Part shown: piece after piece, positions 1 through 64,000 of the stretch | Position numbering within the stretch: position 1 is the first letter of the stretch | How the letters are laid out: every line of letters starts with the position of its first letter | Assembly (NCBI GenBank): GCA_046714175.1 | Contig: JBKKBI010000045.1 | Location: 200-64,199 of the forward strand | Direction: 5' to 3' | Length of the DNA: 64,000 nucleotides | Source of the DNA: Acidimicrobiia bacterium | GTDB taxonomy: Bacteria; Actinomycetota; Acidimicrobiia; Spongiisociales; UBA11373 | Notes under the pieces: model-generated | Told to the model about the DNA's origin: nothing | The model's database searches: none | Seen by the model: only the letters and a program-made list of their open reading frames with translations | Translations under genes and position numbers: made by a program

Positions 1-713
1 GCCCGGGCGATGAGCCGCTCCCGGAAATCCGCTGCAGTGTCCGCGGCGACGAAGAAGCCGGCCGAGGAGATCGTGAGACGGTCGGGATCGCGTCCGGCCG
101 CCGTCGCTGCCCCCCGGGCGCGCGCCACCTTGGCGGTGAACACGTCGCGGGGCGCGGGATACGCGTTGAGTTCGTCGGCGTATCTGCCGGCGAGATCTGG
201 AGTGCGCTTGGTGCCGATGCCGCCCACCACGATCCGCAGCGGGGGGCGGGGCTGCATGTCGAACGCCTCGAAGCTGTAGTGGGTGCCCGAGAATGACACC
301 GGTGGATTCGCAAAGGCGGCGCGCAGATAGCCGAGCGCCTCCTCCATCATGTCGAAGCGCACGGGGCGATCGGGGAAGTCGAACCCGAACAGTCGGTGCT
401 CGCTCTCCAACCATCCGGTGCCCACGCCGAGAGTGAATCGGCCCGCCGACATGTCGGCGAGGGTGGCGGCGGTCTTGGCCAGCACCGCCGGGTGCCTCCA
501 GGTCACCGGACTGACCAGGACCACCAGTTCGATCGACGAGGTGTCGCGGGCCAATCCACCGAGGGTCACCAGGGCGTCGAGGGCTCCACCGGGCCTGCCC
601 CGCAGATAGTGATCGGGGATGGCGAACGCATCGAGGCCGCGAGTCTCGGCGTAGCGAGCCCAGGTGACGATCTCGTCGTAAGTGGAGCCACCTGCCTGGA
701 GGGCGAAGCGCAT
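1..713 (-). CDS. LLM-class (luciferase-like) flavin/F420-dependent oxidoreductase, C-terminal end cut by window edge
   Basis: Minus-strand translation from ATG (complement of 711-713) reads MRFALQAGGSTYDEIVTWARYAETRGLDAFAIPDHYLRGRPGGALDALVTLGGLARDT..., typical of the luciferase-like family. It runs off the window start, so it is absent from the ORF track. Confidence 0.8.
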   Translation of the reverse strand, partial: MRFALQAGGSTYDEIVTWARYAETRGLDAFAIPDHYLRGRPGGALDALVTLGGLARDTSSIELVVLVSPVTWRHPAVLAKTAATLADMSAGRFTLGVGTGWLESEHRLFGFDFPDRPVRFDMMEEALGYLRAAFANPPVSFSGTHYSFEAFDMQPRPPLRIVVGGIGTKRTPDLAGRYADELNAYPAPRDVFTAKVARARGAATAAGRDPDRLTISSAGFFVAADTAADFRERLIAR

Positions 714-727
714 CGGCAGACTCTAAA

Positions 728-752
728 GAGAGATCACAGATCACAGATCGAG
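728..752. repeat. Heptamer tandem array (AGATCAC)x~3.5, family D (TGYGATC on the other strand)
   Basis: Sequence agatcac agatcac agatcga, preceded by agag. It lies in the 89-bp divergent spacer between features 1..713(-) and 803..1561(+). Confidence 0.75.
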
Positions 753-802
753 GCGGTCGGATCCGTAATGGCTCCGTAGCGCCCCTAGGGCAGGGTGTAG
801 GT

Positions 803-1561
803 ATGACAAACGTTCGACGAACCGCGCTGCTAGCCGACTTTGGAAGGTTGGCACTGGCTGGGGGGCTGGCGGGGGCGGCGGCCGGTTTCCTCTGGGGCGG
901 CATTGGAGGTCGAATCGCGATGCGAATCGTATTTCTCACCTCCGATCCGCGGGTGGCGGGCCTCACCTCCGACGACGGTTTCGAGATCGGCGTGATCAGT
1001 TCGGCGAGCGGGTTCTTGATCTTTGCCACCACATTTTTCGGTGGGATGATCGGCCCGCTGGCGGCGATCGTGCGGCGCGCCCTGGGTGCCGGCACCATGA
1101 TCACAAGTCTGGGTTTCGGAGTCGCCACCGCGACGTTTCTCGGTGGGGCGATCGTTCACTACGAGGGCATCGACTTTCGATTGCTCGATCCGCTGTACCT
1201 GACGGTCGGCCTCTTCATCCTGATCCCGGGTGCGGCCGCCGCCACTGGGGTGGTGTTCCTGGACCGGATGCTCCGTCCCGAAGGGCGTATCGATCGACTC
1301 CCCTCTGCTGCGCTCTCGGTGGTGGCCGTGCTGGCTCTGTTCCCGGCGGTAGTCATCGGCGGTGCCGCGTTGCGCAATCTCGTGTCGCTGGTGGTGATAG
1401 CCGCCGTCGGACTGGCTGCACTCGCCATTTCGCGAATTGGAGACCATCCGGACGCTTCCCGTGCGCGCCGCGCCGCGCGCTGGGCGGCCTGGGGACTCCT
1501 GGCCGCGATGACCGTGGCCGGGGTACTGGAGTTGGCGCGCGACATCGCTTCCCTCACCTGA
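803..1561 (+). CDS. Hypothetical polytopic membrane protein
   Basis: 252-aa ORF with multiple Gly/Ala/Ile-rich hydrophobic segments and coding-like third-position GC. No family recognised. Confidence 0.6.
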   Translation: MTNVRRTALLADFGRLALAGGLAGAAAGFLWGGIGGRIAMRIVFLTSDPRVAGLTSDDGFEIGVISSASGFLIFATTFFGGMIGPLAAIVRRALGAGTMITSLGFGVATATFLGGAIVHYEGIDFRLLDPLYLTVGLFILIPGAAAATGVVFLDRMLRPEGRIDRLPSAALSVVAVLALFPAVVIGGAALRNLVSLVVIAAVGLAALAISRIGDHPDASRARRAARWAAWGLLAAMTVAGVLELARDIASLT

Positions 1562-1607
1562 GCCGGCGCCGCCAGAGCCTCTTCGGCGCCACCTACCCTG
1601 CGCCACC

Positions 1608-2498
1608 ATGCGGTTGACGCGCACCCTGGCCCAGTGGTCCCTGGGCACCACCATCTTCTTGGTGACACTGGGTGGCTACACGCGGGGCAGTGGGAGCGGA
1701 TACGGCTGCAAGGATCGCTGGCCGCTGTGCGAGAACGGCCTGCTCGGCGGGCTGTTGCCGCGGCTCGAGTACCACATGATCATCGAGTGGAGCCACCGCT
1801 GGGTGGCAGCAATCGTCGGCATCCTGATCGTTGCCACTGCATTGGCAGCATGGCGGGCACGGCCGCGCCGTGCTCGGGCGCTGTGGCCGGCGGTAATGGC
1901 CGTGTTCGTGGTGGGGCTCCAGGGCTGGCTGGGACGCGCCATCGTCAAGGCGGACCTCGACCGCGACCTGGTCTCGCTTCATCTATCGGTTTCGATGGCA
2001 ATCGTCGCCCTGCTGGTCCTGGTCGTCTCCGCCGCGAGCACCCGACAGGAGACACCCCCCTCCCGCAGGTGGAGGCTGTCCGCGATCGGTGCCGCGGTCA
2101 CTGCGTACGGCGTGCTGTTGCTCGGATCCCTGGTGCACGACCTCTACTTCGCCGGCTGGCCGATCATGAGCGAGGGCGTGATCCCGGACTTCGGGAGCGA
2201 TGACGTCGTGCTGCACTTTGTGCATCGCCTCGCCGCCGGTCTCGGCTTCGCCTACCTGGTCGGCGTGGCGGTCCTGGCACGGAGACGACGACGCCCGGAG
2301 CGCATCCTGCTCGCCATCGCCGCCGGGGCCTTCGCCGTGAACGTGCTGCTGGGGGCGGTCCACGTGTTCACCGAGGTCTCCTCGTCGTTCGTGGTGGCGC
2401 TCCACCTTCTGTTCGCCGCCATTGCATGGGCGTCGGCGGTGGGGGCTGCCGCGACTTCGTTCGGCTGGAGCGGCTCCACCAGGGCCACTGCGGGCTGA
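1608..2498 (+). CDS. ctaA: Heme A synthase (COX15/CtaA family)
   Basis: 296 aa. N-terminal TLGGYTRGSGSGYGCKDRWPLC motif, conserved HRWVA and HR histidines, about 8 hydrophobic helices. Confidence 0.85.
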   Translation: MRLTRTLAQWSLGTTIFLVTLGGYTRGSGSGYGCKDRWPLCENGLLGGLLPRLEYHMIIEWSHRWVAAIVGILIVATALAAWRARPRRARALWPAVMAVFVVGLQGWLGRAIVKADLDRDLVSLHLSVSMAIVALLVLVVSAASTRQETPPSRRWRLSAIGAAVTAYGVLLLGSLVHDLYFAGWPIMSEGVIPDFGSDDVVLHFVHRLAAGLGFAYLVGVAVLARRRRRPERILLAIAAGAFAVNVLLGAVHVFTEVSSSFVVALHLLFAAIAWASAVGAAATSFGWSGSTRATAG

Positions 2499-2523
2499 GG
2501 CCGCGCCGCGTACCATCGCAACC

Positions 2524-3495
2524 GTGACGGCCATCGCCTCGATACCGCGCCCGCGACTCCCCCGCTGGCTCTGGCGAACCATCGCCTTCTTGTCGATCTT
2601 TGTGCTGCTCGCCCTCCTGTGGGAGGGGTACAAGGCGCTGGGGGCGGCGACCGATGGACTGATACCGTTCACCGACGTTCGCCTCCCGGTGCGCCCCGAC
2701 GACACGTCGATGCCGCACGTGGCCGACATCATCACATCACTCTTTCAACCGGTGAGCCGTGCCCGCGATGCGGATTTGTTGGGCTGGCTGCTGCTCAAGA
2801 ATGCCGCGGTCACCTGGCATAGAGCCGCGGTGGGGTTCTTCATGGGCAGCCTGGCCGGGTTCGGATTGGGAGCGCTATTCGCACGTTCCCGGTTGCTGGA
2901 ACGGGGAGTCATGCCGTTCGTCGTCGCCAGCCAGACGGTCCCGCTGATCGCCGTCGCTCCAATGATCGTGATTTGGGGTGGTTCGGGAGCGTGGCCGGCG
3001 TGGCTGGTGAACGCGTTCCTCCTCGACGACGCCGGGTTTTCGGTGGCGATAATTTCGGCCTACCTGACCTTTTTCCCGGTGACCATCAACTCACTGCGCG
3101 GGCTGCGCTCTCCCGATCCTGCCGCGGTCGAGCTGATGCGGTCCTATGCCGCCTCCGAGACCCAGGTTCTCACCAAACTGCGGATCCCGGCTTCGATCCC
3201 CTACGTGTTCACCGCTCTGAAGATCTCTGCCACCGCGAGCGTCATCGGGGCGATCATCGGGGAGCTGCCAGCCGGGCTGGGTGATGGCCTGGGCCGCTCT
3301 TTGCTCACCTTCTCCTATTACTACGTGAGCGGACCGGAGAAGCTGTTCGCCGCCATCATCGTCTCCGCCCTCCTTGGCATCACCTTCGTGTCGCTGGTGA
3401 CCCTGGCCGAGCGGATCGTGGTGCGCCGGGGGCGGCGACCGGCGGAAGACGTGGTGAGCATCGGGATCGAGGCCGTCGAGGACCTGGCCGATTAG
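2524..3495 (+). CDS. ABC transporter permease (NitT/TauT-like binding-protein-dependent inner membrane component), orphan
   Basis: Maximal ORF is 2422..3495. I prefer the in-frame GTG at 2524 because it follows the ctaA stop (2496-2498). Six hydrophobic helices and a permease-like loop. No ATPase or binding-protein gene adjacent. Start uncertain. Confidence 0.7.
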   Translation: MTAIASIPRPRLPRWLWRTIAFLSIFVLLALLWEGYKALGAATDGLIPFTDVRLPVRPDDTSMPHVADIITSLFQPVSRARDADLLGWLLLKNAAVTWHRAAVGFFMGSLAGFGLGALFARSRLLERGVMPFVVASQTVPLIAVAPMIVIWGGSGAWPAWLVNAFLLDDAGFSVAIISAYLTFFPVTINSLRGLRSPDPAAVELMRSYAASETQVLTKLRIPASIPYVFTALKISATASVIGAIIGELPAGLGDGLGRSLLTFSYYYVSGPEKLFAAIIVSALLGITFVSLVTLAERIVVRRGRRPAEDVVSIGIEAVEDLAD

Positions 3496-3516
3496 CTGCG
3501 ATCTGCGATCCGTGAT
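3496..3516. repeat. Heptamer tandem array (CTGCGAT)x3, family D
   Basis: Sequence ctgcgat ctgcgat ccgtgat starts at the base after the permease TAG stop (3493-3495). Confidence 0.7.
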
Positions 3517-3517
3517 C

Positions 3518-3539
3518 TCGGCGCCCCCGCAGGGGCGCC
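3518..3539. terminator. GC-rich hairpin between convergent genes (putative bidirectional terminator)
   Basis: cggcgcccc / cgca / ggggcgccg gives a 9-bp perfect stem. It sits between the permease stop (3495) and the dnaB stop (3541). No clear U-tract. Confidence 0.5.
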
Positions 3540-3540
3540 G

Positions 3541-4896
3541 TCACATCGGTGCCGAGCGGGCCGTCAGGTTGTTGAAGCGGCTGAACTCGGCGGCGAAGCC
3601 GAGTTGGAACCGGTCGGTGGCACCGGCGCGATGCTTGGCGATCTCGATCTCGGCGATTCCCTTGTTGTCGGCGTTGGCCTGGTTGTACAGCTCGTCGCGG
3701 TAGATGAACATGACGACGTCGGCGTCCTGCTCGATCGCACCGGACTCGCGCAGGTCTCCAAGGCGAGGACGCTTGTTCTCCCGGGATTCCAACTGCCGGT
3801 TGAGCTGGGATACCGCGATCACCGGCACCTGGAGCTCGCGAGCCAGGTTCTTGAGCGAGCGGCTGATGTCGGCGATCTCCTGCTGGCGGTTCTCGGCGGC
3901 CCGCGGTCCCTGCATCAGCTGCAGGTAGTCGACCACGACCAGCCCGAGGCCCTCCCGCCGCTTCAACCGCCGACACTTGGCTCGGATCGCCGTCACTGTG
4001 AGCGCGGCTCCGTCGTCGACGAAGAGCCTTAGTTCGTAGAGGAGCGACGATGCCTGGCTGAGGCGGCGCCACTGGTCCATGTCCAGCTGGCCGGTCTTGA
4101 TCTTGGTCGAGTCCACCGACGCCAGGGCGGAGAGGAGGCGATGGATGATCTCCTCCTTGCTCATCTCCAGAGTGAACATCGCCACCGGTGACTTGGCGGC
4201 GACGTGGGTGGCGATGTTGAGGGCCAGCGTGCTCTTGCCCATTCCGGGCCGGGCGGCGATCACCAGCAGGTTGGCGGGGTGCAGCCCGGCAAGTAGTTGA
4301 TCGAGTCTGACGAATCCGGTGGGTGTCCCCGTCACGTCTCCACCGGTGGTGCCGAGTTCTTCGATGCGCTCCAGTGCGGCGTTGAGCATTGGTGCAATCG
4401 GGACCAGCCCTTCACCGATACGACGGTCGGCGACGGCAAACACCTCGGCCTCGGCGCTATCGAGCACCTCTTCGATCGGCATGTCGCCTTTGAGTGCCAG
4501 GGCTCCGACCTCGCCACCGGCTCGCAGCAGCCGGCGCCGGGCAGCGGTCTCATCGACGATGCCCACGTAGTAGTCGACGTTAGAGGTCGAGGGCACCGCC
4601 TCCATGAGGCGGGTGATGAACCCCACCCCGCCGATACGATCCAGCAGTTCCCTGCGCCGCAACCAGTCGGCGACCGTGATCGGGTCGATCGGCTGGTTGC
4701 CGTCGAAGAGGGCGGTGACCGCTTCCCACACCGACTGGTGCGCTGGCTTGTAGAAGTCGTCAGGCTTGAGTATCTCGAGCGCCACGTTGGCGGCGTCGGC
4801 CGAGAGCATCACCGCGCCGAGGACCGACTCCTCGGCGTCGATGTTGTGTGGCGCCCCTCCTGCGGCGGGCGTCCTAATGCTCTCGAGCGCGGTCAT
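3541..4896 (-). CDS. dnaB: Replicative DNA helicase DnaB
   Basis: 451 aa. N-terminal NIDAEESVLGAVMLS, Walker A ARPGMGKSTLALNIA, and the conserved C-terminal RDLRESGAIEQDADVVMFIYRDE motif. Follows rplI as in most bacteria. Confidence 0.95.
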   Translation of the reverse strand: MTALESIRTPAAGGAPHNIDAEESVLGAVMLSADAANVALEILKPDDFYKPAHQSVWEAVTALFDGNQPIDPITVADWLRRRELLDRIGGVGFITRLMEAVPSTSNVDYYVGIVDETAARRRLLRAGGEVGALALKGDMPIEEVLDSAEAEVFAVADRRIGEGLVPIAPMLNAALERIEELGTTGGDVTGTPTGFVRLDQLLAGLHPANLLVIAARPGMGKSTLALNIATHVAAKSPVAMFTLEMSKEEIIHRLLSALASVDSTKIKTGQLDMDQWRRLSQASSLLYELRLFVDDGAALTVTAIRAKCRRLKRREGLGLVVVDYLQLMQGPRAAENRQQEIADISRSLKNLARELQVPVIAVSQLNRQLESRENKRPRLGDLRESGAIEQDADVVMFIYRDELYNQANADNKGIAEIEIAKHRAGATDRFQLGFAAEFSRFNNLTARSAPM

Positions 4897-4903
4897 TTCC
4901 TCC

Positions 4904-5350
4904 TCAGGCGGGGATCACGTCCAGCGTGAGCTGGATCTCGACCTCCGGGTGGGCGCGTACGACCACCTGATGCAGTCCGATTTCCTTGATGGGTCCGGCG
5001 AGGCGAACCTGTTCGTGGGCCACGGTGACCCCGGTGTACTTGGCGATGGCTGCGGCAACGTCGCGGGCTCCGATCGAGCCGAACAATCGGCCCTCGTCGG
5101 CCGCTCGCGCCGCAACGACCACCGTGGTCCCGGCGAGCGCCTGGGCCATCTCCTCGGCGGCGTCGCGGTTCCTGCGCTCCAGTTCCATGCGGTTTGCCCG
5201 GATCTTCTCGGCGTCTTTGAGAGAGCCGCGGGTGGCGGTGATCCCCAACGATCGGGGCACCAGATAGTTACGGGCGTAGCCGGCAGCCACCTCGACTACG
5301 TCGCCACGGAGGCCGAGATCGGGAACGTCCTGAGTGAGAATCAGTTTCAC
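4904..5350 (-). CDS. rplI: 50S ribosomal protein L9
   Basis: [36 protein letters not shown] is the canonical L9 N-terminus. The GTG at 5350 overlaps the rpsR stop (GTGA). The track ORF extends to 5419, but that extension is unlikely to be real. Confidence 0.9.
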
Positions 5351-5622
5351 TTGCCGAGGTAGGGCAGTAATGCCATCTCGCGTGCCGACTTGATCGCCGC
5401 GGCGATCTTGCGCTGGCACTGGGGGCAGGTACCGGTCACCCGCGACGAGCGGATCTTGGCGCGGTCGGACATGAACCGGCGCAGCAGGGCCAGGTCCTTG
5501 TAGTCGACCTTGCCGGCGTGCTGGGTGCAGATCACGCAGACCTTGGGCTTCGGCTGGCCGCGACGGGGCCGTTCCGGGGCTCGCCGCTTTGGCTTGCCCG
5601 GGGCGTTCTTCTTTCTCGGCAT
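5347..5622 (-). CDS. rpsR: 30S ribosomal protein S18
   Basis: 91 aa. Contains [49 protein letters not shown]. Confidence 0.93.
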
Positions 5623-5650
5623 TCGTCCTCCTGGGGAAGTATTCGATTCT

Positions 5651-6103
5651 TTAGAAGGGAGCCTCGTCAGGCTCCCACTGCTCGCGGGCTACCGGCGCGG
5701 CCGGAGTGCCCACCGGGGCCGAGCCGCCACCGAACGAGTCGGCGGCGCGCGGGGAACGAGTCACCGAGGCGGTGGCCCAGCGCAGCGAGGGTCCGATCTC
5801 GTCGATCGACACCTCGACCACCGAACGCTTCTCGCCCTCGGGGGTCTCCCAGCTCCGCTGCTCGAGGCGGCCGGTCACGATGACCCGCATCCCCTTCTGC
5901 AGCGACTCGGCAGCATTCTCGGCGGCTTCACGCCACAGCGTGCCGCCGAAGAACGACGTGTCCTCCTGCCAGACCCCCGACTTGTCCTGCCAGCGGCGGT
6001 TGACCGCAAAGCGGACCTTGGCCATCGCCACCCCGGACGGGGTGAAACGGAGCTCGGGATCGTCGACCAGGTTCCCGATGAGTGTCACGTGATTCGCTGC
6101 CAT
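5651..6103 (-). CDS. ssb: Single-stranded DNA-binding protein
   Basis: 150 aa. OB-fold N-terminus [32 protein letters not shown], Gly/Pro-rich tail and acidic C-terminal tip DEAPF. Confidence 0.93.
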
Positions 6104-6170
6104 GTCTTACCTCTTGGCGCAATTGGAATGGACGGGACCCATGATGCGGTCCGGGTGTGACACCTGCCCG

Positions 6171-6455
6171 CTACTCGGGGCGGAAGAACTTGTGCCGGAC
6201 CACCTGGTCGGACAAGCTCAGCGCCCGGTCGATGTCGACGATGGCGGCGGGTTCGGCTTCGAACTGGAGCACCGAGTAGAAACCCTCGGTGAGATGGTTG
6301 ATCTCATAGGCGAATCGCCTCTTGCCCCAGAAGTCGTCCTTCTTCATCTCGGCGCCTCGCTCGGCGAGGGCGCTGGAGACGCGTTCGACTTCTCGTCGTA
6401 CATCGGCTTCGGCCATCTCAGGCCGAAAGATGGTCATCAACTCGTAGGTGCGCAC
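6171..6455 (-). CDS. rpsF: 30S ribosomal protein S6
   Basis: The track ORF starts at 6467. I prefer the GTG at 6455, which gives MRTYELMTIFRPE (typical S6 start) with AAGGAGGTGGAG about 9 nt upstream. Confidence 0.9.
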   Translation of the reverse strand: MRTYELMTIFRPEMAEADVRREVERVSSALAERGAEMKKDDFWGKRRFAYEINHLTEGFYSVLQFEAEPAAIVDIDRALSLSDQVVRHKFFRPE

Positions 6456-6717
6456 GATGCGCTCCACCTCCTTTGGACACTCGCGTTGGCGAGAGGCCCC
6501 CTCTCAGGGGCAGGTTGGGGAAGAGAGCGGAGTGTATCGCGGAGGCCCTCCGAGCGCCAGATGAAGGCGATCGGCCTCCAGACCTGCCACCCGCCTACAG
6601 CCGAGCGATCGCAGTTGCCTGGTTCCGTCCCCTTGGAACGCGATTTCGATCACTATCTCGGTTGCGGACGAGGCCTCCGCACTGCGACAATCTCTGTAGT
6701 CCATCGAGGAGGATCCG

Positions 6718-6912
6718 TTGGCTCGTCGTAGGTCCGGTCTGAATCTCAGCGCCCCCCGGGTGATCACATTCATCATCGCCGCGGCGCTCATCGCCTTCGG
6801 CATTCTCGCCTATTACACCGATGTCTTCGACGTCAAGGTGGACACAGCAGTCCTGTCGCTCACCCTCGGCGGCATCCTGCTCATCCTGGGGAACCTGCTC
6901 AAGGACCTCTAG
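6718..6912 (+). CDS. Small two-helix membrane protein, hypothetical
   Basis: 64 aa. TTG start 4 nt after GAGGAGGA. Two hydrophobic helices. Followed by a strong terminator. Confidence 0.6.
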   Translation: MARRRSGLNLSAPRVITFIIAAALIAFGILAYYTDVFDVKVDTAVLSLTLGGILLILGNLLKDL

Positions 6913-6929
6913 AGGACCGGACACCGCAA

Positions 6930-6972
6930 GTGAAAAACCCCTCCCGGTCATCGGCCGGGAGGGGTTTTTCAC
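6930..6972. terminator. Bidirectional intrinsic terminator
   Basis: gtgAAAAA-cccctcccgg-tcatcgg-ccgggagggg-TTTTTcac: a 10-bp GC stem flanked by A5 and T5. It lies between convergent genes 6718..6912(+) and 6984..7433(-). Confidence 0.85.
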
Positions 6973-6983
6973 GGACCCGCTCT

Positions 6984-7433
6984 CTAGCCATCCCCGATGA
7001 CCAGGGACGGCTGGTCGATCGCATCCCAACGACCGAGCGCTGTCTCTATCGCGTAGCGGTATTGGCCGCGCGGCTCGTACACGGGGCAGGGATCGGCGGC
7101 GCAGGGCTCCATCCGCAAGAGGTCGACCAACACGCCGTCGGCAGAGAAGAAGGCGATGTCGAGTGGTATCAGGGTGTCCTTCATCCAGAACCCACTCGCG
7201 GTTGGCTCGGGGAACACGAAGAGCATCCCGTCGATGACGCCGAGATCGGTGACCCCCATAAGACCCTTCCGGCGGAGTTCGGGGGTGTCGGCCACGGCGA
7301 CAACCCAGTTGTCGCCCGACACCGCGATGGTGCTGACTGCGAACTCGCCGAAGTGGGTCGGGATCGTGGGGCTGGTCGTAACCGCGCCGGAATCTCCGCC
7401 GCAAGCCACCACCACTACCAAGCCGACGCTCAG
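6984..7433 (-). CDS. DUF192 domain-containing protein (probable lipoprotein)
   Basis: The C-terminal 150 aa of track ORF 6984..8360 read GLVVVVACGG...AVADTPELRRKGLMGVTDLGVIDGMLFVFPEPTASGFWMKDTLIPLDIAFF, a DUF192 pattern. The rest of that ORF is the panB antisense/alternate frame. No ATG/GTG lies upstream of the signal-like segment, so the start (CTG 7433 or TTG 7421) is uncertain. Confidence 0.65.
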   Translation of the reverse strand: MSVGLVVVVACGGDSGAVTTSPTIPTHFGEFAVSTIAVSGDNWVVAVADTPELRRKGLMGVTDLGVIDGMLFVFPEPTASGFWMKDTLIPLDIAFFSADGVLVDLLRMEPCAADPCPVYEPRGQYRYAIETALGRWDAIDQPSLVIGDG

Positions 7434-8272
7434 CCGTCGGAGAGCAGGGCGCGTGCCGCCTCCTCTGACATGTGATACGACTCGGCGTCGGAGGGGAAGG
7501 CCCCGCTTTGCACGTCGCCGAAAAAACGGCGTACCGCCTCGGTCGCCTGTGCCTCCATGTCGGCATAACGGCGCACGAACTTGGCCGTTGGAGCATCGCC
7601 GGTGAGACCGAGCACATCGTGAAACACCAGCACCTGGCCGTCGCAATGGACCCCGGCGCCGATACCAATGGTCGGTGCCGACACCTCCTTGGTGATCAGC
7701 TCGGCGAGCAGGTCGGGAACACCCTCCAGGACGATGGCGAACACCCCGGCCTCGTCGAGGGCATGAGCGTCGGCAATCAACTGACGCGCCACCTCTACCT
7801 GTTTGCCCTGCACCCGGTAGCCACCCATGGCGTGCACCGATTGTGGAGTGAGTCCGAGGTGACCCATCACCGGGACCTCGGCGTCGAGAACGGCGTGAAT
7901 CATCGCCAGCCGTTTGGTGCCACCCTCGAGTTTCACCGCTTCGGCGCCGCCTTCTTGCACCAGGCGTCCGGCGTTGCGCACGGTGTCCTCGGCAGAGAGG
8001 TGGAAGGACAGCCAGGGCATGTCGCCCACGACCAGCGCACGGGGGGCGGTTCCGGTGACGGCGCGGGTGTGGTGAACCATGTCGTCCACAGTCACCGAAA
8101 GGGTGGTCTCGCGACCCAGCACCACATTGGCCACGGAGTCCCCCACCAGGATCACGTCGGCCTCGGCGGCGTCGGCAATGCGCGCCGACGGGGCGTCGTA
8201 GGCCGTGATCATGCGGATCTTGGGACCGCCCTTGGCGGCATGGACCTTGGGGGCGGTGATCTTGTCGCGCAT
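7430..8272 (-). CDS. panB: 3-methyl-2-oxobutanoate hydroxymethyltransferase
   Basis: 280 aa. Contains KIRMITAYDAPSARIADAAEADVILVGDSVANVVLG and KLEGG motifs. Confidence 0.93.
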   Translation of the reverse strand: MRDKITAPKVHAAKGGPKIRMITAYDAPSARIADAAEADVILVGDSVANVVLGRETTLSVTVDDMVHHTRAVTGTAPRALVVGDMPWLSFHLSAEDTVRNAGRLVQEGGAEAVKLEGGTKRLAMIHAVLDAEVPVMGHLGLTPQSVHAMGGYRVQGKQVEVARQLIADAHALDEAGVFAIVLEGVPDLLAELITKEVSAPTIGIGAGVHCDGQVLVFHDVLGLTGDAPTAKFVRRYADMEAQATEAVRRFFGDVQSGAFPSDAESYHMSEEAARALLSDG

Positions 8273-8369
8273 CTCTGCTCCCTTCTCTCCACCGTCTCGG
8301 GTTGGAGGAAATGTCTGCGCGGAAGTGGCTTCTCTCGAACCCGTTCAGAATCCGCCGCAACGTCGCCGG

Positions 8370-8402
8370 TTCCCGGGTGCATCATTCTAGAGCACCCGGG
8401 AA
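8370..8402 (-). terminator. Hairpin downstream of the nucleoside hydrolase gene
   Basis: ttcccgggtgc / 11-nt loop / gcacccgggaa gives an 11-bp perfect stem. No U-tract, so its function as a terminator is tentative. Confidence 0.35.
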
Positions 8403-8436
8403 TGGGAATCGGCCTACCAACCACGCTGGCGAGTAC

Positions 8437-9942
8437 TCAGCAGCGCAGATCCACCAGGATCCCGCGTTCCCCGGCCGCCGCGGCCACCTTCCCACAGGCC
8501 TCGGTCATAGCCGTGAAATACGGCACATCGAGCCCGAGGGCGGCGTCTTCGATGTTCTCGAGAATCTCCGCTTCGTGAGCCAGCACATCCGAAACTGAAA
8601 AGGCCCATTCATCGTGGACCGCAACCAGCGACTCCGGTGGCTCCAGGCTCCCCAGCGCAGCGTGGAACTCGGCAAGCGGCCCCGCGATTATCTCCGGTAT
8701 TGCAGCCACGATCACCTCGAAAAACGCCTCCTCGGGGAGGCCCTCAAGATCGGTGGCTTCGTATCCCAACTCCACCGCGGCGGCCAGGAACACCTCCTCC
8801 TCGGCGGCGAAGAGTTGGGCTGTGATCTCCCCTACGGCGTCGAAGTAGGCGATCTCAGCGGCCGTGGCGACGAGGCGTTCGACGGAGGCGGAACGCCCGA
8901 GCACCGCCGTCAGGAACACGGCCTCGAACGCGGCCCGGTCAGCGCGCACCGCGACTCGCACCGGCGCGCCCGACGGGTCTTCGCGGCTCCAGCCGGCCAC
9001 AGAGTCGTCACCGGTGTCGACCACCAGCAATCGGGTCTCGAACTCAACCATCGTCTCGTCACCGAGAATCGCGGCCGCCAGTTCGTCCCAGAGGAAGTAC
9101 TCCCCGGCGATCCACTCCGGAGCATCCAGCCACACCCGCTCCAGTAAACCTGACGCGATGCTCGCCGGCTCAGAGCCGAGCACCTCCAAGAACATCGCAT
9201 CGGCCGGAAGAAAGTTGGTGGCATCGAGCGGAACCAATGTGATGGCCAGCCTTGACGCGATGACCCGCGCCGCCGCATCGGGATCTACCCAGAAGTTGAC
9301 CTCCGCGTAGCCATTGGCCGACTCCCAGGCGAACAGTGGCACGTTCCCGGGAACGTCAACAGCACCACCCATGATCGTGATCCCGGCGATTCGGTCAGCC
9401 ACCTCTGGGTGATCGTCCAGTAACAGCGCGAGATTGGTGAGCGGCCCGACAGCCACTATCTCTACGGGCGTGCTGGCTTCGGCGAGCAGTGCCGCGATGA
9501 GGTCCGACGCCGAGCGTGTCTCGTTGGCCTCGGCTTCGGGCAAGTCGATCGTGTCGGCTCCGCCCCGCCACTCTGCCGGAAACGGATTCAACTCCCCGTA
9601 TCCCGTGTCGGCACCGCAGGCCACCGGCACCTGGTCGAGGCCCAGGGCCACCAGTGCTCCCCGGGTGTGGGGCACACCGAACTCGCAATGGCTCTCGCCC
9701 GGGCCGGGGAGGGTCACCCCGATGAGCCGGAGGTCGGGGTGGACCGCCAGGAACACCAGGGCTCCGAGGTCCGAGACCGTGGGCGAGTAGTCGAGAATCA
9801 CCGGGATGCGGGTGTCGGCAATCGGGGTCGTCGTCGTGGTGGCAGCAGTGCTGGCCGTCGTCGCGGTGGTGCAGGCGCCGCACGCTCCGACGATGAGGGC
9901 GAGCACAAGCATTCGCCCGGCTGAGGGTCTTATGGCGGACAT
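8437..9942 (-). CDS. Secreted/lipoprotein nucleoside hydrolase-like protein with extra C-terminal domain
   Basis: 501 aa. Lipobox-like LALIVGACGAC. IPVILDYSPTVSDLGALVFL and GPLTNLALLL resemble inosine-uridine-preferring nucleoside hydrolases. About 150 aa of acidic C-terminal extension has no family I recognise. Confidence 0.7.
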   Translation of the reverse strand: MSAIRPSAGRMLVLALIVGACGACTTATTASTAATTTTTPIADTRIPVILDYSPTVSDLGALVFLAVHPDLRLIGVTLPGPGESHCEFGVPHTRGALVALGLDQVPVACGADTGYGELNPFPAEWRGGADTIDLPEAEANETRSASDLIAALLAEASTPVEIVAVGPLTNLALLLDDHPEVADRIAGITIMGGAVDVPGNVPLFAWESANGYAEVNFWVDPDAAARVIASRLAITLVPLDATNFLPADAMFLEVLGSEPASIASGLLERVWLDAPEWIAGEYFLWDELAAAILGDETMVEFETRLLVVDTGDDSVAGWSREDPSGAPVRVAVRADRAAFEAVFLTAVLGRSASVERLVATAAEIAYFDAVGEITAQLFAAEEEVFLAAAVELGYEATDLEGLPEEAFFEVIVAAIPEIIAGPLAEFHAALGSLEPPESLVAVHDEWAFSVSDVLAHEAEILENIEDAALGLDVPYFTAMTEACGKVAAAAGERGILVDLRC

Positions 9943-9967
9943 GCGGACAAGTACATAACCAACCTCC

Positions 9968-9987
9968 CGTCACGGCATCGTCACGGC
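9968..9987. promoter_or_regulatory. Direct repeat cgtcacggc x2 (11-bp register) in a 59-bp divergent spacer, possible operator
   Basis: cgtcacggc at 9968-9976 and again at 9979-9987, between divergent starts 9942(-) and 10002(+). Confidence 0.25.
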
Positions 9988-10001
9988 GCTAGCGTCGGCA
10001 C

Positions 10002-10487
10002 ATGGCCCGCAAAGACATCTCGCTGACACCCGGCGAGCAGGCTTCGTTCCTCGAGGCGGGGATGACCCTCATCGTGACCACCCTGGACAGAAAGGGCCAG
10101 CCGCACGTGGCGCCCATGTGGTATTTCCTCGATGCAGGCAGGGTGGTGTTCCGGTCGTTCACCAAGTCGCAAAAGATCGTCAACCTGCGGCGCGATCCCC
10201 GCATAACGGTGCTGGTCGAGACCGGGATCGCCTACTCCGAACTACGAGCGGTGATGATCCAGGGGACCGCCCGACTCGTCGATGGCGCCGACGATCCCGT
10301 CTATCTGCTCGAGTCGTACCGCCGTCTCGCCGCCAAGTACCCGATGGTGGGACCAGACCCGATCGAACTGGACGACACCGCGCTGCAAGGCGCCTTCGGC
10401 CGCTTTGCCCCGAAGAACACCGCAGTGATCGTCGAGCCCACACGGGTGGTGAGTTGGGACCACGCCAAGCTGGGAGGGGGGTACTGA
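10002..10487 (+). CDS. PPOX-class (pyridoxamine 5'-phosphate oxidase-like) probable F420-dependent enzyme
   Basis: 161 aa. Contains LIVTTLDRKGQPHVAPMWYFLDAGRVVFRSFTKSQKIVNLRRDPRITVLVE, the split-barrel PPOX pattern. Confidence 0.8.
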   Translation: MARKDISLTPGEQASFLEAGMTLIVTTLDRKGQPHVAPMWYFLDAGRVVFRSFTKSQKIVNLRRDPRITVLVETGIAYSELRAVMIQGTARLVDGADDPVYLLESYRRLAAKYPMVGPDPIELDDTALQGAFGRFAPKNTAVIVEPTRVVSWDHAKLGGGY

Positions 10488-10633
10488 CAAGAATTTTGAC
10501 CGGTGACACCCGGGACCGGACCGGACTCGGGACTCCCGGCGGCAGATTCTCTACACTCCCCACAAACCCGGGAGACCAGATGCGAAGCGCGAGCGACGAT
10601 GCGTGACCGCTGTCGGCCCTTCTCCATTCCACC

Positions 10634-10656
10634 GACCCCCGCCATGGGGGTCTTTT
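10634..10656 (+). promoter_or_regulatory. Terminator-like hairpin plus T4 immediately upstream of the pyrC start (candidate attenuator/SD sequestrator)
   Basis: gaccccc / gccat / gggggtc followed by tttt, then c and ATG at 10658. The only purine-rich SD-like run (ggggg) is in the 3' arm. Confidence 0.4.
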
Positions 10657-10657
10657 C

Positions 10658-11722
10658 ATGACCACTCTCATTCTCCCCGGTTTGGTCGATGTCCACGTCC
10701 ACACCCGCGATCCGGGACAGACCCACAAGGAGACGTGGTCCGGCGCCACCGCCTCCGCACTGGCCGGTGGCATCACGACCGTGCTGGCCATGCCCAACAC
10801 CCTGCCGGTGGTCGCCGATGCGGACTCGCTGGGCGTGGCCCTGGCGGCGGCGGCTCGAGGGTCCCGCTGCGACTACGCCATCTTCGCGGGAGCTACCGAG
10901 TCCAACTCCGCCACCGTCTCCACGCTGGCTCCCCGGGTGGCGGGCCTCAAGCTCTATCTCGATCAGACGTTCGGCGATCTCCGCCTCGCCTCGCTGGATC
11001 TGTGGTGGGCACACCTGGAGAGCTGGCCGAGTGCGGCGCCGTTGCTGGTGCATGCCGAAGGCGCTTCGCTCGCCGCGGTGCTGCTGATGGCGGGATGGCT
11101 GGAGCGGTCGCTGCATGTCTGTCATGTCTCCCGCGGCGATGAGATCCGGCTCATTGCACGGGCCAAAGACCGCGGCCTGGCGATCACTTGCGAAGTGTCG
11201 CCGCACCATCTACTCCTCGACCGCGGCGACGGAGCTCGCCTCGGCAGCCTGGGCACGGTGCGCCCGCCTTTGGCCAGTCCCGAGGATGTGCAGTCGCTCT
11301 GGGACCACCTCGAGGTGATCGATTGCTTTGCCACCGACCACGCCCCGCACACGCTCGAGGAAAAGGAGTCGGACACGCCGCCCCCCGGGTTCCCCGGGGT
11401 GGAAACGATGTTGCCGCTGCTTCTCGATCAGGTGCATCGGGGAGCGCTGGACCTCGCCGGCGTGACCGACCGGCTCGATTCCAATCCGCGCCGCATCTTT
11501 GGTTTGCCGACCGCGGACACCACCGTGGAGGTCGATCCCGACGCCGAGTGGGTGATTCGGGCGGAGGAACTGCATACCGCGTGTGACTGGACTCCGTTCG
11601 AGGGACGCAGAGTGCGCGGCCGGGTGGTGGCGGTGCGCCGCGGCACCGAGGTCCTGTACGAGCAAGGAAAAGTGTTGGCCGCCCCGGGTACCGGGAAAGA
11701 CCTGAAACAAGGAGTGACATGA
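10658..11722 (+). CDS. pyrC: Dihydroorotase, short CAD-like type
   Basis: 354 aa. Contains [87 protein letters not shown] and WTPFEG. Confidence 0.9.
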
Positions 11723-12684
11723 CCGACCCGATCCTGCCCTTCGGAGACAAGCGGGAGGCCCCTTTCTACGGAAAGGACATCCTCTCGGTCCACCAGTTCT
11801 CCCGGGCCGACCTGGACTACGTGTTCGCCGTCTCCCGGGAGATGCAGGGGATGGTGGCCCGGGTAGGCACCTTCGACCTGCTGAAGGGCAAAATCCTGGC
11901 CAACGTGTTCTACGAGCCCTCGACCCGCACCTCATCATCATTCACCGCGGCGATGGAGCGTCTCGGAGGAAGCGTCATCCCCATCAACGAGGTGCGGTAC
12001 TCATCGGTGTCCAAAGGAGAGTCGCTCCCCGACACGGTGCGCACTCTGGAACGCTACGCCGATGTGATCGTCCTGCGTCACCCCGAGGTGGGCGCTTCGG
12101 CGATGGCGGCGCAGTACGCCTCGAAGCCGATCATCAACGCTGGGGACGGGGTGGGGGAACACCCCACCCAGGCCCTGCTCGACCTGTTCACCATTGCCGA
12201 GGAGTTGGGCACGATCGACGGTCTTACCGTGACCATGGTCGGCGATCTCAAGTATGGACGCACCGTTCATTCCCTGGCGCGACTCCTGACCCTGTTCGAT
12301 GTGACCATCAACCTGGTATCGCCGCAGATTCTCCGCATGCCGCCGGAGATCGTGGCCGAGTTGCAGGCGGCGAAGAAGCCGCACGCCGAGCACACCGAAC
12401 TCGGTGGCGTCATCCCGACTACCGATGTTCTCTACATCACGCGGGTGCAAAAGGAGCGTTTCAACGACGTCGATGAGTACGAGGCGGTCAAGGACTCCTA
12501 CGTGGTTACGCCGGAGACCCTGGAGCCCGCCAAGCAACGGATGATCGTGATGCATCCCCTCCCCCGGATCAACGAGATCGCCCCTGAAGTCGACGCCGAT
12601 CCGCGCGCCGCCTACTTCCGCCAGATGGAGTACGGCATGTATGTGCGCATGGCGCTGCTGGCCATGGTGCTCGGCAAGGCGTGA
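11719..12684 (+). CDS. pyrB: Aspartate carbamoyltransferase catalytic chain
   Basis: 321 aa. Contains [38 protein letters not shown] and HPLPRINEI. Its ATG overlaps the pyrC stop (ATGA). Confidence 0.93.
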
Positions 12685-14039
12685 CCGGGTTCTTTGCCGC
12701 GCTGGAGGACCGCACACGCCAGGTGGGTCCGGTGTGCGTTGGTCTCGACCCGCGAGCTGAGGATGCGATCTCGGCGCGGGCCGAGTCGCGGCGCCTGGTG
12801 GCAGCGACTGCGTCGGTGGCGGCCGCCTTCAAACCCAACGCGGCATTCTTCGAGGCGCTCGGCCCAGATGGTATCGAGGCGCTCATCGAGGTGGTCGCCG
12901 AGATCCCCGATGACATCCCAGTGATCCTGGACGCCAAACGGGGCGACATCGGCACCAGTGCTGCCGGCTACGCCCGGTCGGCGTTTGGTGTCGTCGGTGC
13001 GGGGGCGATCACACTCAGTCCGTATCTGGGCCGCGACGCCATCGAGGCATTTCTCGCCTGGGAGGGTCGCGGCGTTTGGGTGCTCTGCCACACCTCGAAC
13101 CCCTCGGCTGATGAGATCCAATCGCTGCCGCTCGTCGGCGGCGGCAGTGTCTCCGAAGAAGTGGCGCGCCGCGCCGCGTCGTGGGCTGTTCCCGACCGGC
13201 TCGGATTGGTGGTCGGCGCCACTCGTCCCGATGTGCTGGCGGAGATCCGCCGCGTCGCGCCGGACCACTGGATCCTGGCGCCGGGGGTGGGTGCCCAGGG
13301 GGCTGATCCTTCCGCGCTCGGCGACGGTCTGCGCTCCGATGGGTCCGGGCTCCTGGTCTCGGTTTCGCGGTCGGTGGCCGACGCAGCCGATCCGGCGGAG
13401 GTGGTGACGGACCTCGTCGCCACACTGCGGAGACTCCGTCCCACCATGAAACGAGCCAACACCCTGGCCGAGATACTGCACCGGTCCGGGTGCATCAGGT
13501 TCGGACAGTTCACGCTGCGCTCGGGAGTCGTCTCCCCGATTTACGTCGACCTGCGCCGTCTCACCGGAGATGCAGAGACACTCCGTCGTGTGGCGGGATC
13601 CTTCGTAACGAGGCTCTCCGGCATGCAGTTCGATCACCTCGCCCCGGTGCCGTATGGAGCGCTCCCACTCGGCACCGCGGTGTCACTCGCAGCCAACGCG
13701 TCAATGATCTGGCCCAGGCCGCAACCCAAAGACCACGGCACTGCCGCCCGAGTGGAGGGGGTCTGCGAACCGGGCGAGCGGGTAGTGCTGATCGACGATG
13801 TCATCACTTCGGGAGCCAGCGCCATCGCGGCTGCCGAGTTGCTGCGCGCCGCCGGATTGGTTGTGAACCACCTTGTCGTGCTGGTGGAACGAGATCCCCA
13901 CGCCAGAGGGGCGCTCGCCGGGGCCGGAATCGCTCTCACCGCGGTCACCACGCTGTCGGAGCTCGTGGATGATCTTTCGGCGGCGGGGACGATCACTCCG
14001 GAACAGTCCGCGATCGTGGCCGACTTCCTCTCGCGATGA
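12681..14039 (+). CDS. Bifunctional orotidine-5'-phosphate decarboxylase / orotate phosphoribosyltransferase (PyrF-PyrE fusion)
   Basis: 452 aa in one frame. The N-terminal half has [17 protein letters not shown] and [13 protein letters not shown] (type-2 OMP decarboxylase). The C-terminal half has [19 protein letters not shown] and [14 protein letters not shown] (PRPP-binding OPRTase). Its GTG overlaps the pyrB stop. Confidence 0.88.
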
Positions 14040-14989
14040 GTTACCGCTTGCTCCGCAACCTCGGGTTCCGTCTCGACCCGGAGACGGCACATCACTTGGC
14101 CCTGCGGGGCGTGCGTCTCTCCAGACCCCTGCGCGCGCTTCGTCGCGACGTGGGCGATCCGGTAGAGGTGTTCGGGTTGCGTTTTCCCAACCGGGTCGGA
14201 CTCGCCGCCGGATACGACAAGGACGCTGTGGCGTGGCGCGCCCTGTCCGGACTCGGGTTCGGCCACATCGAGATCGGCACCGTGACACCGCTTCCCCAAC
14301 TCGGTCATCCCCGTCCCCGCATCCATCGGTTCCCGGAACACCAGGCCCTGATCAACCGCATGGGGTTCCCGTCGGCGGGAGCGGAGGCAGTGGTGCGACG
14401 GCTGTCTCCGCGGCGACCCCGCGGCGTGATCCTCGGGGTGTCGATCGGACCCAACGCCACCACTCCCCCGCAGCGGCGCCGCGAGGACTACCTCACCCTC
14501 GTGGACCGGTTCCGGGCATTGGCCGACTACCTGGCGGTGAACGTCTCCTCACCCAACACCGCTGGCTTGCGGGACCTCGAAGGCGCCCCGCTCGGTGAAC
14601 TGCTCTCCGCGGTGCGCGATCGTGCCGCGGGCACTCCCGTGCTCGTGAAGCTATCGCCCGACCTGGAGGATCTGGAGTCGGCAGCCGCAACCGCCGAGCG
14701 CGCCGGCATCGCCGGGATCATCGTCGGCAACACGACGCTCACCCGGCCCGGATTCGGGGCCGACACCCCGCCGGGAGGACTGAGCGGGGCACCGCTGGGA
14801 CCCGCGGCGGTGCGCGCGCTACAGCGTGTCGTTGCCGTTACGCGCCTGCCCGTGATTGCCTGCGGCGGAATCATGAACGAAGCAGACGCTGCGGAACGCA
14901 CTGCCGCCGGTGCGGCCCTGGTGCAGATCTATACGGGTCTGGTGTATCGGGGACCGGGGCTGGCGCGAAAGATCGCGGCCGCGCCGTGA
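14036..14989 (+). CDS. pyrD: Dihydroorotate dehydrogenase (quinone), class 2
   Basis: 317 aa. Contains FPNRVGLAAGYDKDA, FGHIEIGTVTP, NRMGFPS and KLSPD. Its ATG overlaps the stop of the fusion gene (ATGA). Confidence 0.9.
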   Translation: MSYRLLRNLGFRLDPETAHHLALRGVRLSRPLRALRRDVGDPVEVFGLRFPNRVGLAAGYDKDAVAWRALSGLGFGHIEIGTVTPLPQLGHPRPRIHRFPEHQALINRMGFPSAGAEAVVRRLSPRRPRGVILGVSIGPNATTPPQRRREDYLTLVDRFRALADYLAVNVSSPNTAGLRDLEGAPLGELLSAVRDRAAGTPVLVKLSPDLEDLESAAATAERAGIAGIIVGNTTLTRPGFGADTPPGGLSGAPLGPAAVRALQRVVAVTRLPVIACGGIMNEADAAERTAAGAALVQIYTGLVYRGPGLARKIAAAP

Positions 14990-15036
14990 GACCTTGCCGG
15001 GGTTGACGCCCTCGGGTACGGTCTGTGGCTCCAGGC

Positions 15037-15219
15037 CTAAGCGGAGTCTGGCGAGGCGCCGCCGGCTACCGCGCCGTGCAGCGGACAGGTCATCAGGATG
15101 TACCAGGCGCCATCGGGTAGCGGCGGACTGTTTCCGAAGTTGTTGTCGAGCACTGGGCACGAGCATCCCCGCTCCCTCGCGGCGACACTCCCCGGATTGG
15201 GCTGGGTAGGTTCAGTCAT
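15037..15219 (-). CDS. Small Cys-containing hypothetical protein (CxC...CPxH)
   Basis: I prefer the ATG at 15219, giving a 60-aa protein MTEPTQPNPGSVAARERGCSCPVLDNNFGNSPPLPDGAWYILMTCPLHG.... GGGAGAG lies 8 nt upstream. The track ORF starts at 15240. Confidence 0.5.
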   Translation of the reverse strand: MTEPTQPNPGSVAARERGCSCPVLDNNFGNSPPLPDGAWYILMTCPLHGAVAGGASPDSA

Positions 15220-15362
15220 GACTTCGGCTCTCCCTTGCACAGGAGGACGACCCGGCCATCACCCCGGCTACCAGAGGACCGGCGTGACCTGGTGGACGCC
15301 ATCAAGGCCCTTGAGGCGAAGGTTGGCCGGTTCCCCGAAGCGAAACTCGCGATCGTCGCTAC

Positions 15363-16472
15363 TCAGAGCCCGAGGTACTCCTCGAGCGCTTCCTTGGTCA
15401 GGTCTTCGCCGGCGGCAAACGCCTCGACGAGGTCGTGGGCCTCGGAGTCGCGGAACTGCACCGGAGGACTCTTCATGAAGTAGGACGCCGGCGCCAGCAA
15501 AGGACCGCCGATCCCCCGGTCCATCGCCAGTTTTACGCAGCGCACCGCATCGATGATCACACCGGCCGAGTTGGGTGAATCCCATACCTCGAGCTTGAGC
15601 TCGGCATTGAGCGGCACATCGCCAAAGGCGCGCCCCTCGATGCGGATGTAGGCCCACTTGCGGTCCGTGAGCCACGGCACATAGTCCGAGGGCCCGATGT
15701 GGACATTCTTGTCACCGAGTTCGCGGTCGAACTGCGAGGTCACCGCCTGCGTCTTGGAGACCTTCTTCGACTCCAGGCGCTCCCGCTCGAGCATGTTCTT
15801 GAAGTCCATGTTGCCGCCGACGTTGAGCTGGCTCATGCGCTCCACCACGACGCCGCGATCTTCGAAGAGCCGAGCGAGTTGCCGGTGGACGATGGTGGCG
15901 CCCACTTGGGACTTGATGTCGTCGCCGATGATCGGCACCCCGGCGTCGTAGAACTTACGGGCCCAGACCGGATCGCTGGCGATGAAGACCGGGATGGCGT
16001 TGACGAAGCCCACCCCGGCGGATAGCGCCGCCTCGGCATAGTGCCGGATGGCCAATTCCGAACCGACGGGCAGGTAAGCCACGAGTACGTCCGCCCCGGT
16101 GTTGCGCAACACCTGAGCAACATCGACCGGCTCCTCGGCGGACTCCTCGATGGTCATGCGGTAGTACTTGCCCAACCCATCCAGGGTCGGACCGCGCTGC
16201 ACCTCGATGCCGAGGTCGGGGACCTCGGCGAAGCGATATGTGTCGTTCATACTCGCCCAAATCGCCTTGGACAGGTCGACGCCCACCTTGGCGGCGTCGA
16301 CGTCGAACGCGGCGACGAACTCGATGTCGCGGATGTGATACCCGCCTAGATCGACGTGCATCAGACCCGGCACCCTCGCGTTGGGGTCGGCATCCGCGTA
16401 GTACGTCACGCCCTGAATCAACGAGTTGGCGCAGTTGCCGACACCGGCGATTGCGACCTTCACCTTGGCCAT
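15363..16472 (-). CDS. ino1: Inositol-3-phosphate synthase
   Basis: [26 protein letters not shown]-terminus. GAGGAGAGGA RBS upstream of the ATG at 16472. Conserved throughout, ending in a DLVEAF-like tail. The track ORF is extended to 16511. Confidence 0.92.
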
Positions 16473-16491
16473 TTGTTCGTCCTCTCCTCGA

Positions 16492-17019
16492 TCAGATCTT
16501 GTCGGCAGCACCCGGCGCCGACCCTGGGGTCCGCTCGGAGGCGATGAGCTCTTCCAGCCAGGCCACGTCGGCCTCGGCAGAGCGCACCCCGTGCTCCATG
16601 AGCGATTGCGTGTAGTGGTCGACTCTGTCCGCAGTGCGCTTCAGCGAGGTGCGGGCCGAGGCGATCCTCTCCCGAAGCACCGTCCTGCGGCGCTCCAGGA
16701 ACTCGATCCGGGTCTCCGGATCCATGTATTTGAAGAAGGCGAGCCGAACCCGGAAGGCGTTGGTGTTCTCCACCTCCGAGGCCTCGTCTTCGAGAATCTG
16801 CTGGAAGTGCTCTTTGCCCTCGGCGGTGAGCCGGTACTCCTTGCGCCGCCCCGAGCCGGGGCTGACCTCGATGTGGTCGGCTTTTTCCAGACGCCGCAGC
16901 GCCGGATACACCGAGCCGAACGAGATCCTCCAAAAGCCCAGGTCGACGAGTCTTTGCTTCAACTCGTACCCGTGCATCGGGCCCTCGCGCAGGAGTCCTA
17001 GTACCGCCATATCCAGCAT
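16492..17019 (-). CDS. PadR family transcriptional regulator
   Basis: [51 protein letters not shown] is the PadR winged helix. It lies directly upstream of ino1, as in mycobacteria. Confidence 0.88.
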
Positions 17020-17140
17020 GTCACTGTCGTTATATCGAACCGCTATAGCGGTGTCAAATCGACCGAAAGACGGATTTCGCGGTATCAAAGGCCTTCGTGG
17101 CCTCCCGGGCCTTGTGATTCAAGGGGGAACGGTTGCCGGC

Positions 17141-17161
17141 TACCCGCTGCCCGCTGCCCGC
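17141..17161. repeat. Heptamer tandem array (TRCCCGC)x3, family B (reverse complement GCGGGYA)
   Basis: Sequence tacccgc tgcccgc tgcccgc, in the nfo-padR spacer. Confidence 0.7.
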
Positions 17162-17180
17162 CAGAGAAGACTCGGGGCGG

Positions 17181-17215
17181 CTTCCGGTCTCCGGCTTCCG
17201 GTCTCCGGCCTCGGC
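17181..17215. repeat. Heptamer tandem array (YTTCCGG/TCTCCGG)x5, family A (reverse complement CCGGAGA/CCGGAAG)
   Basis: Sequence cttccgg tctccgg cttccgg tctccgg cctcggc. It ends at the base next to the nfo stop codon (17216-17218). Confidence 0.8.
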
Positions 17216-17980
17216 CTAGCCCACCACCGAGCGCACCCAAGCGATATCCGCGGAGTGCTCCTTCGCCTCCCCCGGAGTCTCCACCACCACCGGAGCCGCC
17301 GCGGCGCGCAGCACTGCGGTCAGGACGGCCGGGGGAATCTCACCGTCGCCGAGATTGGCGTGGCGGTCGCGGTTGGATCCGTGGGGATCGCGGGAATCGT
17401 TGCAGTGCACCAGGTCGATGCGACCGGTGGCGGCGCGCACCCGGTCGATCAGGGTCGCCATGTCCTCGCCTGCCGCCCAGGCGTGGCAGGTGTCGACCAC
17501 CGCCCCCACCCGAAACTCTCCGATCACTTCCCACAACGGTCCGTACGAGTCGCACTCACGCAAGATGGCGTTGCCCCCGCCGGCGGTGTTCTCCAGCAGC
17601 ACCGGTACCGCCAGGTCGACAGACTCCAGCGCCTTGCGCCAACGCTCCCGACCGACGGCGACGTCCTCGTCGTCGCCGACATGGCCGCCGTGGACGATCA
17701 CCCCGACGGCTCCAATGTCGGCTGCGGCCGTGAGGGTGTCGGCGAGAATCTTCCGGCTGGGAATGCGGATCCGGTTGTTGGGAGAACCCACATTCACCAG
17801 GTAGGGAGCGTGTACGTAGATCGGGACTGTGGCGGCGAGCAGCTTCTCGCGGTCCGCTCTGGGAAGGGGTGCTTTCCATGATTGCGGGTTGGAGAGGAAG
17901 GTCTGCACCAGGTCGGCGCCGCGGGCCGTGGCCGCACCGAGTAGATCGTCGTTGGGAACGTGAGCGCCGACTCGGATCAC
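17216..17980 (-). CDS. nfo: Deoxyribonuclease IV (endonuclease IV)
   Basis: VIRVGAHV...[14 protein letters not shown]...VIVHGGH...LLENTAGGG...DTCHAWAAG...HCNDS matches endonuclease IV metal-site motifs. The GTG at 17980 overlaps the upstream stop (GTGA). The track ORF is extended to 18232. Confidence 0.88.
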
Positions 17981-18582
17981 GCCGGGGCGGGGCGGCGACG
18001 CGCCCTGGGATCGAGGAGCGGTGCGATCTGATGGGCGGGGCGATCCCAATCCTCCGCCCAGATGTGCAGCCAGGGAGGGTCGGCGACCGCCCCGGCCGGG
18101 TCGACGGGCACCAGCACCGGGTCGTCGAGGAGTATGGAGAGCACCGGCACCTCCGCTCCGTCCGCATCCCGCACCCCGGACCGCACCTCGAGTATCGACT
18201 CCCACGGCAACAGCCGCGGCGGATGTCCCCATCCGTCCACACGCAAAGAGATGCCGTCGTCGGAGGAGCGCAGCACCGGACGCGGCCGCAGCAAGCCGTT
18301 GATGGCGTAGCCCATCGTGGCCACCCCACCCGCAAGAAGCAGGCCACCGAAGGCCAGATCCCGCCGGCGCTCTGCTCGCCCGTCGTGCGTCAGGATCTCG
18401 GCAGTGATCGGCACGGCGTTCCCTTCGGCGTCGACCGTCTGGCCCACCGTGGCCACATACGTCGCCGGCTTAGGCACCCAACGGTGCGACCAGATCATGT
18501 CCACCGCGAGCAAGATCATCGGTACCGCTATCACCAAGAACAAGGTGAGCCGCCACGGCGAGCGCATGACCGAGATGTTCAC
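17977..18582 (-). CDS. Hypothetical membrane protein (two N-terminal TM segments, soluble C-terminal domain)
   Basis: 201-aa ORF, translationally coupled to nfo. No family recognised. Confidence 0.55.
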
Positions 18583-18686
18583 GGGGGGACTGTACCTGGA
18601 GCTCGACTATCGACCTTTCGGTCCCCAGCGAAGCCGCCGGCCACCAGCCAGACCCACTGGCATTGCTGGAGGCGGGGCTATTGAAA

Positions 18687-19484
18687 CTATTTGCCGAACC
18701 GCCGCTCCCGGCGAGTGAAATCGCGTAGGGCGCGGAGAAAGTCGACGCGGCGGAAGCCGGGCCAGTGGACGTCCACGAACGAGTACTCGGCGTAGGCCGC
18801 CTGCCAGAGCAGAAACCCGGACAGGCGAGACTCGCCGCTGGTTCGAATGACCAGGTCGGGATCGGGAAGGTCGGCGGTGTAGAGATGGCGGGCAATGGCC
18901 CCAGCATCGATGGCTTCTGACATCTCGGGCGAGGCGACTCCCTCTGCGGCCAACTTGCCCACCAGGTCGCGTACCGCATCGACGATCTCCTGCCTCCCCC
19001 CGTAGGCCAGCGCGATGGTGAGACGTCGCTCCCCCGCCACCGAGCGGCGCGTGAGGCCGCCCGCCGCTTCGCGCAGGCGGTCCGGGAGCATTTCGAGGCT
19101 CCCGATCACACCGAACCGCAAGCCCTCCCCACCCCGGGTGTCGGGCAACCGTTCGAACAGATCAGAAAGCACCTCGAAGTACGGCTCCAACTCGGCGGCG
19201 GGCCGTTCCAGGTTTTCGCGCGACAGCAGCCAGCAGGTCAGGGCCGGCACCTCGAGATCGCGACACCAGCCCAAGAAGTCGACGAACTTGTCCATTCCCG
19301 CCCGATATGAGGCGGCGTAGTCGGACATTCCGGTCTGACGGGCAAACCGCCGATGCCCGTCGAGGATCACCCCGATGTGGTGCGGAAGGCGAGAACGGTC
19401 GAGGCCGCGCAGCAGGCGCTCCTCGTAGATTCGGTACAGCGGACGGATCAGGCTCCCCGACGACCCCGACGTTCTACCCACCAT
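18687..19484 (-). CDS. uppS: Isoprenyl transferase (cis-prenyl / undecaprenyl diphosphate synthase family)
   Basis: 265 aa. Contains HHIGVILDGHRRFAR, WLLSRENLERP and RTSGESRLSGFLLWQAAYAEY. Confidence 0.88.
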   Translation of the reverse strand: MVGRTSGSSGSLIRPLYRIYEERLLRGLDRSRLPHHIGVILDGHRRFARQTGMSDYAASYRAGMDKFVDFLGWCRDLEVPALTCWLLSRENLERPAAELEPYFEVLSDLFERLPDTRGGEGLRFGVIGSLEMLPDRLREAAGGLTRRSVAGERRLTIALAYGGRQEIVDAVRDLVGKLAAEGVASPEMSEAIDAGAIARHLYTADLPDPDLVIRTSGESRLSGFLLWQAAYAEYSFVDVHWPGFRRVDFLRALRDFTRRERRFGK

Positions 19485-19538
19485 GTCCTCCCGGCCGGTG
19501 AGACGCGCTACCCGATCCAGCCTATTGGAGCCTGCTGA

Positions 19539-21155
19539 TCAGGTGACGCCGCAAACGGAGATGCCCTCGAGGAAACCGCCCTTGAACGCCTCGAAGCGCA
19601 GGAACGCAGATGCTTCGTTCGCCGCTCCCGGCGTGGCGGAGAGTGCCAGCAACCCGGCGATTCCCTCCTCCAGGTCACCAGCGGTGAGGACGATGGGAAT
19701 GCGCGGGTCGTCGAGGGTGAGGGCTGCGGTCCATACCCCGGAAAGGCAATCCGCCTCGAGCTGGGCGGCCACGCCTTCGGTGGAGCGTCCCAGCCGCGTC
19801 TGCACTGCGCGGGCCCACTCGTTGGAGAGAACCAGCCCGATGGCAAAGTCACCGATCTCGTTGTAGAGCGACGGAAACAGGTTGGCGTCGTCCCAGGCGA
19901 CGTAGTCGTCGGCCGCGCAATAGAAGGCGTTGCCTTCGTAGAAATCTGCCGGAGGGAGGAATCCGCCACACTCGGGAACCTCGCCAGCCGGGTCGTAGGG
20001 GATCACATCCGAAACCGGCACCCACTCGTTGCCGAACAGGTCGGGATAGACGATCGCCCAGAACGCCTCCAGAGCATCGATGAGCAGGGGAGCGGTGTCG
20101 TTGTAGGGAAGGTTGACATCCTCGCCCTGGGCGAGCAGATCGAGACCGATCTGCGAGGAAACCACGATCTCGTCTCGGGGAATGGTCTCGTACTCGGCAC
20201 AACGCACCGCCCCGCGGTCGTAGCCGTCGAAGAATGCGTTGAGACGGTCGAACGACAACCCGTGGGCCCCTTCACCATGCGGGGCGGTGCCCAACGAATC
20301 GCCGATGAGCAGGAAGCCGGACATGGCCTCTTCAAGGTCGCCGGGGTGGAGCGCCATGATCTCGCTGCCCCCGTCGGCCACGTGGCCCGTCCACGCTCCG
20401 GCCAAACAGTCGGCCTGCAACTCGGAGACGATCGTCGGGCTGGACGAGTCGTCGAATCCAAAGCGTTCCTGGATGGCGTGGCCCCACTCGTGGGCGATCA
20501 CCAGGGACACGGTGAAATCGCCGAACTGCTCGTACAGAGGCGCCATCAGACCTTCGGCGTCCCACTGCACCGTGTCTTCGAATCCGCAGTAGAAGGCGTT
20601 GCCCTCATAGTTCTCCGCACTCATAGGGGCGCCGCAGGTGGGAACGTCGCCCCGGGAGGGGAAGTAGGGGCCGTTGACCACGGGGGTGGTGTAGGTAAGA
20701 CCCCACACCGCGCTCAACTCGTCGGCCCAGAACAAGTCAAGATCCGCAACCGTGCCGTCGGCGGCCGCCTCCATCGTGGCGAACGGAGGTATGTCTCCGC
20801 CGGCGGAGGTGGTGCCGGTGGTGTCCCCGGTCCGTGCGCAGATCTCGATGATCTCGACTGCGAGCGGGTCCGAACCGATGTTGGGTGTGTTGGTCGAGTA
20901 ATCGAGAAACTCCTCCAGCGTCAGCCGGGATTGGTACTCGTTGATGGTGCAACGGCACAGATCCTCGCCCGCCTCGGGGCGACATCCGTCCATGTAGGCG
21001 GCGACGATCTCCTCCGGATATTGCTCCCCGGTCGGGTTGGTAGGTGCTGTCGTCGACGCCGCGGTGGTGGCGGTCGTGGTCGATGTCGCATCGTCGTCTC
21101 CACAGGCGGCAACGAATATCGCCAGCGCCACCAGGACCACGCTCACACGCTTCAT
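19539..21155 (-). CDS. Lipoprotein with two tandem YpfJ-like neutral zinc metallopeptidase domains
   Basis: I prefer the start MKRVSVVLVALAIFVAACGDD (ATG 21155). The first domain has VIAHEWGHAIQERFG and LQADCLAGAW. The second has a degenerate LSNEWARAVQTRLG and LEADCLSGVW. Confidence 0.75.
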   Translation of the reverse strand: MKRVSVVLVALAIFVAACGDDDATSTTTATTAASTTAPTNPTGEQYPEEIVAAYMDGCRPEAGEDLCRCTINEYQSRLTLEEFLDYSTNTPNIGSDPLAVEIIEICARTGDTTGTTSAGGDIPPFATMEAAADGTVADLDLFWADELSAVWGLTYTTPVVNGPYFPSRGDVPTCGAPMSAENYEGNAFYCGFEDTVQWDAEGLMAPLYEQFGDFTVSLVIAHEWGHAIQERFGFDDSSSPTIVSELQADCLAGAWTGHVADGGSEIMALHPGDLEEAMSGFLLIGDSLGTAPHGEGAHGLSFDRLNAFFDGYDRGAVRCAEYETIPRDEIVVSSQIGLDLLAQGEDVNLPYNDTAPLLIDALEAFWAIVYPDLFGNEWVPVSDVIPYDPAGEVPECGGFLPPADFYEGNAFYCAADDYVAWDDANLFPSLYNEIGDFAIGLVLSNEWARAVQTRLGRSTEGVAAQLEADCLSGVWTAALTLDDPRIPIVLTAGDLEEGIAGLLALSATPGAANEASAFLRFEAFKGGFLEGISVCGVT

Positions 21156-21514
21156 CGCCCCAACCTCCTCCAGCCTCGCCACGGACCCGCCTTGGGGCCG
21201 GTGTCGGCAAGGGTATCCACCGAGATCCTGGGCTCGAACAGTTCTGCGATCCGTCCCCCCAACCACCGGTCGAACGGATCATCCGAGGCGGTGATCGCGG
21301 CGTAAGCCTTGTCGGAGTCCGCGGACTCGGTGTAGATCATGGCGTAATCTCCTCCGGCCACGGGAGCCTGGCACACCACCTGGCGGGTGATCCCGCGGCG
21401 GCGGTGCGATTCGGCCCACTCCACCCGGCGCGAACCCATGAGTTCGGCGACAAACGCCCGGAAGTCGTCGCCGCGACCGGAGCGGATCTTCATCACATAG
21501 ATGGTCGGCGCCAA
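21152..21514 (-). CDS. Hypothetical protein
   Basis: 120-aa ORF. Its stop overlaps the downstream ATG (ATGA). No family recognised. Confidence 0.5.
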   Translation of the reverse strand: MAPTIYVMKIRSGRGDDFRAFVAELMGSRRVEWAESHRRRGITRQVVCQAPVAGGDYAMIYTESADSDKAYAAITASDDPFDRWLGGRIAELFEPRISVDTLADTGPKAGPWRGWRRLGR

Positions 21515-21632
21515 GAGATCACCTCGGGGGCGGGGTATTTCAAGTCAGGGTAGCGATGGGAAGGTGACTCGCCGCCGTGGGGAAGGGACCGCCTCCGCCA
21601 TATCCTCGGGCGTCGCCTAGCCTCGCGCGCCC

Positions 21633-23078
21633 ATGAGGATCCTCGTCACCGGTGCCACCGGGTACATCGGCGGGCGCCTCGTGCCCCGGTTGCTGGACGC
21701 CGGTCACGAGGTGCGGTGCGTGGCACGCCACCCGCACAAGCTGTCCCTCTACCCGTGGCGCGACCGGGTCGAGGTCGTGGCCGGCGACGTGCTCGACGAG
21801 CGGTCGATCAAGGAAGCGATGATCGGTTGCGACGCCGCCGTGTACCTGGTGCACTCGATGGCGGCGGGTTCCGATTTCGTCCGCCTAGATCGCCGGGCGG
21901 CAGCCAACTTCCGCACCGCAGCGGAAGACACTGGCCTGGGCCGCATCGTCTATCTCGGGGCCCTGGGCGACGGCACCTCCTCCCGCTCCCGCCACCTCGA
22001 CAGCCGCCACGAGGTGGGTCGCATCCTCGCCGATGGCTCGACTCCGACCACCGAGGTGCGTGCGGCAGTGATCATCGGGTCTGGATCCCTCTCGTTCGAG
22101 ATGCTGCGATCGCTGACCGAGGTACTTCCGGTGATGACCACCCCGAAGTGGGTGCGTACTCGGTGCCAGCCGGTGGCGGTGAGCGATGTGCTCGAAGTCC
22201 TGCGGGGAGCCATCGAAGAACGCTCCCCAGACGATCGCATCCTCGAAGTGGGCGGACCAGAGGTCCTCACCTACGGCGAGATGATGCAGATCTACGCCCA
22301 GGAGGCAGGACTGCGGCGACGCATCCTCATCCCGATCCCACTGCTCACCCCGTGGCTTTCGTCGTGGTGGATCGGTCTGGTCACTCCACTTCCTCCCAAG
22401 GTAGCCCGGCCCCTCGTCGAGAGCCTGCGCCACGAAGTGGTAGCAACTACCCAACAGAACCTGGTCCCGCTGGAGCCGACACCCTTCCGGGTGGCGGTGC
22501 GCCGCGCCCTCAGCCGCCTCCCCGGCGGCGTGATCACCCGGTGGTCGGATGCGGACTCGCAGCCGGCGGCACCGGTGCCCACCGACCCGGCGTGGTCAGG
22601 TGGCACCGTGTTCATGGACCGCCAGGTGATGCCGACCGACACCGATGCCACCCATCTCTACTGGGCCTTCAGCCGGATCGGAGGACGCGTCGGGTACTAC
22701 GGACTCGATTGGGCGTGGCGGATTCGCGGCATCCTCGATCGCTTGGTCGGGGGCGTCGGCCTACGCCGCGGCCGGCGTCATCCCACCGAGGTCCGCGTCG
22801 GTGAAGCGGTGGACTTCTGGCGCGTCGATGACGTGGTGCCGGGCCGGAGCCTGCGGCTGCACGCCGAGATGCGCCTGCCCGGCAACGCCTGGCTGGAATG
22901 GGAGATCCGCGACACCGAATTCGGCACCGACCTGATCCAGACCGCGTGGTTCCGTCCCCGCGGTCTGGCGGGGCGGATCTATTGGTATCTGATGCTGATC
23001 CCGCATCGCATCGTGTTCCCCCGGATGGCGCACCGGATCACCGCGGCTGCAGAAGAGCGCGGTTTCACCTGTCGATGA
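21633..23078 (+). CDS. NAD(P)-binding SDR-family protein fused to a DUF2867-like C-terminal domain
   Basis: MRILVTGATGYIGGRLVPRLLDAGHEV is a Rossmann motif. The C-terminal half is similar to DUF2867 proteins (WLEWEI, RIYWYLMLIPHRIVF). Confidence 0.8.
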   Translation: MRILVTGATGYIGGRLVPRLLDAGHEVRCVARHPHKLSLYPWRDRVEVVAGDVLDERSIKEAMIGCDAAVYLVHSMAAGSDFVRLDRRAAANFRTAAEDTGLGRIVYLGALGDGTSSRSRHLDSRHEVGRILADGSTPTTEVRAAVIIGSGSLSFEMLRSLTEVLPVMTTPKWVRTRCQPVAVSDVLEVLRGAIEERSPDDRILEVGGPEVLTYGEMMQIYAQEAGLRRRILIPIPLLTPWLSSWWIGLVTPLPPKVARPLVESLRHEVVATTQQNLVPLEPTPFRVAVRRALSRLPGGVITRWSDADSQPAAPVPTDPAWSGGTVFMDRQVMPTDTDATHLYWAFSRIGGRVGYYGLDWAWRIRGILDRLVGGVGLRRGRRHPTEVRVGEAVDFWRVDDVVPGRSLRLHAEMRLPGNAWLEWEIRDTEFGTDLIQTAWFRPRGLAGRIYWYLMLIPHRIVFPRMAHRITAAAEERGFTCR

Positions 23079-23854
23079 GTGGGGTTCTCCTCGTCGGCGG
23101 CGCAGTCGCCGCCGCATCGTTCCTGGCGTTGTGGCTGATCAGCCTGCCCCTGCACAACACCTCGATCGTCGATCCGTTCTGGGGCCCGGCGCTCTCCATC
23201 GTCGCCTGGAGTACCTACCTCGCTGCCGACTCCCCCGGGAGTCGCGGACTGCTGCTGACAATCCTGGTGACGGTGTGGGGATTGCGCCTGGGGTTCCACC
23301 TGGCGATTCGCAACCGGGGCAAGGGCGAGGACTTTCGTTACCGGGAGTTTCGGCGCCGCTGGGGTGACCGCTACTGGATCGTGAGCCTGTTCACGGTCTT
23401 CGTGCTGCAAGCCGTGCTGCTGTGGATCGTGGCGATGCCGGTCCAGGTGGCAATGGCCAACGGAGGAACGCTGGGGGTGGCAACACTGATAGGCCTGACT
23501 CTGTGGGGGCTCGGCCTGTTTTTCGAGACACTGGGTGACCTGCAGTTGGTGCGCTTCAAACGCGATCCGGCCAACCAGGGCAAGGTGATGGACCGCGGCC
23601 TGTGGAGCCTCACCCGGCATCCCAACTACTTCGGTGACTTCACTGTGTGGTGGGGCCACTTCCTGGTGGCGGTCGATGGTTGGGGAATGCTGTGGACCAT
23701 CGTCGGGCCGATCGTGATGTCGGTCCTCCTGCTCCGGGTGAGCGGAGTGACCCTCCTGGAGAAGTCACTGGTGAAGCGAAGGCCGGGGTATGAGGAGTAC
23801 GTGTCTCGGGTGAACGCGTTCTTTCCGGGGAGACCGCGAGCAGCTGGCGGATAG
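23075..23854 (+). CDS. DUF1295 / steroid 5-alpha-reductase-like membrane protein
   Basis: The ATG at 23075 overlaps the upstream stop (ATGA). Contains SIVDPFWG, GLWSLTRHPNYFGDFTVWWG. Multi-TM. Confidence 0.8.
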   Translation: MSGVLLVGGAVAAASFLALWLISLPLHNTSIVDPFWGPALSIVAWSTYLAADSPGSRGLLLTILVTVWGLRLGFHLAIRNRGKGEDFRYREFRRRWGDRYWIVSLFTVFVLQAVLLWIVAMPVQVAMANGGTLGVATLIGLTLWGLGLFFETLGDLQLVRFKRDPANQGKVMDRGLWSLTRHPNYFGDFTVWWGHFLVAVDGWGMLWTIVGPIVMSVLLLRVSGVTLLEKSLVKRRPGYEEYVSRVNAFFPGRPRAAGG

Positions 23855-24041
23855 GAGAGAACGGGCACGGTCACCTCTGCCATCGGCCCTTTCGCCGCGT
23901 CCCTGATCGCCGACAGCTTCCGATCGGGCTCACATCCTGTGGATAAGTTCCCGGGTTTTCGGGGTAACCGTGTCACCCGAGCACGCGCCGCAAGGTCTAA
24001 GCACCGTAAGGGGAATGCCCACAACTTAGGAGGTACCCTTC

Positions 24042-24548
24042 GTGGACATCACACTCATCCTGCTCGGCGCAATCCTGGTCACCTACGGGTGGTACTGGGG
24101 AGGCATCACCGAGTCCCGCACCACGGCATACGCCCTCGGTGTAGGAGCGCTCTTGCTGGGCCTGACCTTCGCATTTACGGGCGGAGGCGACGGCGACGCG
24201 GTTGGAGGCTCGTTGTGGGCCTACGGCGCGATTTTCGCCTTCTTGGCCGCGGCAAACGCGTGGAACGAGTCGTCGCAGGACCGCACCTACGGCATGTTCG
24301 CATTGCTGTTCGCGGTCGTGGCCTTCTTCGCGTTCATGTACTTCAACGACAACAGCGCTCCCGGGCAGTACACCTTCTCGGCGCTCCTGTTGGTCGCGAC
24401 GTTCTTCCTGCACTTCATCTCGGCGGGCTTGGTCGCGGACAACCGTGGTTTCAAGGCAACCGTCGGATGGCTGACGCTGGCTGTGGGCTTCGTGCTCGTG
24501 TACTTCGGATTTGCCGAGGCCTTGGGCAACGGGCTCGACCCCATGTGA
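24042..24548 (+). CDS. Small six-helix membrane protein, possibly AmiS/UreI-like channel
   Basis: 168 aa. GTG start preceded by TAGGAGGT. Size and helix pattern resemble AmiS/UreI. The family call is a weak recollection only. Confidence 0.55.
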   Translation: MDITLILLGAILVTYGWYWGGITESRTTAYALGVGALLLGLTFAFTGGGDGDAVGGSLWAYGAIFAFLAAANAWNESSQDRTYGMFALLFAVVAFFAFMYFNDNSAPGQYTFSALLLVATFFLHFISAGLVADNRGFKATVGWLTLAVGFVLVYFGFAEALGNGLDPM

Positions 24549-24586
24549 GCAGTGATCGGTTCCGGCTTGCCGGAGTCGGTTGAATT

Positions 24587-24620
24587 GGTGAGCGGGAGAC
24601 CCCTAGGTCTCCCGCTCACC
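24587..24620 (+). terminator. Intrinsic terminator
   Basis: ggtgagcgggagacc / ccta / ggtctcccgctcacc gives a 15-bp perfect stem, followed by gttcttct. Confidence 0.8.
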
Positions 24621-24660
24621 GTTCTTCTACCCTCTGCAGGACAGCTAGCGAGGAAACGTC

Positions 24661-26514
24661 ATGGAACCGAGAGAGCTCCTCGAACAGATCCGGGCCCGGG
24701 TAGGGACGCCGGTGGAGGAAGTCACCTTTGCCAGGTATCTGGAAATGGTCCGCGACGATCCCCGACTGGCCCGGCTTTCCCATGCCCTGATCGCCGACAC
24801 CATCGATGCCGCCGGCTTGTCGGTCGGACCGGACGGCGAAGAGCGCTTTGACCTCTTCGAGGGCGAACTGTTCGGAAACGAGCACGTGGTCCAGCAAGTC
24901 GCCGACTACTTCCGCGCCGCCGGCCGCCGCCTCGACGTGCGCAAGCGCATCCTCCTTCTCGTCGGGCCACCGGGCTCAGGCAAATCGACCCTGGTCAACA
25001 CCCTGAAGCGCGGGGTGGAGGCTTACACCAGCACCGATGACGGGCGGGTGTATGCGGTCAAGGGATCCCAGATGCACGAAGACCCGCTCCGTCTGATCCC
25101 CCCGGACCTACGCGACGGAGTCGACGTCTATGTCGAGGGCGACCTCAACCCGGAGGTTCGCTGGATGGTGGACAACATATACCAGGGCGACATCACCAAG
25201 GTCCCGATCCGGCGAATTCAGTTCTCCATCTCTCACGGCGTCGGGTTCGGAACGTTTGTCGCCACCGACCCGAGGTCCGAGGATCTCACCCGTCTCGTGG
25301 GCGACGTCGACCTCAGCCTGCTCGACCCGGACGATCCCACTTCGGCCAAGCGCGCCTACAAGTTCAACGGCGAACTCAACGCCGCCCACCGCGGCATGGC
25401 CGACCTGCTCGAAGTCTTCAAGATGGATGAGCGCTTCCTGGCCGTGCTCCTCAGCCTGAGCCAAGAGCAGATCGTCAAGACCAACGGGCCGGGGACCATG
25501 TACGCCGACGAGGCGGTGATCGCCCAGAGCAACCTCGCCGAGTATGAAGAACTGGTCGCCAACCCCCGGGCCGCAGCAATGCTGGATCGGCTCGTCGTTG
25601 TCAAGGTGCCGTTCGTGCTCTCGGTTCGCGACGAGATCCGCATCTATGAAAAGATGCTCTCCGGAGCCGACCTGGGGCGCAACGACGTCTCCCCGCTGGC
25701 GTTGCACACCGCAGCCACGTTTGCGGTACTCACCCGGCTCACCCATCCCGGCGGCGGCATGCAGGGTCTGATCCGCAAGCTCCACCTGTACGACGGCCGC
25801 TTCGGCAGCCACGGTGGAGCCGAGGACGTCGTACGTCTCCGCGAGAAGTCGCCCGAAGAGGGCATGACCGGCCTCAGCCCCCGGTACGTGATCAACCGGC
25901 TCTCCTCCGTGGCCGGGTCCACCAAGGGCTGCCTCGACGGGATGGCGGTGCTACAGGCATTGTGGGACGGGCTCCCGCAGCGCGCCGGTTTCACCGAGTC
26001 GGAGCGGGAACGATGGGGGGCATTGCTCAGCGCCACCGAGGCCGAGTACGACGAGATGGTCCAGCTGGAACTGCGCAAGGCAGCAGTCCTCGGCTACCGC
26101 GAGTCGGCGGAGAAGATGGCCCGCGCCGTCAAGGACGAAGTGGCGCGCTGGGAGAAGGAGGGAGAGCAAGCCAACATGCCGACACTGCGCCGCATCGAAC
26201 GGCTCATCGACGTTCCTCAGTACGGCCGGGACCGGTTCCGCAAGGCTCTGGTCGCCAACTTCGAGTTGAAGGGGCAGCGGGGCCGTCCGTTGCACACCCG
26301 GCATCCGCTCCTTGAAGAAGCCATCCAGCGCGCTTTGCTCCCCTCGTGGAGCGATGTCACCAAGATGCTCGAAGATCAGTCCGAAGGATTGGTCGAAGGC
26401 CTGGGGTCGGCGGGGTGGAAGAAGGGCTGCTCCCGCCACGTGGTGGAGTACGCCACCAAGTTCACTTCCAAGCGCGACCGCAAGAACGAGCAGAAGCCGA
26501 CTTGGTATAGCTGA
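24661..26514 (+). CDS. prkA: PrkA family serine protein kinase (AAA+ N-domain)
   Basis: 617 aa. Contains FEGELFGNEHVVQQVADYF and Walker A LLVGPPGSGKSTL. PrkA-type middle and C-terminal regions. Confidence 0.88.
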   Translation: MEPRELLEQIRARVGTPVEEVTFARYLEMVRDDPRLARLSHALIADTIDAAGLSVGPDGEERFDLFEGELFGNEHVVQQVADYFRAAGRRLDVRKRILLLVGPPGSGKSTLVNTLKRGVEAYTSTDDGRVYAVKGSQMHEDPLRLIPPDLRDGVDVYVEGDLNPEVRWMVDNIYQGDITKVPIRRIQFSISHGVGFGTFVATDPRSEDLTRLVGDVDLSLLDPDDPTSAKRAYKFNGELNAAHRGMADLLEVFKMDERFLAVLLSLSQEQIVKTNGPGTMYADEAVIAQSNLAEYEELVANPRAAAMLDRLVVVKVPFVLSVRDEIRIYEKMLSGADLGRNDVSPLALHTAATFAVLTRLTHPGGGMQGLIRKLHLYDGRFGSHGGAEDVVRLREKSPEEGMTGLSPRYVINRLSSVAGSTKGCLDGMAVLQALWDGLPQRAGFTESERERWGALLSATEAEYDEMVQLELRKAAVLGYRESAEKMARAVKDEVARWEKEGEQANMPTLRRIERLIDVPQYGRDRFRKALVANFELKGQRGRPLHTRHPLLEEAIQRALLPSWSDVTKMLEDQSEGLVEGLGSAGWKKGCSRHVVEYATKFTSKRDRKNEQKPTWYS

Positions 26515-26543
26515 TCCGATGCGGCTCAACGCTGCATCGGATC
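26513..26543 (+). terminator. Hairpin overlapping the prkA stop codon
   Basis: gatccgatgc / 11-nt loop / gcatcggatc gives a 10-bp perfect stem. No U-tract. Confidence 0.4.
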
Positions 26544-26547
26544 AACG

Positions 26548-26589
26548 TCATCCGTTGTCCGTTACCCGTTATCGGTTGACGGAGAACCG
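26548..26589. repeat. Degenerate heptamer array (NNNCCGT)x4-6, inverted relative to the adjacent (GCAACGG) array
   Basis: Sequence catccgt tgtccgt tacccgt tatcggt tgacgga gaaccgg. The core CCGT is the complement of the ACGG core of the next array. Confidence 0.65.
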
Positions 26590-26591
26590 GG

Positions 26592-26675
26592 GCAACGGGC
26601 AACGGGCAACGGGCAACGGGCAACGGGCAACGGGCAACGGGCAACGGGCAACGGGCAACGGGCAACGGGCAACGG
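26592..26675. repeat. Perfect heptamer tandem array (GCAACGG)x12, family C
   Basis: 84 nt of exact gcaacgg repeats. It lies between convergent prkA and cca and ends 1 nt before the cca stop codon (26677-26679). Confidence 0.97.
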
Positions 26676-26676
26676 T

Positions 26677-28065
26677 TTATAGGCCTCTCTGTCTCTTCCA
26701 CTCATCGAGCATCCGGTACGCCGCCGCTTCGCTGAACGGCCCCTCGTCGAGGCGGTGCTCGAGGAGCATGTCCAGCGCTGCGCCGACGAGCGGTCCGGGC
26801 TTCACCCCGAGATAGGCCATGACCTGATGGCCGTCGAGGGGGGGACGGATCGAGTCCAACTCCTCGCGCTGGCGCAGGTCGGCGATTCGTTCCTCCAACT
26901 CGTCGACCTGGCGGCTGATCTGACGGGACTTGCGATCGTTGGCGGTGGTGACATCACAACGAACCAGCGTGTTGAGCCGGTCGAGCAGCGCACCGGCGTC
27001 GCGCACGTAGCGACGCACCGCCCGATCCGTCCATCCCAGACGAAAGGTGTGCGCCCGCATGTGCAGGTAGACGAGGTCGGCGACCAGTTCGATGTCTTCG
27101 TTGCCGTAGCGCAGTTCCCGCATTCGGGTCCGGGTGAGCCGAGCCCCAACAACCTCATGATGGTGAAACGTCACGCCCTGGGGACCGATCTCGCGCGTGG
27201 CCGGCTTGCCGACATCGTGAAACAGAGCCCCGAGGCGCACTATGCGATCGGGCGGGCACTTCCCCACCACCGCGATCGTGTGCGCCAGCACATCCTTGTG
27301 TCGGTGTTCCGGATCCTGGGCTACGGCGAGCGCCGACAGTTCTGGGATGAATCGGTCCGCCAACCCGGTCTCGATCACCCCCCACAACGCGCTTTCGACC
27401 TGTTCGCCCACGACGAGCCTGTCGAACTCTTCGCGAATACGTTCCGCGCTCACGATCGACAGACGGTCGGCCAAGGTGCGAATCGCCGCCACTGCGGCTT
27501 TGTCCGGCGCGAACCCAAGGGTGGAAACGAACCGAAACAACCGGAGCATGCGCAGCGGGTCATCACCGAACGAGACATCAGGTGAGAGCGGCGTACGCAA
27601 CACACTGCGCCCGAGGTCGACCAGGCCGCCGAACGGATCCACCATCTCCGGCTGGGGGAGAAGCCGGAGGGCGATCGAGTTGACGGTGAAATCACGGCGC
27701 GACAGGTCGACCTCGAGGTCACGCGTGAAGGACACCTCCGGCTTGCGGCTGTCTTCGCGATAGCGCTCGCTGCGAAATGTGGTGACTTCGACGGAGACGT
27801 CACCGAGGCGGCCACCGACGGTACCGAACTCCTTGCCTACGGTGACGACTCCATGAGCCCATCCCTTGAGTAGGTCGTGGATCTGGTCCGGCGACGCGTC
27901 GGTGGTGAAGTCGAACTCGGCCACCGAACGGTCTCGCGCCATGAGTGCGTCCCGCACGCTTCCCCCCACCAGGAACAGCTGATGTCCGGCGTCGGCAAAT
28001 CGCCGCGCTACCCGCATGGGCACACCATCGGCGCGAAGTAGCACCTCAAGGCGTCTGGGGATCAT
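26677..28065 (-). CDS. cca: CCA tRNA nucleotidyltransferase (class II, HD domain)
   Basis: I prefer the start MIPRRLEV (ATG 28065). Contains FLVGGSVRDALM, the DFTTD motif, the RDFTVNS motif and HD-domain HRHKDVLAHT. Confidence 0.85.
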   Translation of the reverse strand: MIPRRLEVLLRADGVPMRVARRFADAGHQLFLVGGSVRDALMARDRSVAEFDFTTDASPDQIHDLLKGWAHGVVTVGKEFGTVGGRLGDVSVEVTTFRSERYREDSRKPEVSFTRDLEVDLSRRDFTVNSIALRLLPQPEMVDPFGGLVDLGRSVLRTPLSPDVSFGDDPLRMLRLFRFVSTLGFAPDKAAVAAIRTLADRLSIVSAERIREEFDRLVVGEQVESALWGVIETGLADRFIPELSALAVAQDPEHRHKDVLAHTIAVVGKCPPDRIVRLGALFHDVGKPATREIGPQGVTFHHHEVVGARLTRTRMRELRYGNEDIELVADLVYLHMRAHTFRLGWTDRAVRRYVRDAGALLDRLNTLVRCDVTTANDRKSRQISRQVDELEERIADLRQREELDSIRPPLDGHQVMAYLGVKPGPLVGAALDMLLEHRLDEGPFSEAAAYRMLDEWKRQRGL

Positions 28066-28191
28066 GGGGGAATGGTAAGCCCGCGAGTTCAGCCTGATTG
28101 GTTGGGGCAAGCAATTGGCGAGTCTGCTGCCAACGCTCATGGCAGCCGGTAGCCGCAGAGTGCCGACGATCGCGCCCGGACGACCAGCAGA

Positions 28192-29316
28192 TCAGGTCCC
28201 GAGCAAGCCCAACTGCTGCGCCCGCAGCTTTAGATCCGCGGGCTTGGTGGCGTGGCGGAAGCCTTCCTCGAAGGTGACCAGGCCGGCGGAGGCGAGGCGC
28301 AGGATCGACTGGTCGAAGGTCTCCATGCCATAAAACGCACTGTCGGCGATCACGTCTGGGATCTCGTGGGTCAGCGCGGGATCGGCGATCCGCTCCGCAA
28401 TCCGGTCGGTGTTGATCAGTATTTCCACCGCGGGCACCCGCCCCCGGCCGTCCACGGTGGGAAGCAGGCGCTGGCTGACGATGGCGCGCAGGGTTCCGGC
28501 GAGGAGCAGCCGGATCTGCCTCTGCTGGTCGCTTCCGAAGAAGTCGAGGATCCGGTTGATGGTCTCGGCGGCATCGATGGTGTGCAGGGACGACAGCACG
28601 AGATGCCCCGTCTCCGCCGCCTTCAGCGCGGCGTCGATCGTCTCCGGGTCGCGCATCTCGCCGATCATGATCACGTCGGGATCCTGGCGAAGCACCCGGC
28701 GCATCGCCTCGGCAAAGCCTCCGGTATCGACGCCGACCTCGCGCTGGCTGACCATCGATGCCTTATCGCGATGCAATACCTCGATCGGATCCTCGACAGT
28801 GATGATGTTGCGCCGCAGGTTGGTGTTGATGTGATCGATGAACGCCGCGAGCGTCGTCGACTTGCCCGATCCGGTGGGGCCCGTGACCAGCACCAGGCCG
28901 CGCGGTTCGGCGGCAACGGTGGCTAGCACCGCGGGCAATTGCAGGGAGGCGAAATCTCCGGTGGCGGGCCGCAGCACCCGGAGAGCCAGGCTCACCATCC
29001 CGCGCTGGCGGAAGGCGTTGATGCGAAACCTGCCTCCGTCGGGGAGGCCGAAGGCAAAGTCGGCCTCATGGGACTGCTTGAACTCCACCTCGAGGCGATC
29101 CGGGAGAACGGCGTGGAGGTACTGCTCCACCTCGGCCTCGGTGAGAACGTCTCCCGCGAACGAGTGGAGTTCGCCGTCGACCCGCATGATGGGGGCGCTT
29201 CCGGCGCGCAGGTGCAAGTCCGAAGCCTTATTGGCGATGGCAGCGGCAAGCAGTTCTTCGATGGTGGCGGCGCGGCGTGACATAGGAGTTCTGCTGGTGT
29301 CATCGGAAGAGCCCAC
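28192..29316 (-). CDS. pilT: Type IV pilus twitching-motility ATPase PilT
   Basis: Contains ASDLHLRAGSAPIMRVDG, Walker A VTGPTGSGKSTT, IITVEDPIE and GHLVLSSLHT. The start is either the GTG at 29316 or the ATG at 29283. No pilB/pilC/pilM-Q nearby. Confidence 0.88.
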   Translation of the reverse strand: MGSSDDTSRTPMSRRAATIEELLAAAIANKASDLHLRAGSAPIMRVDGELHSFAGDVLTEAEVEQYLHAVLPDRLEVEFKQSHEADFAFGLPDGGRFRINAFRQRGMVSLALRVLRPATGDFASLQLPAVLATVAAEPRGLVLVTGPTGSGKSTTLAAFIDHINTNLRRNIITVEDPIEVLHRDKASMVSQREVGVDTGGFAEAMRRVLRQDPDVIMIGEMRDPETIDAALKAAETGHLVLSSLHTIDAAETINRILDFFGSDQQRQIRLLLAGTLRAIVSQRLLPTVDGRGRVPAVEILINTDRIAERIADPALTHEIPDVIADSAFYGMETFDQSILRLASAGLVTFEEGFRHATKPADLKLRAQQLGLLGT

Positions 29317-29353
29317 GGGGGGCTTGAGTCACCCGTCGCCCGTTGCCACCTGC

Positions 29354-30364
29354 TCACGCCTGGACCGTCTTCCACGTCGCCGCGGCGACCTGGGCCGCCA
29401 GATCGATCATCCGGTGGGCTCGCTGCGGCGAGCGCACCGAGTGGTCCGGGATGGCTCCGGACAGTCCGTCGAGGGTGGCCGCCACCGAGGCCTCGATCGC
29501 CTCGAGGTGATAGCCGCCTTCGAGCGCCACCACCACCGGGAGGCCAAACCGGGACAGATGGCCTGACATCCTCCCGAAGTCTTCGGCCTCGAGCATGACC
29601 TCGGCCAGGGGGTCGGAGCGATGGGCGTCATACCCGGCGCTGACGAGAATCCACTGCGGGTCGAACTCGGTAAGGACGGGGACGACGATCCGGGTGAAGG
29701 CGGCGTCGTAGGCGTCACCACGCGTGCCCGGGGGCACGGCAATGTTGACGGTGTGACCAATCCCGGCGCCTGTGCCGATGTCCTCCAGCCACCCGCTCCC
29801 CGGATAGAAGGGGAACTGGTGGAGCGACACATAGAGCACGTCGGATCGACTGTCGAAGGTGTCCTGGGTGCCGTCGCCGTGGTGCACATCCCAATCCACG
29901 ATGGCGACACGCTGTCCCCGGCTGATCAGTTTCTCGGCTAGAACCGCCACGTTGTTGAAGATGCAGAACCCGAGGGCCCGGTCGCGGTGAGCGTGGTGGC
30001 CTGGAGGACGAACCGCCAAGAACGCCGTCCGGGCCTCCCCGGCTGCGATGGCGTCCGCGGCGGCGATGCCAGCACCGGCGGCGCGTAGTGACGCCTCCCA
30101 CGATGCTGCGACCACCGCAGTGTCGGGGTCGAGCACCCCTCCCCCACTGGCGCAGATCTGGGCGATGCGCTCGATGTACTCCTCGTCGTGCACCAGCATC
30201 AGATCAGCCTCGTCGGCCAGCGGGGCGGAGCGGAGTTCGATCGGACCGCCCCAGCGTTGCGCCCCCCGCAGCGCCGCCTCGATCCGCGCCGGGCGCTCCG
30301 GATGGGCCTTGCCGGCATCGTGGAGCAGACAGGCCTCGTGGCTGTAGACCAGGGTGGGGAGCAT
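29354..30364 (-). CDS. Histone deacetylase-family (AcuC/Aph-like) deacetylase
   Basis: I prefer the start MLPTLVYSHEACLLHD (ATG 30364). Contains RPPGHHA, DWDVHHGDGTQ and EGGY. The track ORF extension to 30613 reads through the heptamer array and is not credible. Confidence 0.88.
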   Translation of the reverse strand: MLPTLVYSHEACLLHDAGKAHPERPARIEAALRGAQRWGGPIELRSAPLADEADLMLVHDEEYIERIAQICASGGGVLDPDTAVVAASWEASLRAAGAGIAAADAIAAGEARTAFLAVRPPGHHAHRDRALGFCIFNNVAVLAEKLISRGQRVAIVDWDVHHGDGTQDTFDSRSDVLYVSLHQFPFYPGSGWLEDIGTGAGIGHTVNIAVPPGTRGDAYDAAFTRIVVPVLTEFDPQWILVSAGYDAHRSDPLAEVMLEAEDFGRMSGHLSRFGLPVVVALEGGYHLEAIEASVAATLDGLSGAIPDHSVRSPQRAHRMIDLAAQVAAATWKTVQA

Positions 30365-30383
30365 GGCTCGGGAAGGGTATCGG

Positions 30384-30449
30384 CCGGAGACCGGAGACCA
30401 GAGACCGGAGACCGAGACCGGAGGCCGGAGACCGGAGACCGGACACCGG
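30384..30449. repeat. Heptamer tandem array (CCGGAGA)x~9.5, family A
   Basis: Sequence ccggaga ccggaga ccagaga ccggaga ccgaga ccggagg ccggaga ccggaga ccggaca ccggcca. It occupies about half of the 143-bp divergent spacer between the deacetylase and the GNAT gene. Confidence 0.93.
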
Positions 30450-30507
30450 CCATCGCTCATCCGTCCCGTCGGCGGGACCGCGGTCCACCACCGATACAGT
30501 CCCCGGC

Positions 30508-31224
30508 GTGACTGCCGTGCGCCTCGAAGGCAACTGGCCCGGGCCGGTGACGATTCGGCGGGGTTGGGCGCGTGCCGAATCCCGACCCTGGAACGACACC
30601 GTGCCGATGGCACATCTACGCCTGGTGCGCGGCAGTGGCAGTGGCTTCATCGTCGACTGCGTCGCGGCGCTCACTGGTGCCGGTGCCACCGCGGTGTTGT
30701 CGCCGCCCCTCCCCCGCTCGGCGCAGAAGACCTGGCGCCAGGCCGACTTTCTCCCTCACTCCAGCTTGGCCCTGATGCGCCGCAATCTGGGCCCGGTCCC
30801 ACCACCGACACACCTCGTCATCGCCGGAACCGAAGAAGACGTGACCGAGGCGCTGCGTATCGATGCCGCCGCCTTCGATCGATTCTGGCGTTTCGATGAG
30901 AGCGCACTCGCCGAGGCTATCGCCGCAACCCCGCAGTCGGTGCTGCAGGTGGTCAAGGCTCCCAATGGCGGACTGGCCGGTTACGCGGTGACCGGAGCCG
31001 GCTCGACTTTGGCCTACCTGCAGCGGGTGGCGGTCGATCCGCGGTTTCAAGGCAACGGGATCGGACGCTCCCTGATCCGCGCTTCGGCGCGGTGGGCCAA
31101 GAAGTCGGGAGCGACCTCGATCATGCTCAACACCCAGGTGGAGAACGAGGCCGCCATACGCCTCTACGAGTCGGAGGGTTACGACACCCTGGACGAACCG
31201 CTCGAGGTGTTGATCAGCGGGTGA
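30508..31224 (+). CDS. GNAT family N-acetyltransferase
   Basis: GTG at 30508. C-terminal LQRVAVDPRFQGNGIGRSLI...NEAAIRLYESEGY is the acetyl-CoA binding motif. The track ORF (30088) is over-extended across the repeat. Confidence 0.8.
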   Translation: MTAVRLEGNWPGPVTIRRGWARAESRPWNDTVPMAHLRLVRGSGSGFIVDCVAALTGAGATAVLSPPLPRSAQKTWRQADFLPHSSLALMRRNLGPVPPPTHLVIAGTEEDVTEALRIDAAAFDRFWRFDESALAEAIAATPQSVLQVVKAPNGGLAGYAVTGAGSTLAYLQRVAVDPRFQGNGIGRSLIRASARWAKKSGATSIMLNTQVENEAAIRLYESEGYDTLDEPLEVLISG

Positions 31225-31294
31225 CGATGACGGTGGCCTCCTCCGCGGCTCCGGGATGCGAGAATCGTCGCCATCAGGTCCCGGGAGGATCGCA

Positions 31295-32128
31295 TTGATC
31301 CGCATCGTCACCGACTCATCATGCGATCTCCCGGACGATCTGGTCGCGCGGCACCGGATCGCCGTGGTCCCGCTCACCATCAGGTTCGGTGACGAGGACC
31401 TCGTCGACGGTGAGCAGCTCACCTCGGACGAGTTCTGGCGACGCCTCACCCAAGAGACGACCCAACCCCAAACCGCGGCTCCATCCGCGGAGCGCTTTCA
31501 GGAGACCTTTCGCAAGCTCTCCGACGAGGGAGCCGACGGATTGGTGGTGATCTGCCTGTCGTCGCGGATCTCCGCCACCCACGAGTCGGCCGTGGGGGCC
31601 GCCGAGGAGTTTCGGGGTGGCATCCCGATCCGGGTCGTGGACAGCGCGCTGGCCTCCACCGCCCTGGGACTGGTGGCGATCGAGGCAGCCGAGCTCGCTG
31701 CCACCGGGGTCGGCATCGACCCGGTGGAAGAGATCGCCGTCGCTGCGGCCGCCGCCACCCACTTGTTCGCCACGCTCGACACCATCGAGTTCCTGCACCG
31801 CGGCGGCCGTCTCGGGCGGGCGCAGGCTCTCCTGGGCAATCTCCTCGACCTCAAGCCTCTGATCTCCTTCGACGAGGGCGCACTGGAGGCGGCGGGCAAG
31901 GTACGCACGCGTCGTAAGGCGCTGGCCGCGGTGACGGACCACCTTGCCGAACTCGGGGACAGGGTCCGGCGCTTTGCGATCGTCCATTCCGACCCGGCCG
32001 ATCTCGACGAGTTCCTGACGGCCATCCGGGCCGTGCGGGACGAGGAACCCCTGGTGACCCGGGTCGGCCCCGTGGTCGGCACCAACGCCGGACCGGGGAT
32101 GGCTGGCGTGGTCTACCGACTCGGCTGA
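31295..32128 (+). CDS. DegV family fatty-acid-binding protein
   Basis: The TTG at 31295, 4 nt after GGGAGGAT, gives (M)IRIVTDSSCDLPDDL, a typical DegV start. The track ORF starts at 31256. Confidence 0.85.
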   Translation: MIRIVTDSSCDLPDDLVARHRIAVVPLTIRFGDEDLVDGEQLTSDEFWRRLTQETTQPQTAAPSAERFQETFRKLSDEGADGLVVICLSSRISATHESAVGAAEEFRGGIPIRVVDSALASTALGLVAIEAAELAATGVGIDPVEEIAVAAAAATHLFATLDTIEFLHRGGRLGRAQALLGNLLDLKPLISFDEGALEAAGKVRTRRKALAAVTDHLAELGDRVRRFAIVHSDPADLDEFLTAIRAVRDEEPLVTRVGPVVGTNAGPGMAGVVYRLG

Positions 32129-32144
32129 CCGTTACCGTTGCCCT

Positions 32145-32726
32145 GTGACCGACCGCGCCGCGACCGATGCCGCCCTCATCCAGCAATACCTGCGGGGTGA
32201 TATCGCTGCCTTCGACACCTTGATGCGGGCACATGAGGACCGAGTCTTTGCGGTGTGCCTGCGCCTCCTCCGGAATCGCGAGGCCGCGCTCGACGCCACC
32301 CAGGAGACTTTTGTGACAGTGTTTCGCAAGGCGGACCGGTTCTCCGGGAGGAGCGCCTTCAGCACATGGCTGTACCGGGTGGCGGTAAACACCTGTTACG
32401 ACCAGTCGCGGCGTAGCCGGCGACACGCCGCCGAGCCGCTTCCCGAGGGCAACGACCCTGCGGATCACACAGCCGGCGACGCTTTCGTGTCGGTGGAGTT
32501 GCGACCCGACCTCGAAGCCGCCCTGGCAGCCCTTCCGGACGAGTTCCGCGCCGCGGTGATCCTGGCCGATCTCGAGGGTCTGGCCCTGCAGACGGTGGCT
32601 GAGGCACTCGAAATCCCGGTGGGCACGGTCAAGTCACGGGTGTTCCGCGGCCGCAAACTGCTGGCGGCGGCCCTCGGGAACCTGCAGGACCCTTCCGACA
32701 CTCCAAGTGGCGAGCACCATGCGTGA
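32145..32726 (+). CDS. ECF (sigma-70 family) RNA polymerase sigma factor, SigM-like by synteny
   Basis: 193 aa. Region 2 has FSTWLYRVAVNTCYD. Region 4 has LEGLALQTVAEALEIPVGTVKSRVFRGR. Same position as sigM upstream of trxB/trxC in mycobacteria. Confidence 0.88.
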   Translation: MTDRAATDAALIQQYLRGDIAAFDTLMRAHEDRVFAVCLRLLRNREAALDATQETFVTVFRKADRFSGRSAFSTWLYRVAVNTCYDQSRRSRRHAAEPLPEGNDPADHTAGDAFVSVELRPDLEAALAALPDEFRAAVILADLEGLALQTVAEALEIPVGTVKSRVFRGRKLLAAALGNLQDPSDTPSGEHHA

Positions 32727-33534
32727 ATACGACCCCGAACTGATCTTCGACCTCGTCGCCGGAGACCTGCCTCCGGCCGAGGCCGCCGCGCTCGAGGCTC
32801 GGATCGCCGCCGACCCCAAGGCCGCCGCCGAGTTGCTCGCACAGCGAGCAACGCTCTCCGCGCTGCGTCAGGCGACTCCGGCGCGACTGACCGCGGCCGA
32901 GCGCACGACCCTGCACGCTGCCGTCGCCAGCCGCCTGGGGCTCGAGCCGGGACAGGCGCCGGTCGCCCGGACCAGGCGCGCCGTCCCCTGGGGCGCGATC
33001 GCCGTGGCGGCCTCCGCCATAGTCGCCATCGTGGCCGTGGCTCCGATGATGAGTCTGCTCGACCGAGGATCGGACGACGCCCTCACTGCGGCCGACGGCG
33101 CTGCCACCACTACTCAGGCAGGAGCGGCCGAGTTCGACGCCAGCACCGGTGGCGAGGCTCCCGCGATGGCTGACACCGCCACCGTGGAGACGACGGCCAC
33201 CGGAACGGGCGGCCCAACCACGCTCGCCACCGCGCTGGCCGAGCGCGCCGGCGAACCGCCAGCAGTGGCCCAGGACCTCATGCTCCTCGCCGCCGACCCC
33301 GAGGCGGTACAGGTACTGGAGCAGCCGATCGACGAGGCGACCTTGTGCGTGGCCGAGGCGGAAACGTACTTCGGGTCCTTCGGTCTCACCTACTTCGAGT
33401 ATCCGATGGAGACCGAGGAGGCCGGCAAGTCGATCACCTTCCTGGTGTTCCACCTCGCCGCCCCCGACGGCACCACCGGGGCCTTGGTCGCCTTCGATCC
33501 GGCCGATTGCACGGTGCCGATACCCGTGCCGTAG
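32719..33534 (+). CDS. Anti-sigma factor (single-pass membrane protein)
   Basis: The ATG at 32719 overlaps the sigma factor stop. N-terminal helical anti-sigma-like segment, a central TM (WGAIAVAASAIVAIVAVAPMM) and an extracytoplasmic C-terminal domain. Confidence 0.7.
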   Translation: MREYDPELIFDLVAGDLPPAEAAALEARIAADPKAAAELLAQRATLSALRQATPARLTAAERTTLHAAVASRLGLEPGQAPVARTRRAVPWGAIAVAASAIVAIVAVAPMMSLLDRGSDDALTAADGAATTTQAGAAEFDASTGGEAPAMADTATVETTATGTGGPTTLATALAERAGEPPAVAQDLMLLAADPEAVQVLEQPIDEATLCVAEAETYFGSFGLTYFEYPMETEEAGKSITFLVFHLAAPDGTTGALVAFDPADCTVPIPVP

Positions 33535-33562
33535 GAACGGAGCCGACAGCCGGCCTTCCCAG

Positions 33563-33590
33563 GTAACGGGTAACCGGCGACGGGTAACCT
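33563..33590. repeat. Heptamer tandem array (GTAACGG-like)x4, family C
   Basis: Sequence gtaacgg gtaaccg gcgacgg gtaacct. It ends 6 nt before the GTG at 33597. The upstream spacer also contains agccgacagccgg (family E motif). Confidence 0.7.
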
Positions 33591-33596
33591 CTTTTC

Positions 33597-33932
33597 GTGC
33601 CCGAGGAAGCCGCCCCCCGCCCCGAACGCGATGACCTTCCGGTGCGCGTGGCCGACTTGCTCGAGCTGATCGCCACCCGGATCCGGGCCATGACCGTCGA
33701 TCGCATCGCCCGGGTGATCACCTTCGTCACCCTGGGTCTGGTGGCGCTCACTCTGGTCGGTCTGGCGTTCATCTTCTTCCTGGTGGGCCTATTCCGGATC
33801 GCCGACGGTCTGATCAGCAAGGTGTGCGATTGCGGCTATTCGATGGAGCTCGCCTACGCCGGGGTTGGGGGACTATTCCTGTTGCTCGGAGCGTTGTTGT
33901 GGCGCAATCGAGTCCGCCGCGAGGGTGCGTGA
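33597..33932 (+). CDS. Hypothetical two-helix membrane protein
   Basis: 111-aa ORF. Its stop overlaps the trxB GTG (GTGA), which suggests co-translation. Confidence 0.55.
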   Translation: MPEEAAPRPERDDLPVRVADLLELIATRIRAMTVDRIARVITFVTLGLVALTLVGLAFIFFLVGLFRIADGLISKVCDCGYSMELAYAGVGGLFLLLGALLWRNRVRREGA

Positions 33933-34867
33933 AAGAACAAGTCGTAGTCATCGGATCTGGACCCGCAGGCCTCACCGCCGCGGTGTACGCCGCCCGGGCC
34001 GGGCTGGAGCCCCTGGTGATCGAGGGGATCGCCGCTGGTGGTCAACTGATGCTGACCACCGAGGTGGAGAACTATCCGGGCTACCCCGACGGCATCATGG
34101 GACCGGAGATGATGGGGCTGTTCCGCAAGCAGGCGGAGCGCTTCGGCACCCGCTTTGTGACCAACGACGTGACCCGGGTCGACTTGTCGGCGCGCCCGTT
34201 CCGTATCTGGGTGGACGAGTCGGAATACCAAGCGGACGCCGTGATCATCTCCACCGGGGCCTCGGCGCAGTGGCTGGGGGTTCCCGGCGAGGAGAAGCTA
34301 CGCGGTCACGGGGTCAGCGCCTGCGCCACATGTGACGGCTTCTTCTTCAAGGACCGCGAGATCGTGGTCGTCGGGGGTGGAGACTCGGCCATGGAGGAAG
34401 CGCTCTTCCTCACCCGTTTCGCCACCCGGGTCACCGTGATCCATCGCCGCGGCGAATTCCGCGCCTCGAACATCATGGCCGAACGTGTGATGAACCACCC
34501 CAAGATCGCGATCCGGTGGAACACCGTCGTCGAGGAAATTCTCGGCGATGACTCGGTGACGGGGGTCCGGGTACGCGATGCCGTCACCGGCGCCGTCTCC
34601 GACCATCCGGCCGAAGGGGTGTTCGTCGCCATCGGCCACACCCCCAATACGGGCCTGTTCGCCGGTCAGCTCGAACTGGACCCCCGCGGCTACCTGCTCA
34701 CATTCAAAGGTACCGCGACTTCGGTCGCCGGGGTGTTCGGAGCCGGAGATGTCGTCGACTCGATCTACCGTCAGGCCATCACTGCAGCCGGAATGGGTTG
34801 CGAGGCCGCGATGGACGCCGAACGCTGGTTGGAGGACGAGGAGGCGGGTTTGGAGACCACGGAATGA
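33929..34867 (+). CDS. trxB: Thioredoxin-disulfide reductase
   Basis: The GTG at 33929 gives KEQVVVIGSGPAGLTAAVYAARAG. Redox-active CATCDG. GGGDSAMEEALFLT is the NADPH site. The track ORF is extended to 33824. Confidence 0.93.
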   Translation: MKEQVVVIGSGPAGLTAAVYAARAGLEPLVIEGIAAGGQLMLTTEVENYPGYPDGIMGPEMMGLFRKQAERFGTRFVTNDVTRVDLSARPFRIWVDESEYQADAVIISTGASAQWLGVPGEEKLRGHGVSACATCDGFFFKDREIVVVGGGDSAMEEALFLTRFATRVTVIHRRGEFRASNIMAERVMNHPKIAIRWNTVVEEILGDDSVTGVRVRDAVTGAVSDHPAEGVFVAIGHTPNTGLFAGQLELDPRGYLLTFKGTATSVAGVFGAGDVVDSIYRQAITAAGMGCEAAMDAERWLEDEEAGLETTE

Positions 34868-34940
34868 CCGCCGCGCCCTCGGCGTTCTAGCGCCGACGAA
34901 CTCGAATGGAGGATGGCCCCCTCAGGCGGCCACACGAAAG

Positions 34941-35267
34941 ATGTCAGACAACACCATTACCGCCACCGACCAGAACTTTGCCGAACTGATCGCCGGGGAA
35001 ACCCCGGTGCTGGTCGACTTCTGGGCGGAGTGGTGCGGTCCGTGCCGGATGATCGCCCCCATCGTGGAGGAGATCGCGGCCGAGTACACCGGGACCCTGC
35101 GGGTGGCGAAGCTCAACGTCGACGAGAACCCGCAGACGGCAGGCGCCTACGACGTCATGGGCATTCCGACCCTGATCGTGTATCAGAAGGGCGAGGTGCG
35201 CAAGCGGCTGGTGGGTGCCATGCCCAAACACAAAATGCTCGCCGAGCTCAGTTCCTTCATCGGCTGA
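34941..35267 (+). CDS. trxA: Thioredoxin
   Basis: 108 aa from the ATG at 34941. WAEWCGPCR active site. Confidence 0.93.
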   Translation: MSDNTITATDQNFAELIAGETPVLVDFWAEWCGPCRMIAPIVEEIAAEYTGTLRVAKLNVDENPQTAGAYDVMGIPTLIVYQKGEVRKRLVGAMPKHKMLAELSSFIG

Positions 35268-35317
35268 GTAGGCCCCCGCGGACGCACATCCTCCACGACC
35301 TGCGACCATTCCCCCCA

Positions 35318-36304
35318 ATGGCGCTTTACCGGACCGGCGATGCCGGCGAGCCGGTCCGGGACATTCAGGACCGGCTCCACGAACTCGGCTTTTCCACCGC
35401 ACCTGACCCCACGGCGGTGTTCGGCGAGGGCACCGCGTCGGCGGTAACTTCATTCCAGCGCTCGCGCCGCCTCCCCGCCGACGGATTGGTGGGCCGGGAG
35501 ACTTGGCGCACCATGGTCGACGCCGGGTTTCGCCTCGGGGACCGGCTCCTCTACAACCGCATGCCGATGTTGCACGGCGATGACGTCGCTGACATGCAGC
35601 GGCGACTCAACGCGCTCGGATTCGACGCCGGGCGAGTGGACGGGATCTTCGGGCCCGTCACTCTCGCCGCCGTCCTCGACTTCCAGCAGAACCGCCATAT
35701 GGCTGAGGACGGGATCGTCGGGCCTGACGTGATCGAGGAACTCAATTCGATGTCCCGCGAAACGGAGAAAATGGGACGCCATCACGTCCGGGAGCGAGTC
35801 TGGCTGGCGGGCCTCCCCCCGAGCCTGGTGGGGCTGCGCGTCTTCCTCGATCCGTCCTGCCGCGACGAGCCCGAGGCTGCAGAGTCGTGGACCGCCGCCG
35901 GCGGGGCGGCGCTCACCGTGCGCGAGTCTGGCGGGCAGGCGTTTTTGGCGCGCTCCTCCGACACTCGTCCGGCGGAGCGCCTGCGCTCCCAGCAAGCCAA
36001 TGAACTCGCCCCCGATCTCATCATCGGGTTCTGCCACCCGGGAACGGACATCGCCGGGGTGTTCTATTTCGCCTCCGCACAAAGCCACAGTGAGGCTGGT
36101 GCTGCCATGGCAGCCGGGCTGGCGGGGCGGCTCGGGGTCAAGGCGGCCGGACGATCCACCCTCCTGTTGCGGGCCACCCGGGCGCCGGCGGTGATCGTGT
36201 CGCTCCCCCGCCTGGACTCGGCCCTGGGACGCAGCGTGGTGCGGGCGTTGGACGAATGGTTCGCGGAGAGGGACCGGTATGCGAGTCGATCGGCCGCCCG
36301 CTGA
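35318..36304 (+). CDS. cwlM: CwlM-like protein: two peptidoglycan-binding (PG_binding_1) repeats plus N-acetylmuramoyl-L-alanine amidase_3-like domain, no signal peptide
   Basis: The ATG at 35318 gives MALYRTGDAGEPVRDIQDRLHELGF. A second repeat reads VADMQRRLNALGFDAGRVDGIFG. Same position as mycobacterial cwlM between trxC and parB. Confidence 0.75.
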   Translation: MALYRTGDAGEPVRDIQDRLHELGFSTAPDPTAVFGEGTASAVTSFQRSRRLPADGLVGRETWRTMVDAGFRLGDRLLYNRMPMLHGDDVADMQRRLNALGFDAGRVDGIFGPVTLAAVLDFQQNRHMAEDGIVGPDVIEELNSMSRETEKMGRHHVRERVWLAGLPPSLVGLRVFLDPSCRDEPEAAESWTAAGGAALTVRESGGQAFLARSSDTRPAERLRSQQANELAPDLIIGFCHPGTDIAGVFYFASAQSHSEAGAAMAAGLAGRLGVKAAGRSTLLLRATRAPAVIVSLPRLDSALGRSVVRALDEWFAERDRYASRSAAR

Positions 36305-36347
36305 TCGAGCGATCCGCTCCGCGCCGCTAAGGCGAAAACCCCATCGA

Positions 36348-37214
36348 TCACTTGCCGAGAAGGCTGCGATAGATCCGCTCCAAATCATCCAATGAGCCGA
36401 ACCGGATCGTCATCCGTCCGCCCCCACGGCGGGCGTACTCGATGCGGACCGGAGTCCCGAGCCGTTCTCCGAGTCGCTCCTCGAGGGCGATGATCTGGGC
36501 GGCGCGATCCTGCTTCGCCTTCGAGGGCTTCTTCTTCACCTCGGGTTCGCTGCCCTGGCGCGCCCGCACCGCCTCTTCCACCTGACGGACCGACCATCCT
36601 TCGGTGGCGGCCTTGTTGGCGATCCGCACCGCGTACGCGGTGTCCTCGGTACCCAGCAGAGCCCGGGCAGCGCCGGCGCTGATCTTGTTGGCCAAGAGCA
36701 GGGCCTGGATCGCCCCGGGCAAACCGAGCAGCCGCACGCTATTCGTCACCGCACTTCGACTCTTTCCAACCCGCGCCGCCACCTGTTCATGGCTTAGCCC
36801 AAAATCTTCCATGAGCGTCCGGTAGGCGCCGGCTTCCTCGAGGGGGTCGAGGTCCTCACGCTGCACATTCTCCACCACCGCCTCGACCAGGCGGCCCTGA
36901 TCGTCACCGTCCCGAATCATGGCCGGGATCTCGACCAGACCGGCCATGCGGGCCGCCCGCAATCTGCGCTCTCCGGCCACTAGGACGTGGCGGCCGTTGC
37001 TGCCGGCGGGTCGAACCACGATTGGTTGTAAGACACCGACTTCCTTGATCGAGTCGGCGAGACCCTGCAGTGGTTCGGTGTCGAAACGGTCCCGGGGTTG
37101 GCGGGGATTCGGATCGACGGCATCGACCGGGATCATTGCGAAGCCCTCGGTGGGTCTCCCCGTCGCCAGTAGGGCGTCGAGACCCCGACCCAGACCCGAC
37201 TTACGCGCGCCCAT
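36348..37214 (-). CDS. parB: Chromosome partitioning protein ParB
   Basis: I prefer the start MGARKSGLGRGLDALL (ATG 37214). Contains GVLQPIVVRP and HVLVAGERRLRAA, plus the HTH LSHEQVAARVGKSRSAVTNSVRLL. Confidence 0.92.
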   Translation of the reverse strand: MGARKSGLGRGLDALLATGRPTEGFAMIPVDAVDPNPRQPRDRFDTEPLQGLADSIKEVGVLQPIVVRPAGSNGRHVLVAGERRLRAARMAGLVEIPAMIRDGDDQGRLVEAVVENVQREDLDPLEEAGAYRTLMEDFGLSHEQVAARVGKSRSAVTNSVRLLGLPGAIQALLLANKISAGAARALLGTEDTAYAVRIANKAATEGWSVRQVEEAVRARQGSEPEVKKKPSKAKQDRAAQIIALEERLGERLGTPVRIEYARRGGGRMTIRFGSLDDLERIYRSLLGK

Positions 37215-38028
37215 GTCTCCTCCTGAATTCGTCGGCGAGCGACCGGTAGGCCTTGGCCCCGATGCTCTTGGGATCGAACGACTCGATGGGTTCGCCAAAG
37301 GACGGTGCCTCGGCGAGTCGCACTACGCGTGGAATTACAGTATCGTAAGTAGTCTTACCGAAGTGGTCCCGAACCTGGGCTGTCACCTCGGCCGCCAGGG
37401 TCGTCCGGCGGTCGTACATGGTTATGACCGCGCCCTCTATCTTGAGTTGAGGGTTAAGGTTGGTCTGTATTGCCTGGATGCTGCGCAGTAGTTGCGTCAA
37501 GCCCTCGAGCGCGTAGTACTCGGCCTGAATCGGAATCAGCACCTCATTGGCTGCGGTGAGGGCGTTGACCGTGATCAACCCCAGGCTGGGAGGGCAGTCG
37601 ATGAACACCGTGGTGAACTTCTCCTGCATCTTGTCCACCGCGGCGGCGAGCACCCGCTCCCGGGAGTATCGCGCCACGAGCTCGATCTCGGCCGCGGCCA
37701 GGTCGATCGAGGACGGGATCACGAACAGACCCTTGGTTCCGGTGGGGAGCACCACCTCGTCGAGGGGCCGATCACCCATGAACACGTCGTAGATCGAGTG
37801 CTGCACGGTGCGCCGATCTACTCCCAGGCCGCTGGTGGCATTCGCCTGGGGGTCGGTGTCGATCACCAGCACCCGCTCCCCCTTGGCAACCAGGGCAGCA
37901 GCAAGATTCACGGTCGTCGTGGACTTGCCGACACCACCCTTTTGGTTGGCGACGGCCACCACGACGCCGTGGGAGCGCGTCGTCTTATTCACCAGCGCGC
38001 ATGATAAGGAGCCAGGCCGGACCGTCAA
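37201..38028 (-). CDS. parA: Chromosome partitioning ATPase ParA/Soj
   Basis: Deviant Walker A VANQKGGVGKSTT. ParA-type motifs throughout. The start is either 38028 or the GTG at 37992. Confidence 0.92.
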   Translation of the reverse strand: MTVRPGSLSCALVNKTTRSHGVVVAVANQKGGVGKSTTTVNLAAALVAKGERVLVIDTDPQANATSGLGVDRRTVQHSIYDVFMGDRPLDEVVLPTGTKGLFVIPSSIDLAAAEIELVARYSRERVLAAAVDKMQEKFTTVFIDCPPSLGLITVNALTAANEVLIPIQAEYYALEGLTQLLRSIQAIQTNLNPQLKIEGAVITMYDRRTTLAAEVTAQVRDHFGKTTYDTVIPRVVRLAEAPSFGEPIESFDPKSIGAKAYRSLADEFRRRHGRA

Positions 38029-38629
38029 GGATTCCGGGTGGTACTTCGGTCACCTTCATCCCCAAACCGAGTGCCTCCCCCACTCCGACCAGGTCCCGGG
38101 TGCGATCGGGGGGCTCGGGCCGGCGACTGAGGCCGAGAACTGCGGCGCCGTCGGGGGTGAGGAGTCGGGCCGCCAATCCTACCGCCTCCGGTGCCCGCAC
38201 CGACCCCCGGAAGGCGAGGCCCTGCCACTCATCGGCGACATCGAACACGTCGCCTTGGGCGACATGGACGTTGTCCAGACCGAGCACTTGGACTGCGCGC
38301 GTCAGGAGCCGGATCCTCCGCCCGCCCCGATCCAGCAATGTGACTGCAGTTCCCGGCCACAGAATGGCCAGCGGAACTCCGGGAAGGCCGACGCCGCTGC
38401 CGACGTCTAGAAGTTCTGCAGGGGGAGTGGGCCAGGCGGCGGCAAAGCTCAGCGCGTCGCCGATGTGCCGTCCCCAGATCCGAGGCGACTCCCGCGGGCC
38501 GAGGCCCCCGGCCGGAATCGCCTCGGCGATCAACCACGAGGCGAACTGCTCCAAGCGCACGGACCGTGCCGAATCGAGTGGATACCCCGCCCACGCCGCG
38601 GCGTTGGCGGCGAGATCGGGGGAGTCCAT
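37985..38629 (-). CDS. rsmG: 16S rRNA (guanine527-N7)-methyltransferase RsmG
   Basis: 214 aa. SAM motif LLDVGSGVGLPGVPLAI. Position upstream of parA. Confidence 0.88.
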   Translation of the reverse strand: MDSPDLAANAAAWAGYPLDSARSVRLEQFASWLIAEAIPAGGLGPRESPRIWGRHIGDALSFAAAWPTPPAELLDVGSGVGLPGVPLAILWPGTAVTLLDRGGRRIRLLTRAVQVLGLDNVHVAQGDVFDVADEWQGLAFRGSVRAPEAVGLAARLLTPDGAAVLGLSRRPEPPDRTRDLVGVGEALGLGMKVTEVPPGILDGPAWLLIMRAGE

Positions 38630-38641
38630 CTGCGGAGGTTA

Positions 38642-38738
38642 CCGGAACCCGGAGACCGGAAACCGGAGACCGGAAACGGAAACCGGAGACCGGAAGGACG
38701 GGAAGGAAGGGAAGGACGGAAACCGGAGACCGGTAACC
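38642..38738. repeat. Heptamer tandem array (CCGGAGA/CCGGAAA)x~13 with a degenerate GGAAGG centre, family A
   Basis: Sequence ccggaac ccggaga ccggaaa ccggaga ccggaaa cggaaa ccggaga ccggaag ... ccggaga ccggtaa. It starts 13 nt upstream of the rsmG start codon. Confidence 0.9.
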
Positions 38739-38743
38739 GCTAC

Positions 38744-38757
38744 GTTTCACGTGAAAC
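38744..38757. promoter_or_regulatory. parS centromere-like site (perfect palindrome GTTTCACGTGAAAC)
   Basis: Exact match to the actinobacterial parS consensus 14-mer. Confidence 0.9.
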
Positions 38758-38780
38758 GTGGTCGGCTCCGACCCCAGCCC

Positions 38781-38794
38781 GTTTCACGTGAAAC
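38781..38794. promoter_or_regulatory. parS centromere-like site (perfect palindrome GTTTCACGTGAAAC)
   Basis: A second exact copy, 37 bp from the first (start to start). Confidence 0.9.
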
Positions 38795-38822
38795 GCCGGT
38801 GTGGTTCATATGTGCCACAAAC

Positions 38823-38852
38823 AGAGTGCCGACCCTTGCGGGCCGGCACTCT
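38823..38852 (-). terminator. Terminator hairpin after jag (end of the rpmH-rnpA-yidD-yidC-jag operon)
   Basis: agagtgccgaccc / ttgc / gggccggcactct gives about 12 bp with one mismatch. On the minus strand it is followed by gtttgtgg. Confidence 0.6.
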
Positions 38853-38854
38853 GG

Positions 38855-38890
38855 TCGGGAAGCGGGTAGCGGGTCGCGGGTCGCGGGGTG
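38855..38890. repeat. Heptamer tandem array (GCGGGTM)x~4-5, family B
   Basis: Sequence gtcggga a gcgggta gcgggtc gcgggtc gcggggt. It ends 6 nt from the jag stop codon (38897-38899). Confidence 0.8.
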
Positions 38891-38896
38891 GCGTCC

Positions 38897-39772
38897 CTAC
38901 TCCGCAGCAATCACCACCGAGCGACGGGGCTCCTCGCCTTCGCTGAAGGAGCGTACGCCGTCGATCTCGGCCACGGTGTCGTGAACCACCTTGCGGTCGG
39001 CGGCATTCATCGCCTCGAGCATCACCTCGCCACCCTCGGCCTTGATCCGCTCGGCGAGCCGGGTGGTATAGATCCGGAGCGCCTCCCGGCGCCGCTCGGT
39101 GTAGCCGGCGATGTCGAGTCGGATCTTGGCCCCGTCCATCGTCTTGCGCTGGACGATGGTGCGACACAGCTCGAGAACCGCCTGGACTATGGCCCCCTTC
39201 GGTCCCACGAGGGCCTCGGTCTGCTCTCCGACGACTGCGATGTTGATCACCCCGTCCTCGATCCGCTCCTGAACCTCGCCCTCCAGGCCGAACGCGGCCA
39301 GGAGGCCTTCGAGGAACCTCCGGATGTCGGCCGATTGGTCCGGGATCGGGGTCTCCTCGCGGTCATCGTCTTCTCGGGCCGGGCGTTCCCGTGCCGGTGG
39401 GCGTTCGCTGCCCCGTCCCGGGGCGGTCCGGGCTCGCGATGAGGGTCGGGGACCAGAATTACGCGGTTGTGATTCGCGACTGGGCTGCTTAGGGGTTTCC
39501 GGGCGAGGAGTCTCGGCGGTCTTGGACCCCCGAGTCCCGCCGCCGTTACGCCCGCCGCGCCGGTTACGGCCCCCGTCGCGGCCGGATCGCTCCTTGCGCT
39601 TTACCCGAACTAGGGCATCTTGGCCACCGAGACCAAGAAAGCCCCGTTGCGGCTCCTGTATGACCTCGACATCGGCCTCATCGGCCGAGGTGAGGCCGAG
39701 TTCCGCCAGGGCAGCCTCGACAGCCTTCTCCACGCTCGGCCCCTGGACCTCGACCCATTCGAACGACGCCAT
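38897..39772 (-). CDS. Jag/KhpB-type RNA-binding protein (Jag_N, KH, R3H)
   Basis: Start MASFEWVEVQGPSVEKAVEAALAELG (ATG 39772). Arg/Gly/Pro-rich linker. C-terminal KH plus R3H (RKVVHDTVAEIDGVRSFSEGEEPRRSVVI). The 652-aa track ORF is a run-through into the yidC antisense frame. Confidence 0.88.
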   Translation of the reverse strand: MASFEWVEVQGPSVEKAVEAALAELGLTSADEADVEVIQEPQRGFLGLGGQDALVRVKRKERSGRDGGRNRRGGRNGGGTRGSKTAETPRPETPKQPSRESQPRNSGPRPSSRARTAPGRGSERPPARERPAREDDDREETPIPDQSADIRRFLEGLLAAFGLEGEVQERIEDGVINIAVVGEQTEALVGPKGAIVQAVLELCRTIVQRKTMDGAKIRLDIAGYTERRREALRIYTTRLAERIKAEGGEVMLEAMNAADRKVVHDTVAEIDGVRSFSEGEEPRRSVVIAAE

Positions 39773-39774
39773 CG

Positions 39775-40662
39775 CTAGTTCCTCCTCCGCTTCTTCCCCC
39801 GCTTCTTGGAGCCCTGGGGCCGGCGGGTCGACGGTGCAGTCGAGGCCGCTGGGGTATCCCCCGAGCCGGTGAGTCGCGGTGCCTGTGACGAACTGCCCTT
39901 GGGCTTCTCCTTGGGGGCAGCATCCCGCCGCTTGCCGTCCAGACCGAGAATCAGCGCTTGCTGACCGATCCGGAAGAGCTGGCTGGCGGCGAAGTAGACC
40001 ACCAGTCCGGCGGGAAGATTGAACGAGATGAAACCGAAGAAGAACGGGAAGATCTTCATCACCGCCTGCCCGGGGGCGGGGGGCTGGCCGGGCGGTTGCT
40101 TGGCCATGGTCTGCTTTTGCTGCCAGTAGGCGGTGAACACGACCACGGCGATGGTCAGCAAGTAAGGGATGGCCTTGATCACAGATCCATCGAATGATTC
40201 GCTGCTGCTCAGGGACTGACTGGGCGATACCGAGAGGTTCATCCAGAAGAAAGTGAGGCCCCGACCCGCCTCCAGAGCTGCCTCCAGGGCGCCGCCCTCG
40301 GTGGCGTAGTTGATGGGGTTGCGCAACACGTTGAACAGGGCGAACCACACCGGCATCTGGAGGATCAGAGGCAGGCATCCGGCGGCGGGATTGACTCCCC
40401 GCTCCTTGTACAAGGCCATCATTGCCTGCTGTTGAGCGGGCTTGTCGGTCTTGAATTCCTTTTGAATTCGCTTGATTTCGGGCTGAATCTCCTGCATCGC
40501 CTTCATCGAGCGGGTCTGCTTGAGGGTGAGCGGGAACAGCACCACCCCGATGGCGATGGTGAGCAGGATGATCGCCACCCCGAGGTTGGGGATCATCTCG
40601 TAGAAGAAACTCAGGGTGGCGCCGAGGAGGTCCTGGAGCCCGTTCCACAACGACGACATCAA
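39775..40662 (-). CDS. yidC: Membrane protein insertase YidC (short actinobacterial type)
   Basis: 295 aa. Contains [17 protein letters not shown] and [20 protein letters not shown]. Basic C-terminal tail. Confidence 0.92.
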
Positions 40663-40982
40663 TTGACCTCCGTATCGAAGACCTGGCGGCGCGGTACTGG
40701 GTCGCTACCCCCGTCCCGCCATGGATGACACCGGCCCACCCGACGAATCCCCATCCAGGTGCCCCGAAGGGCTCCCCATTCGTCGATGGCCTCAAAGGCA
40801 TATTGGGAGCAGGAAGGCAGGTAGCGACATCGGGTCCCCAGCAGCGGAGAGACAACGGCCCGATAGCCGAGGATCAGGCGCTGCAGCCACCAACCGGGTT
40901 GCCAAGGCCGGGCGCGACCGGCCAAGGCGCTGCCGGGGGCGGCGCCATCGGCCTGTCGCCGCTTGCTGTCGTGCACACTCAC
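40659..40982 (-). CDS. yidD: Membrane protein insertion efficiency factor YidD
   Basis: Contains [49 protein letters not shown]. The GTG at 40982 overlaps the rnpA stop (GTGA). Confidence 0.85.
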
Positions 40983-41329
40983 TCCTCTGCCAGCGCCGCC
41001 TGCACCCATGACAGGACGGTCTCGAACCGGGCTCCTGCCACTGACCCATCCCCGCTCACGACGTAGTCGTGACCGGCCCGTAGCGGGAACCTGAGAACTG
41101 CGGCTCGCAGCCTCCGCTTGACCCGGTTGCGGTGCACGGCGGATCCCGCCGTGCGACCCGCCACGAAGGCGACCCGCGGAACGCCCGGGTCGCCGGCGGC
41201 GGCAAAGACCGTGATCCCGCCGACGCGACGCCGGATCCCGATCCGGCGCACCTTCCCGATGTCGGAGCTCCTCCGGAGCGATTTGTAGGGCGCCGCCCTA
41301 CGCCGAGAGTCGGCGGCGGCCCTTGTCAC
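40979..41329 (-). CDS. rnpA: Ribonuclease P protein component
   Basis: Contains [12 protein letters not shown]...[23 protein letters not shown], with the RNR motif. The start is uncertain and overlaps the rpmH 3' end. Confidence 0.85.
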
Positions 41330-41432
41330 GACGTGACTTGAGGACGGCGCGTCCGGCCCGCGTCCTCATTCGGAGGCGGAAGCCGTGGCGCCGCTTGCGG
41401 CGTCGGACATTCGGTTGAAACGTGCGCTTCAT
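41298..41432 (-). CDS. rpmH: 50S ribosomal protein L34
   Basis: [44 protein letters not shown], 44 aa, from the ATG at 41432. The track ORF is over-extended to 41897. Confidence 0.95.
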
Positions 41433-41585
41433 GGAGGGCCCCGAGGAAGAGAGGGTGCGTCGGGGAGCGAGGTTACGAACCCTGCCTCCCGTTGTCAAAG
41501 GTGGCGCCAGGCTCACCGGCGACAAGACGCGAAGAAACCCACTGGATCGCGAAAGATGGCGCAACGCCGGGTTCGCCCACAGGAG

Positions 41586-41680
41586 ATGTCCACAGTGGGG
41601 GCGAACGCGAAAACCAGACCCGGAAACCGTTGCCCGGCAACGTGTCGACCGCCGCGGCCTTCCGCGTCGGGAGTGGATAA
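41586..41680. promoter_or_regulatory. DnaA-box-like sites in the rpmH-dnaA spacer
   Basis: aTGTCCACA at 41586-41594. agtggataa at 41672-41680 is the reverse complement of TTATCCACt. Confidence 0.6.
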
Positions 41681-41821
41681 GCCGCGATTTCACCGTCTTG
41701 TGGGGCTGCGGAACCGTTTCATATACTCGCCCGTCACCGGATGCCCCACCGGTCACTTCCTCGACAGGGTCCGGCGGCGCGCTGGAGCGGTCACCGAGGG
41801 GCGAGAACGGGAAAAGCATCA

Positions 41822-41853
41822 TTCTCCACAGTTGTGGACACCACTGTGGAGAA
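41822..41853. promoter_or_regulatory. Near-palindromic triple DnaA-box cluster at the dnaA start region
   Basis: ttctccaca gt tgtggacac cac tgtggagaa. The outer boxes are exact inverted copies of TTCTCCACA. The central box is the reverse complement of gTGTCCACA. Confidence 0.65.
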
Positions 41854-43249
41854 CCTCTTGGAAGCGGTCGAGGGAGTGAGGGAGGACGTGGAGGCACATC
41901 CCGCCGCCGGGGACTGGGAACAGTTCCGGCAAATCTTGCGTGGTCGCGTAACGCCCGTCACCTGGCGGGCCTGGTTGGAAAGCCTGGTACTGGAGAGCGG
42001 CGATGGCGCCGCGCTGCGCATCGTCGCCCCCAGCGAATTCCATCTTCGCTGGGTCAACGACAAGTACCGCGAGCTCATCGAGGAGGTGGCGCGGATCGCC
42101 TTCGGAGATGGTGCCGTGGTCGATCTGGCCGCCGCCGACGGGCAGGCGTTCGAGGGGCCGATCGTCGACGACGAACCCGAGCCGGAACCCACACCGGTAA
42201 CCGCTACGGCCCACCCCGAGACCGGGCGCCTGGTGCCCAAGTACTCCTTCGAGAACTTCGTCGTCGGTCAGAGCAATCGCTTCGCCCACGCCGCCGCCAT
42301 GGCGATCGCCGAACAGCCCGGGGGCAACTACAACCCGCTGTTCGTCTTCGGCGGTGCCGGCTTGGGCAAGACCCACCTGCTGCAGGCCATCGCCCAGCAC
42401 GCTCATGACCTCAACCCCAGGCTCGAGATCATCTATCTCAGCTCGGAGGCGTTCTTCAACCACTTCATCGAGGGGATCCGCAAGAAGCGGATGGACGAGT
42501 TCAAGGCCCGGTATCGCGGGGTCGACCTGCTCCTATTGGACGATGTCCAGTTCCTGGAAGGCAAGGAACAGATACTGGAGGAGTTCTTCCATACGTTCAA
42601 CTCGCTGTACGAAGCCGGCAAGCAGTTGGTGTTCTCCGCCGACCGGCCACCAAAGAGCCTCAGCAGCCTCGAGGATCGCATCCGGAGCCGATTCGAGTGG
42701 GGGCTGACCACCGACATCCAGCCGCCCGATGTGGAGACCCGGTTGGCGATCCTGCGCAAGAACGCCGCCTTCGCCCCCCAGGAGGTGCCGCAGCCCGTGC
42801 TGGGGTTCATCGCCAGCCGCGTCGTCGACAACATCCGCGAACTGGAAGGCGCCCTCACTCGGGTCACGGCATATGCCGCGCTCACCCACCAACCCATCGA
42901 CCTGGAGATGGCCGAGGACGTGCTGCAAGATCTCGGCCCCGCCCACCAGACGGTGCCAATAAGTCCCGGGCGGATCCTTGCGGCCACAGCAGAGTCGTTC
43001 GGGGTCTCGATCGTGGAACTCGAGGGGCCGAGCCGCCGGCAGCCCCTGGCGCGGGCGCGCCAGGTCTCCATGTACTTGTGCCGAGAGCTGACCGACCTCT
43101 CCCTACCCAAGATCGGGGGACTCTTCGGAGGACGCGACCACACCACGGTGATCCACGGAGTGAGCACGGTCGGCAAGCTCATGAAGACCGACCCCACCCT
43201 GTTCGATCGTGTCACTGCCCTGTTGCAAAGTCTGCGGAGAACTTCGTGA
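41834..43249 (+). CDS. dnaA: Chromosomal replication initiator protein DnaA
   Basis: Domain III Walker [17 protein letters not shown], box VII/sensor motifs, and domain [11 protein letters not shown]. The start is uncertain: in-frame candidates are ATG 41741 and GTG 41834, 41846, 41888. Confidence 0.93.
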
Positions 43250-43437
43250 ACCATCAACAGCCGCGTCGCGGGGGTCGCCCCCCTGTGGATGACTGCCCTC
43301 GCTCGTCCCCAGGCTGGGGGCGGACGAAAGGCACCCCCACTAGGCGCGACGCGATCTTCTCCACAATCCACAGCGTCTACTACTGCAACTGTCTTCTAAT
43401 TTCATTCCAAGAGTCGTAGGAGAGAAAGGCCCCCCCT
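43250..43437. other. Probable oriC core (dnaA-dnaN spacer with DnaA boxes and a relatively AT-rich segment)
   Basis: tgtggatga at 43284-43292 is the reverse complement of TcATCCACA. TTCTCCACA lies at 43357-43365, directly followed by ATCCACA at 43366-43372. The AT-enriched stretch tactactgcaactgtcttctaatttcattccaagag lies at about 43378-43415. Confidence 0.65.
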
Positions 43438-44517
43438 GTGCGCATCCGAGCCGAACGAGACGATCTCGTCGACGTCCTCAGCCGGGCGGGGCGTGCCGTT
43501 GGGGCGCGCACCGCGCTCCCGATCCTGCAGGGCCTGTTGGTCGAGGTGACAGGCAAGACGATGCGGGTCACCGGTACCGACCTCGATGTCACGGTGCGTA
43601 CCGAACTCGAGGTGGAGGTTCTCTCCGGGGGCACGACCGTCGTGCCGGCGCGGCTGGCTGCCGAAGCCGTTCGCAAACTCCCCCCCGGGGCCGTGACCTT
43701 CCAGGCCGAAGCGGGGGAGATCGAGATCAGCGGCGGGGGGCCGGTGTTTCGCTTCCGCGAATACGCGGCCAGCGACTTCCCCAAGCTGCCGGAACCCGTG
43801 CTCAAGGCCGCCGTGCCCGTCGACGGGGCCGCCTTCGTCGATGCGGTGGCCCAGGTGTCGGTGGCCGCATCCACCGACGACGCGCGGCCTGTGCTCACCG
43901 GGGTGTTCTTCGAGACGGAGTCGGGCCGGTTGCGTCTTGTCGCCACGGACTCCTACCGCCTCGCGGTGCGGGACGTCCCCGCGGTAGAAGCCGCGCTCGC
44001 GGGGTTGGTGCCAGTGCGGGCACTGAAGGAGATCGCTCGTACGGTGTCGGCGGGCAAACTCAAGGTGGCGGTGGGCGACCGCGAGGCCGCTTTTGCCTCG
44101 GATCGCGGGGTGCTCACAGCGCGGCTCATCGAGGGCAGCTTCCCCAACTACCGCCAGCTGATCCCGGCGACATATCCGAATCGCCTCACCATTCCCCGCC
44201 AGGCACTTCTTGATGCCATCGACCGCGCATCGCTCGTCGCCGAGGATCACATCCCGATCCGTATCACCTTGCAAAAGGGCGGCATCGAACTCAGCGTGAC
44301 CCGCCAGGACGTGGGCGGGGAGACCGAACACGTCGCCTCCGAGTACAACGGCGAAGAAATGACGATCGCGTTCAACAGTAGGTACCTCAACGACGGGGTG
44401 TTGGCGATTCCGGAGGAGACCATCGTCCTCGACGTGCTCGACCCGCTCAAGCCGGGTGTGTTGCGCGGAGCCGAGGGCACTGACTTCCTCTATCTGCTGA
44501 TGCCGGTGCGCCTGTAG
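43438..44517 (+). CDS. dnaN: DNA polymerase III subunit beta (sliding clamp)
   Basis: 359 aa. GTG start after AGGAGAG. Contains ATDSYRLAVR, LIEGSFPNYRQLIP and a conserved MPVRL C-terminus. Confidence 0.93.
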   Translation: MRIRAERDDLVDVLSRAGRAVGARTALPILQGLLVEVTGKTMRVTGTDLDVTVRTELEVEVLSGGTTVVPARLAAEAVRKLPPGAVTFQAEAGEIEISGGGPVFRFREYAASDFPKLPEPVLKAAVPVDGAAFVDAVAQVSVAASTDDARPVLTGVFFETESGRLRLVATDSYRLAVRDVPAVEAALAGLVPVRALKEIARTVSAGKLKVAVGDREAAFASDRGVLTARLIEGSFPNYRQLIPATYPNRLTIPRQALLDAIDRASLVAEDHIPIRITLQKGGIELSVTRQDVGGETEHVASEYNGEEMTIAFNSRYLNDGVLAIPEETIVLDVLDPLKPGVLRGAEGTDFLYLLMPVRL

Positions 44518-44525
44518 GAGGGGCG

Positions 44526-45629
44526 GTGCGCCTCTCCTGGATCGAGCTCACAGACTTTCGGTGCCATCACGCGCTGCGGGTGGAACCGGACCCCGAGGTC
44601 AACGTCTTCATCGGCGACAACGGATCGGGCAAGACCTCGCTCCTGGAGGCCGTCGGGTATCTCGCCACCCTGACGTCCTTCCGTCGTTCACCAGATGCAG
44701 CCCTGATAAGACAAGGCGCCGCGGCGGCACTCGTGCGTGGGTCCTTCGCCGCCGCGGGCGTCGAGACGGTGATCGAAGTCGAGATCCCCGAGGAGGGCCG
44801 GAGGCGGGTCCTGCTCAACGGAAAGCGCGTCACGGGTCGGTCCGCGATCGCCGCAGTAGTCGCTCTGGTGGCGTTTCTTCCCGACGATCTCGACTTGGTC
44901 AAACAGGGTCCGGCCTTCCGGCGCGACTACCTCGATGACCTCGCTGCGCAGATGTGGCCGGGAGCGGCCTCCGAGCAGGCAGACTTCGCGCGAGTGCTGA
45001 AGCAGCGCAACGCTCTCCTGCGCCAGGAGGGACGGAGTGCCGATGCAACGACGTTGGACGCACTCGATGAGACCCTTTGCCGCGAGGGGGGCCGGGTGCT
45101 GGCGCGTCGCCTCGCCGCCGCGGCGCTGATCACATCCCCGCTGCAGAGCCTCTATGCCGAACTGGGCGACGCCCCCGCTGCGATCGGTTTCGACTACGAA
45201 GCCGCCGGGTTGGGACCGCCGCCCGCTGACGCCGGCGCCGATGCCCTGGCCGCACTCTTGGCCCCGGCGGTAGCTGCGGCGCGCCGCCGCGATCAGGAGC
45301 GAGGACTGACGACCGTGGGACCGCATCGTGACGACGTGTCCCTGATGCTCGACGGGCGCGATGCCCGCACGCGCGCCAGCCAGGGGGAACAACGGTCATT
45401 GGCACTCGGGATGCGCCTCGCCGCGTATCGGGCGATCGCGGCGCGTCGGGACACAGAACCGCTGCTTCTCCTCGACGACGTCTTCAGCGAGCTCGACCCG
45501 GGACGCAGCCAACGACTGGTGGAGCGGCTGCCCGGTGGTCAAGTCTTTGTGACCTCGGCACGAAGTGAAGAAGTCCCGCTGGTGGGGACCAGGTGGCGAG
45601 TGCTGCGGAAGGGGGTGGCACGGGAATGA
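44526..45629 (+). CDS. recF: DNA replication/repair protein RecF
   Basis: 367 aa. Contains FIGDNGSGKTSLLEAV, signature SQGEQRSLAL and LLLDDVFSELD. Confidence 0.92.
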   Translation: MRLSWIELTDFRCHHALRVEPDPEVNVFIGDNGSGKTSLLEAVGYLATLTSFRRSPDAALIRQGAAAALVRGSFAAAGVETVIEVEIPEEGRRRVLLNGKRVTGRSAIAAVVALVAFLPDDLDLVKQGPAFRRDYLDDLAAQMWPGAASEQADFARVLKQRNALLRQEGRSADATTLDALDETLCREGGRVLARRLAAAALITSPLQSLYAELGDAPAAIGFDYEAAGLGPPPADAGADALAALLAPAVAAARRRDQERGLTTVGPHRDDVSLMLDGRDARTRASQGEQRSLALGMRLAAYRAIAARRDTEPLLLLDDVFSELDPGRSQRLVERLPGGQVFVTSARSEEVPLVGTRWRVLRKGVARE

Positions 45630-45937
45630 CCGACGACTTGAAACCGATCGGATCCGGATTGGAGCGGCTGTTGCGCGACATGGGAATGCCACGGCTGGTC
45701 GACATCGCCAGCCTCGCCGACGAGTGGGCCGAAGCGGCCGGGGAGCCATTCGCCGGCCTCTCCCGGCCCGCCTCCTATCGCGCCGGGGAACTGGTTCTGG
45801 TGGTGGCAGATGGGGCGGCCGCCAGCCTCCTCAAGTACCGGATTGGCGACCTGGTGGCACGCCTCGGAGAGCGGTACGGACCGGGTGCGGTGACCTCCGT
45901 CCGGCTCCGGGTCGGGGGGGCGAAAAAGGGCCTCTGA
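45626..45937 (+). CDS. DUF721 domain protein (DciA-like, position of mycobacterial Rv0004)
   Basis: The ATG at 45626 overlaps the recF stop (ATGA). Contains WAEAAGEPFAGLSRPASYRAGELVLVVADGAAASLLKY, typical of DUF721. Confidence 0.8.
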   Translation: MTDDLKPIGSGLERLLRDMGMPRLVDIASLADEWAEAAGEPFAGLSRPASYRAGELVLVVADGAAASLLKYRIGDLVARLGERYGPGAVTSVRLRVGGAKKGL

Positions 45938-46080
45938 CCAGGGGTTTTACCCTGCCCCAGAGGCCGGATTGTGTCCGCTTCGGGACTAAGATCACATGGA
46001 TGTCGGCAGCAGTTGGTACGGGCTTCGACCCGGTGCCATCCGGTGTCGTACCGAACCCGTTTCACGGTGCGTCCGGATAG

Positions 46081-48018
<1,938 letters not shown>

Positions 48019-48023
48019 TGACT

Positions 48024-48058
48024 CGCGACCCGCGACCCGCGACCCGCTCCCCGCAAGA
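48024..48058. repeat. Heptamer tandem array (CGCGACC)x3 plus 2 degenerate units, family B in reverse orientation (GACCCGC)
   Basis: Sequence cgcgacc cgcgacc cgcgacc cgctccc cgcaaga. It starts 6 nt after the gyrB TAA stop. Confidence 0.85.
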
Positions 48059-48097
48059 TCGCGTTACAGCGCTCACTTGGCGTCGGGCTTGGGTCTG

Positions 48098-48125
48098 GCG
48101 GGAAGCGGGTAGCGGGCAGCGGGCA
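48098..48125. repeat. Heptamer tandem array (GCGGGNA)x4, family B, inverted relative to 48024..48058
   Basis: Sequence gcgggaa gcgggta gcgggca gcgggca. It ends 8 nt before the gyrA start. Confidence 0.85.
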
Positions 48126-48132
48126 GCCTGCA

Positions 48133-50571
48133 TTGACTGACGAACAAGACCCGCGGGGGCGGGTCGAGGTGATCGACATCGAGCAGGAGGTCAAGGCCTC
48201 CTTTCTCGAGTACGCCATGTCGGTCATCGTCTCCCGGGCGCTTCCCGACGTGCGCGATGGGCTGAAGCCGGTACATCGCCGCATCCTGTATTCGATGTAC
48301 GACGCCGGGATTCGTCCCGGCACCCCATTCCGCAAGAGCGCCCGCGTCGTCGGTGATGTGATGGGTTGGTTCCATCCCCATGGCGGTGAGGCGATCTACG
48401 ACGCCATGGTTCGTCTCGGCCAGGACTTCGCCAGCCGCTACCCGCTCGTGGAGCCGCAAGGCAATTTCGGCACCGTGGACGATCCGCCGGCGGCGATGCG
48501 ATACACCGAAGCCCGGCTGGAGAAGCTGGCGATGCACTTGCTCGACGGGATCGACGAGAACACGGTCGACTTCGAGGACAACTACTCCGGAGAGCGCCAG
48601 GAGCCGACCGTGCTCCCGGCGCGGTTCCCCAACCTGCTGGTGAACGGCTCGACCGGCATCGCCGTCGGCATGGCCACCAACATTCCGCCGCACAATCTCC
48701 GTGAGGTGATCGACGCCACCCTGCACCTGATCGACAACCCCGACGCCACCGCCGCCGCGCTCACCAAGTTCATCAAGGCGCCGGACTTCCCCACCGGGGG
48801 CTACATCGTCGGCAACAAGGGAGTGCGCGACGCTCTCCTTACCGGGCGGGGGTCGGTAAAGATGCGCGCGGTCGCCGAGATCGAGGAGGTGCGCAAAGGC
48901 CGTACTGCGATCGTGGTGACCGAGATCCCGTATCAGGTGTCACGGGATCGCATCATGGAGAAGATCGCCGAGCTGGTTCGCGACAAGAAACTCACCGGCA
49001 TCGCGGACCTGCGCGACGAGTCCGACCGCAACGGCACCCGGCTGGTCATAGAACTGAAGCGCGACGCGGTGCCCCAGGTGGTGCTCAACCAGCTCTTCAA
49101 GTTCACCCAGCTGCAGGAGAACTTCGGGGTGAACATGGTGGCCCTGGTCGACGGTGTGCCGCATACCCTCAACGTCGCTCAGATGATCGGGTACTACATC
49201 GATCACCAGATGGTGGTGGTGGAGCGCCGCACCCGCTTCCGCCTCGCCAAAGCGGAGGCCCGAGCCCACATCCTCGAAGGCCTCCTGATCGCCCTGGACA
49301 ATATCGACGAGGTCGTCGAGATAATCCGGAACTCCGCCGACACCGAAGCCGCCCGGGGAACCCTCATGCAGCGCTTCGAGTTGACCGAGATTCAGGCGAC
49401 CCACATCCTCGACATGCCGCTGCGCCGCCTCACCGAGCTCGAGACCTCCAAGCTGCGCGAGGAACACGACGAACTGCAGAAGCTGATCAAGTACCTCAAT
49501 GGGCTCTTGAAGAGCCCTGCCAAGCGCCGTGCCCTGATCGGCGACGAGCTGCGCGAGATCAGAGAGAAGTTCGGAGATGATCGCCGCAGCCGCATCATCG
49601 CCGACGACGGCGACATGTCCCTCGAAGACCTGATCGCCGACGAGGAAGTGGTGGTCACCGTCACCGCGAACGGGTACTTGAAGGCGGTCAACGCCTCGTC
49701 GTACAAGCGCCAGGGCCGCGGGGGACGCGGGGTCAAGGCCGAGACCCTGCGCGAGGACGATGTGATTCATCACGTGGTGCACACCACGGCCCACGCCTAT
49801 CTGCTCTTCTTCACCAATCGGGGCAAGGTGTATCGGATCAAGGCCCACGAGATCCCGCGCAAGGAGCGCACCGCCAAGGGCGTGCTGGCGCAGTCTGTAC
49901 TGCCACTCGGTCCCGACGAGGTGATCGAGGCGCTGATCGACACGCGCGACTACGAGACCACCCGTTATCTGGTGATCGCCACTCGTCTGGGCCAGGTCAA
50001 GAAGACCGAGTTCAAGGAGTACGAGAGCCGCAACGCCGCCTTGGTGGCGATCCGTCTCCAGGACGATGACGAGGTGGTGTCGGTGCGCACCACGATGGGC
50101 AAAAACGACGTTCTCATGTTCACCTCGAAGGGATTCGGGATACGGTTCAAGGAGACCGAGCTGCGGGCGATGGGCCGCGACACCCAGGGGGTGAAGGGGA
50201 TCAGGCTGCGCGAGGGCGACCGCGTGGTGTCGGTCACCTCGGACCGCGAGGGCGGCGAGGTGTTGCTGCTCACCACCGGTGGTTACGGCAAGCGCACCAA
50301 GGTCACCGAGTTCCGCCGCCAAACACGGGGAGGAATGGGGGTCATCGCCCTCAAACCGACCCGGGTGCGCGGCACGCTCGCCGCGGGCCGCGCCGTACCC
50401 CCGAACTCAGAAATCTTCGTCACCTCGACCGACGGGGTGGTGATTCGCATCGCCACCGACACCATCTCCCGCCAGAAGCGGGAGGCGGGTGGCGTCAAGG
50501 TCATGAACACCTCCGCCGGCGCCGAGATTTCGGCAGTGGCACTGGTGCCACCGGAAGCGGACGAAGAGTAG
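48133..50571 (+). CDS. gyrA: DNA gyrase subunit A
   Basis: 812 aa. TTG start. Contains [40 protein letters not shown], the active-site region [10 protein letters not shown], and C-terminal beta-pinwheel repeats. Confidence 0.96.
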
Positions 50572-50699
50572 GCCCCGGGCTACCACCCGCTACCCGGTCG
50601 ATCGCAGACACGTCCCGAAGCGATCTTGCGGGAAGCAGAGAGCGGGCCGCGACTTTTGGTTCCACGGCAAACTCCTGACACACCGTTACCCTGCTCGCT

Positions 50700-51182
50700 A
50701 TGGCTGTCCAGCGTGTGCGACGGGTGATCCGCAAGTTCGACCCCTGGTCGGTGCTCAAGGTGTCACTGGTGTTCAACGCCGTGATGGCCCTCGTCTTCGT
50801 TCTCGGCACCGTGATCTTCTGGGCGATCTTCGTCAACGCCGGCATCCCGGAGAAGATCAACGAGCTGGCGCTGCTCATCGGGTTGGAGAACGGCATCAAC
50901 CTCGAGGGCGCGGTTTACTTCAAGATCGTGGTCCTGCTGGCGGTGGTGGGGACGATCGCGATGACCGGCTTCATCACCCTCGCGTCGGTCGTCTACAACC
51001 TGATCAGCGATCTGGTGGGTGGTGTCGAGGTGATCGTGCTCGAGGAGACCACCGGTCCCATCGTGACTCGGCCGGTGATGTCGTTCGCGGCTGCCAAGGT
51101 AGAACCGAAGCGGAGCATCCTCCCCGGCGCAAAGAAGAAGCCCGCGGAGCCTGCGACAGAAGTCGAGCGGACGGCATCTTGA
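50700..51182 (+). CDS. DUF3566 domain-containing transmembrane protein
   Basis: 160 aa. Contains RRVIRKFDPWSVLKVSLVFNAVMALVFVLG. It occupies the conserved position after gyrA (as Rv0007 does). Confidence 0.8.
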   Translation: MAVQRVRRVIRKFDPWSVLKVSLVFNAVMALVFVLGTVIFWAIFVNAGIPEKINELALLIGLENGINLEGAVYFKIVVLLAVVGTIAMTGFITLASVVYNLISDLVGGVEVIVLEETTGPIVTRPVMSFAAAKVEPKRSILPGAKKKPAEPATEVERTAS

Positions 51183-51192
51183 CCGAGTTTCC

Positions 51193-51213
51193 AGCCGACA
51201 GCCGACAGCTACT
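51193..51213. repeat. Heptamer tandem array (AGCCGAC)x3, family E (NGACAGC)
   Basis: Sequence agccgac agccgac agctact. It lies between convergent genes and overlaps the stop codon at 51209-51211. Confidence 0.65.
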
Positions 51214-51982
51214 CCTGATGCACCGCCACCCCCAAGCCCACACTTAGCGCGGCGCTGAGGAACGCGGCAGCGGTCGTGGCCGGGGAGTGACCGCCCGGAG
51301 TTGGTGTGCCTCCGGCGACTACCAATGTGCCGGCGGCGAGGGCGATCGCGTCGAGATGGTCGCGCTGATCCGCCACCCCCACCACCCGCGGTGCGGCCTT
51401 GCCCCCCGGCCGCGCCGCCACCGAAGCCGCCGACCACGAACCACCGATCGGCACCTCGATGCCACCGGGCACCGGTCGTCCCCAGCGAGCTCCGACGGGG
51501 TCGGGGAACCCAACCGCTACGCCGCGTCGTAGGGCTTTGCCTGGTGTCGTCCAGGCAACGGTGAGGTCGACAGGCCCTTCCACCCCGGCAGCTTCGTGGG
51601 CGGCAAGGCTGGTGGCGAGACCGCGCAGGTCGGCACCGGAGAGCAGGATGAGCCCCGAGGCGAGGAATCGGTCCGCCACCGCCGCGGGTACCGCGGCGAC
51701 CGTCACACAGGAGAGGCCGTCCTCGACGGCGATGGCAGCAAGTGGGGTCGGATCGGGGTCGTCGGTGACGAGCATGTCGAACCCGGCGAGGTCGGAGATG
51801 CGCCGCACCCGACGGTCGGACCCCAGGGTTCCGGCACCGTAGATTCCTAGCGCGGTGAGTGATCGCTCGGCGAGGAGGATCAGGCCGGCGCGGGTACCTG
51901 CTGCACCGACGGAGTGGAGGGCGACCCGCATCAGAGCGGGGTCCAGGTGCCCCGCACCCGCGGAGCTGCTTCCGTCTTCCAC
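51209..51982 (-). CDS. Hypothetical Ala/Gly-rich protein
   Basis: 257-aa ORF with coding-like codon bias. An alternative start is MRVALHS at 51931. No family recognised. Divergent from the B12 riboswitch locus. Confidence 0.45.
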   Translation of the reverse strand: MEDGSSSAGAGHLDPALMRVALHSVGAAGTRAGLILLAERSLTALGIYGAGTLGSDRRVRRISDLAGFDMLVTDDPDPTPLAAIAVEDGLSCVTVAAVPAAVADRFLASGLILLSGADLRGLATSLAAHEAAGVEGPVDLTVAWTTPGKALRRGVAVGFPDPVGARWGRPVPGGIEVPIGGSWSAASVAARPGGKAAPRVVGVADQRDHLDAIALAAGTLVVAGGTPTPGGHSPATTAAAFLSAALSVGLGVAVHQE

Positions 51983-52094
51983 CGCCGTGCCGCGGCGATC
52001 CCCGCCGCGGCAAGCAATGCGATCAGAGCCAGACGGAGGGAACGGGGCATTCCGAGAGGTTACCCCTTATCCGTTTTCCGATACCCCTCTCGGA

Positions 52095-52338
52095 CAAAGG
52101 GCAGCGGACAACGACAACCAGTGCGGCTGCCGGTAAAGTCATGTCCGCGGCCGCACCAGGGCCGTGGCTCTGTGTCCAGCGAAGTCCGGTGAGAATCCGG
52201 CGCTGTCCCGCAACCGTGAAGCCCCCTGCGTGGGGACGAGTCGGGTCGCCTGACGCCGGGCCGGTTTGGAGGCCTTCGGAGGAAGGGTCGCCCGCCATCC
52301 GGCAACGACACCTCCTCCTCGACAACGAGGAGGTTTTT
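52095..52338 (+). promoter_or_regulatory. Cobalamin (B12) riboswitch with terminator/SD-sequestering expression platform
   Basis: The conserved core gaagtccGGTGAGAATCCggcGCtGTCCCGCAACcGTGAag lies at 52181-52221. A B12-box-like gAGTCgGGtcgCCTGac lies at about 52237-52255. The platform hairpin cctcctcg/acaa/cgaggagg at 52314-52333 is followed by ttttt and the ATG at 52340. The 5' boundary is approximate. Confidence 0.8.
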
Positions 52339-52339
52339 C

Positions 52340-53230
52340 ATGAGGAGACCGATCACGGTCCTCACCCTGTTGGTGATGCTTGCTGCAGCATGCGGCGCTG
52401 ACGTCACCGACACCACCAACCCACCGGGGTTCCCGCGCCAGATCGCGGGGATCACGCTGACCGAACCGCCGCAGCGGATCATCTCGGGCTCACCGACCCA
52501 CACCGAGACCTTGTTCGCGGTCGGGGCGGGAGATCAGGTGGTGGCGGTGGATTCGTTCTCGGACTTTCCCGCTGCCGCCTCAGGCCTTCCCCACCTCGAC
52601 GCCTTCAATCCCAGCGTCGAGGGGTTTGCTGCTCTCGATCCCGATCTGGTGATCGTGACCTTCGATCCCAACGACCTCGTCCGGGGGCTTGGTGCGCTGG
52701 GGATTCCGGTGTGGGTGCTCGATGCCCCGGTCGACCTTGCCGGGGTGTACCGGCAGATCGAAGAGATCGGTGATGTCACCGGCCACAGGGCCGGAGCCGG
52801 CGCGGTTGTAGCTGGAATGGAGGATGACATCGCGGCGATAGTGTCCGGGCTGCCGCAGCCGGTGCCGGCCCTCACCTACTACCACGAGCTCGACGACACC
52901 TACTACTCGATCGGATCGGACACCTTTCTCGGGTCGCTGTACGGCTTGGTCGGCCTGACCAGTATCGCCGACGCCGCCGGAGGCGGGTATCCGCAACTAT
53001 CGGCGGAGTTCATCGTGGCCGCCGATCCGGACTTTGTGTTTCTCGGCGACGGAGCGTGTTGCGCGCAGACGCCGGAGACGGTTGCAGCACGCCCCGGCTG
53101 GGACGAGATGACGGCGGTGTCGGAAGGCAGAGTGGTGGTGGTCGATGAGGCCCTGTCGTCGCGGTGGGGACCGCGGATTGTCGAGTTCCTGCGGTCAGTG
53201 GTCGATGCGGTATATCAGGAGGCTTCCTGA
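52340..53230 (+). CDS. ABC transporter substrate-binding lipoprotein (BtuF / iron-siderophore-cobalamin type)
   Basis: 296 aa. Lipobox LLVMLAAACGAD. Periplasmic binding protein type-8 pattern (PQRIISGSPTHTETLFAVGAGDQVVAV). Lies downstream of the B12 riboswitch. Confidence 0.85.
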   Translation: MRRPITVLTLLVMLAAACGADVTDTTNPPGFPRQIAGITLTEPPQRIISGSPTHTETLFAVGAGDQVVAVDSFSDFPAAASGLPHLDAFNPSVEGFAALDPDLVIVTFDPNDLVRGLGALGIPVWVLDAPVDLAGVYRQIEEIGDVTGHRAGAGAVVAGMEDDIAAIVSGLPQPVPALTYYHELDDTYYSIGSDTFLGSLYGLVGLTSIADAAGGGYPQLSAEFIVAADPDFVFLGDGACCAQTPETVAARPGWDEMTAVSEGRVVVVDEALSSRWGPRIVEFLRSVVDAVYQEAS

Positions 53231-54255
53231 GACAGCGCCGGATTCCGCGTCCGGCCCTCCTCATCGTGGTCGCGTTGGCGGTGGGGGCGGCGCTGGCGGG
53301 CGCCCTGATCGGTCCGGCGGCGTTGTCTCCCGGGGGAGTGGTGGCTGCGCTGCTCGACCGCCTTCCCTTTCTCAGCATCGACTCCGGGCTCACGGATCGC
53401 GAGACCGCGATCCTGTTCGACCTGCGCTTGCCCCGCGTCGTCCTCGGTCTGTTGGTGGGTGCCGTGCTGTCGGTGTCGGGCGGCGCCTACCAGGGGGTGT
53501 TCCGCAACCCGTTGGCTGATCCGTATCTGCTCGGGGTCGCCGCCGGGGCCGGCCTCGGGGCGACGGTGGCGATCGTGACCATTGGCTCCGGATCGATCCT
53601 GGTGGGTGTCGCGGCGTTTGCGGGAGCGCTGGGAGCGGTGGTGTTGGCTTACGGTCTTGGTGCTGCCGCCGGCGGCAGACGCACCGGCGCGACCCTGATC
53701 CTCGCCGGGGTGGCGGTGGCCGCCTTTCTCACCGCTGTGCAGACGTTCGTCCAGCAGCGCAACACCGATGCCATCCGCGAGGTGTACTCATGGATCTTGG
53801 GCCGACTCGGCACCGCAGGGTGGAACGAGGTGGCGCTGCTGGCCCCTTACGCGGGGATCGCGATCACCGTGGTGCTGCTGCACCGCCGCCTACTCGACGC
53901 AATGGCGGTCGGTGAGGAGGAGGCGCGCACGCTGGGGTTGCGGCCGGAGCGGGTGCGGATCATCGTCGTGCTTGCCGCCACTCTCGGCACCGCCGGAGCG
54001 GTAGCGGTCAGCGGGCTGATCGGTTTCGTGGGGATCATCGTCCCTCATACGGTGCGACTTCTGGTCGGTGGGTCGTATCGGGTCATCCTCCCTCTCAGCG
54101 TCCTCGGCGGTGGTGCCTTTCTCGTCCTCGCCGACCTGATCGCCCGTACCGTGCTCAGCCCGGCCGAGGTTCCGATCGGGGTCGTCACCGCCTTCGTCGG
54201 CGGACCCTTCTTTTTGCTGGTTCTGCGCAACTCCGCCCGGATGGGGGAGCGATGA
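53164..54255 (+). CDS. FecCD-family ABC permease (BtuC-like)
   Basis: About 10 TM helices. Contains RLPRVVLGLLVGAVLSVSGGAYQGVFRNPLADPYLLGV. The start is uncertain: the GTG at 53164 overlaps the upstream gene by 67 nt, and a later start is possible. Confidence 0.85.
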   Translation: MGTADCRVPAVSGRCGISGGFLRQRRIPRPALLIVVALAVGAALAGALIGPAALSPGGVVAALLDRLPFLSIDSGLTDRETAILFDLRLPRVVLGLLVGAVLSVSGGAYQGVFRNPLADPYLLGVAAGAGLGATVAIVTIGSGSILVGVAAFAGALGAVVLAYGLGAAAGGRRTGATLILAGVAVAAFLTAVQTFVQQRNTDAIREVYSWILGRLGTAGWNEVALLAPYAGIAITVVLLHRRLLDAMAVGEEEARTLGLRPERVRIIVVLAATLGTAGAVAVSGLIGFVGIIVPHTVRLLVGGSYRVILPLSVLGGGAFLVLADLIARTVLSPAEVPIGVVTAFVGGPFFLLVLRNSARMGER

Positions 54256-55022
54256 GCGATCTGGTGGTCTCGGGTCTCAGCGTTTCGTTTGGGCGCCGTA
54301 TCGCAGTCGATGGGGTCGACGCCGCCGTCGGCGCCGGGGAGTGGTTGGCAGTGATCGGACCCAACGGCTCGGGCAAGACCTCGTTGTTGCGGGGGGTGGC
54401 GGGAACGGTGCCCCATCGTGGGTCGGTGCGCGTGGACGGTGTTGAGCTGTCCGACATGACCGCACGCCGCGCCGCCACCGCGGTGGCCATGGTGCCGCAG
54501 CATCGTGTGCTGCCCGAAAACATGACGGTGCTCGACTATGCCTTGCTGGGACGAATCCCCCACACCGGATACTTCGGCGTCGAAGGGCCCAACGATCTGG
54601 CCGCGGTGCGCCGTGCCCTTGACCGGCTGGGAACCGCCGACCTGGAGAGTCGGCCATTGGGCACGCTGTCGGGCGGCGAGTTGCAGCGCGTCGTGTTGGC
54701 GCGGGCACTGTCGCAGGATGCAGGCGTGTTGCTCCTCGATGAGCCGACAACCTCCCTCGACATCGGGCACGCCCAGCAGGTGCTCGACCTGGTGGACCAG
54801 TTGCGACGGGAGCGGGGGATGGCCGTGGTCGCCGCGATTCACGATCTCACCCTGGCCGCGCAGTACGCCGATCGCTTGGTGCTTCTCGATCAAGGAGTCG
54901 TAGTGGCTCAGGGTCCGCCGCGTGATGTTCTCACCCCCTCCGCCGTGGCCCACTTCTCCGGAGCCCGGGTTCACTTGATGCAGGGACCGGGCGGCGAGAC
55001 CGTGATCGTTCCCCGGCGCTGA
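54252..55022 (+). CDS. ABC transporter ATP-binding protein (BtuD/FepC-like)
   Basis: 256 aa. Walker A GPNGSGKTS, signature LSGGELQRV, Walker B LLLDEPT. Its ATG overlaps the permease stop. Confidence 0.9.
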   Translation: MSDLVVSGLSVSFGRRIAVDGVDAAVGAGEWLAVIGPNGSGKTSLLRGVAGTVPHRGSVRVDGVELSDMTARRAATAVAMVPQHRVLPENMTVLDYALLGRIPHTGYFGVEGPNDLAAVRRALDRLGTADLESRPLGTLSGGELQRVVLARALSQDAGVLLLDEPTTSLDIGHAQQVLDLVDQLRRERGMAVVAAIHDLTLAAQYADRLVLLDQGVVVAQGPPRDVLTPSAVAHFSGARVHLMQGPGGETVIVPRR

Positions 55023-55023
55023 T

Positions 55024-55443
55024 TCAACCGGTGACTGTCAGCGATCCAGTCATCTGCGGGTGGATGGCGCAGAAGAACTCGTAGCTGCCGGCGGAGTCGA
55101 AGGTGAAGCCGAACGACGCCCCGCTGTCGATAGGCCCGGAGTCGAAGATCTGGTCGGAGGAGGTCCAGGTGTGGCTGTCGCCGTCGCGGTTCACCACGGT
55201 GACCGGATCTCCCGCCGCGGCGGTGACCGGATCACCAAAGTCGAATCCGGAGATGATGATCAGTACCCCGGCCGCAACAGCGGCCGTCGTCGTGACGGCA
55301 TCGTCGCCATTGGCATAGGGGCTGATGTCGGGTGGATCCCCACTGAGGAATCCCGAGGCGAACCCGAACAACGCCGCCAGCCAGAGCGTTCCCGCGGCGA
55401 TCAGCACGGTGAGCACCACCCTCGACACCACCCTTTGGCTCAT
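55024..55443 (-). CDS. Cupredoxin (plastocyanin/azurin-like) domain protein with N-terminal TM anchor
   Basis: Start MSQRVVSRVV (ATG 55443). C-terminal HTWTS...YEFFCAIHPQMTGSLTV is a type-1 copper ligand pattern (H, C, H, M). Confidence 0.8.
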   Translation of the reverse strand: MSQRVVSRVVLTVLIAAGTLWLAALFGFASGFLSGDPPDISPYANGDDAVTTTAAVAAGVLIIISGFDFGDPVTAAAGDPVTVVNRDGDSHTWTSSDQIFDSGPIDSGASFGFTFDSAGSYEFFCAIHPQMTGSLTVTG

Positions 55444-56003
55444 CAGAACCCCGGAAACTCGACGGTGGTGAAGAACCAGAAAGACGACGTGAGCCACAGA
55501 CCTACCAGCGCCGTGAAGACCACGCCTCCGGCCCAGGGGAGCGCCCATGAGTGGAGTCGGTGATTGCGCACGATCATCACCTTGGAGACGAACGCGCCGT
55601 AGAAGAAGCATCCCAAGAGAGAGTGCACCAGGACTCGGGCGCCGGCATCGGCCGTAAAGCCCAACGCCCACAAGCAGTGGTAGGAGACGGGGAGTGTCAG
55701 CAAGATCGCGGTGGTGCCGGAGATGCGGTGCACCGAACCGAGCCACTGCGGAGCCGGGTTCTTGCCCAGTTTGCCGTAGATGCGGAGTGCGGTGGCCAAC
55801 TGGAAGAGCCCGAGCGCCATCGCCGCGGTGGCCAGCCATACCTTGGCGTTGATCGTGGCGGTGAAGAAAATGGTGACCAGCGACCGCCCCGTGGGGTCGT
55901 GGACGTTGCCGTACACCCCGAGTCCCACAGCCACCACCGCGCCGACGAGAACGGCAAGCAATAGGCCACGCCGATCCGGTCGCACCACCACCGCCGCCGT
56001 CAT
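55443..56003 (-). CDS. DUF6529-like integral membrane protein
   Basis: Start MTAAVVVRPD (ATG 56003). Five or six TM helices. One-nt stop/start overlap with the cupredoxin gene. The family name is from recollection of the common DUF6529-cupredoxin pairing. Confidence 0.65.
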   Translation of the reverse strand: MTAAVVVRPDRRGLLLAVLVGAVVAVGLGVYGNVHDPTGRSLVTIFFTATINAKVWLATAAMALGLFQLATALRIYGKLGKNPAPQWLGSVHRISGTTAILLTLPVSYHCLWALGFTADAGARVLVHSLLGCFFYGAFVSKVMIVRNHRLHSWALPWAGGVVFTALVGLWLTSSFWFFTTVEFPGF

Positions 56004-56045
56004 GGCCACCTCCTGTGCCACGACGCTACCGCTTCCCCGGCCGGC

Positions 56046-56381
56046 TTGTGTCGCGTCCACGGGTCCGGGCCGCCTGGCCTCCCCGGCTCTGATGTTGCGG
56101 GCGGTTGGTACGGGGCCGACTCCACTTGGCGCGTGCATTTCTACGCCCATCTCGCCTACTGGGAGCATTGGATCTGGACCGGCACCAGAGTCGAGGCCGG
56201 TGATGTCATGGGCCGACTCGGCTCGTCGGGCAACGCCGATTCGCCTCCGGTCCATTTCGGCTGGATGCCGGGTTCGCGCCGCGTCGACCTGGACAATCTG
56301 CAGAACCCTTATCCGCTGCTGAGCGAGATCTGTCCCGACAACGACGTCCCGGAGTGGTTCCTCGACTCCCCAGGTGGCTAA
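56046..56381 (+). pseudogene. C-terminal remnant of an M23 (LytM-type) peptidase domain
   Basis: Translation ...FYAHLAYWEHWIWTGTRVEAGDVMGRLGSSGNADSPPVHFGW matches only the distal half of an M23 domain (YAHL...V..G..IG..G.TG....PHLHFE). There is no room upstream for the HxxxD half, because the DUF6529 gene starts at 56003 on the other strand. Confidence 0.45.
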
Positions 56382-56406
56382 GTAAGGACGAGTTGTCTAT
56401 CGCACA

Positions 56407-56427
56407 CGACAGCTGACAGCTCACAGG
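56407..56427. repeat. Heptamer tandem array (YGACAGC)x3, family E
   Basis: Sequence cgacagc tgacagc tcacagg. It overlaps the stop codon of the M28 peptidase gene (56421-56423). Confidence 0.65.
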
Positions 56428-57428
56428 GGATGGTTGTCGCTTCCCTCCAGGTCATATGCCTGGGGTGTGAGATGGTCGATCAGCACTGCGATCACCCGCA
56501 ACGTAGCCAGGAGCATTGCGTCGTGGACGCTGTCGTCCTGAGGGGTGTGCCATGCCGGATTATCGGGCCGGTTCAGCATCGCCGCAGGAACCCCGGCCCG
56601 GGCGAAGGGGACATGATCCGAGACCTCGCCCCGGCTGTTGCGGACGACTCCGATACCGGCCTCACCGGCTACCAGCGCGAGCTCGTCCGCAAACGCCGAA
56701 TCCGAGTCGCGGTGATCCACCACCTGTAGCTCCTCACCGATGCCCACCATGTCGACCGACACCATGAAGTCGGGAAGCGCTCCCGCAGCCTCCATCTCGG
56801 CAACGGCATGGCGTGACCCGAAATGGTGCCCGTAGTCACCGACGCGCTCTTCGGCGCCAAAGGCCACCAGCAACACCCGAAGCCCATCTGGTGGAGCCTC
56901 TTGGAGTCGACGCAGCAGCTCCAAGAGAAGGACCACACCGGAGCCGTTGTCGTCGGCCCCGGGAGTACCTGGCACGGAGTCGATGTGAGCCGCCAGTAGC
57001 AACGCTCGTTCCCCGGATCCGATCTCGACGAGTGCGTTGTGCGAAGTGGCGCCCGTGGGGAGGGGCACCTCCACGATCGTTGCCACGACCCCGGTGATCG
57101 TCTCTGCCGCGGCGGAAAAGTGACTCACCGCGGCAGTCTCGGCATCAGAGCCGGGCACCCGGGGCCCATTGGCGAGAAGCGCCTCCAGGTCGGCGCGCAT
57201 TCTGGCAACGGTGGCGGCATCACTCCGGTCGAGGCTTGGGATCGTGGTGGTCGTGGTCGGCGGAAGGGTCGTGGTGGGCGCGATGGTCGTTGCGGTCGTT
57301 GCGGTCGTTGTGGCGACGGGGACTGTGATCGCAGCCGAGGTTGAGGTGTCCGCGCCGGTGGCGTCGGAACACGCCGCGAAAAGCAGGACACACAGGCCTC
57401 CGCGAAGGAAGCGGCGAAGCATCCCCAC
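56421..57428 (-). CDS. M28 family metallopeptidase (aminopeptidase), lipoprotein
   Basis: 335 aa. Signal/lipobox CVLLFAACSD, Thr-rich linker, and AAHIDSVPGTPGADDNGSGVVLLLEL, the M28 zinc-site pattern. Confidence 0.85.
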   Translation of the reverse strand: MGMLRRFLRGGLCVLLFAACSDATGADTSTSAAITVPVATTTATTATTIAPTTTLPPTTTTTIPSLDRSDAATVARMRADLEALLANGPRVPGSDAETAAVSHFSAAAETITGVVATIVEVPLPTGATSHNALVEIGSGERALLLAAHIDSVPGTPGADDNGSGVVLLLELLRRLQEAPPDGLRVLLVAFGAEERVGDYGHHFGSRHAVAEMEAAGALPDFMVSVDMVGIGEELQVVDHRDSDSAFADELALVAGEAGIGVVRNSRGEVSDHVPFARAGVPAAMLNRPDNPAWHTPQDDSVHDAMLLATLRVIAVLIDHLTPQAYDLEGSDNHPL

Positions 57429-57496
57429 ATCATGGTGGCCGGGGTCGCTCTAACCCCGGAGCGAGCGGCGGTGGTGGGAGCACCTACCCTGGCTGC

Positions 57497-57718
57497 ATGA
57501 CCCCACGCCTTCCCGATCGCCTCGGGGGAATGGTCCTCGTCCTCGTCGGCCTGGTGGTGGGACTGGTCGGCGCCTACATGGCTTATGACGCCCGAATCCA
57601 CAACGCCATCGTCGCCAACACGGTGGAGAACCCCTGGCCCGGGTACCTAATGGCCACCGCAGGCGTAGTGCTGTTCGGAGTGGGTGTGGTGGCGGTGCGG
57701 AGATCGTTGTCCAGGTAG
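57497..57718 (+). CDS. Small two-helix membrane protein, hypothetical
   Basis: The ATG at 57497 gives a 73-aa protein with two hydrophobic helices. Weak evidence. Confidence 0.4.
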   Translation: MTPRLPDRLGGMVLVLVGLVVGLVGAYMAYDARIHNAIVANTVENPWPGYLMATAGVVLFGVGVVAVRRSLSR

Positions 57719-57744
57719 CGAGCGGCGAGGTCTCCCGGCGCGGG

Positions 57745-57939
57745 TCACTCCACGGGACCAAGCAGGTCCCAGCGGTTGCAGGCTATGTCGACGGACACGG
57801 CGACCCTTCCGTAGTCCTCGGTGCGCGGCTCCGTCACGAAGTCCACACCGGCGTGCGTCATCCTTTCGTATGTCGTCGCGACGAAATCGTCGACCCGGAG
57901 GAAGAAGCCGCCTATCGGGCGTGGCGGCGCTCGTACCAT
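57745..57939 (-). pseudogene. Half-length VOC (glyoxalase/bleomycin-resistance fold) remnant
   Basis: IGGFFLRVDDFVATTYERMTHAGVDFVTEPRTEDYGRVAVSVDIACNRWDLLGPVE corresponds to a single beta-alpha-beta-beta-beta module. The upstream part overlaps the 3' end of gene 57912..59048. Confidence 0.4.
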
Positions 57940-59048
57940 GCCAGCACGCGCATGGCCCGAAGTGTGTTCCAACGGCTGGGCCTTCCCTCACCTTCGTCCA
58001 AGTCGAAGTGGACCCGGCCCGGATGGGGATTCTCCAGCGGCCATCGTCCGTCGTCGCCCCGCTTCTTTTCGACCAGGTCGATCGCCTCGGCGCAACGCTC
58101 ATCCGGTGCGACGCCCGCGTTCCGCAGATAGTCGAGTCCCCGTAAAACGTCGTAGTGCCAGCGCGTGGGAAACGAAAACTGTGTCCATGCGGGATCGACC
58201 ACCTCAAAAGTGGATAGGCGACGGAACATGCGTCGCTCCAGCAGATACTCCTGACCTCGGAGGCGGGCGGCGGTCAGGCTCGAGGAGGCTCCGTTGGCCC
58301 GTTCGTATTCGAGCAGTCCTTCGAGAACGGCGATCGTGGTGTTGAACGAAGAGCGGGTCGAGCCCCTCTCCGCCTCGCAGTTCCATCCACCATCCCCGAG
58401 CTGCTCCTCGAGGAGCCGTTCGACGACACCGTCGACGGTCTGGCCAAAGTAAGCGCCGAGGGCCACGGTCTTTCCGTTGATGCACGGCTCGACCTCTCCA
58501 TCGAAGTAGTTCTGACCGTCGTGATCCCACTTGATGTTCTCCCGAACCAGCCCCACCGCGCGATGCGCCTGTTCGCTCCCCGGGTCGACGCCCATCTCAC
58601 GGAGGAGAAGCAAGGTGTGGGTGGTCGAGGTCCACTCGGGCTTGAGGGTGCCGATGGCGTTCCACAGCCACTGGAGAGCTCTCCGGTACCTCTCGACTCG
58701 CTCATCGCCGGGGTCCGGTTCACCGTTCTCCCACGCGGACAGGGTCGGGTTGTCGATGTCGATGAAACCGGCGAGGTCATCGATAGAGACACCGTGCAGT
58801 TGGCGCAGCAACTTGCGGGTCGCCATGTCGGGGAGACCAGCATCCGTTGGCTTGCTTCGGTGGGCCAGCACCTCCCGGCCCCAATAACCGTCGGCGTCCT
58901 GAAGGGCGAGCAACCGCGCCCCCCACCCATCGGTGGCCACCCGGGAGCGTTCGGCGGCGATCGCCGCTTCGGACTCGGAGGTGAGATCCCTCATCACCTG
59001 CCACCGGAGCGCGGGGTCGGAGTCAAGCAGCCACGACATGACAGTCAT
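57912..59048 (-). CDS. Alpha/alpha-toroid (prenyltransferase / squalene-cyclase-repeat-like) protein with an embedded HTH-like segment
   Basis: 378 aa. Contains LLDSDPALRWQVMRDL, QDADGYWG, GDGGWNCE and DDGRWPL-type repeat motifs. Residues about 75-110 (TRKLLRQLHGVSIDDLAGFIDIDNPTLSAWENGE) look like an XRE-type helix-turn-helix. Confidence 0.7.
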   Translation of the reverse strand: MTVMSWLLDSDPALRWQVMRDLTSESEAAIAAERSRVATDGWGARLLALQDADGYWGREVLAHRSKPTDAGLPDMATRKLLRQLHGVSIDDLAGFIDIDNPTLSAWENGEPDPGDERVERYRRALQWLWNAIGTLKPEWTSTTHTLLLLREMGVDPGSEQAHRAVGLVRENIKWDHDGQNYFDGEVEPCINGKTVALGAYFGQTVDGVVERLLEEQLGDGGWNCEAERGSTRSSFNTTIAVLEGLLEYERANGASSSLTAARLRGQEYLLERRMFRRLSTFEVVDPAWTQFSFPTRWHYDVLRGLDYLRNAGVAPDERCAEAIDLVEKKRGDDGRWPLENPHPGRVHFDLDEGEGRPSRWNTLRAMRVLAWYERRHAR

Positions 59049-59178
59049 CGCTTCACTCCAGATCTCGGCGGCCGAAGCCCGACACGTTAGAGAGCTCGGC
59101 GGGGCTTGATCCGCGCGGCGAGCGCGTCCGAACCCGTCTCTCTATCCCCCGGTGTGCAGCCCCCTCCACCACCGCCCT

Positions 59179-59961
59179 CTACACCAACCCGGTCAGGTCC
59201 ACCGGTCGCACCGCATCACCCGCACCGCTGATCGGGGAGATCGAGATCACGGTGTCGGCGGCGGCGCCGACGTCGGTCGCGCTGTCGTTGCCATCCGCAG
59301 CCGGAATCAAGCCGCCGTATTGGTGCACATACACGCCGGGGCTCTGTTCGGCGAAGAGCCGGTCGTAACCGGCTCGGGCCACGCGGGTGATTCGCCGCTC
59401 GGTGGCCTCGTCGGCGGTGTCCGGGATGCCGACGTTGAGCACGTCTCCGGGTCGCAACAATGGGAAGGCGTCGGCGGCGAGGCGCGCCGCTACCCGTCCG
59501 AGCCGGGACCACATCTCGGTGGCACCGGGACCCAGCGACCACTCCTTCCACCTCTTCCACTCGACCACCTCGGAACCGGCTGAAAAGGCGATGGCGGGGA
59601 TCCCGGCGATTCCGGCCTCGAGGGCGGCGCCGGCGGTGCCGCTGGACTGCAGGTAGGCAGTGCCGTGGTTGTAACCGATGTTGACCCCGGTGACGACGAG
59701 GTCGGGGCGGTGCGGAACGAGGAGGTGGATTCCCAACTGGACACAGTCCGCCGGGTACCCGCTGCAGGCAAACACTTCGAGGCCGGCAACGATGCGTCGC
59801 TCGACGGTGACCCGATCGAAGCGGGTGATGGCCTTGGCGACCCAGGAACGCTCCCCGTCGGGCACTACCACGGTCACCTCGCCGAACTCCGCCAGGGCCT
59901 GGGCGAAGGGGATCAGCGCCGGAGCGTCGATACCGTCGTCATTGCTGAGCAGGATATGCAT
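59179..59961 (-). CDS. surE: 5'/3'-nucleotidase SurE
   Basis: 260 aa. MHILLSNDDGIDAPAL N-terminus. Contains GVNIGYNHG. Confidence 0.88.
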   Translation of the reverse strand: MHILLSNDDGIDAPALIPFAQALAEFGEVTVVVPDGERSWVAKAITRFDRVTVERRIVAGLEVFACSGYPADCVQLGIHLLVPHRPDLVVTGVNIGYNHGTAYLQSSGTAGAALEAGIAGIPAIAFSAGSEVVEWKRWKEWSLGPGATEMWSRLGRVAARLAADAFPLLRPGDVLNVGIPDTADEATERRITRVARAGYDRLFAEQSPGVYVHQYGGLIPAADGNDSATDVGAAADTVISISPISGAGDAVRPVDLTGLV

Positions 59962-60038
59962 GTCCGGGCACGCTACCCGGGAACCGGAGGGTTCCCGGAT
60001 ATCGTCCCAGCGGGGACACTCAATGGAGGTTCCGTCTC

Positions 60039-62261
60039 ATGCGCCGCTCGGTCCCGCTCTTCGCCGCTCTCGCCATGATTCTGACCGCATGTGCGGGCCA
60101 GTCCGGCTCCACCGGTACCACCGGCGGCTTCTCCGGCTTCTCCGCAGGGTTCAACCCGCGCAGTCTCACCTTTTCGGCACGACTGGTGCCATTCGACGCC
60201 TGTGATGCCGTGTTGGCCCACTTCAAGGCCGAAGCCACGGAACGGGTCGGGCCCTATGGTTTGAACGGAGGCCCGTTTTGGTACGGCCCGGTGTTCAGCG
60301 AAGGCGATGTCGCCGGCGGCGCCCGTGACGACGCCGGCACTGTGACGACCTTGGCATCCGGCCTCCCCAGCACCGGGGGCAACGGGAGCGGCGAGCACTC
60401 CGGCACCAACGTCCAAGTGGCCGGTGTCGATGAGCCCGACATCGTCAAGACCAACGGCGAGTGGATCGTGGCGATCATCGACGGCGTGATGCGCTACTTC
60501 GACGTCACCGGACCAGAGGCCGTCCTGCGCGACGAGGTTCGCCTCGAGTCGGGCTGGGGACATCGGTTCTTCATCAGCGACGGCCGCGCCTTCGTCTTCA
60601 GCCAGGGCGACCTGTGGGGAATCCCGATGTTCGCCTCCGATGCGGCTCGGATCGCCCCGGGTGGCTGGAGTTCACCGGTCTCGATCGTGCAAGAGATCGA
60701 CCTGAGCGACCCCGACTCCCTCCGGGTGGTGCGCACGGTTCGTCTCGACGGCACCTACTTGAGCGCCCGGGCGATCGGTGACACCGTGCGGATGGTCGTC
60801 ACCTCGTACCCGCACCAGCTTCCGTTCGTGTATCCCTCCACCCCTGGCGCCGAGGACTTCGCCCTAGAGGCCAACCGCGGCATCATCGCCGACTCGACCA
60901 TCGCGACCTGGCTCCCCGGGTACACGGTGTACGACGCAGCCGGTAACGAGACCGACTCTGGTCTCCTGGTGGACTGCTCCCGGATGCATCGCCCCGAGGA
61001 GTTCGCCGGGTTCGACACCCTCTCGGTGACAACCCTCGATCTCGGCGCCGCGCTGGAGGTGGGCGGTGGCACCGGTGTGATCGCCGAGGGGCAGACCGTC
61101 TACGCCTCCACCGACAGCCTGTATGTGTCGACCAACGTGTTCATCCCGGAGAATGCCTGGCAGCTCTTCCCCGACGACATGGACGAGTTGGAGCAGACCT
61201 ACGAGACCGCCATTCACAAGTTCGACATCTCTGGAGATGGACCCGCCTCGTACCGGGCGAGTGGATCGGTGGAGGGCCACCTTCTCAACCAATTCGCATT
61301 GGATGAGTTTGAAGGCTTCCTGCGAGTGGCCACCACCACAGGCACGCCTTGGGGCGGCGAAGACTCGGCGTCCCAGGTGGTCGTTCTCGCCGAAAGCGAT
61401 GGCGAACTGAACGAGGTCGGCTCCGTGGGCGACATGGGAGAGGGCGAGCGCATCTACTCGGTGCGGTTCATCGGGCCCACCGGATATGTGGTGACCTTCC
61501 GCCAGGTCGATCCGCTCTATGTGCTCGACCTGCGCGACCCGGAGGATCCGCAGGTGTCTGGCGAGCTGAAGATCCCTGGTTACTCCGCCTACCTGCATCC
61601 GATCGGCGAGGGCTTGTTGCTCGGCGTGGGCCAGGACGCCGACAGCGACGGCCGGGTGCTCGGAGCCAAGGCGACGCTGTTCGATGTCTCCGATCCTGCC
61701 GATCCTCGGGAATTGGGATCGTGGACAGTGCGCGATGGCTACACCGACGTGGAGTGGGATCACCTCGCGTTCCTCCACTGGGCACCAGATGACATCGCGG
61801 TGCTGCCGCTTGCGTTGTGGCAGGACCAGTTCTTCGGAGCGGTGGTCCTCAAGACCGACGACGGGCTGCGTGAGTTTGGCCGGATCAACCATCACCGCGA
61901 CCCGGACACGATCCCCACCAGCGACTGTCGGGTAATCGATACCTCGGGCGAGAGCAAGGCCGCTGGAATCGTCGTGCAGGTGTGCGAACCCGAGGACATA
62001 GGTGGCTACGCCGGGACCTACTGCGAGCGCATCCCCGCCGCCGAGGCGCAGGCGTGGGTCGAGGACTCCTACGGGATCGAACTCGGCGACATCGCCGTCG
62101 ACGAACGTGTCGAGGTGTGCTGGCCCGACGGTGCCAACCAGGATCCGCAGATCGTGCGTTCCATCGTGATCGGTGACACCTTGTGGACCCTGTCATGGCG
62201 GGCGTTGCAGGCAAACACCATCGATGATCTCGCGGTCGAGTCGACGCTCTGGTTTGGGTAG
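60039..62261 (+). CDS. Secreted beta-propeller domain lipoprotein (Beta_propel family)
   Basis: 740 aa. Lipobox LAMILTACAG. Contains TNVQVAGVDEPDIVKTNG, RIYSVRFIGPTGYVVTFRQVDPLYVLDLRDPEDPQVSGELKIPGYSAYLHPI, typical of this family. Confidence 0.8.
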   Translation: MRRSVPLFAALAMILTACAGQSGSTGTTGGFSGFSAGFNPRSLTFSARLVPFDACDAVLAHFKAEATERVGPYGLNGGPFWYGPVFSEGDVAGGARDDAGTVTTLASGLPSTGGNGSGEHSGTNVQVAGVDEPDIVKTNGEWIVAIIDGVMRYFDVTGPEAVLRDEVRLESGWGHRFFISDGRAFVFSQGDLWGIPMFASDAARIAPGGWSSPVSIVQEIDLSDPDSLRVVRTVRLDGTYLSARAIGDTVRMVVTSYPHQLPFVYPSTPGAEDFALEANRGIIADSTIATWLPGYTVYDAAGNETDSGLLVDCSRMHRPEEFAGFDTLSVTTLDLGAALEVGGGTGVIAEGQTVYASTDSLYVSTNVFIPENAWQLFPDDMDELEQTYETAIHKFDISGDGPASYRASGSVEGHLLNQFALDEFEGFLRVATTTGTPWGGEDSASQVVVLAESDGELNEVGSVGDMGEGERIYSVRFIGPTGYVVTFRQVDPLYVLDLRDPEDPQVSGELKIPGYSAYLHPIGEGLLLGVGQDADSDGRVLGAKATLFDVSDPADPRELGSWTVRDGYTDVEWDHLAFLHWAPDDIAVLPLALWQDQFFGAVVLKTDDGLREFGRINHHRDPDTIPTSDCRVIDTSGESKAAGIVVQVCEPEDIGGYAGTYCERIPAAEAQAWVEDSYGIELGDIAVDERVEVCWPDGANQDPQIVRSIVIGDTLWTLSWRALQANTIDDLAVESTLWFG

Positions 62262-62277
62262 AAGCTGAGAATCCCCG

Positions 62278-62595
62278 TTACGGCTCCGGGGGAGTCGTAT
62301 CGGTCTCGGTGCGGAACCAGTCGCCGACCTTGCCCGCTCCGCGGCGGGCCCCTGTTACGGCCGATCCGGCCCAGCTCTTGCCACGGTCAGCGGCGCGCCG
62401 GGCCCGGGGAAATTCGCGTCCCAGGATCGAAAGGCCGGCAATGACCACCAGGGTTCCCGGTCCGGGAAGCGGAATCAGGATCAGCCCTACCGCCACCGTG
62501 GCGCCGCCGGCAACCGCCACCGAGACCCGGCGGGCGTGGCGCCGCATCGAGGGGGTCCGGGCGGGTTCCACGGGTTCAGGGGGAGGAGTGGTCAT
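62278..62595 (-). CDS. PGPGW-motif small transmembrane protein
   Basis: 105 aa. Contains GLILIPLPGPGTLVVIAGLSILGREF. Confidence 0.7.
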   Translation of the reverse strand: MTTPPPEPVEPARTPSMRRHARRVSVAVAGGATVAVGLILIPLPGPGTLVVIAGLSILGREFPRARRAADRGKSWAGSAVTGARRGAGKVGDWFRTETDTTPPEP

Positions 62596-62679
62596 CGTGA
62601 GTTTCGACTCCTGACGCTGCTCCGCGGTTCCGGCAGCGACCGGTGTCCGGAGTCTGGCAGCGGGCTACGAATAGTCACC

Positions 62680-64000
62680 CTAGGGCTGGGTACCTCCGAC
62701 TGGCTTGCGCGCTACGAGCACCAGGCTGTCCAGGCGCCAGCGGTTCCCTGCGGCGAAGGGATTGCTCACCATCTGCACCTCTTGCAGACCGGCATCGGCG
62801 AGCAGGCGACGCAGGTCCTTGCGGGTGAAGTGCCAGATGTGCTTGTGCGGCTTCAATGTCCACCACCGAGTGCGTAGCAGGCGAGCCGGCAGCGAATCGA
62901 ACCGGGGGCAGGACAGGGCGATGACTCCTCCGGGCCGAACCAGCGCAACGGCGGCGTCGAGGAAGGCACGGGGATCGGGGACGTGCTCGATCGTATCCCA
63001 GAACGCGACGACGTCGTGGTCGGCCGGCGGAAGGTCCACCACTTCGCCGACATGGATCTTGGTGCCGACACGCTCCGACGCCACCGCCGCCGCCACCGCC
63101 GAGAACTCCAGGCCATCGACCTGGTATCCGCGCTCCTGTGCCGCCTCCAGGAACATTCCATACGCGCATCCCACCTCGAACAGGCTGTGTCTCGGCCCGC
63201 CATCGAGAGTTGCGTCGATCAGGTCCAAGCGACCTTCGGCCCAGGTGCGCTGCAGGCCCTTGGCTCCGGCGGTCTTGTAAACCCCGGAGTCGAAGTACGC
63301 CCGCGCCCCATAGAGGGCAAGTCGCCCGTCGTGGTTGAGGCGCGGACTCATGAATGCCTGGCCGCATTGCGGGCAGTCGACTAGGGCGAACTGATCCAGC
63401 TGCCAGCGCCTTCGGCCGGGGACGCGGCAGCGGAAGCACACCGCGTCCTCAAAATGCTCGGCGGGATAGGCACCCCAGCGTCCGGGTCGCATTCCTCTGG
63501 CTTTCGATCGGCTCCACCCGATCGCCGCGATGGCTCCTGCGACCGTGGGCACAGCGTAGGTGATGAATCGGAAGACCAGGACACCCGCCGCCACCGCCGC
63601 AGACCGGGGAGCGTCCAGACCCGCGGTGAGGAGTCCGGTGAGTCCCACCTCGGTCACTCCGAGAGAACCCGGAGTAAGTGGTATCGCCGAGATCAGCCGG
63701 ATCAGCGAAAACGCCGCGAGCACGGTCACCGAGGGCACGTCGGCTGTGGTGACTCCGCTGGCCCGCAGCGACATCTCCAGGCAGGCGTAGATGGAGAGGT
63801 GGTACGCCAGGGTGGCGAGCATCAACCGCACCCAGCGGGTGCCGACCGCCTCGCCGATCACACCGATGAATCGCTCCGATGGTGAGGCGGCCGAGTCCGC
63901 AGGCTTGCGCAACAGCCGGCGCACCCAGGCGATGAAGCGGTCGATGGGGGCAAGCACGCGGGGCCGGAGCCGGGAGGATCGCAGCACGACCACTATCGCT
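62680..64000 (-). CDS. Fusion protein: flippase-like (MprF/lysylphosphatidylglycerol-synthase TM region) domain plus Zn-ribbon class I SAM methyltransferase; N-terminus probably beyond window end
   Basis: A single frame without stops. TM-rich N-terminal part (LIRLISAIPLTPGSLGVTEVGLTGLL), then CFRC...CPQC, then LFEVGCAYGMF, and VVAFWDTIEHVPDP, a methyltransferase motif. The track start at 63993 is unlikely to be the true start because the TM domain is incomplete. Confidence 0.7.
   Translation of the reverse strand, partial: AIVVVLRSSRLRPRVLAPIDRFIAWVRRLLRKPADSAASPSERFIGVIGEAVGTRWVRLMLATLAYHLSIYACLEMSLRASGVTTADVPSVTVLAAFSLIRLISAIPLTPGSLGVTEVGLTGLLTAGLDAPRSAAVAAGVLVFRFITYAVPTVAGAIAAIGWSRSKARGMRPGRWGAYPAEHFEDAVCFRCRVPGRRRWQLDQFALVDCPQCGQAFMSPRLNHDGRLALYGARAYFDSGVYKTAGAKGLQRTWAEGRLDLIDATLDGGPRHSLFEVGCAYGMFLEAAQERGYQVDGLEFSAVAAAVASERVGTKIHVGEVVDLPPADHDVVAFWDTIEHVPDPRAFLDAAVALVRPGGVIALSCPRFDSLPARLLRTRWWTLKPHKHIWHFTRKDLRRLLADAGLQEVQMVSNPFAAGNRWRLDSLVLVARKPVGGTQP

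Follow-up and report, generated by a model that had tools for sequence, protein, structure and literature searches.

Strictly heptanucleotide tandem arrays fill intergenic DNA in one clade of uncultured Acidimicrobiia

The window analysed here, a stretch of 64,000 nucleotides, comes from the core genome near oriC of an uncultured member of the Acidimicrobiia. Gene identities were taken from Pfam, and a codon-score gene map was used to divide the window into coding and non-coding parts, the latter making up 11.5%. The genes that an earlier note on this DNA had named beside its repeats were confirmed by Pfam, i.e., an ABC permease, an AP endonuclease, cca, gyrB and gyrA, jag and an M28 peptidase. 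The arrays are flanked by housekeeping genes of the core genome rather than by surface or variable genes. The Pfam search covered the 62 genes of the window, not the rest of the genome, and found no transposase, RAYT or reverse-transcriptase domain among them. Canonical hairpin-plus-T terminators are essentially absent 3' of the genes within 37000-56999.

The spacers between these genes carry tandem arrays with a strict 7-nt period (Table 1). TRF gave 15 period-7 rows in the window, all 15 of them in the non-coding 11.5%, compared with a mean of 1.9 and a maximum of 5 in the 40 dinucleotide shuffles that served as the chance baseline. This agrees with the earlier note, which had counted about 15 strictly intergenic arrays at coordinates within a few bases of ours. 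In a census of exact tandem repeats (at least 2.5 copies, periods 4-13, coding versus non-coding), period 7 alone was enriched, with eight repeats in non-coding DNA and none in coding DNA; the periods 4-6 and 8-13 gave only 0-1 non-coding repeats. The heptamer arrays are genuine and far in excess of chance expectation. Since two Logan assemblies (L001 and L002), which match the window exactly over 24604-26619, also carry arrays, they are not an artefact of a single assembly. However, both assemblies end 30 nt inside the GGGCAAC array and give no copy number for it, so that the figure of 12.3 units comes from the window assembly alone.

Table 1. Heptamer arrays, decayed traces and an associated hairpin in the window
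Position	Strand	Feature	Context	Detection
731-749		AGATCAC x2.7	divergent spacer, luciferase-like monooxygenase (3-713, -) / hypothetical gene (848-1561, +)	TRF, Pfam
3496-3518		CTGCGAT x3.3	starts at first base after ABC-permease stop (3495); spacer convergent with dnaB	TRF
3519-3540		ordinary GC hairpin	directly after CTGCGAT array	
17134-17161		TGCCCGC x4.0	GCGGGNA family, solo arm	TRF
17178-17217		CGGCTTC/CGGTCTC, 14-nt super-unit, 5.9 units	reverse complement of CCGGAGA/CCGGAAG	TRF
26546-26577		degenerate CCGTTNN x4.6	left arm of inverted pair; convergent prkA/cca spacer	TRF
26590-26675		GGGCAAC x12.3, perfect	right arm of prkA/cca pair; 1 nt short of cca stop (26677)	TRF
29329-29349		decayed CCCGTNG trace, ~2.5 units		missed by TRF
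30384-30449		CCGGAGA x9.6	divergent HDAC-like/GNAT spacer	TRF, Pfam
33562-33588		GGTAACG x3.9, imperfect	tandem spacer	TRF
38641-38739		CCGGAGA/CCGGAAA, 8 units from 38641, 3.3 from 38717	9-nt-period interruption	TRF
38856-38890		GCGGGNA x4.6	6-9 nt from jag stop (38897); TCTGG junction	TRF (38856-38887)
48020-48058	+	GACCCGC x4 plus degenerate units	left hairpin arm; 1 nt past gyrB stop	TRF (48020-48047)
48098-48127	+	GCGGGNA x4.3	right arm, same gyrB-gyrA element; ends 5 nt before gyrA start	TRF
50580-50651		decayed inverted pair, family of gyrB-gyrA element	3' of gyrA stop	
51192-51209		CAGCCGA x2.6	26-nt convergent spacer; touches stop of 51209-51982 (-) gene	TRF
52064-52092		decayed CCGTTNN trace		
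56408-56426		GACAGCT x2.7		TRF, Pfam

Some arrays run into genes. The one at 17178-17217 extends into the stop codon of the gene for the AP endonuclease (17216-17980, minus strand), and the final unit at 56408-56426 takes in the stop of the gene for the M28 peptidase (56421-57428, minus strand) together with its last Leu codon. The array at 38641-38739 lies 11 nt from the rsmG (gidB) start, and that at 30384-30449 sits precisely between two conserved CCGATACC motifs. In the prkA/cca spacer, the two arms pair with an RNA fold of -60 kcal/mol (z -5.2), and the GGGCAAC arm bears G-quadruplex motifs. The hairpin element between gyrB and gyrA occupies the whole spacer, the fold of which is -65.7 kcal/mol (z -3.6). 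Its non-repeat junction GCGATCTTGCGGG (reverse complement CCCGCAAGATCGC) is common to 48031-48062 and the decayed pair at 50580-50651, and the array at 17134-17161 keeps, on the minus strand, the TCTGGCGGG junction found in other copies. Ordinary compact GC hairpins share spacers with arrays at 3519-3540, after the GCGGGNA array at 38856-38890, and in the congeners L127 (5326-5346) and L084. As for the weak traces listed earlier, those at 32127-32140 and 33541-33553 are inseparable from chance, but three others are supported, though only through full arrays at the same site in relatives or through the shared junction (50584-50597). The spacer orthologous to 29329-29349 holds full CCGTTAC/AACGGGA inverted pairs in L084 and L086, and the L126 site orthologous to 52064-52092 holds CCGTTGC x13.6 and CGGGCGG x4.6, such that one site ranges from 13.6 units to a decayed trace.

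The arrays are confined largely to one clade, which we sampled in two origin-proximal regions only. The congeners (L083-L086, L126, L127, L129 and L132; 89-93% identity to the window in GyrB and 79-84% in Cca) have equally dense arrays in the same spacers, with different motifs. Array density per 10 kb is 3.57 in the clade versus 0.14 in other high-GC loci, of which 1.1 Mb was scanned. The outgroups L003, L004, L128 and L131 have no arrays above chance, and distant relatives are mostly without them. The gyrB-gyrA spacer measures 114-160 nt in the clade versus 10-21 nt in outgroups. Multi-motif heptamer arrays are also found in unrelated contigs with a GC content of 0.36-0.70, and scans of viral contigs picked up some that resemble cyanobacterial ones, in which arrays reach as many as 52 units.

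More than 15 heptamer motifs coexist, and one motif family recurs across neighbouring spacers within a genome. The five discrete families proposed earlier dissolve on comparison, two of them (B and C) being a single base apart (GGGCAGC versus GGGCAAC). All motifs form one connected one-mismatch cloud, with 8-12% of pairs at most one base apart versus 2.6% for random heptamers, which speaks for a common ancestry of the motifs. An array typically has about four units (about 30 nt), with a mode of 4.0-4.5 units in 18 of 52 arrays. The variation inside arrays is somewhat clustered, with 1-2 of the 7 positions taking more than their share (P about 0.02). The array downstream of gyrB has kept its 7-nt register and about four units in five genomes, while 3-4 of the 7 unit positions have changed together in each species and G and CC positions recur invariantly every 7 nt. 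The register of the left arm in the gyrB-gyrA spacer is conserved in four congeners.

Where related arrays share a spacer, they are inverted in 11 of 13 cases, and the inverted pairs can form long imperfect hairpins, for which the predicted fold z-scores range from -2.4 to -6.8. Relative to the window, both arms of the gyrB-gyrA element in L126 have changed together yet remain complementary; at this site, L127 has lost the complementarity and L129 retains only part of it. There are also signs of copying. In L083, a 99-nt element flanks cca on both sides with 98% identity, non-repeat loop included; it is the sole near-identical pair found, and its copies are 1.5 kb apart. A composite element of 150 nt is found three times in L085 and L086, several loci and genomes have the junctions CCCGCAAGA and TCTGGCGGG in common, and L126 has a nested arrangement in which outer arms enclose older remnants.

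Closeness to stop codons had been stressed in the earlier note. Of the 22 spacers with a gene 3' end, 14 have an array block no more than 6 nt from a stop codon, compared with 7.4 expected under uniform placement (P = 2e-4). However, once the 40 nt before starts are placed off limits, 11.5 such spacers are expected (P = 0.10). Thus, the closeness arises mostly because arrays are excluded from promoter and RBS DNA, and it marks where unconstrained DNA begins. Array coverage is highest in convergent spacers, at 17% of the DNA, followed by tandem (12%) and divergent (6%) ones, and in tandem spacers arrays are closer to the upstream stop than to the downstream start.

Cyanobacterial STRRs come as several heptamer families per genome, tandem, intergenic and lineage-specific. 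All these features are found here, and the likeness drawn in the earlier note is the right comparison, though the phylum and the motifs differ and our arrays are shorter, mostly of about four units. The heptamers of Xanthomonas (GGGAATC) and Nostoc (GGGGAYT) are about 90% intergenic, mostly of about four units and under-represented between divergent genes, and they recur from one sister species to the next in the same spacers, though strongly variable in length and sequence; those of Xanthomonas include many nearby inverted pairs and lie soon after the upstream ORF end, and no function was found (Rehm et al. 2015; PMC4692102). Our arrays share the 7-nt unit, the size of about four units, the inverted pairs, the nearness to stops, the scarcity in divergent spacers and the sister-species spacers in common. 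The difference is that one G-tract motif dominates there, whereas here more than 15, mostly without G-tracts, replace one another at the same site, in a high-GC Acidimicrobiia lineage. As summarised in PMC4679880, Mrázek, Guo and Shah (2007) found that heptanucleotides are the most abundant class of long simple sequence repeats in most genomes examined, and that three of the ten genomes with the most 5-11-nt repeats belonged to Actinobacteria; the phenomenon, of which the earlier note knew no description in high-GC actinobacteria, had thus been described before. The same work is summarised as reporting a sporadic distribution among phyla and the exclusion of non-multiples of three from genes, and as proposing polymerase slippage as the cause. 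Neither summary (PMC4679880, PMC4692102) mentions Acidimicrobiia, an inverted-pair organisation or register-conserved concerted evolution. Single heptamer motifs are likewise abundant intergenically in particular lineages, as with (GATAGRA)n direct repeats in Chloroflexus aurantiacus (PMC6749651) and TAACTGA direct repeats in marine Beggiatoaceae; the latter lie just upstream of start codons, where translational control was suggested (PMC4679880), whereas our arrays shun start-proximal DNA.

We suggest, with a probability of about 0.5, that the arrays are heptanucleotide spacer DNA of the microsatellite type, driven by slippage and conversion, largely non-adaptive (selfish or neutral), that has proliferated in one genus-level clade. 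They represent a new lineage of the known phenomenon that includes the long simple sequence repeats of Mrázek, the STRRs and the Xanthomonas GGGAATC arrays. The strict period, the restriction to non-coding DNA and to the clade, the turnover of motifs in a conserved register, the excess of inverted pairs and the inflation of spacers are direct observations. Slippage, conversion or template switching would be the generator, and no function would be required. Units would be born and homogenised through slipped-strand replication and unequal exchange, and inverted partners would come about, or stay alike, through strand switching templated by hairpins or through gene conversion from arm to arm and locus to locus. 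The outcome would be hairpin units of about 60-150 nt, occasionally copied into neighbouring spacers. Since a 7-nt unit shifts the reading frame, arrays would survive only in DNA free of coding, promoter and RBS constraint, which starts directly after stops and is also found between the core promoters of divergent genes. For this reason, arrays would abut stops and inflate otherwise tiny spacers. Their potential for hairpins and G-quadruplexes may be a by-product with local effects.

Several points speak against this reading. It explains neither the period of 7 nor the clade affected. The conserved copy number, with its mode at 4.0-4.5 units and its value of 4 in five genomes despite the change of unit, sits oddly with slippage that runs freely, and it may reflect a constraint on length or a molecular ruler. 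The clustering of variable sites is as expected for a constrained core, and retention in the same spacer in every congener, even between the essential gyrB and gyrA, could reflect selection rather than inertia. The shared loops and junctions point to copy-and-paste, beyond what slippage alone can make.

Such copying is what mobile elements of the REPIN or MITE type would do. The architecture is not that of a CRISPR or MIRU, as the earlier note held, but its statement that it is not REP-like overlooks that most pairs are inverted, as they are in REPINs. REPINs are extragenic inverted REP doublets with a spacer, which form hairpins of about 100 nt and leave solo decayed copies (Bertels and Rainey 2011; PMC3116915). 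Extragenic hairpin doublets in excess of same-orientation pairs, families that recur in one genome and decayed solo copies are all found here, and the elements of 60-150 nt fit that description. The near-identical copies that extend through the loop, the recurrent junctions, the composite element at three loci in two genomes, the nesting in L126 and the motif family shared by neighbouring spacers are favourable as well. Two inverted arms of about four heptads and a loop would form a single-stranded DNA hairpin copied by an enzyme encoded elsewhere, a RAYT-like Y1 transposase or another, with the heptads as repeated binding or recognition sites. We know of no RAYT for this Acidimicrobiia lineage, and the lack of a candidate domain among the window genes says little on the remaining genome. 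Nevertheless, we consider this origin unlikely. The arms have an internal 7-nt period and, unlike REPs, are for the most part no palindromes in themselves. No target-site duplications were seen, and many arrays, such as those at 30384-30449 and 38641-38739, stand alone and run in one direction. Local conversion could account for the one near-identical pair. Motifs turn over in place with the register kept, which in-place homogenisation fits better than re-insertion.

We find no support for the arrays being contingency loci, canonical terminators, targets of sense-strand RNA selection, G-quadruplexes with a general role or sites of a single sequence-specific binding protein. If the arrays, above all the inverted pairs, were RNA elements under selection at gene 3' ends or in intercistronic DNA, such as terminators without a U-tract, REP/BIME-like stabilisers or RNase III sites after stops, this would suit the position next to stops (in tandem spacers as in Xanthomonas), the strong hairpins, the co-changed arms in L126 and the scarcity of hairpin-plus-T terminators, which may call for another 3' signal. 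Still, we judge this quite improbable. The antisense strand has the more stable fold in 12 of 17 spacers, and the differences sum to +80 kcal/mol. Several arrays are one-directional or in divergent promoter spacers, complementarity decays in L127 and L129, compact GC hairpins coexist with arrays, outgroups cope with a gyrB-gyrA spacer of 10-21 nt, and the excess near stops is gone after start-proximal DNA is excluded. A G-quadruplex or i-motif role has been proposed for the Xanthomonas and Nostoc repeats (PMC4692102), and four units might supply the four G-tracts that a quadruplex needs. Here, the GGGCAAC and GCGGGNA arrays fit a G3N4 pattern, 6 of the window's 11 G-quadruplex motifs fall within arrays, and the four-unit mode is that of Xanthomonas. 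But of the 15 arrays in the window only about 4 have G3 tracts, hairpins would compete with quadruplexes in inverted pairs, and the mode is equally seen in AGTTGCC, CAATTGC, AGATCTC, GCGAATT, GCTCATG and AGGCACC, none of which has a G-tract. Since most motifs lack G-tracts, quadruplex formation cannot explain the four-unit mode, and such a role is highly improbable. Only slightly less remote are a protein that reads heptads and phase-variable contingency switches. The ribbon-helix-helix omega repressor binds WATCACW heptads, and HutP acts on UAG-N4 repeats. CspB binds as one protein per heptamer (PMC4679880). A reader of this kind would suit the strict spacing, the conserved core with 1-2 variable positions, the invariant G and CC and the stable size. 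However, the coexistence of more than 15 motifs, and of units at the same site that differ at 3-4 of 7 positions between congeners, is incompatible with a single sequence-specific reader, which makes the protein-binding array considered earlier unlikely. A slipped-strand switch is at odds with the housekeeping neighbours and with copy number, which is constant downstream of gyrB in five genomes and equal in L129 and L132, two contigs of the same species.

The heptamer arrays of this region are real and striking, and they are of an already known class. Tandem Repeats Finder (TRF) returned 15 period-7 rows in the 64-kb window, essentially where the earlier note had placed them by eye. In 40 shuffled versions with dinucleotide content preserved, TRF found 1.9 such rows on average and never more than 5, so that the arrays exceed composition-matched sequence; periods 8, 10 and 11 did not rise above their shuffle means. 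A gene map built from codon-usage scores holds 62 genes on 88.5% of the sequence, and all 15 TRF arrays lie in the 11.5% without called genes. When perfect repeats with 2.5 or more copies are counted without alignment, period 7 has eight in non-coding and none in coding DNA, and periods 4-6 and 8-13 have 0-1 non-coding cases. A mismatch-tolerant lag scan of the window found 10 non-coding period-7 segments (408 nt summed) and none at periods 5, 6, 8, 10 or 11. Thus the claim that the arrays are confined to intergenic DNA stands, and Pfam agrees with the flanking genes that had been named. In the loci of the array-bearing clade (its congeners are L083-L086, L126, L127, L129 and L132), 51 of 52 arrays are non-coding, and the sole coding case has 2.1 copies, which is at chance level.

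An assembly artefact is rejected because the arrays are found in about 12 independent assemblies (JGI, ENA, NCBI and Logan), which confirms that they are genuine. L001 and L002, independent assemblies from Logan, match the window exactly as far as a point 30 nt inside the perfect GGGCAAC array and then end. Since they span no array, they give no information on copy number, and the count of 12.3 GGGCAAC copies comes from the window assembly. A look-up with PrkA returned only 2-kb Logan unitigs that end inside the array, and an exact-protein look-up with the window GyrB returned no record. Arrays of this kind fragment short-read assemblies, as the contigs of L001, L002 and L132 terminate within them.

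Cyanobacteria have been known to carry heptanucleotide arrays since 1990. The present arrays consist of head-to-tail 7-nt units beyond composition, are non-coding only and are lineage-sporadic, as are the long simple sequence repeats (LSSRs) and the cyanobacterial STRRs to which they had been likened. CRISPR, with an expected 25-40-nt repeat and unique spacers, and MIRU/VNTR loci, with an expected unit of ~40-100 nt, had already been set aside, rightly so: the units here are contiguous and 7 nt long, and TRF with shuffles found no enriched long-period arrays in the window spacers. Coding repeats are likewise rejected on unit size and spacer absence. As far as the survey of Mrázek et al. (2007) is relayed in PMC4679880 and PMC4692102, heptanucleotide units outnumber every other long-SSR class in most genomes, their distribution is scattered over phyla, and slippage tied to the polymerase footprint is the proposed cause. 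The same accounts place three Actinobacteria in the top ten genomes for 5-11-nt repeats, so the idea that such heptamers are undescribed in actinobacteria has to be given up (PMC4679880). The GGGAATC arrays of Xanthomonas are mostly of four units and 89-93% intergenic, lie on average 28 nt from the upstream ORF versus 160 nt from the next, form 70-75 inverted pairs per genome, are scarce between divergent genes, vary between Xcc and Xac, and have no known function (Rehm et al., PMC4692102). Their anatomy is matched here almost point for point, including about four units, a prevalence of inverted pairs and arrays near stops. Chloroflexus has (GATAGRA)n heptamer repeats (PMC6749651). Our literature search found no paper connecting Acidimicrobiia with heptamer repeats, and heptamers are unmentioned in a 2026 Actinomycetota repeat preprint; a search for small dispersed Nostoc repeats yielded nothing useful. 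A scan of viral contigs with two window motifs matched 23 contigs (GC 0.36-0.70), many with several heptamer arrays side by side, which indicates that multi-motif heptamer arrays are widespread. Clusters of differing heptamer arrays occur in viral-class contigs of unrelated lineages (L133, L135, L140, L149 and others among L133-L155); L135 has an inverted pair of AGTGGGC and CCCACTG, and arrays in L139 reach 52 units. To our knowledge, neither the 7-nt preference nor the function of heptamer arrays has been explained to date.

What is new here is the lineage, the sharp boundary between array-bearing and array-free lineages, the many interchangeable motifs, concerted evolution with a conserved register at about four units whatever the G content, and the wedging of arrays between gyrB and gyrA. 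The window is origin-proximal chromosome core, with rpsF-ssb-rplI-dnaB, pyr genes, parAB, rsmG, jag, yidC, dnaA-dnaN-recF-dciA-gyrB-gyrA and a btuF-type transporter. The closest GyrB in one-genome-per-species collections belongs to uncultured Acidimicrobiia. Arrays of at least three copies occur at 3.57 per 10 kb in the clade versus 0.14 in other high-GC loci (1.1 Mb). Of two outgroup genomes, GCA_030584185.1 showed no arrays and GCA_035464675.1 some. The array-rich (GyrB at least 89% identical), some-array and array-free Acidimicrobiia therefore represent a comparative system, in which orthologous arrays can be traced through motif turnover within the clade and the density contrast could be matched to gain or loss of replication, repair or transposition genes.

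Arrays and gyrB-gyrA spacers in relatives, by protein identity to the window
Loci	Identity	Arrays	gyrB-gyrA spacer
Species representatives (nearest L003, L004)	GyrB ≤78%	no array excess	10 and 21 nt (L003, L004)
L083-L086	Cca 79-84%	2-8 per locus (loci 3.7-11.7 kb)	outside loci
L087-L096 (more distant cca loci)	Cca about 53-61%	0-1 per locus	outside loci
L126, L127, L129, L132	GyrB 89-93%	dense	114-160 nt (L132 contig stops in array)
L130 (intermediate relative)	GyrB 83%	5 in 17 kb	11 nt
L128 (outgroup)	GyrB 83%	none beyond chance	12 nt
L131 (outgroup)	GyrB 81%	none	11 nt

The earlier division into five discrete families does not survive. GGGCAAC (family C) and GGGCAGC (family B) differ by a single base, and 8-12% of clade motif pairs lie within one mismatch (rotation and strand allowed) versus 2.6% for random heptamers. 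The motifs are a related, drifting cloud. Copy number has its mode at 4.0-4.5 units, or ~30 nt (18 of 52 clade arrays), a few arrays being long outliers of 8-13.6 units, and the four-unit mode is seen also in motifs free of G-tracts (AGTTGCC, CAATTGC, AGATCTC, GCGAATT). Variation within arrays is modestly focused on one or two unit positions (P about 0.02). Where related arrays share a spacer, 11 of 13 are inverted, and the predicted structures of the pairs are long, imperfect hairpins with energies from -32 to -78 kcal/mol (z -2.4 to -6.8). In G/C-skewed pairs, the C-rich arm is nearly always the 5' arm, a property that is identical when read on either strand; the tally of about 7-9 cases vs 1 (window pairs 26546/26590, 48020/48098 and 50580/50628, with L083, L084, L086 and L126) is not statistically secure because it holds only about four independent motif families. 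Some units and junctions recur at other loci. In L083, a 99-nt unit of arm, 45-nt loop and arm flanks cca on both sides with 98% identity, and the junction CCCGCAAGATCGC is common to the post-gyrB and post-gyrA spacers of the window, in inverted orientation, and is found also in L083, L084, L126 and L127. L085 and L086 hold a ~150-nt composite element at three loci (71% identity), which combines a GC hairpin with GCAATTCGTCAG in duplicate, ends in GCGAATT x4 and has no Rfam match. When array-masked spacers were searched against each other with BLAST, only three non-orthologous similarities appeared; thus the spacers, apart from their repeats, do not for the most part consist of dispersed elements.

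The gyrB-gyrA spacer offers the clearest view of change in place. It is 114 nt long in the window and L127, 159 nt in L126 and 160 nt in L129, and it is packed with arrays in all four, so that arrays enlarge the spacers between essential genes. Its motifs are GACCCGC and GCGGGNA in the window, CGTCGCC and CTGGAGA in L127, AGGCACC, GCAGATG, GCTCTTT and CCTGGTG in L126, and AGTTGCC, AGATCTC and CAATTGC in L129. When the first array is aligned, its register is constant, with about four units and a degenerate fifth in every species, and a G is invariant every 7 nt, while three or four of the seven positions have shifted jointly in each species. This is concerted evolution in place. L126 has a leftover older CCCGC-type arm within newer outer arms, and its arrangement is therefore nested. 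At another orthologous site, a decayed trace in the window corresponds to CCGTTGC x13.6 in L126. The spacer parts to which a function can be assigned, namely dnaA-dnaN, the gyrB promoter region and an AdoCbl riboswitch, are array-free and show ordinary conservation. L129 and L132 belong to one species (98.2% identity over 5959 nt; 99.6% in gyrB) and diverge completely directly after the AGTTGCC x4 array 3' of gyrB. Either the structure is polymorphic at this boundary of the array, or the end of the L132 contig is an artefact; since L132 stops 15 nt later, we leave the break out of the evidence for polymorphism.

As regards placement, arrays do abut stop codons. Of 22 spacers that hold a gene 3' end, 14 have an array block within 6 nt of the stop, against 7.4 under a uniform expectation (P = 2e-4), but once the 40 nt before starts are barred the expectation rises to 11.5 and the excess disappears (P = 0.10). 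Array coverage is highest in convergent spacers (17% of their DNA), lower in tandem (12%) and lowest in divergent ones (6%). By sequence reading, the stop codon lies inside the first unit at nfo, the M28 peptidase gene and L126 gyrA, where a duplication covering the stop leaves the protein unaltered. The simplest reading is that arrays fill constraint-free DNA, which begins at the stop codon. In the divergent spacer between the HDAC-like and GNAT genes, conserved copies of CCGATACC stand on either side of the CCGGAGA array, which lies exactly between them. There is one copy 5' of each gene, 12 nt and about 10 nt from the respective starts, and the GNAT-side copy has the + strand sequence GGTATCGG. 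The pair is found also in L083 and L086, and its copies are probably core promoters or a shared operator.

The functional roles suggested in the earlier note, and a G-quadruplex role, are not supported. A 3'-end RNA element would be expected to favour the sense strand, and antisense folding is the more stable in 12 of 17 spacers; G·U asymmetry was thus dropped as a sign of RNA-level selection. Arm complementarity is gone in the L127 gyrB-gyrA spacer, and ordinary GC hairpins stand beside arrays in the same spacers. An intrinsic terminator needs a compact GC stem-loop and a T-run, which the arrays do not resemble, and a hairpin-plus-T scan of 37000-56999 matched no array. Rfam at gathering score gave no match anywhere in the window and, in seven relatives, an AdoCbl riboswitch as the sole match, and a tRNA scan likewise gave nothing at arrays. 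G-quadruplex motifs do fall in arrays (6 of 11 in the window), all of them in four arrays of GGGCAAC or GCGGGNA type, to which G3 tracts are confined. The units are not GGGAATC or GGGGAYT, so identity with the Xanthomonas/Nostoc G-quadruplex repeats is rejected, and the four-unit mode in G-tract-free motifs weakens the G-quadruplex account of the Xanthomonas mode as well. A protein-binding array with one sequence-specific reader is opposed by the replacement of motifs between congeners at the same site. Slipped-strand contingency, or phase variation, calls for a copy number that differs among close strains and for a site in the promoter or 5' coding part of a variable or surface gene; in a very limited sample the number is equal in L129 and L132 and is four in five genomes; the neighbours are housekeeping genes.

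We suggest that the arrays are slippage- and conversion-driven, largely non-adaptive repeat DNA in unconstrained spacers. This is the most likely account, with a probability of about 0.5. The concerted change of units and the contrast of 13.6 units with a decayed trace at one orthologous site are the observations that bear indirectly on slippage, and template switching or gene conversion would generate or homogenise the inverted pairs. The main rival, a mobile hairpin element of REPIN type, is compatible with slippage and conversion but is itself rather unlikely. The arrays resemble REPINs in being extragenic, hairpin-forming inverted doublets with a spacer (PMC3116915); the arms, unlike REP sequences, have no REP palindromes, since GACCCGC x4 and GGGCAAC x12 are not self-complementary and only some motifs contain 4-nt palindromes (CCGG, GATC, AATT). 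Pfam assigned no transposase, RAYT or reverse transcriptase among the 62 window genes, which are core housekeeping DNA around oriC, and we know of no RAYT in this Acidimicrobiia lineage. The constancy of four units is the sole observation that is poorly explained by slippage and conversion and by a REPIN-like element alike. It would be accounted for if the ~30-nt four-heptad arm were a measured unit, such hairpins being built, copied or bound by a putative clade-specific protein or enzyme whatever the unit sequence, though we consider this quite improbable. Candidates would be a transposase or recombinase that has escaped recognition, a polymerase with template-switching activity, or a DNA- or RNA-binding protein that counts heptads. 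If true, the arrays would represent a new class among miniature elements, mobile or structural, and there would be a molecular reason for 7 nt and four units in bacterial long SSRs, those of Xanthomonas included.

Coordinates of features discussed (window positions unless a locus is named)
Feature	Position	Context
Inverted array pair	26546-26577 with 26590-26675	
Inverted array pair	48020-48058 with 48098-48127	gyrB-gyrA spacer
Decayed trace	52064-52092	
CCGATACC motif pair	30376-30383; 30491-30498	HDAC-like/GNAT divergent spacer
Composite element	L085 150-330	
Composite element	L085 1752-1940	
Composite element	L086 3780-4010	
Break after AGTTGCC x4	L129 5927-6086; L132 6124-6172	3' of gyrB
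Palindrome GTTTCACGTGAAAC	38744-38757; 38781-38794	rsmG-jag spacer
parAB	36348-37992	
AdoCbl (cobalamin) riboswitch	52153-52299 (+)	5' of btuF-like Peripla_BP_2/FecCD/ABC operon
Hairpin with T5	52314-52333	after riboswitch
Palindrome GGTGAGCGGGAGACC-TAGG-GGTCTCCCGCTCACC	24587-24620	between 168-aa gene and prkA
Region without called gene	40663-41833	yidC to dnaA

Several other features were seen in the region. The two copies of GTTTCACGTGAAAC, which we take to agree with the parS consensus, lie just 3' of parAB and have heptamer arrays on either side. The AdoCbl riboswitch scores 48 bits, below the Rfam gathering score of 50, which is why a default scan of the window is empty there; the L126 ortholog passes with 50.7 bits. 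The hairpin that follows it is the only convincing terminator in 37000-56999. In the 1.17-kb region between yidC and dnaA we saw no heptamer arrays. Over 1139 nt its identity to L126 is 77%, and by synteny with L126 and L128 it should hold yidD, rnpA, rpmH and oriC. The perfect palindrome near prkA, which does not belong to the heptamer arrays, is conserved in L083 and L085 and could act as an operator or as a terminator in both directions.

Follow-up and report, generated by a model that had tools for sequence, protein, structure and literature searches.

The spacer between the convergent genes prkA and cca in an uncultured soil actinobacterium (G000, a 1.89-Mb Acidimicrobiia MAG) probably holds an old 3'-end hairpin armed with heptamers, one arm of which was recently expanded by slippage. 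The locus lies in the window, the 64,000-nt stretch of DNA that was analysed. The spacer comprises two hairpin-forming elements, a plain GC-rich one at the prkA stop and a second one with tandem 7-nt arms, and the second belongs to a genome-wide, lineage-specific population of heptanucleotide SSRs. The heptamer-armed element appears to be old at this locus, since relatives show this design too, in many cases with GCAAY as the core.

We envision that heptamer sequence turns over by mutation of a unit and then slippage-driven homogenization. In G000, the cca-proximal arm would have grown recently into 12 identical GGGCAAC units, with replication slippage as the most likely mechanism, and the opposite arm would have stayed short and decayed. 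The paired stretch of about 27 nt and the stop-proximal hairpin would most likely serve both converging transcripts as U-tract-less terminators or 3'-end-protecting structures. About eight surplus units could be tolerated because a convergent spacer has no promoter, ribosome-binding site or open reading frame to disturb.

Architecture and folding of the spacer

The 162-nt spacer (26515-26676) between prkA on the plus strand and cca on the minus strand is filled by a stop hairpin, a degenerate heptamer arm and a perfect array (Table 1). The first-pass annotation had described a 12-copy array, an inverted degenerate arm and convergent genes, all of which are present in the TRF and ORF results, and it had correctly ended the array 1 nt before the cca stop codon (TAA, 26677-26679). 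The hairpin that it drew over the prkA stop codon (TGA, 26512-26514) also exists but is larger than the 10 bp proposed, with 14-nt arms (26512-25 and 26531-44) around a 5-nt loop. The C-terminus of the cca product can be aligned to its orthologues, and the orthologues stop at a similar position; stop codons are missing from all six reading frames of the array.

Table 1. Features of the prkA–cca locus, in window positions
Feature	Position	Strand	Evidence
prkA (PrkA-family AAA/serine kinase)	24661-26514	+	ORF list; Pfam AAA_PrkA 4e-80, PrkA C-terminal domain 1e-24
GC-rich hairpin over prkA stop	26512-26544		Inverted repeat, 93% complementary
Degenerate heptamer arm	26546-26578		TRF 26546-26577, period 7, 4.6 copies, 76% matches
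Linker/loop between arms, ACGGAGAACCG	26579-26589		Read from sequence; loop region in MFE structures
Perfect (GGGCAAC)x12.3 array	26590-26675		TRF period 7, 100% matches, score 172
cca-type tRNA nucleotidyltransferase / poly(A) polymerase-family gene, HD domain	26677-28140	-	ORF list; Pfam PolyA_pol 5.9e-31, PolyA_pol_RNAbd 3.5e-13, HD 1.1e-8

The units of the degenerate arm (CCGTTGT, CCGTTAC, CCGTTAT and CGGTTGA) read as the reverse complement of NNAACGG-type units, and the arm looks like a decayed inverted copy of the array unit. Its last 27 nt (26552-26578) are 81% complementary to the array in nine alternative registers, the array arm being three times longer than the degenerate one. The linker between them is similar to one unit of the genome's CCGGAGA repeat family.

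The spacer folds well below dinucleotide shuffles on both strands (z of -7.4 on the plus strand and -4.8 on the minus strand). The stop hairpin, with an RNA MFE of -25.8 (plus) and -26.7 (minus) kcal/mol, is the sole helix in the centroid structure. For the two heptamer arms, a long stem with periodic 3-nt internal loops had been suggested. The pairing does beat shuffles of the left arm only (z of -4.9 and -4.4; none of 300 shuffles attained the energy observed), but against random heptamer arms of the same composition it ranks only among the best 2-7% (6/300 and 21/300), and only about 4 of the 12 units can pair simultaneously, so that two thirds of the array is left partnerless. The periodic loops are not seen; the stem instead has single mismatches and 1-nt bulges, with 13 consecutive RNA pairs counting G-U. 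This stem adjoins the cca stop, and the 14-bp hairpin sits directly at the prkA stop.

Hairpin terminators without a U-tract ('I-shaped') have been proposed for high-GC Actinobacteria in the Mycobacterium literature, and their in vitro efficiency is disputed. The spacer shares with them GC-rich stem-loops that come right after stops without a T-run and are common to convergent genes, whereas its heptamer hairpin has tandem-repeat arms, nine pairing registers and arms of 3:1 length. Compared with an intrinsic terminator, a GC-rich stem-loop after the stop is present, but by sequence and consensus scan no U/T tract follows either hairpin. A scan of 26000-27200 returned zero terminator-like sites by consensus and no promoter-like site, and the best Rfam match (26.9 bits against a gathering threshold of 90 bits) is spurious. 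None of the RNA runs searched for transcript ends contained the locus. On its predicted fold, the stop hairpin is likely a 3'-end or terminator structure for prkA.

Heptamer arrays across the genome

The array had been put forward as a special structure; instead, it is one of about 160 heptamer arrays in the genome, among which it is the longest perfect array and has the second-best score. Of the periods from 4 to 12, period 7 accounts for 17 perfect tandem repeats of at least four copies in the genome; periods 4 and 12 have one each, and the rest have none. Arrays scoring at least 40 number about 160 at period 7 and 0-12 at each of the other periods not divisible by three. With genes called by a codon model (1865 genes, 91% coding), convergent spacers have 1.23 arrays per kb, tandem spacers 0.98, divergent spacers 0.60 and coding DNA 0.0075, so that spacers exceed genes in array density by a factor of roughly 100. 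Their median position is 26 nt from a stop and 70 nt from the next start.

The vocabulary is small: the 160 arrays draw on 43 canonical units, and the three commonest of these account for 41%. CCGGAGA, which has no G3 tract, is the second commonest unit family, and GGGCAAC is the third commonest, at 19 loci. A MITE- or REP-type mobile element was considered and rejected, as the flanks of these 19 arrays are unrelated. Composite arrays show stepwise, in-place change of unit (for example, C37:7390-7516). Perfect six-copy arrays of GGGCAAC occur across many phyla in at least 119 genome stretches, those of a scrambled unit without G3 in at least 120 and those of a scrambled unit with G3 in 49, which fits an array-forming process that is independent of sequence.

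An inverted partner accompanies 14% of arrays genome-wide, against about 5% in controls. Array-bearing spacers in this genome are only slightly more structured than array-free ones, so hairpins do not characterize the class as a whole, and the one at this locus could be incidental. Among array-free spacers, 31% of convergent ones have a fold z below -2, against 8% of divergent and 12% of tandem ones, an enrichment in line with hairpins that act as gene-end signals in this organism.

Orthologous spacers in relatives

In seven relatives (G003, G004, G008, G010, G012, G027 and G030), array density is 8-25 per 100 kb, and every one of these genomes uses a unit vocabulary of its own. No arrays were found in 400 kb of G011 or in 38-40-kb samples of six other genomes. 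The orthologous prkA–cca spacers range from 15 to 224 nt and cannot be aligned to one another, and their fold z-scores run from -1.6 to -7.6. Even so, heptamer arrays form inverted arms in 6 of the 8 orthologous spacers examined, well above the genome-wide inverted-partner rate, and a hairpin directly follows the prkA stop in four (G000, G004, G003 and G012). Five species show enrichment of the GCAAY/RTTGC core in their spacers. Judging from these sequences, the design of a stop-proximal hairpin plus a heptamer-armed hairpin is kept across species despite sequence turnover.

Competing explanations

Slippage alone does not explain why period 7 is preferred, why so few unit types serve each genome or why sister genera with the same repair genes are free of arrays. 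The low share of arrays with an inverted partner and the missing U/T tract at either hairpin also count against an expanded 3'-end hairpin, which we nonetheless hold to be the best explanation.

It is possible, if unlikely, that the spacer is purely neutral filler: the array and inverted arm would be by-products of period-7-biased mutation in dispensable DNA with no role in transcription, and the stop hairpin alone, or Rho, would end the transcripts. Such filler would fit arrays that are found in every class of spacer and avoid coding DNA alone, that mostly have no inverted partner and add little structure and whose units are interchangeable across bacteria. It would also fit the absence of any bias of the G-rich strand relative to transcription (21 sense and 20 antisense in tandem spacers) and the orthologue L019, which gets by on a 15-nt spacer made of two ATCAAGA units. 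What speaks for an expanded 3'-end hairpin over filler is that heptamer-armed hairpins recur in three quarters of the orthologous spacers despite complete sequence turnover, well above the 14% seen across the genome, and that array density in convergent spacers is double that in divergent ones.

Alternatively, the arrays could be the product or target of an active lineage-specific system, in which a factor writes specific heptamer units, copies them between loci or binds them and the 12 perfect copies reflect active homogenization. We consider this improbable. It would account for vocabularies that are small and specific to each genome and for a distribution that is on or off from genus to genus, with arrays absent from G011 and several sister genera. 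GGGCAAC at 19 loci with unrelated flanks is in keeping with it, as is the sharing of units between two arrays, which by a hand estimate from unit counts is about 4-18 times commoner within G000 than between G000 and a congener. However, the arrays have no conserved flanks or termini, their gradual in-place unit transitions fit mutation plus slippage and the search for a factor turned up no candidate. G000 has no reverse transcriptase, nor does any other genome compared except one. NucS, MutS and Ku do not follow the trait: NucS is present in array-rich and array-free genomes alike, MutS is absent from all genomes compared, and Ku occurs in every array-rich genome, although most array-poor genomes have it too.

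We regard a G-quadruplex element as highly improbable. The plus strand of the array has 12 G3 tracts with 4-nt loops (G3N4 x12). Up to three tandem quadruplexes could arise from them, either in the DNA strand that is the template for cca or in RNA of the prkA 3'-UTR, and could block or regulate transcription, a role proposed for GGGNATC repeats; it is the C-rich strand that the transcript of cca carries. In a quadruplex-aware model, the isolated array is predicted to fold as three tandem quadruplexes (-26.1 versus -18.8 kcal/mol), and similar heptamers form quadruplexes in vitro and follow the same positional trends (Rehm et al. 2015, PMC4692102). In the full spacer, however, the arm/array duplex would compete with the quadruplex. 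More generally, only 75 of the 160 arrays have any G3 or C3 tract and the CCGGAGA family has none, the G-rich strand falls evenly on sense and antisense, orthologous spacers use units without G3 (for example, CGCAATT and GAGCGAT) and the scrambled non-G3 unit forms six-copy perfect arrays in at least as many genomes as GGGCAAC.

Relation to known repeat classes

The prkA–cca array belongs to a known class of heptanucleotide SSRs (Mrazek 2007; Rehm 2015) and is not a new system. As summarized in PMC4679880 and PMC4692102, the prokaryotic LSSRs of Mrazek, Guo & Shah (2007, PNAS) are likewise non-coding, head-to-tail 7-nt units, with period 7 dominant over other non-triplet periods and a scattered phylogeny that includes Actinobacteria, and polymerase slippage was proposed as their origin. 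The arrays here are also longer than expected by chance, with a genome-wide period-7 excess that is mainly non-coding. Set against those summaries, this locus differs in that the array makes up one hairpin arm, in a design conserved between species, and in that a small set of units recurs in the genome. The summaries make no mention of Acidimicrobiia.

Rehm et al. 2015 (PMC4692102) described quadruplex-forming heptamers, GGGAATC in Xanthomonas and GGGGA(C/T)T in Nostoc PCC 7120, that form quadruplexes in vitro. Shared with the present array are a unit of the G3N4 type, perfect arrays that can reach tens of units (at least four units, loops of at most 4 nt), a strong non-coding bias with rarity between divergent genes and placement near stop codons, inverted pairs between convergent genes and retention of the same loci with differing length and sequence between related species. 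The unit here, GGGCAAC, is neither GGGNATC nor GGGGA(C/T)T, and the unit families of this genome are numerous, half of them lacking G3. Their repeats prefer a strand, with the G-rich strand sense downstream of an ORF and antisense upstream, whereas the arrays here do not; nor is a preference for four units evident on informal inspection, and the quadruplex here is predicted in silico only.

Full-text search found no paper on heptamer repeats in Acidimicrobiia. The cyanobacterial STRR heptamers of Calothrix and Nostoc and the TAACTGA repeats of Beggiatoaceae resemble the present arrays as intergenic tandem heptamers with species-specific units and mixed heptamers in one spacer, but their units are richer in AT. 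The TAACTGA repeats lie mostly just upstream of start codons, where a role in translation was proposed (MacGregor 2015, PMC4679880), whereas the present array lies between two stop codons.

Implications

Taken alone, the locus amounts to a heptanucleotide microsatellite, ordinary though very clean, that switches no gene. It is of value for what it adds to the question of why bacteria favour 7-nt tandem repeats and whether such repeats act, a question sharpened by a heptamer-armed hairpin that is kept in one convergent spacer while its units are replaced, by a trait that is on or off among sister genera with the same mismatch-repair gene set and by G3 tracts that are not required in this genome or globally. 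These observations argue against a quadruplex explanation and make a comparative search for a determinant feasible.

A broader proposal, which we judge decidedly unlikely, is that certain genera of Acidimicrobiia and, by extension, other soil lineages rich in GC have a switchable genome-wide process that generates and homogenizes 7-nt arrays from a small genome-specific vocabulary and maintains repeat-armed gene-end hairpins through complete sequence turnover. If so, the prkA–cca spacer would represent a long-lived terminator with repeat arms, 'self-renewing' and seen shortly after one side had expanded, and the sharp presence or absence among sister genera of identical NucS+/MutS- status would indicate one genetic determinant, within reach of comparative genomics.

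Copy number and assembly support

Independent Logan assemblies from four soil metagenomes reproduce both junctions of the array at 100% identity and contain a pure-repeat unitig; the left junction was not found among the other metagenome and genome contigs searched. Logan contigs (k=31) break inside the array, and the copy number of 12 rests on one assembly; ratios of repeat to flank depth imply 7-10 copies, as a weak hint only. Recent expansion, one of the two readings first offered for the 12 perfect copies, is a reasonable inference from the purity of the array, and it is plausible that the locus is length-variable. A contingency (phase-variable) locus was rejected, because the array lies between the two stops of convergent genes and a change in unit number affects no ORF or promoter. 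Breakage of contigs at long arrays was likewise rejected as a major effect, with 4 of 206 contig ends at heptamer arrays. The chance that an assembler made the array or inflated its length is negligible: the MAG is built from short reads and the depth ratios fall below 12, but the independent assemblies agree, the array (86 bp) is shorter than a read and similar arrays occur in isolates with complete genomes.

Anatomy and folding of the prkA–cca spacer

The spacer between the convergent prkA and cca-type genes (162 nt) is built from three elements: an inverted repeat that overlaps the prkA stop, a degenerate period-7 stretch and a perfect heptamer array (see table). The first-pass annotation had described the array and an inverted degenerate arm facing it, and re-reading the sequence confirms that observation. 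At 26552-26578, this left arm is 81% complementary to the array and could pair with it in nine alternative registers. Searches of the locus for a U-tract terminator, a sigma-70-type promoter and Rfam families gave none. We lean towards reading the spacer as an old repeat-armed 3'-end hairpin, one arm of which was recently expanded by slippage.

Features of the prkA–cca locus and of other heptamer arrays and repeats (window positions, except where a contig (C) or a relative's sequence (L) is named)
Feature	Position	Strand	Description
prkA	24661-26514	+	Pfam PrkA AAA and C-terminal domains; stop TGA 26512-26514
Inverted repeat, element (i)	arms 26512-26525 / 26531-26544		14-nt arms, 93% complementary, 5-nt loop
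Degenerate period-7 stretch, element (ii)	26546-26577		4.6 copies, 76% matches (TRF)
Perfect array, element (iii)	26590-26675		(GGGCAAC)x12.3, TRF score 172
cca-type nucleotidyltransferase gene	26677-28140	-	PolyA_pol head, RNA-binding and HD domains (Pfam); stop TAA 26677-26679
Two-family spacer	17134-17217		(TGCCCGC)x4, then 16 nt on (CGGCTTCCGGTCTC)x2.3
Divergent-spacer array	30384-30449		(CCGGAGA)x9.6, 88% matches
Composite arrays	38641-38739 and 38856-38887		ACCGGAA/ACCGGAG family; CGGGTAG
Second heptamer-armed inverted pair	48020-48127		(GACCCGC)x4 at 48020-48047 opposite (GCGGGNA)x4.3 at 48098-48127; about 50 nt between
Low-complexity run	C1:1-70		contig end, outside the window; reverse strand G12, C7, A12, then AT-rich
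Stepwise array	C37:7390-7516		outside the window; continuous, about 125 nt
Largest heptamer array of the genome	C48:13268-13449		outside the window; (CGGAGAC)x25, 182 nt, 80% matches
G001 heptamer stretch	L011:4675-4720		CGACGGG-type
G005 prkA–cca spacer	L012:4715-4938		three hairpin-containing units of about 37 nt (GGTCGGTCGCCTKCGGCGACCTC) interleaved with GCAATGG-type heptamers

Folding energies of the whole spacer are -86 kcal/mol (+ strand; z -7.4) and -73 kcal/mol (- strand; z -4.8). When the array was held constant and the left arm alone was shuffled 300 times, the arm/array energies of -60.0 (+) and -47.1 (-) stood against shuffle means of -41.7 and -30.0 (z -4.9 and -4.4), and none of the 300 shuffles was as low as observed, so the possibility that this folding is no better than in shuffled controls can be set aside. 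Random heptamer arms matched in composition sometimes equalled the observed energy (21 of 300 on the + strand, 6 of 300 on the - strand), which indicates that the complementarity is real, though not extreme. Only about four of the 12 units can pair with the left arm simultaneously; the unpaired units self-pair weakly (array alone, -18.8 kcal/mol), and in a G-quadruplex-aware model, the isolated array is predicted to form three tandem G-quadruplexes (-26.1).

Orthologous spacers

Using tblastn with both C-termini, we delimited the prkA–cca spacer in eight species, where it ranges from 15 to 224 nt and shares no alignable sequence. A GC-rich hairpin lies directly 3' of the prkA stop in four of the eight (the genome studied, G000, and its relatives G003, G004 and G012), and heptamer arrays form inverted arms in six of the eight. 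The units differ from spacer to spacer: TTCGCAATCCGCAATTCG...CGAATTGCGGATTGCGAA in G004 (stem longer than 20 bp); GAGCGATGAGCGAT...ATCGCTCATTGCTC in G012; GGGCAAT/GCAATGG opposite CCATTGC in G005; CCCGACA opposite GTCGGGT in G001; and AATCAAG/AGTCAAG opposite CTTGACT/CTTGATT in C24. Fold z-scores of the orthologous spacers run from -1.6 to -7.6. Five of the spacers (G000, G003, G004, G005 and G012) show enrichment of a GCAAY/RTTGC core, each at nominal P <=0.0015; these values overstate the significance, since copies in tandem are not independent observations.

A heptamer-armed hairpin built on a GCAAY-type unit is, we infer, older than the species compared. Its units would have changed in concert since these species split, and in the genome studied, one arm would lately have expanded to 12 identical units and the other decayed.

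Two of the orthologous loci carry further features. The G005 spacer has a higher-order repeat on top of its heptamer array (see table). In G001, the final part of the cca open reading frame, as predicted, contains a heptamer stretch, so an array may have become part of the gene or may have shifted the position of its stop.

Copy number of the array

Data on copy number come only from Logan k=31 contigs (independent public assemblies of soil metagenomes), among which six metagenomes contained the locus. These contigs match both array junctions at 100% identity and stop 30 nt into the array; no second assembly carrying a prkA–cca array junction was found, nor any RNA run that contains the locus. 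In four samples from a single study, the depth of pure-repeat unitigs relative to the flanks would correspond to 9.8, 7.3, 7.8 and 7.3 copies. These values hint only weakly at shorter alleles, or else at coverage bias, and do not amount to a measurement.

Heptamer arrays across the genome

The genome is a 1.89-Mb MAG of 67% GC in 103 contigs, and period 7 dominates its tandem repeats. Of the perfect repeats with four or more copies, 17 have period 7, one has period 4 and one has period 12; the remaining periods tested gave none. Tandem repeat finding (TRF) returned 160 period-7 arrays at a score of at least 40 and 82 at a score of at least 50, against 0-12 at score 40 and none at score 50 for each other period not divisible by three. 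The prkA–cca array is the longest perfect array of the genome and the second by TRF score. The first-pass annotation had pointed to its potential folding, to recent expansion or homogenisation and to the array as a candidate length-variable locus. This reading is borne out in part: the fold is significant, and slippage is likelier here than anywhere else in the window, but the array is one of 160 of period 7 rather than a unique structure.

On codon-model gene calls (1865 genes, 91% coding), arrays occur at 1.23 per kb in convergent spacers, 0.98 in tandem spacers and 0.60 in divergent spacers, and at 0.0075 per kb in coding DNA. Those in tandem spacers sit near the upstream stop (median 26 nt, versus 70 nt to the next start). 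The 160 arrays draw on 43 canonical units, most commonly GAGGGGC (25 arrays), CCGGAGA (21) and GGGCAAC (19), and in several spacers, different families are adjacent. An origin of the GGGCAAC arrays as mobile-element copies is ruled out by the unrelated flanks of their 19 loci. The stepwise array on contig C37 is a snapshot of units evolving in place: its unit alters by one base per step, through GAGGGGC, GAGAGGC, GAGAGAT, GACAGAT, CACAGAT, ACGGGCA and GCGGGCA, a pattern that fits unit mutation followed by local expansion. The largest array lies on contig C48. At the end of contig C1, a low-complexity run unlike the remaining genome is probably artefactual, from assembly or an adapter.

As a class, the heptamers behave like strand-symmetric repeats at the DNA level. 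Among G3-containing arrays in tandem spacers, the G-rich strand is sense in 21 and antisense in 20, and only 75 of the 160 arrays have any G3 or C3 tract. An inverted two-unit partner lies within 120 nt of 22 of the 160, versus 7-9 in reverse or complement controls, and array-bearing spacers are only slightly more structured than array-free ones. Strong structure is frequent in convergent spacers that lack arrays: 31% of them have fold z < -2, versus 12% of tandem spacers and 8% of divergent ones. This difference points to plain hairpins as markers of gene ends in the organism. The arm/array hairpin at prkA–cca is a special case within the class, not the rule.

Distribution among relatives and beyond

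We sampled 25 related genomes at 11-400 kb each; one further genome, G019, at only 2.4 kb, was uninformative. Heptamer arrays per 100 kb reach 8.4 (G004) and 22.6 (G003) in the same genus; 25 (G008; 10 in 40 kb, L124-L125), 8.4 (G010) and 12.5 (G012) in the same family; and 10 (G027) and 8.7 (G030) in the same order. None was found in 400 kb of G011, a complete 2.2-Mb genome of the same family (L062-L081), nor in the 38-40 kb sampled from each of G009, G013, G015, G017, G020 and G026. G011 and G008, two genera of one family, thus contrast completely. Each array-rich genome has a separate unit vocabulary; GGGCAAC recurs in G003, including three arrays of 11.6-11.9 copies.

Four candidate determinants do not track the trait. 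NucS occurs in array-rich and array-free genomes alike. Ku is found in every array-rich genome, yet most array-poor ones have it too. MutS is missing from all genomes compared, and only one of them has a reverse transcriptase.

Exact six-copy arrays of GGGCAAC occur in at least 119 genome stretches, those of a scrambled unit without a G3 tract (GCGACGA) in at least 120 and those of a scramble that keeps it (GGGACAC) in 49. Hence GGGCAAC has no special status, nor do such arrays need a G3 tract. Such six-copy arrays span many phyla and include complete isolate genomes.

The prkA–cca array belongs to the known class of heptanucleotide simple-sequence repeats, described by Mrazek 2007, as cited in PMC4679880 and PMC4692102, as the commonest long repeats of this kind in many bacteria, with polymerase slippage as the proposed origin. 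The GGGNATC/GGGGAYT arrays of Xanthomonas and Nostoc share with those studied here a non-coding bias, proximity to stop codons and depletion between divergent genes, and likewise form inverted pairs between convergent genes and vary between species (PMC4692102). Our literature search for such repeats in Acidimicrobiia found no paper.

Other heptamer arrays in the window

The prkA–cca array is not placed to switch any gene. Unlike it, the CCGGAGA array takes up much of a spacer of 143 nt that separates two divergent genes, one of the deacetylase family (- strand, start at 30364) and one on the + strand with its start at 30508; unit changes there could shift promoter spacing. The composite arrays flank the spacer upstream of a gene at 37985-38629 (-). 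Elsewhere in the window are a second heptamer-armed inverted pair and a single spacer that holds two unit families (see table).
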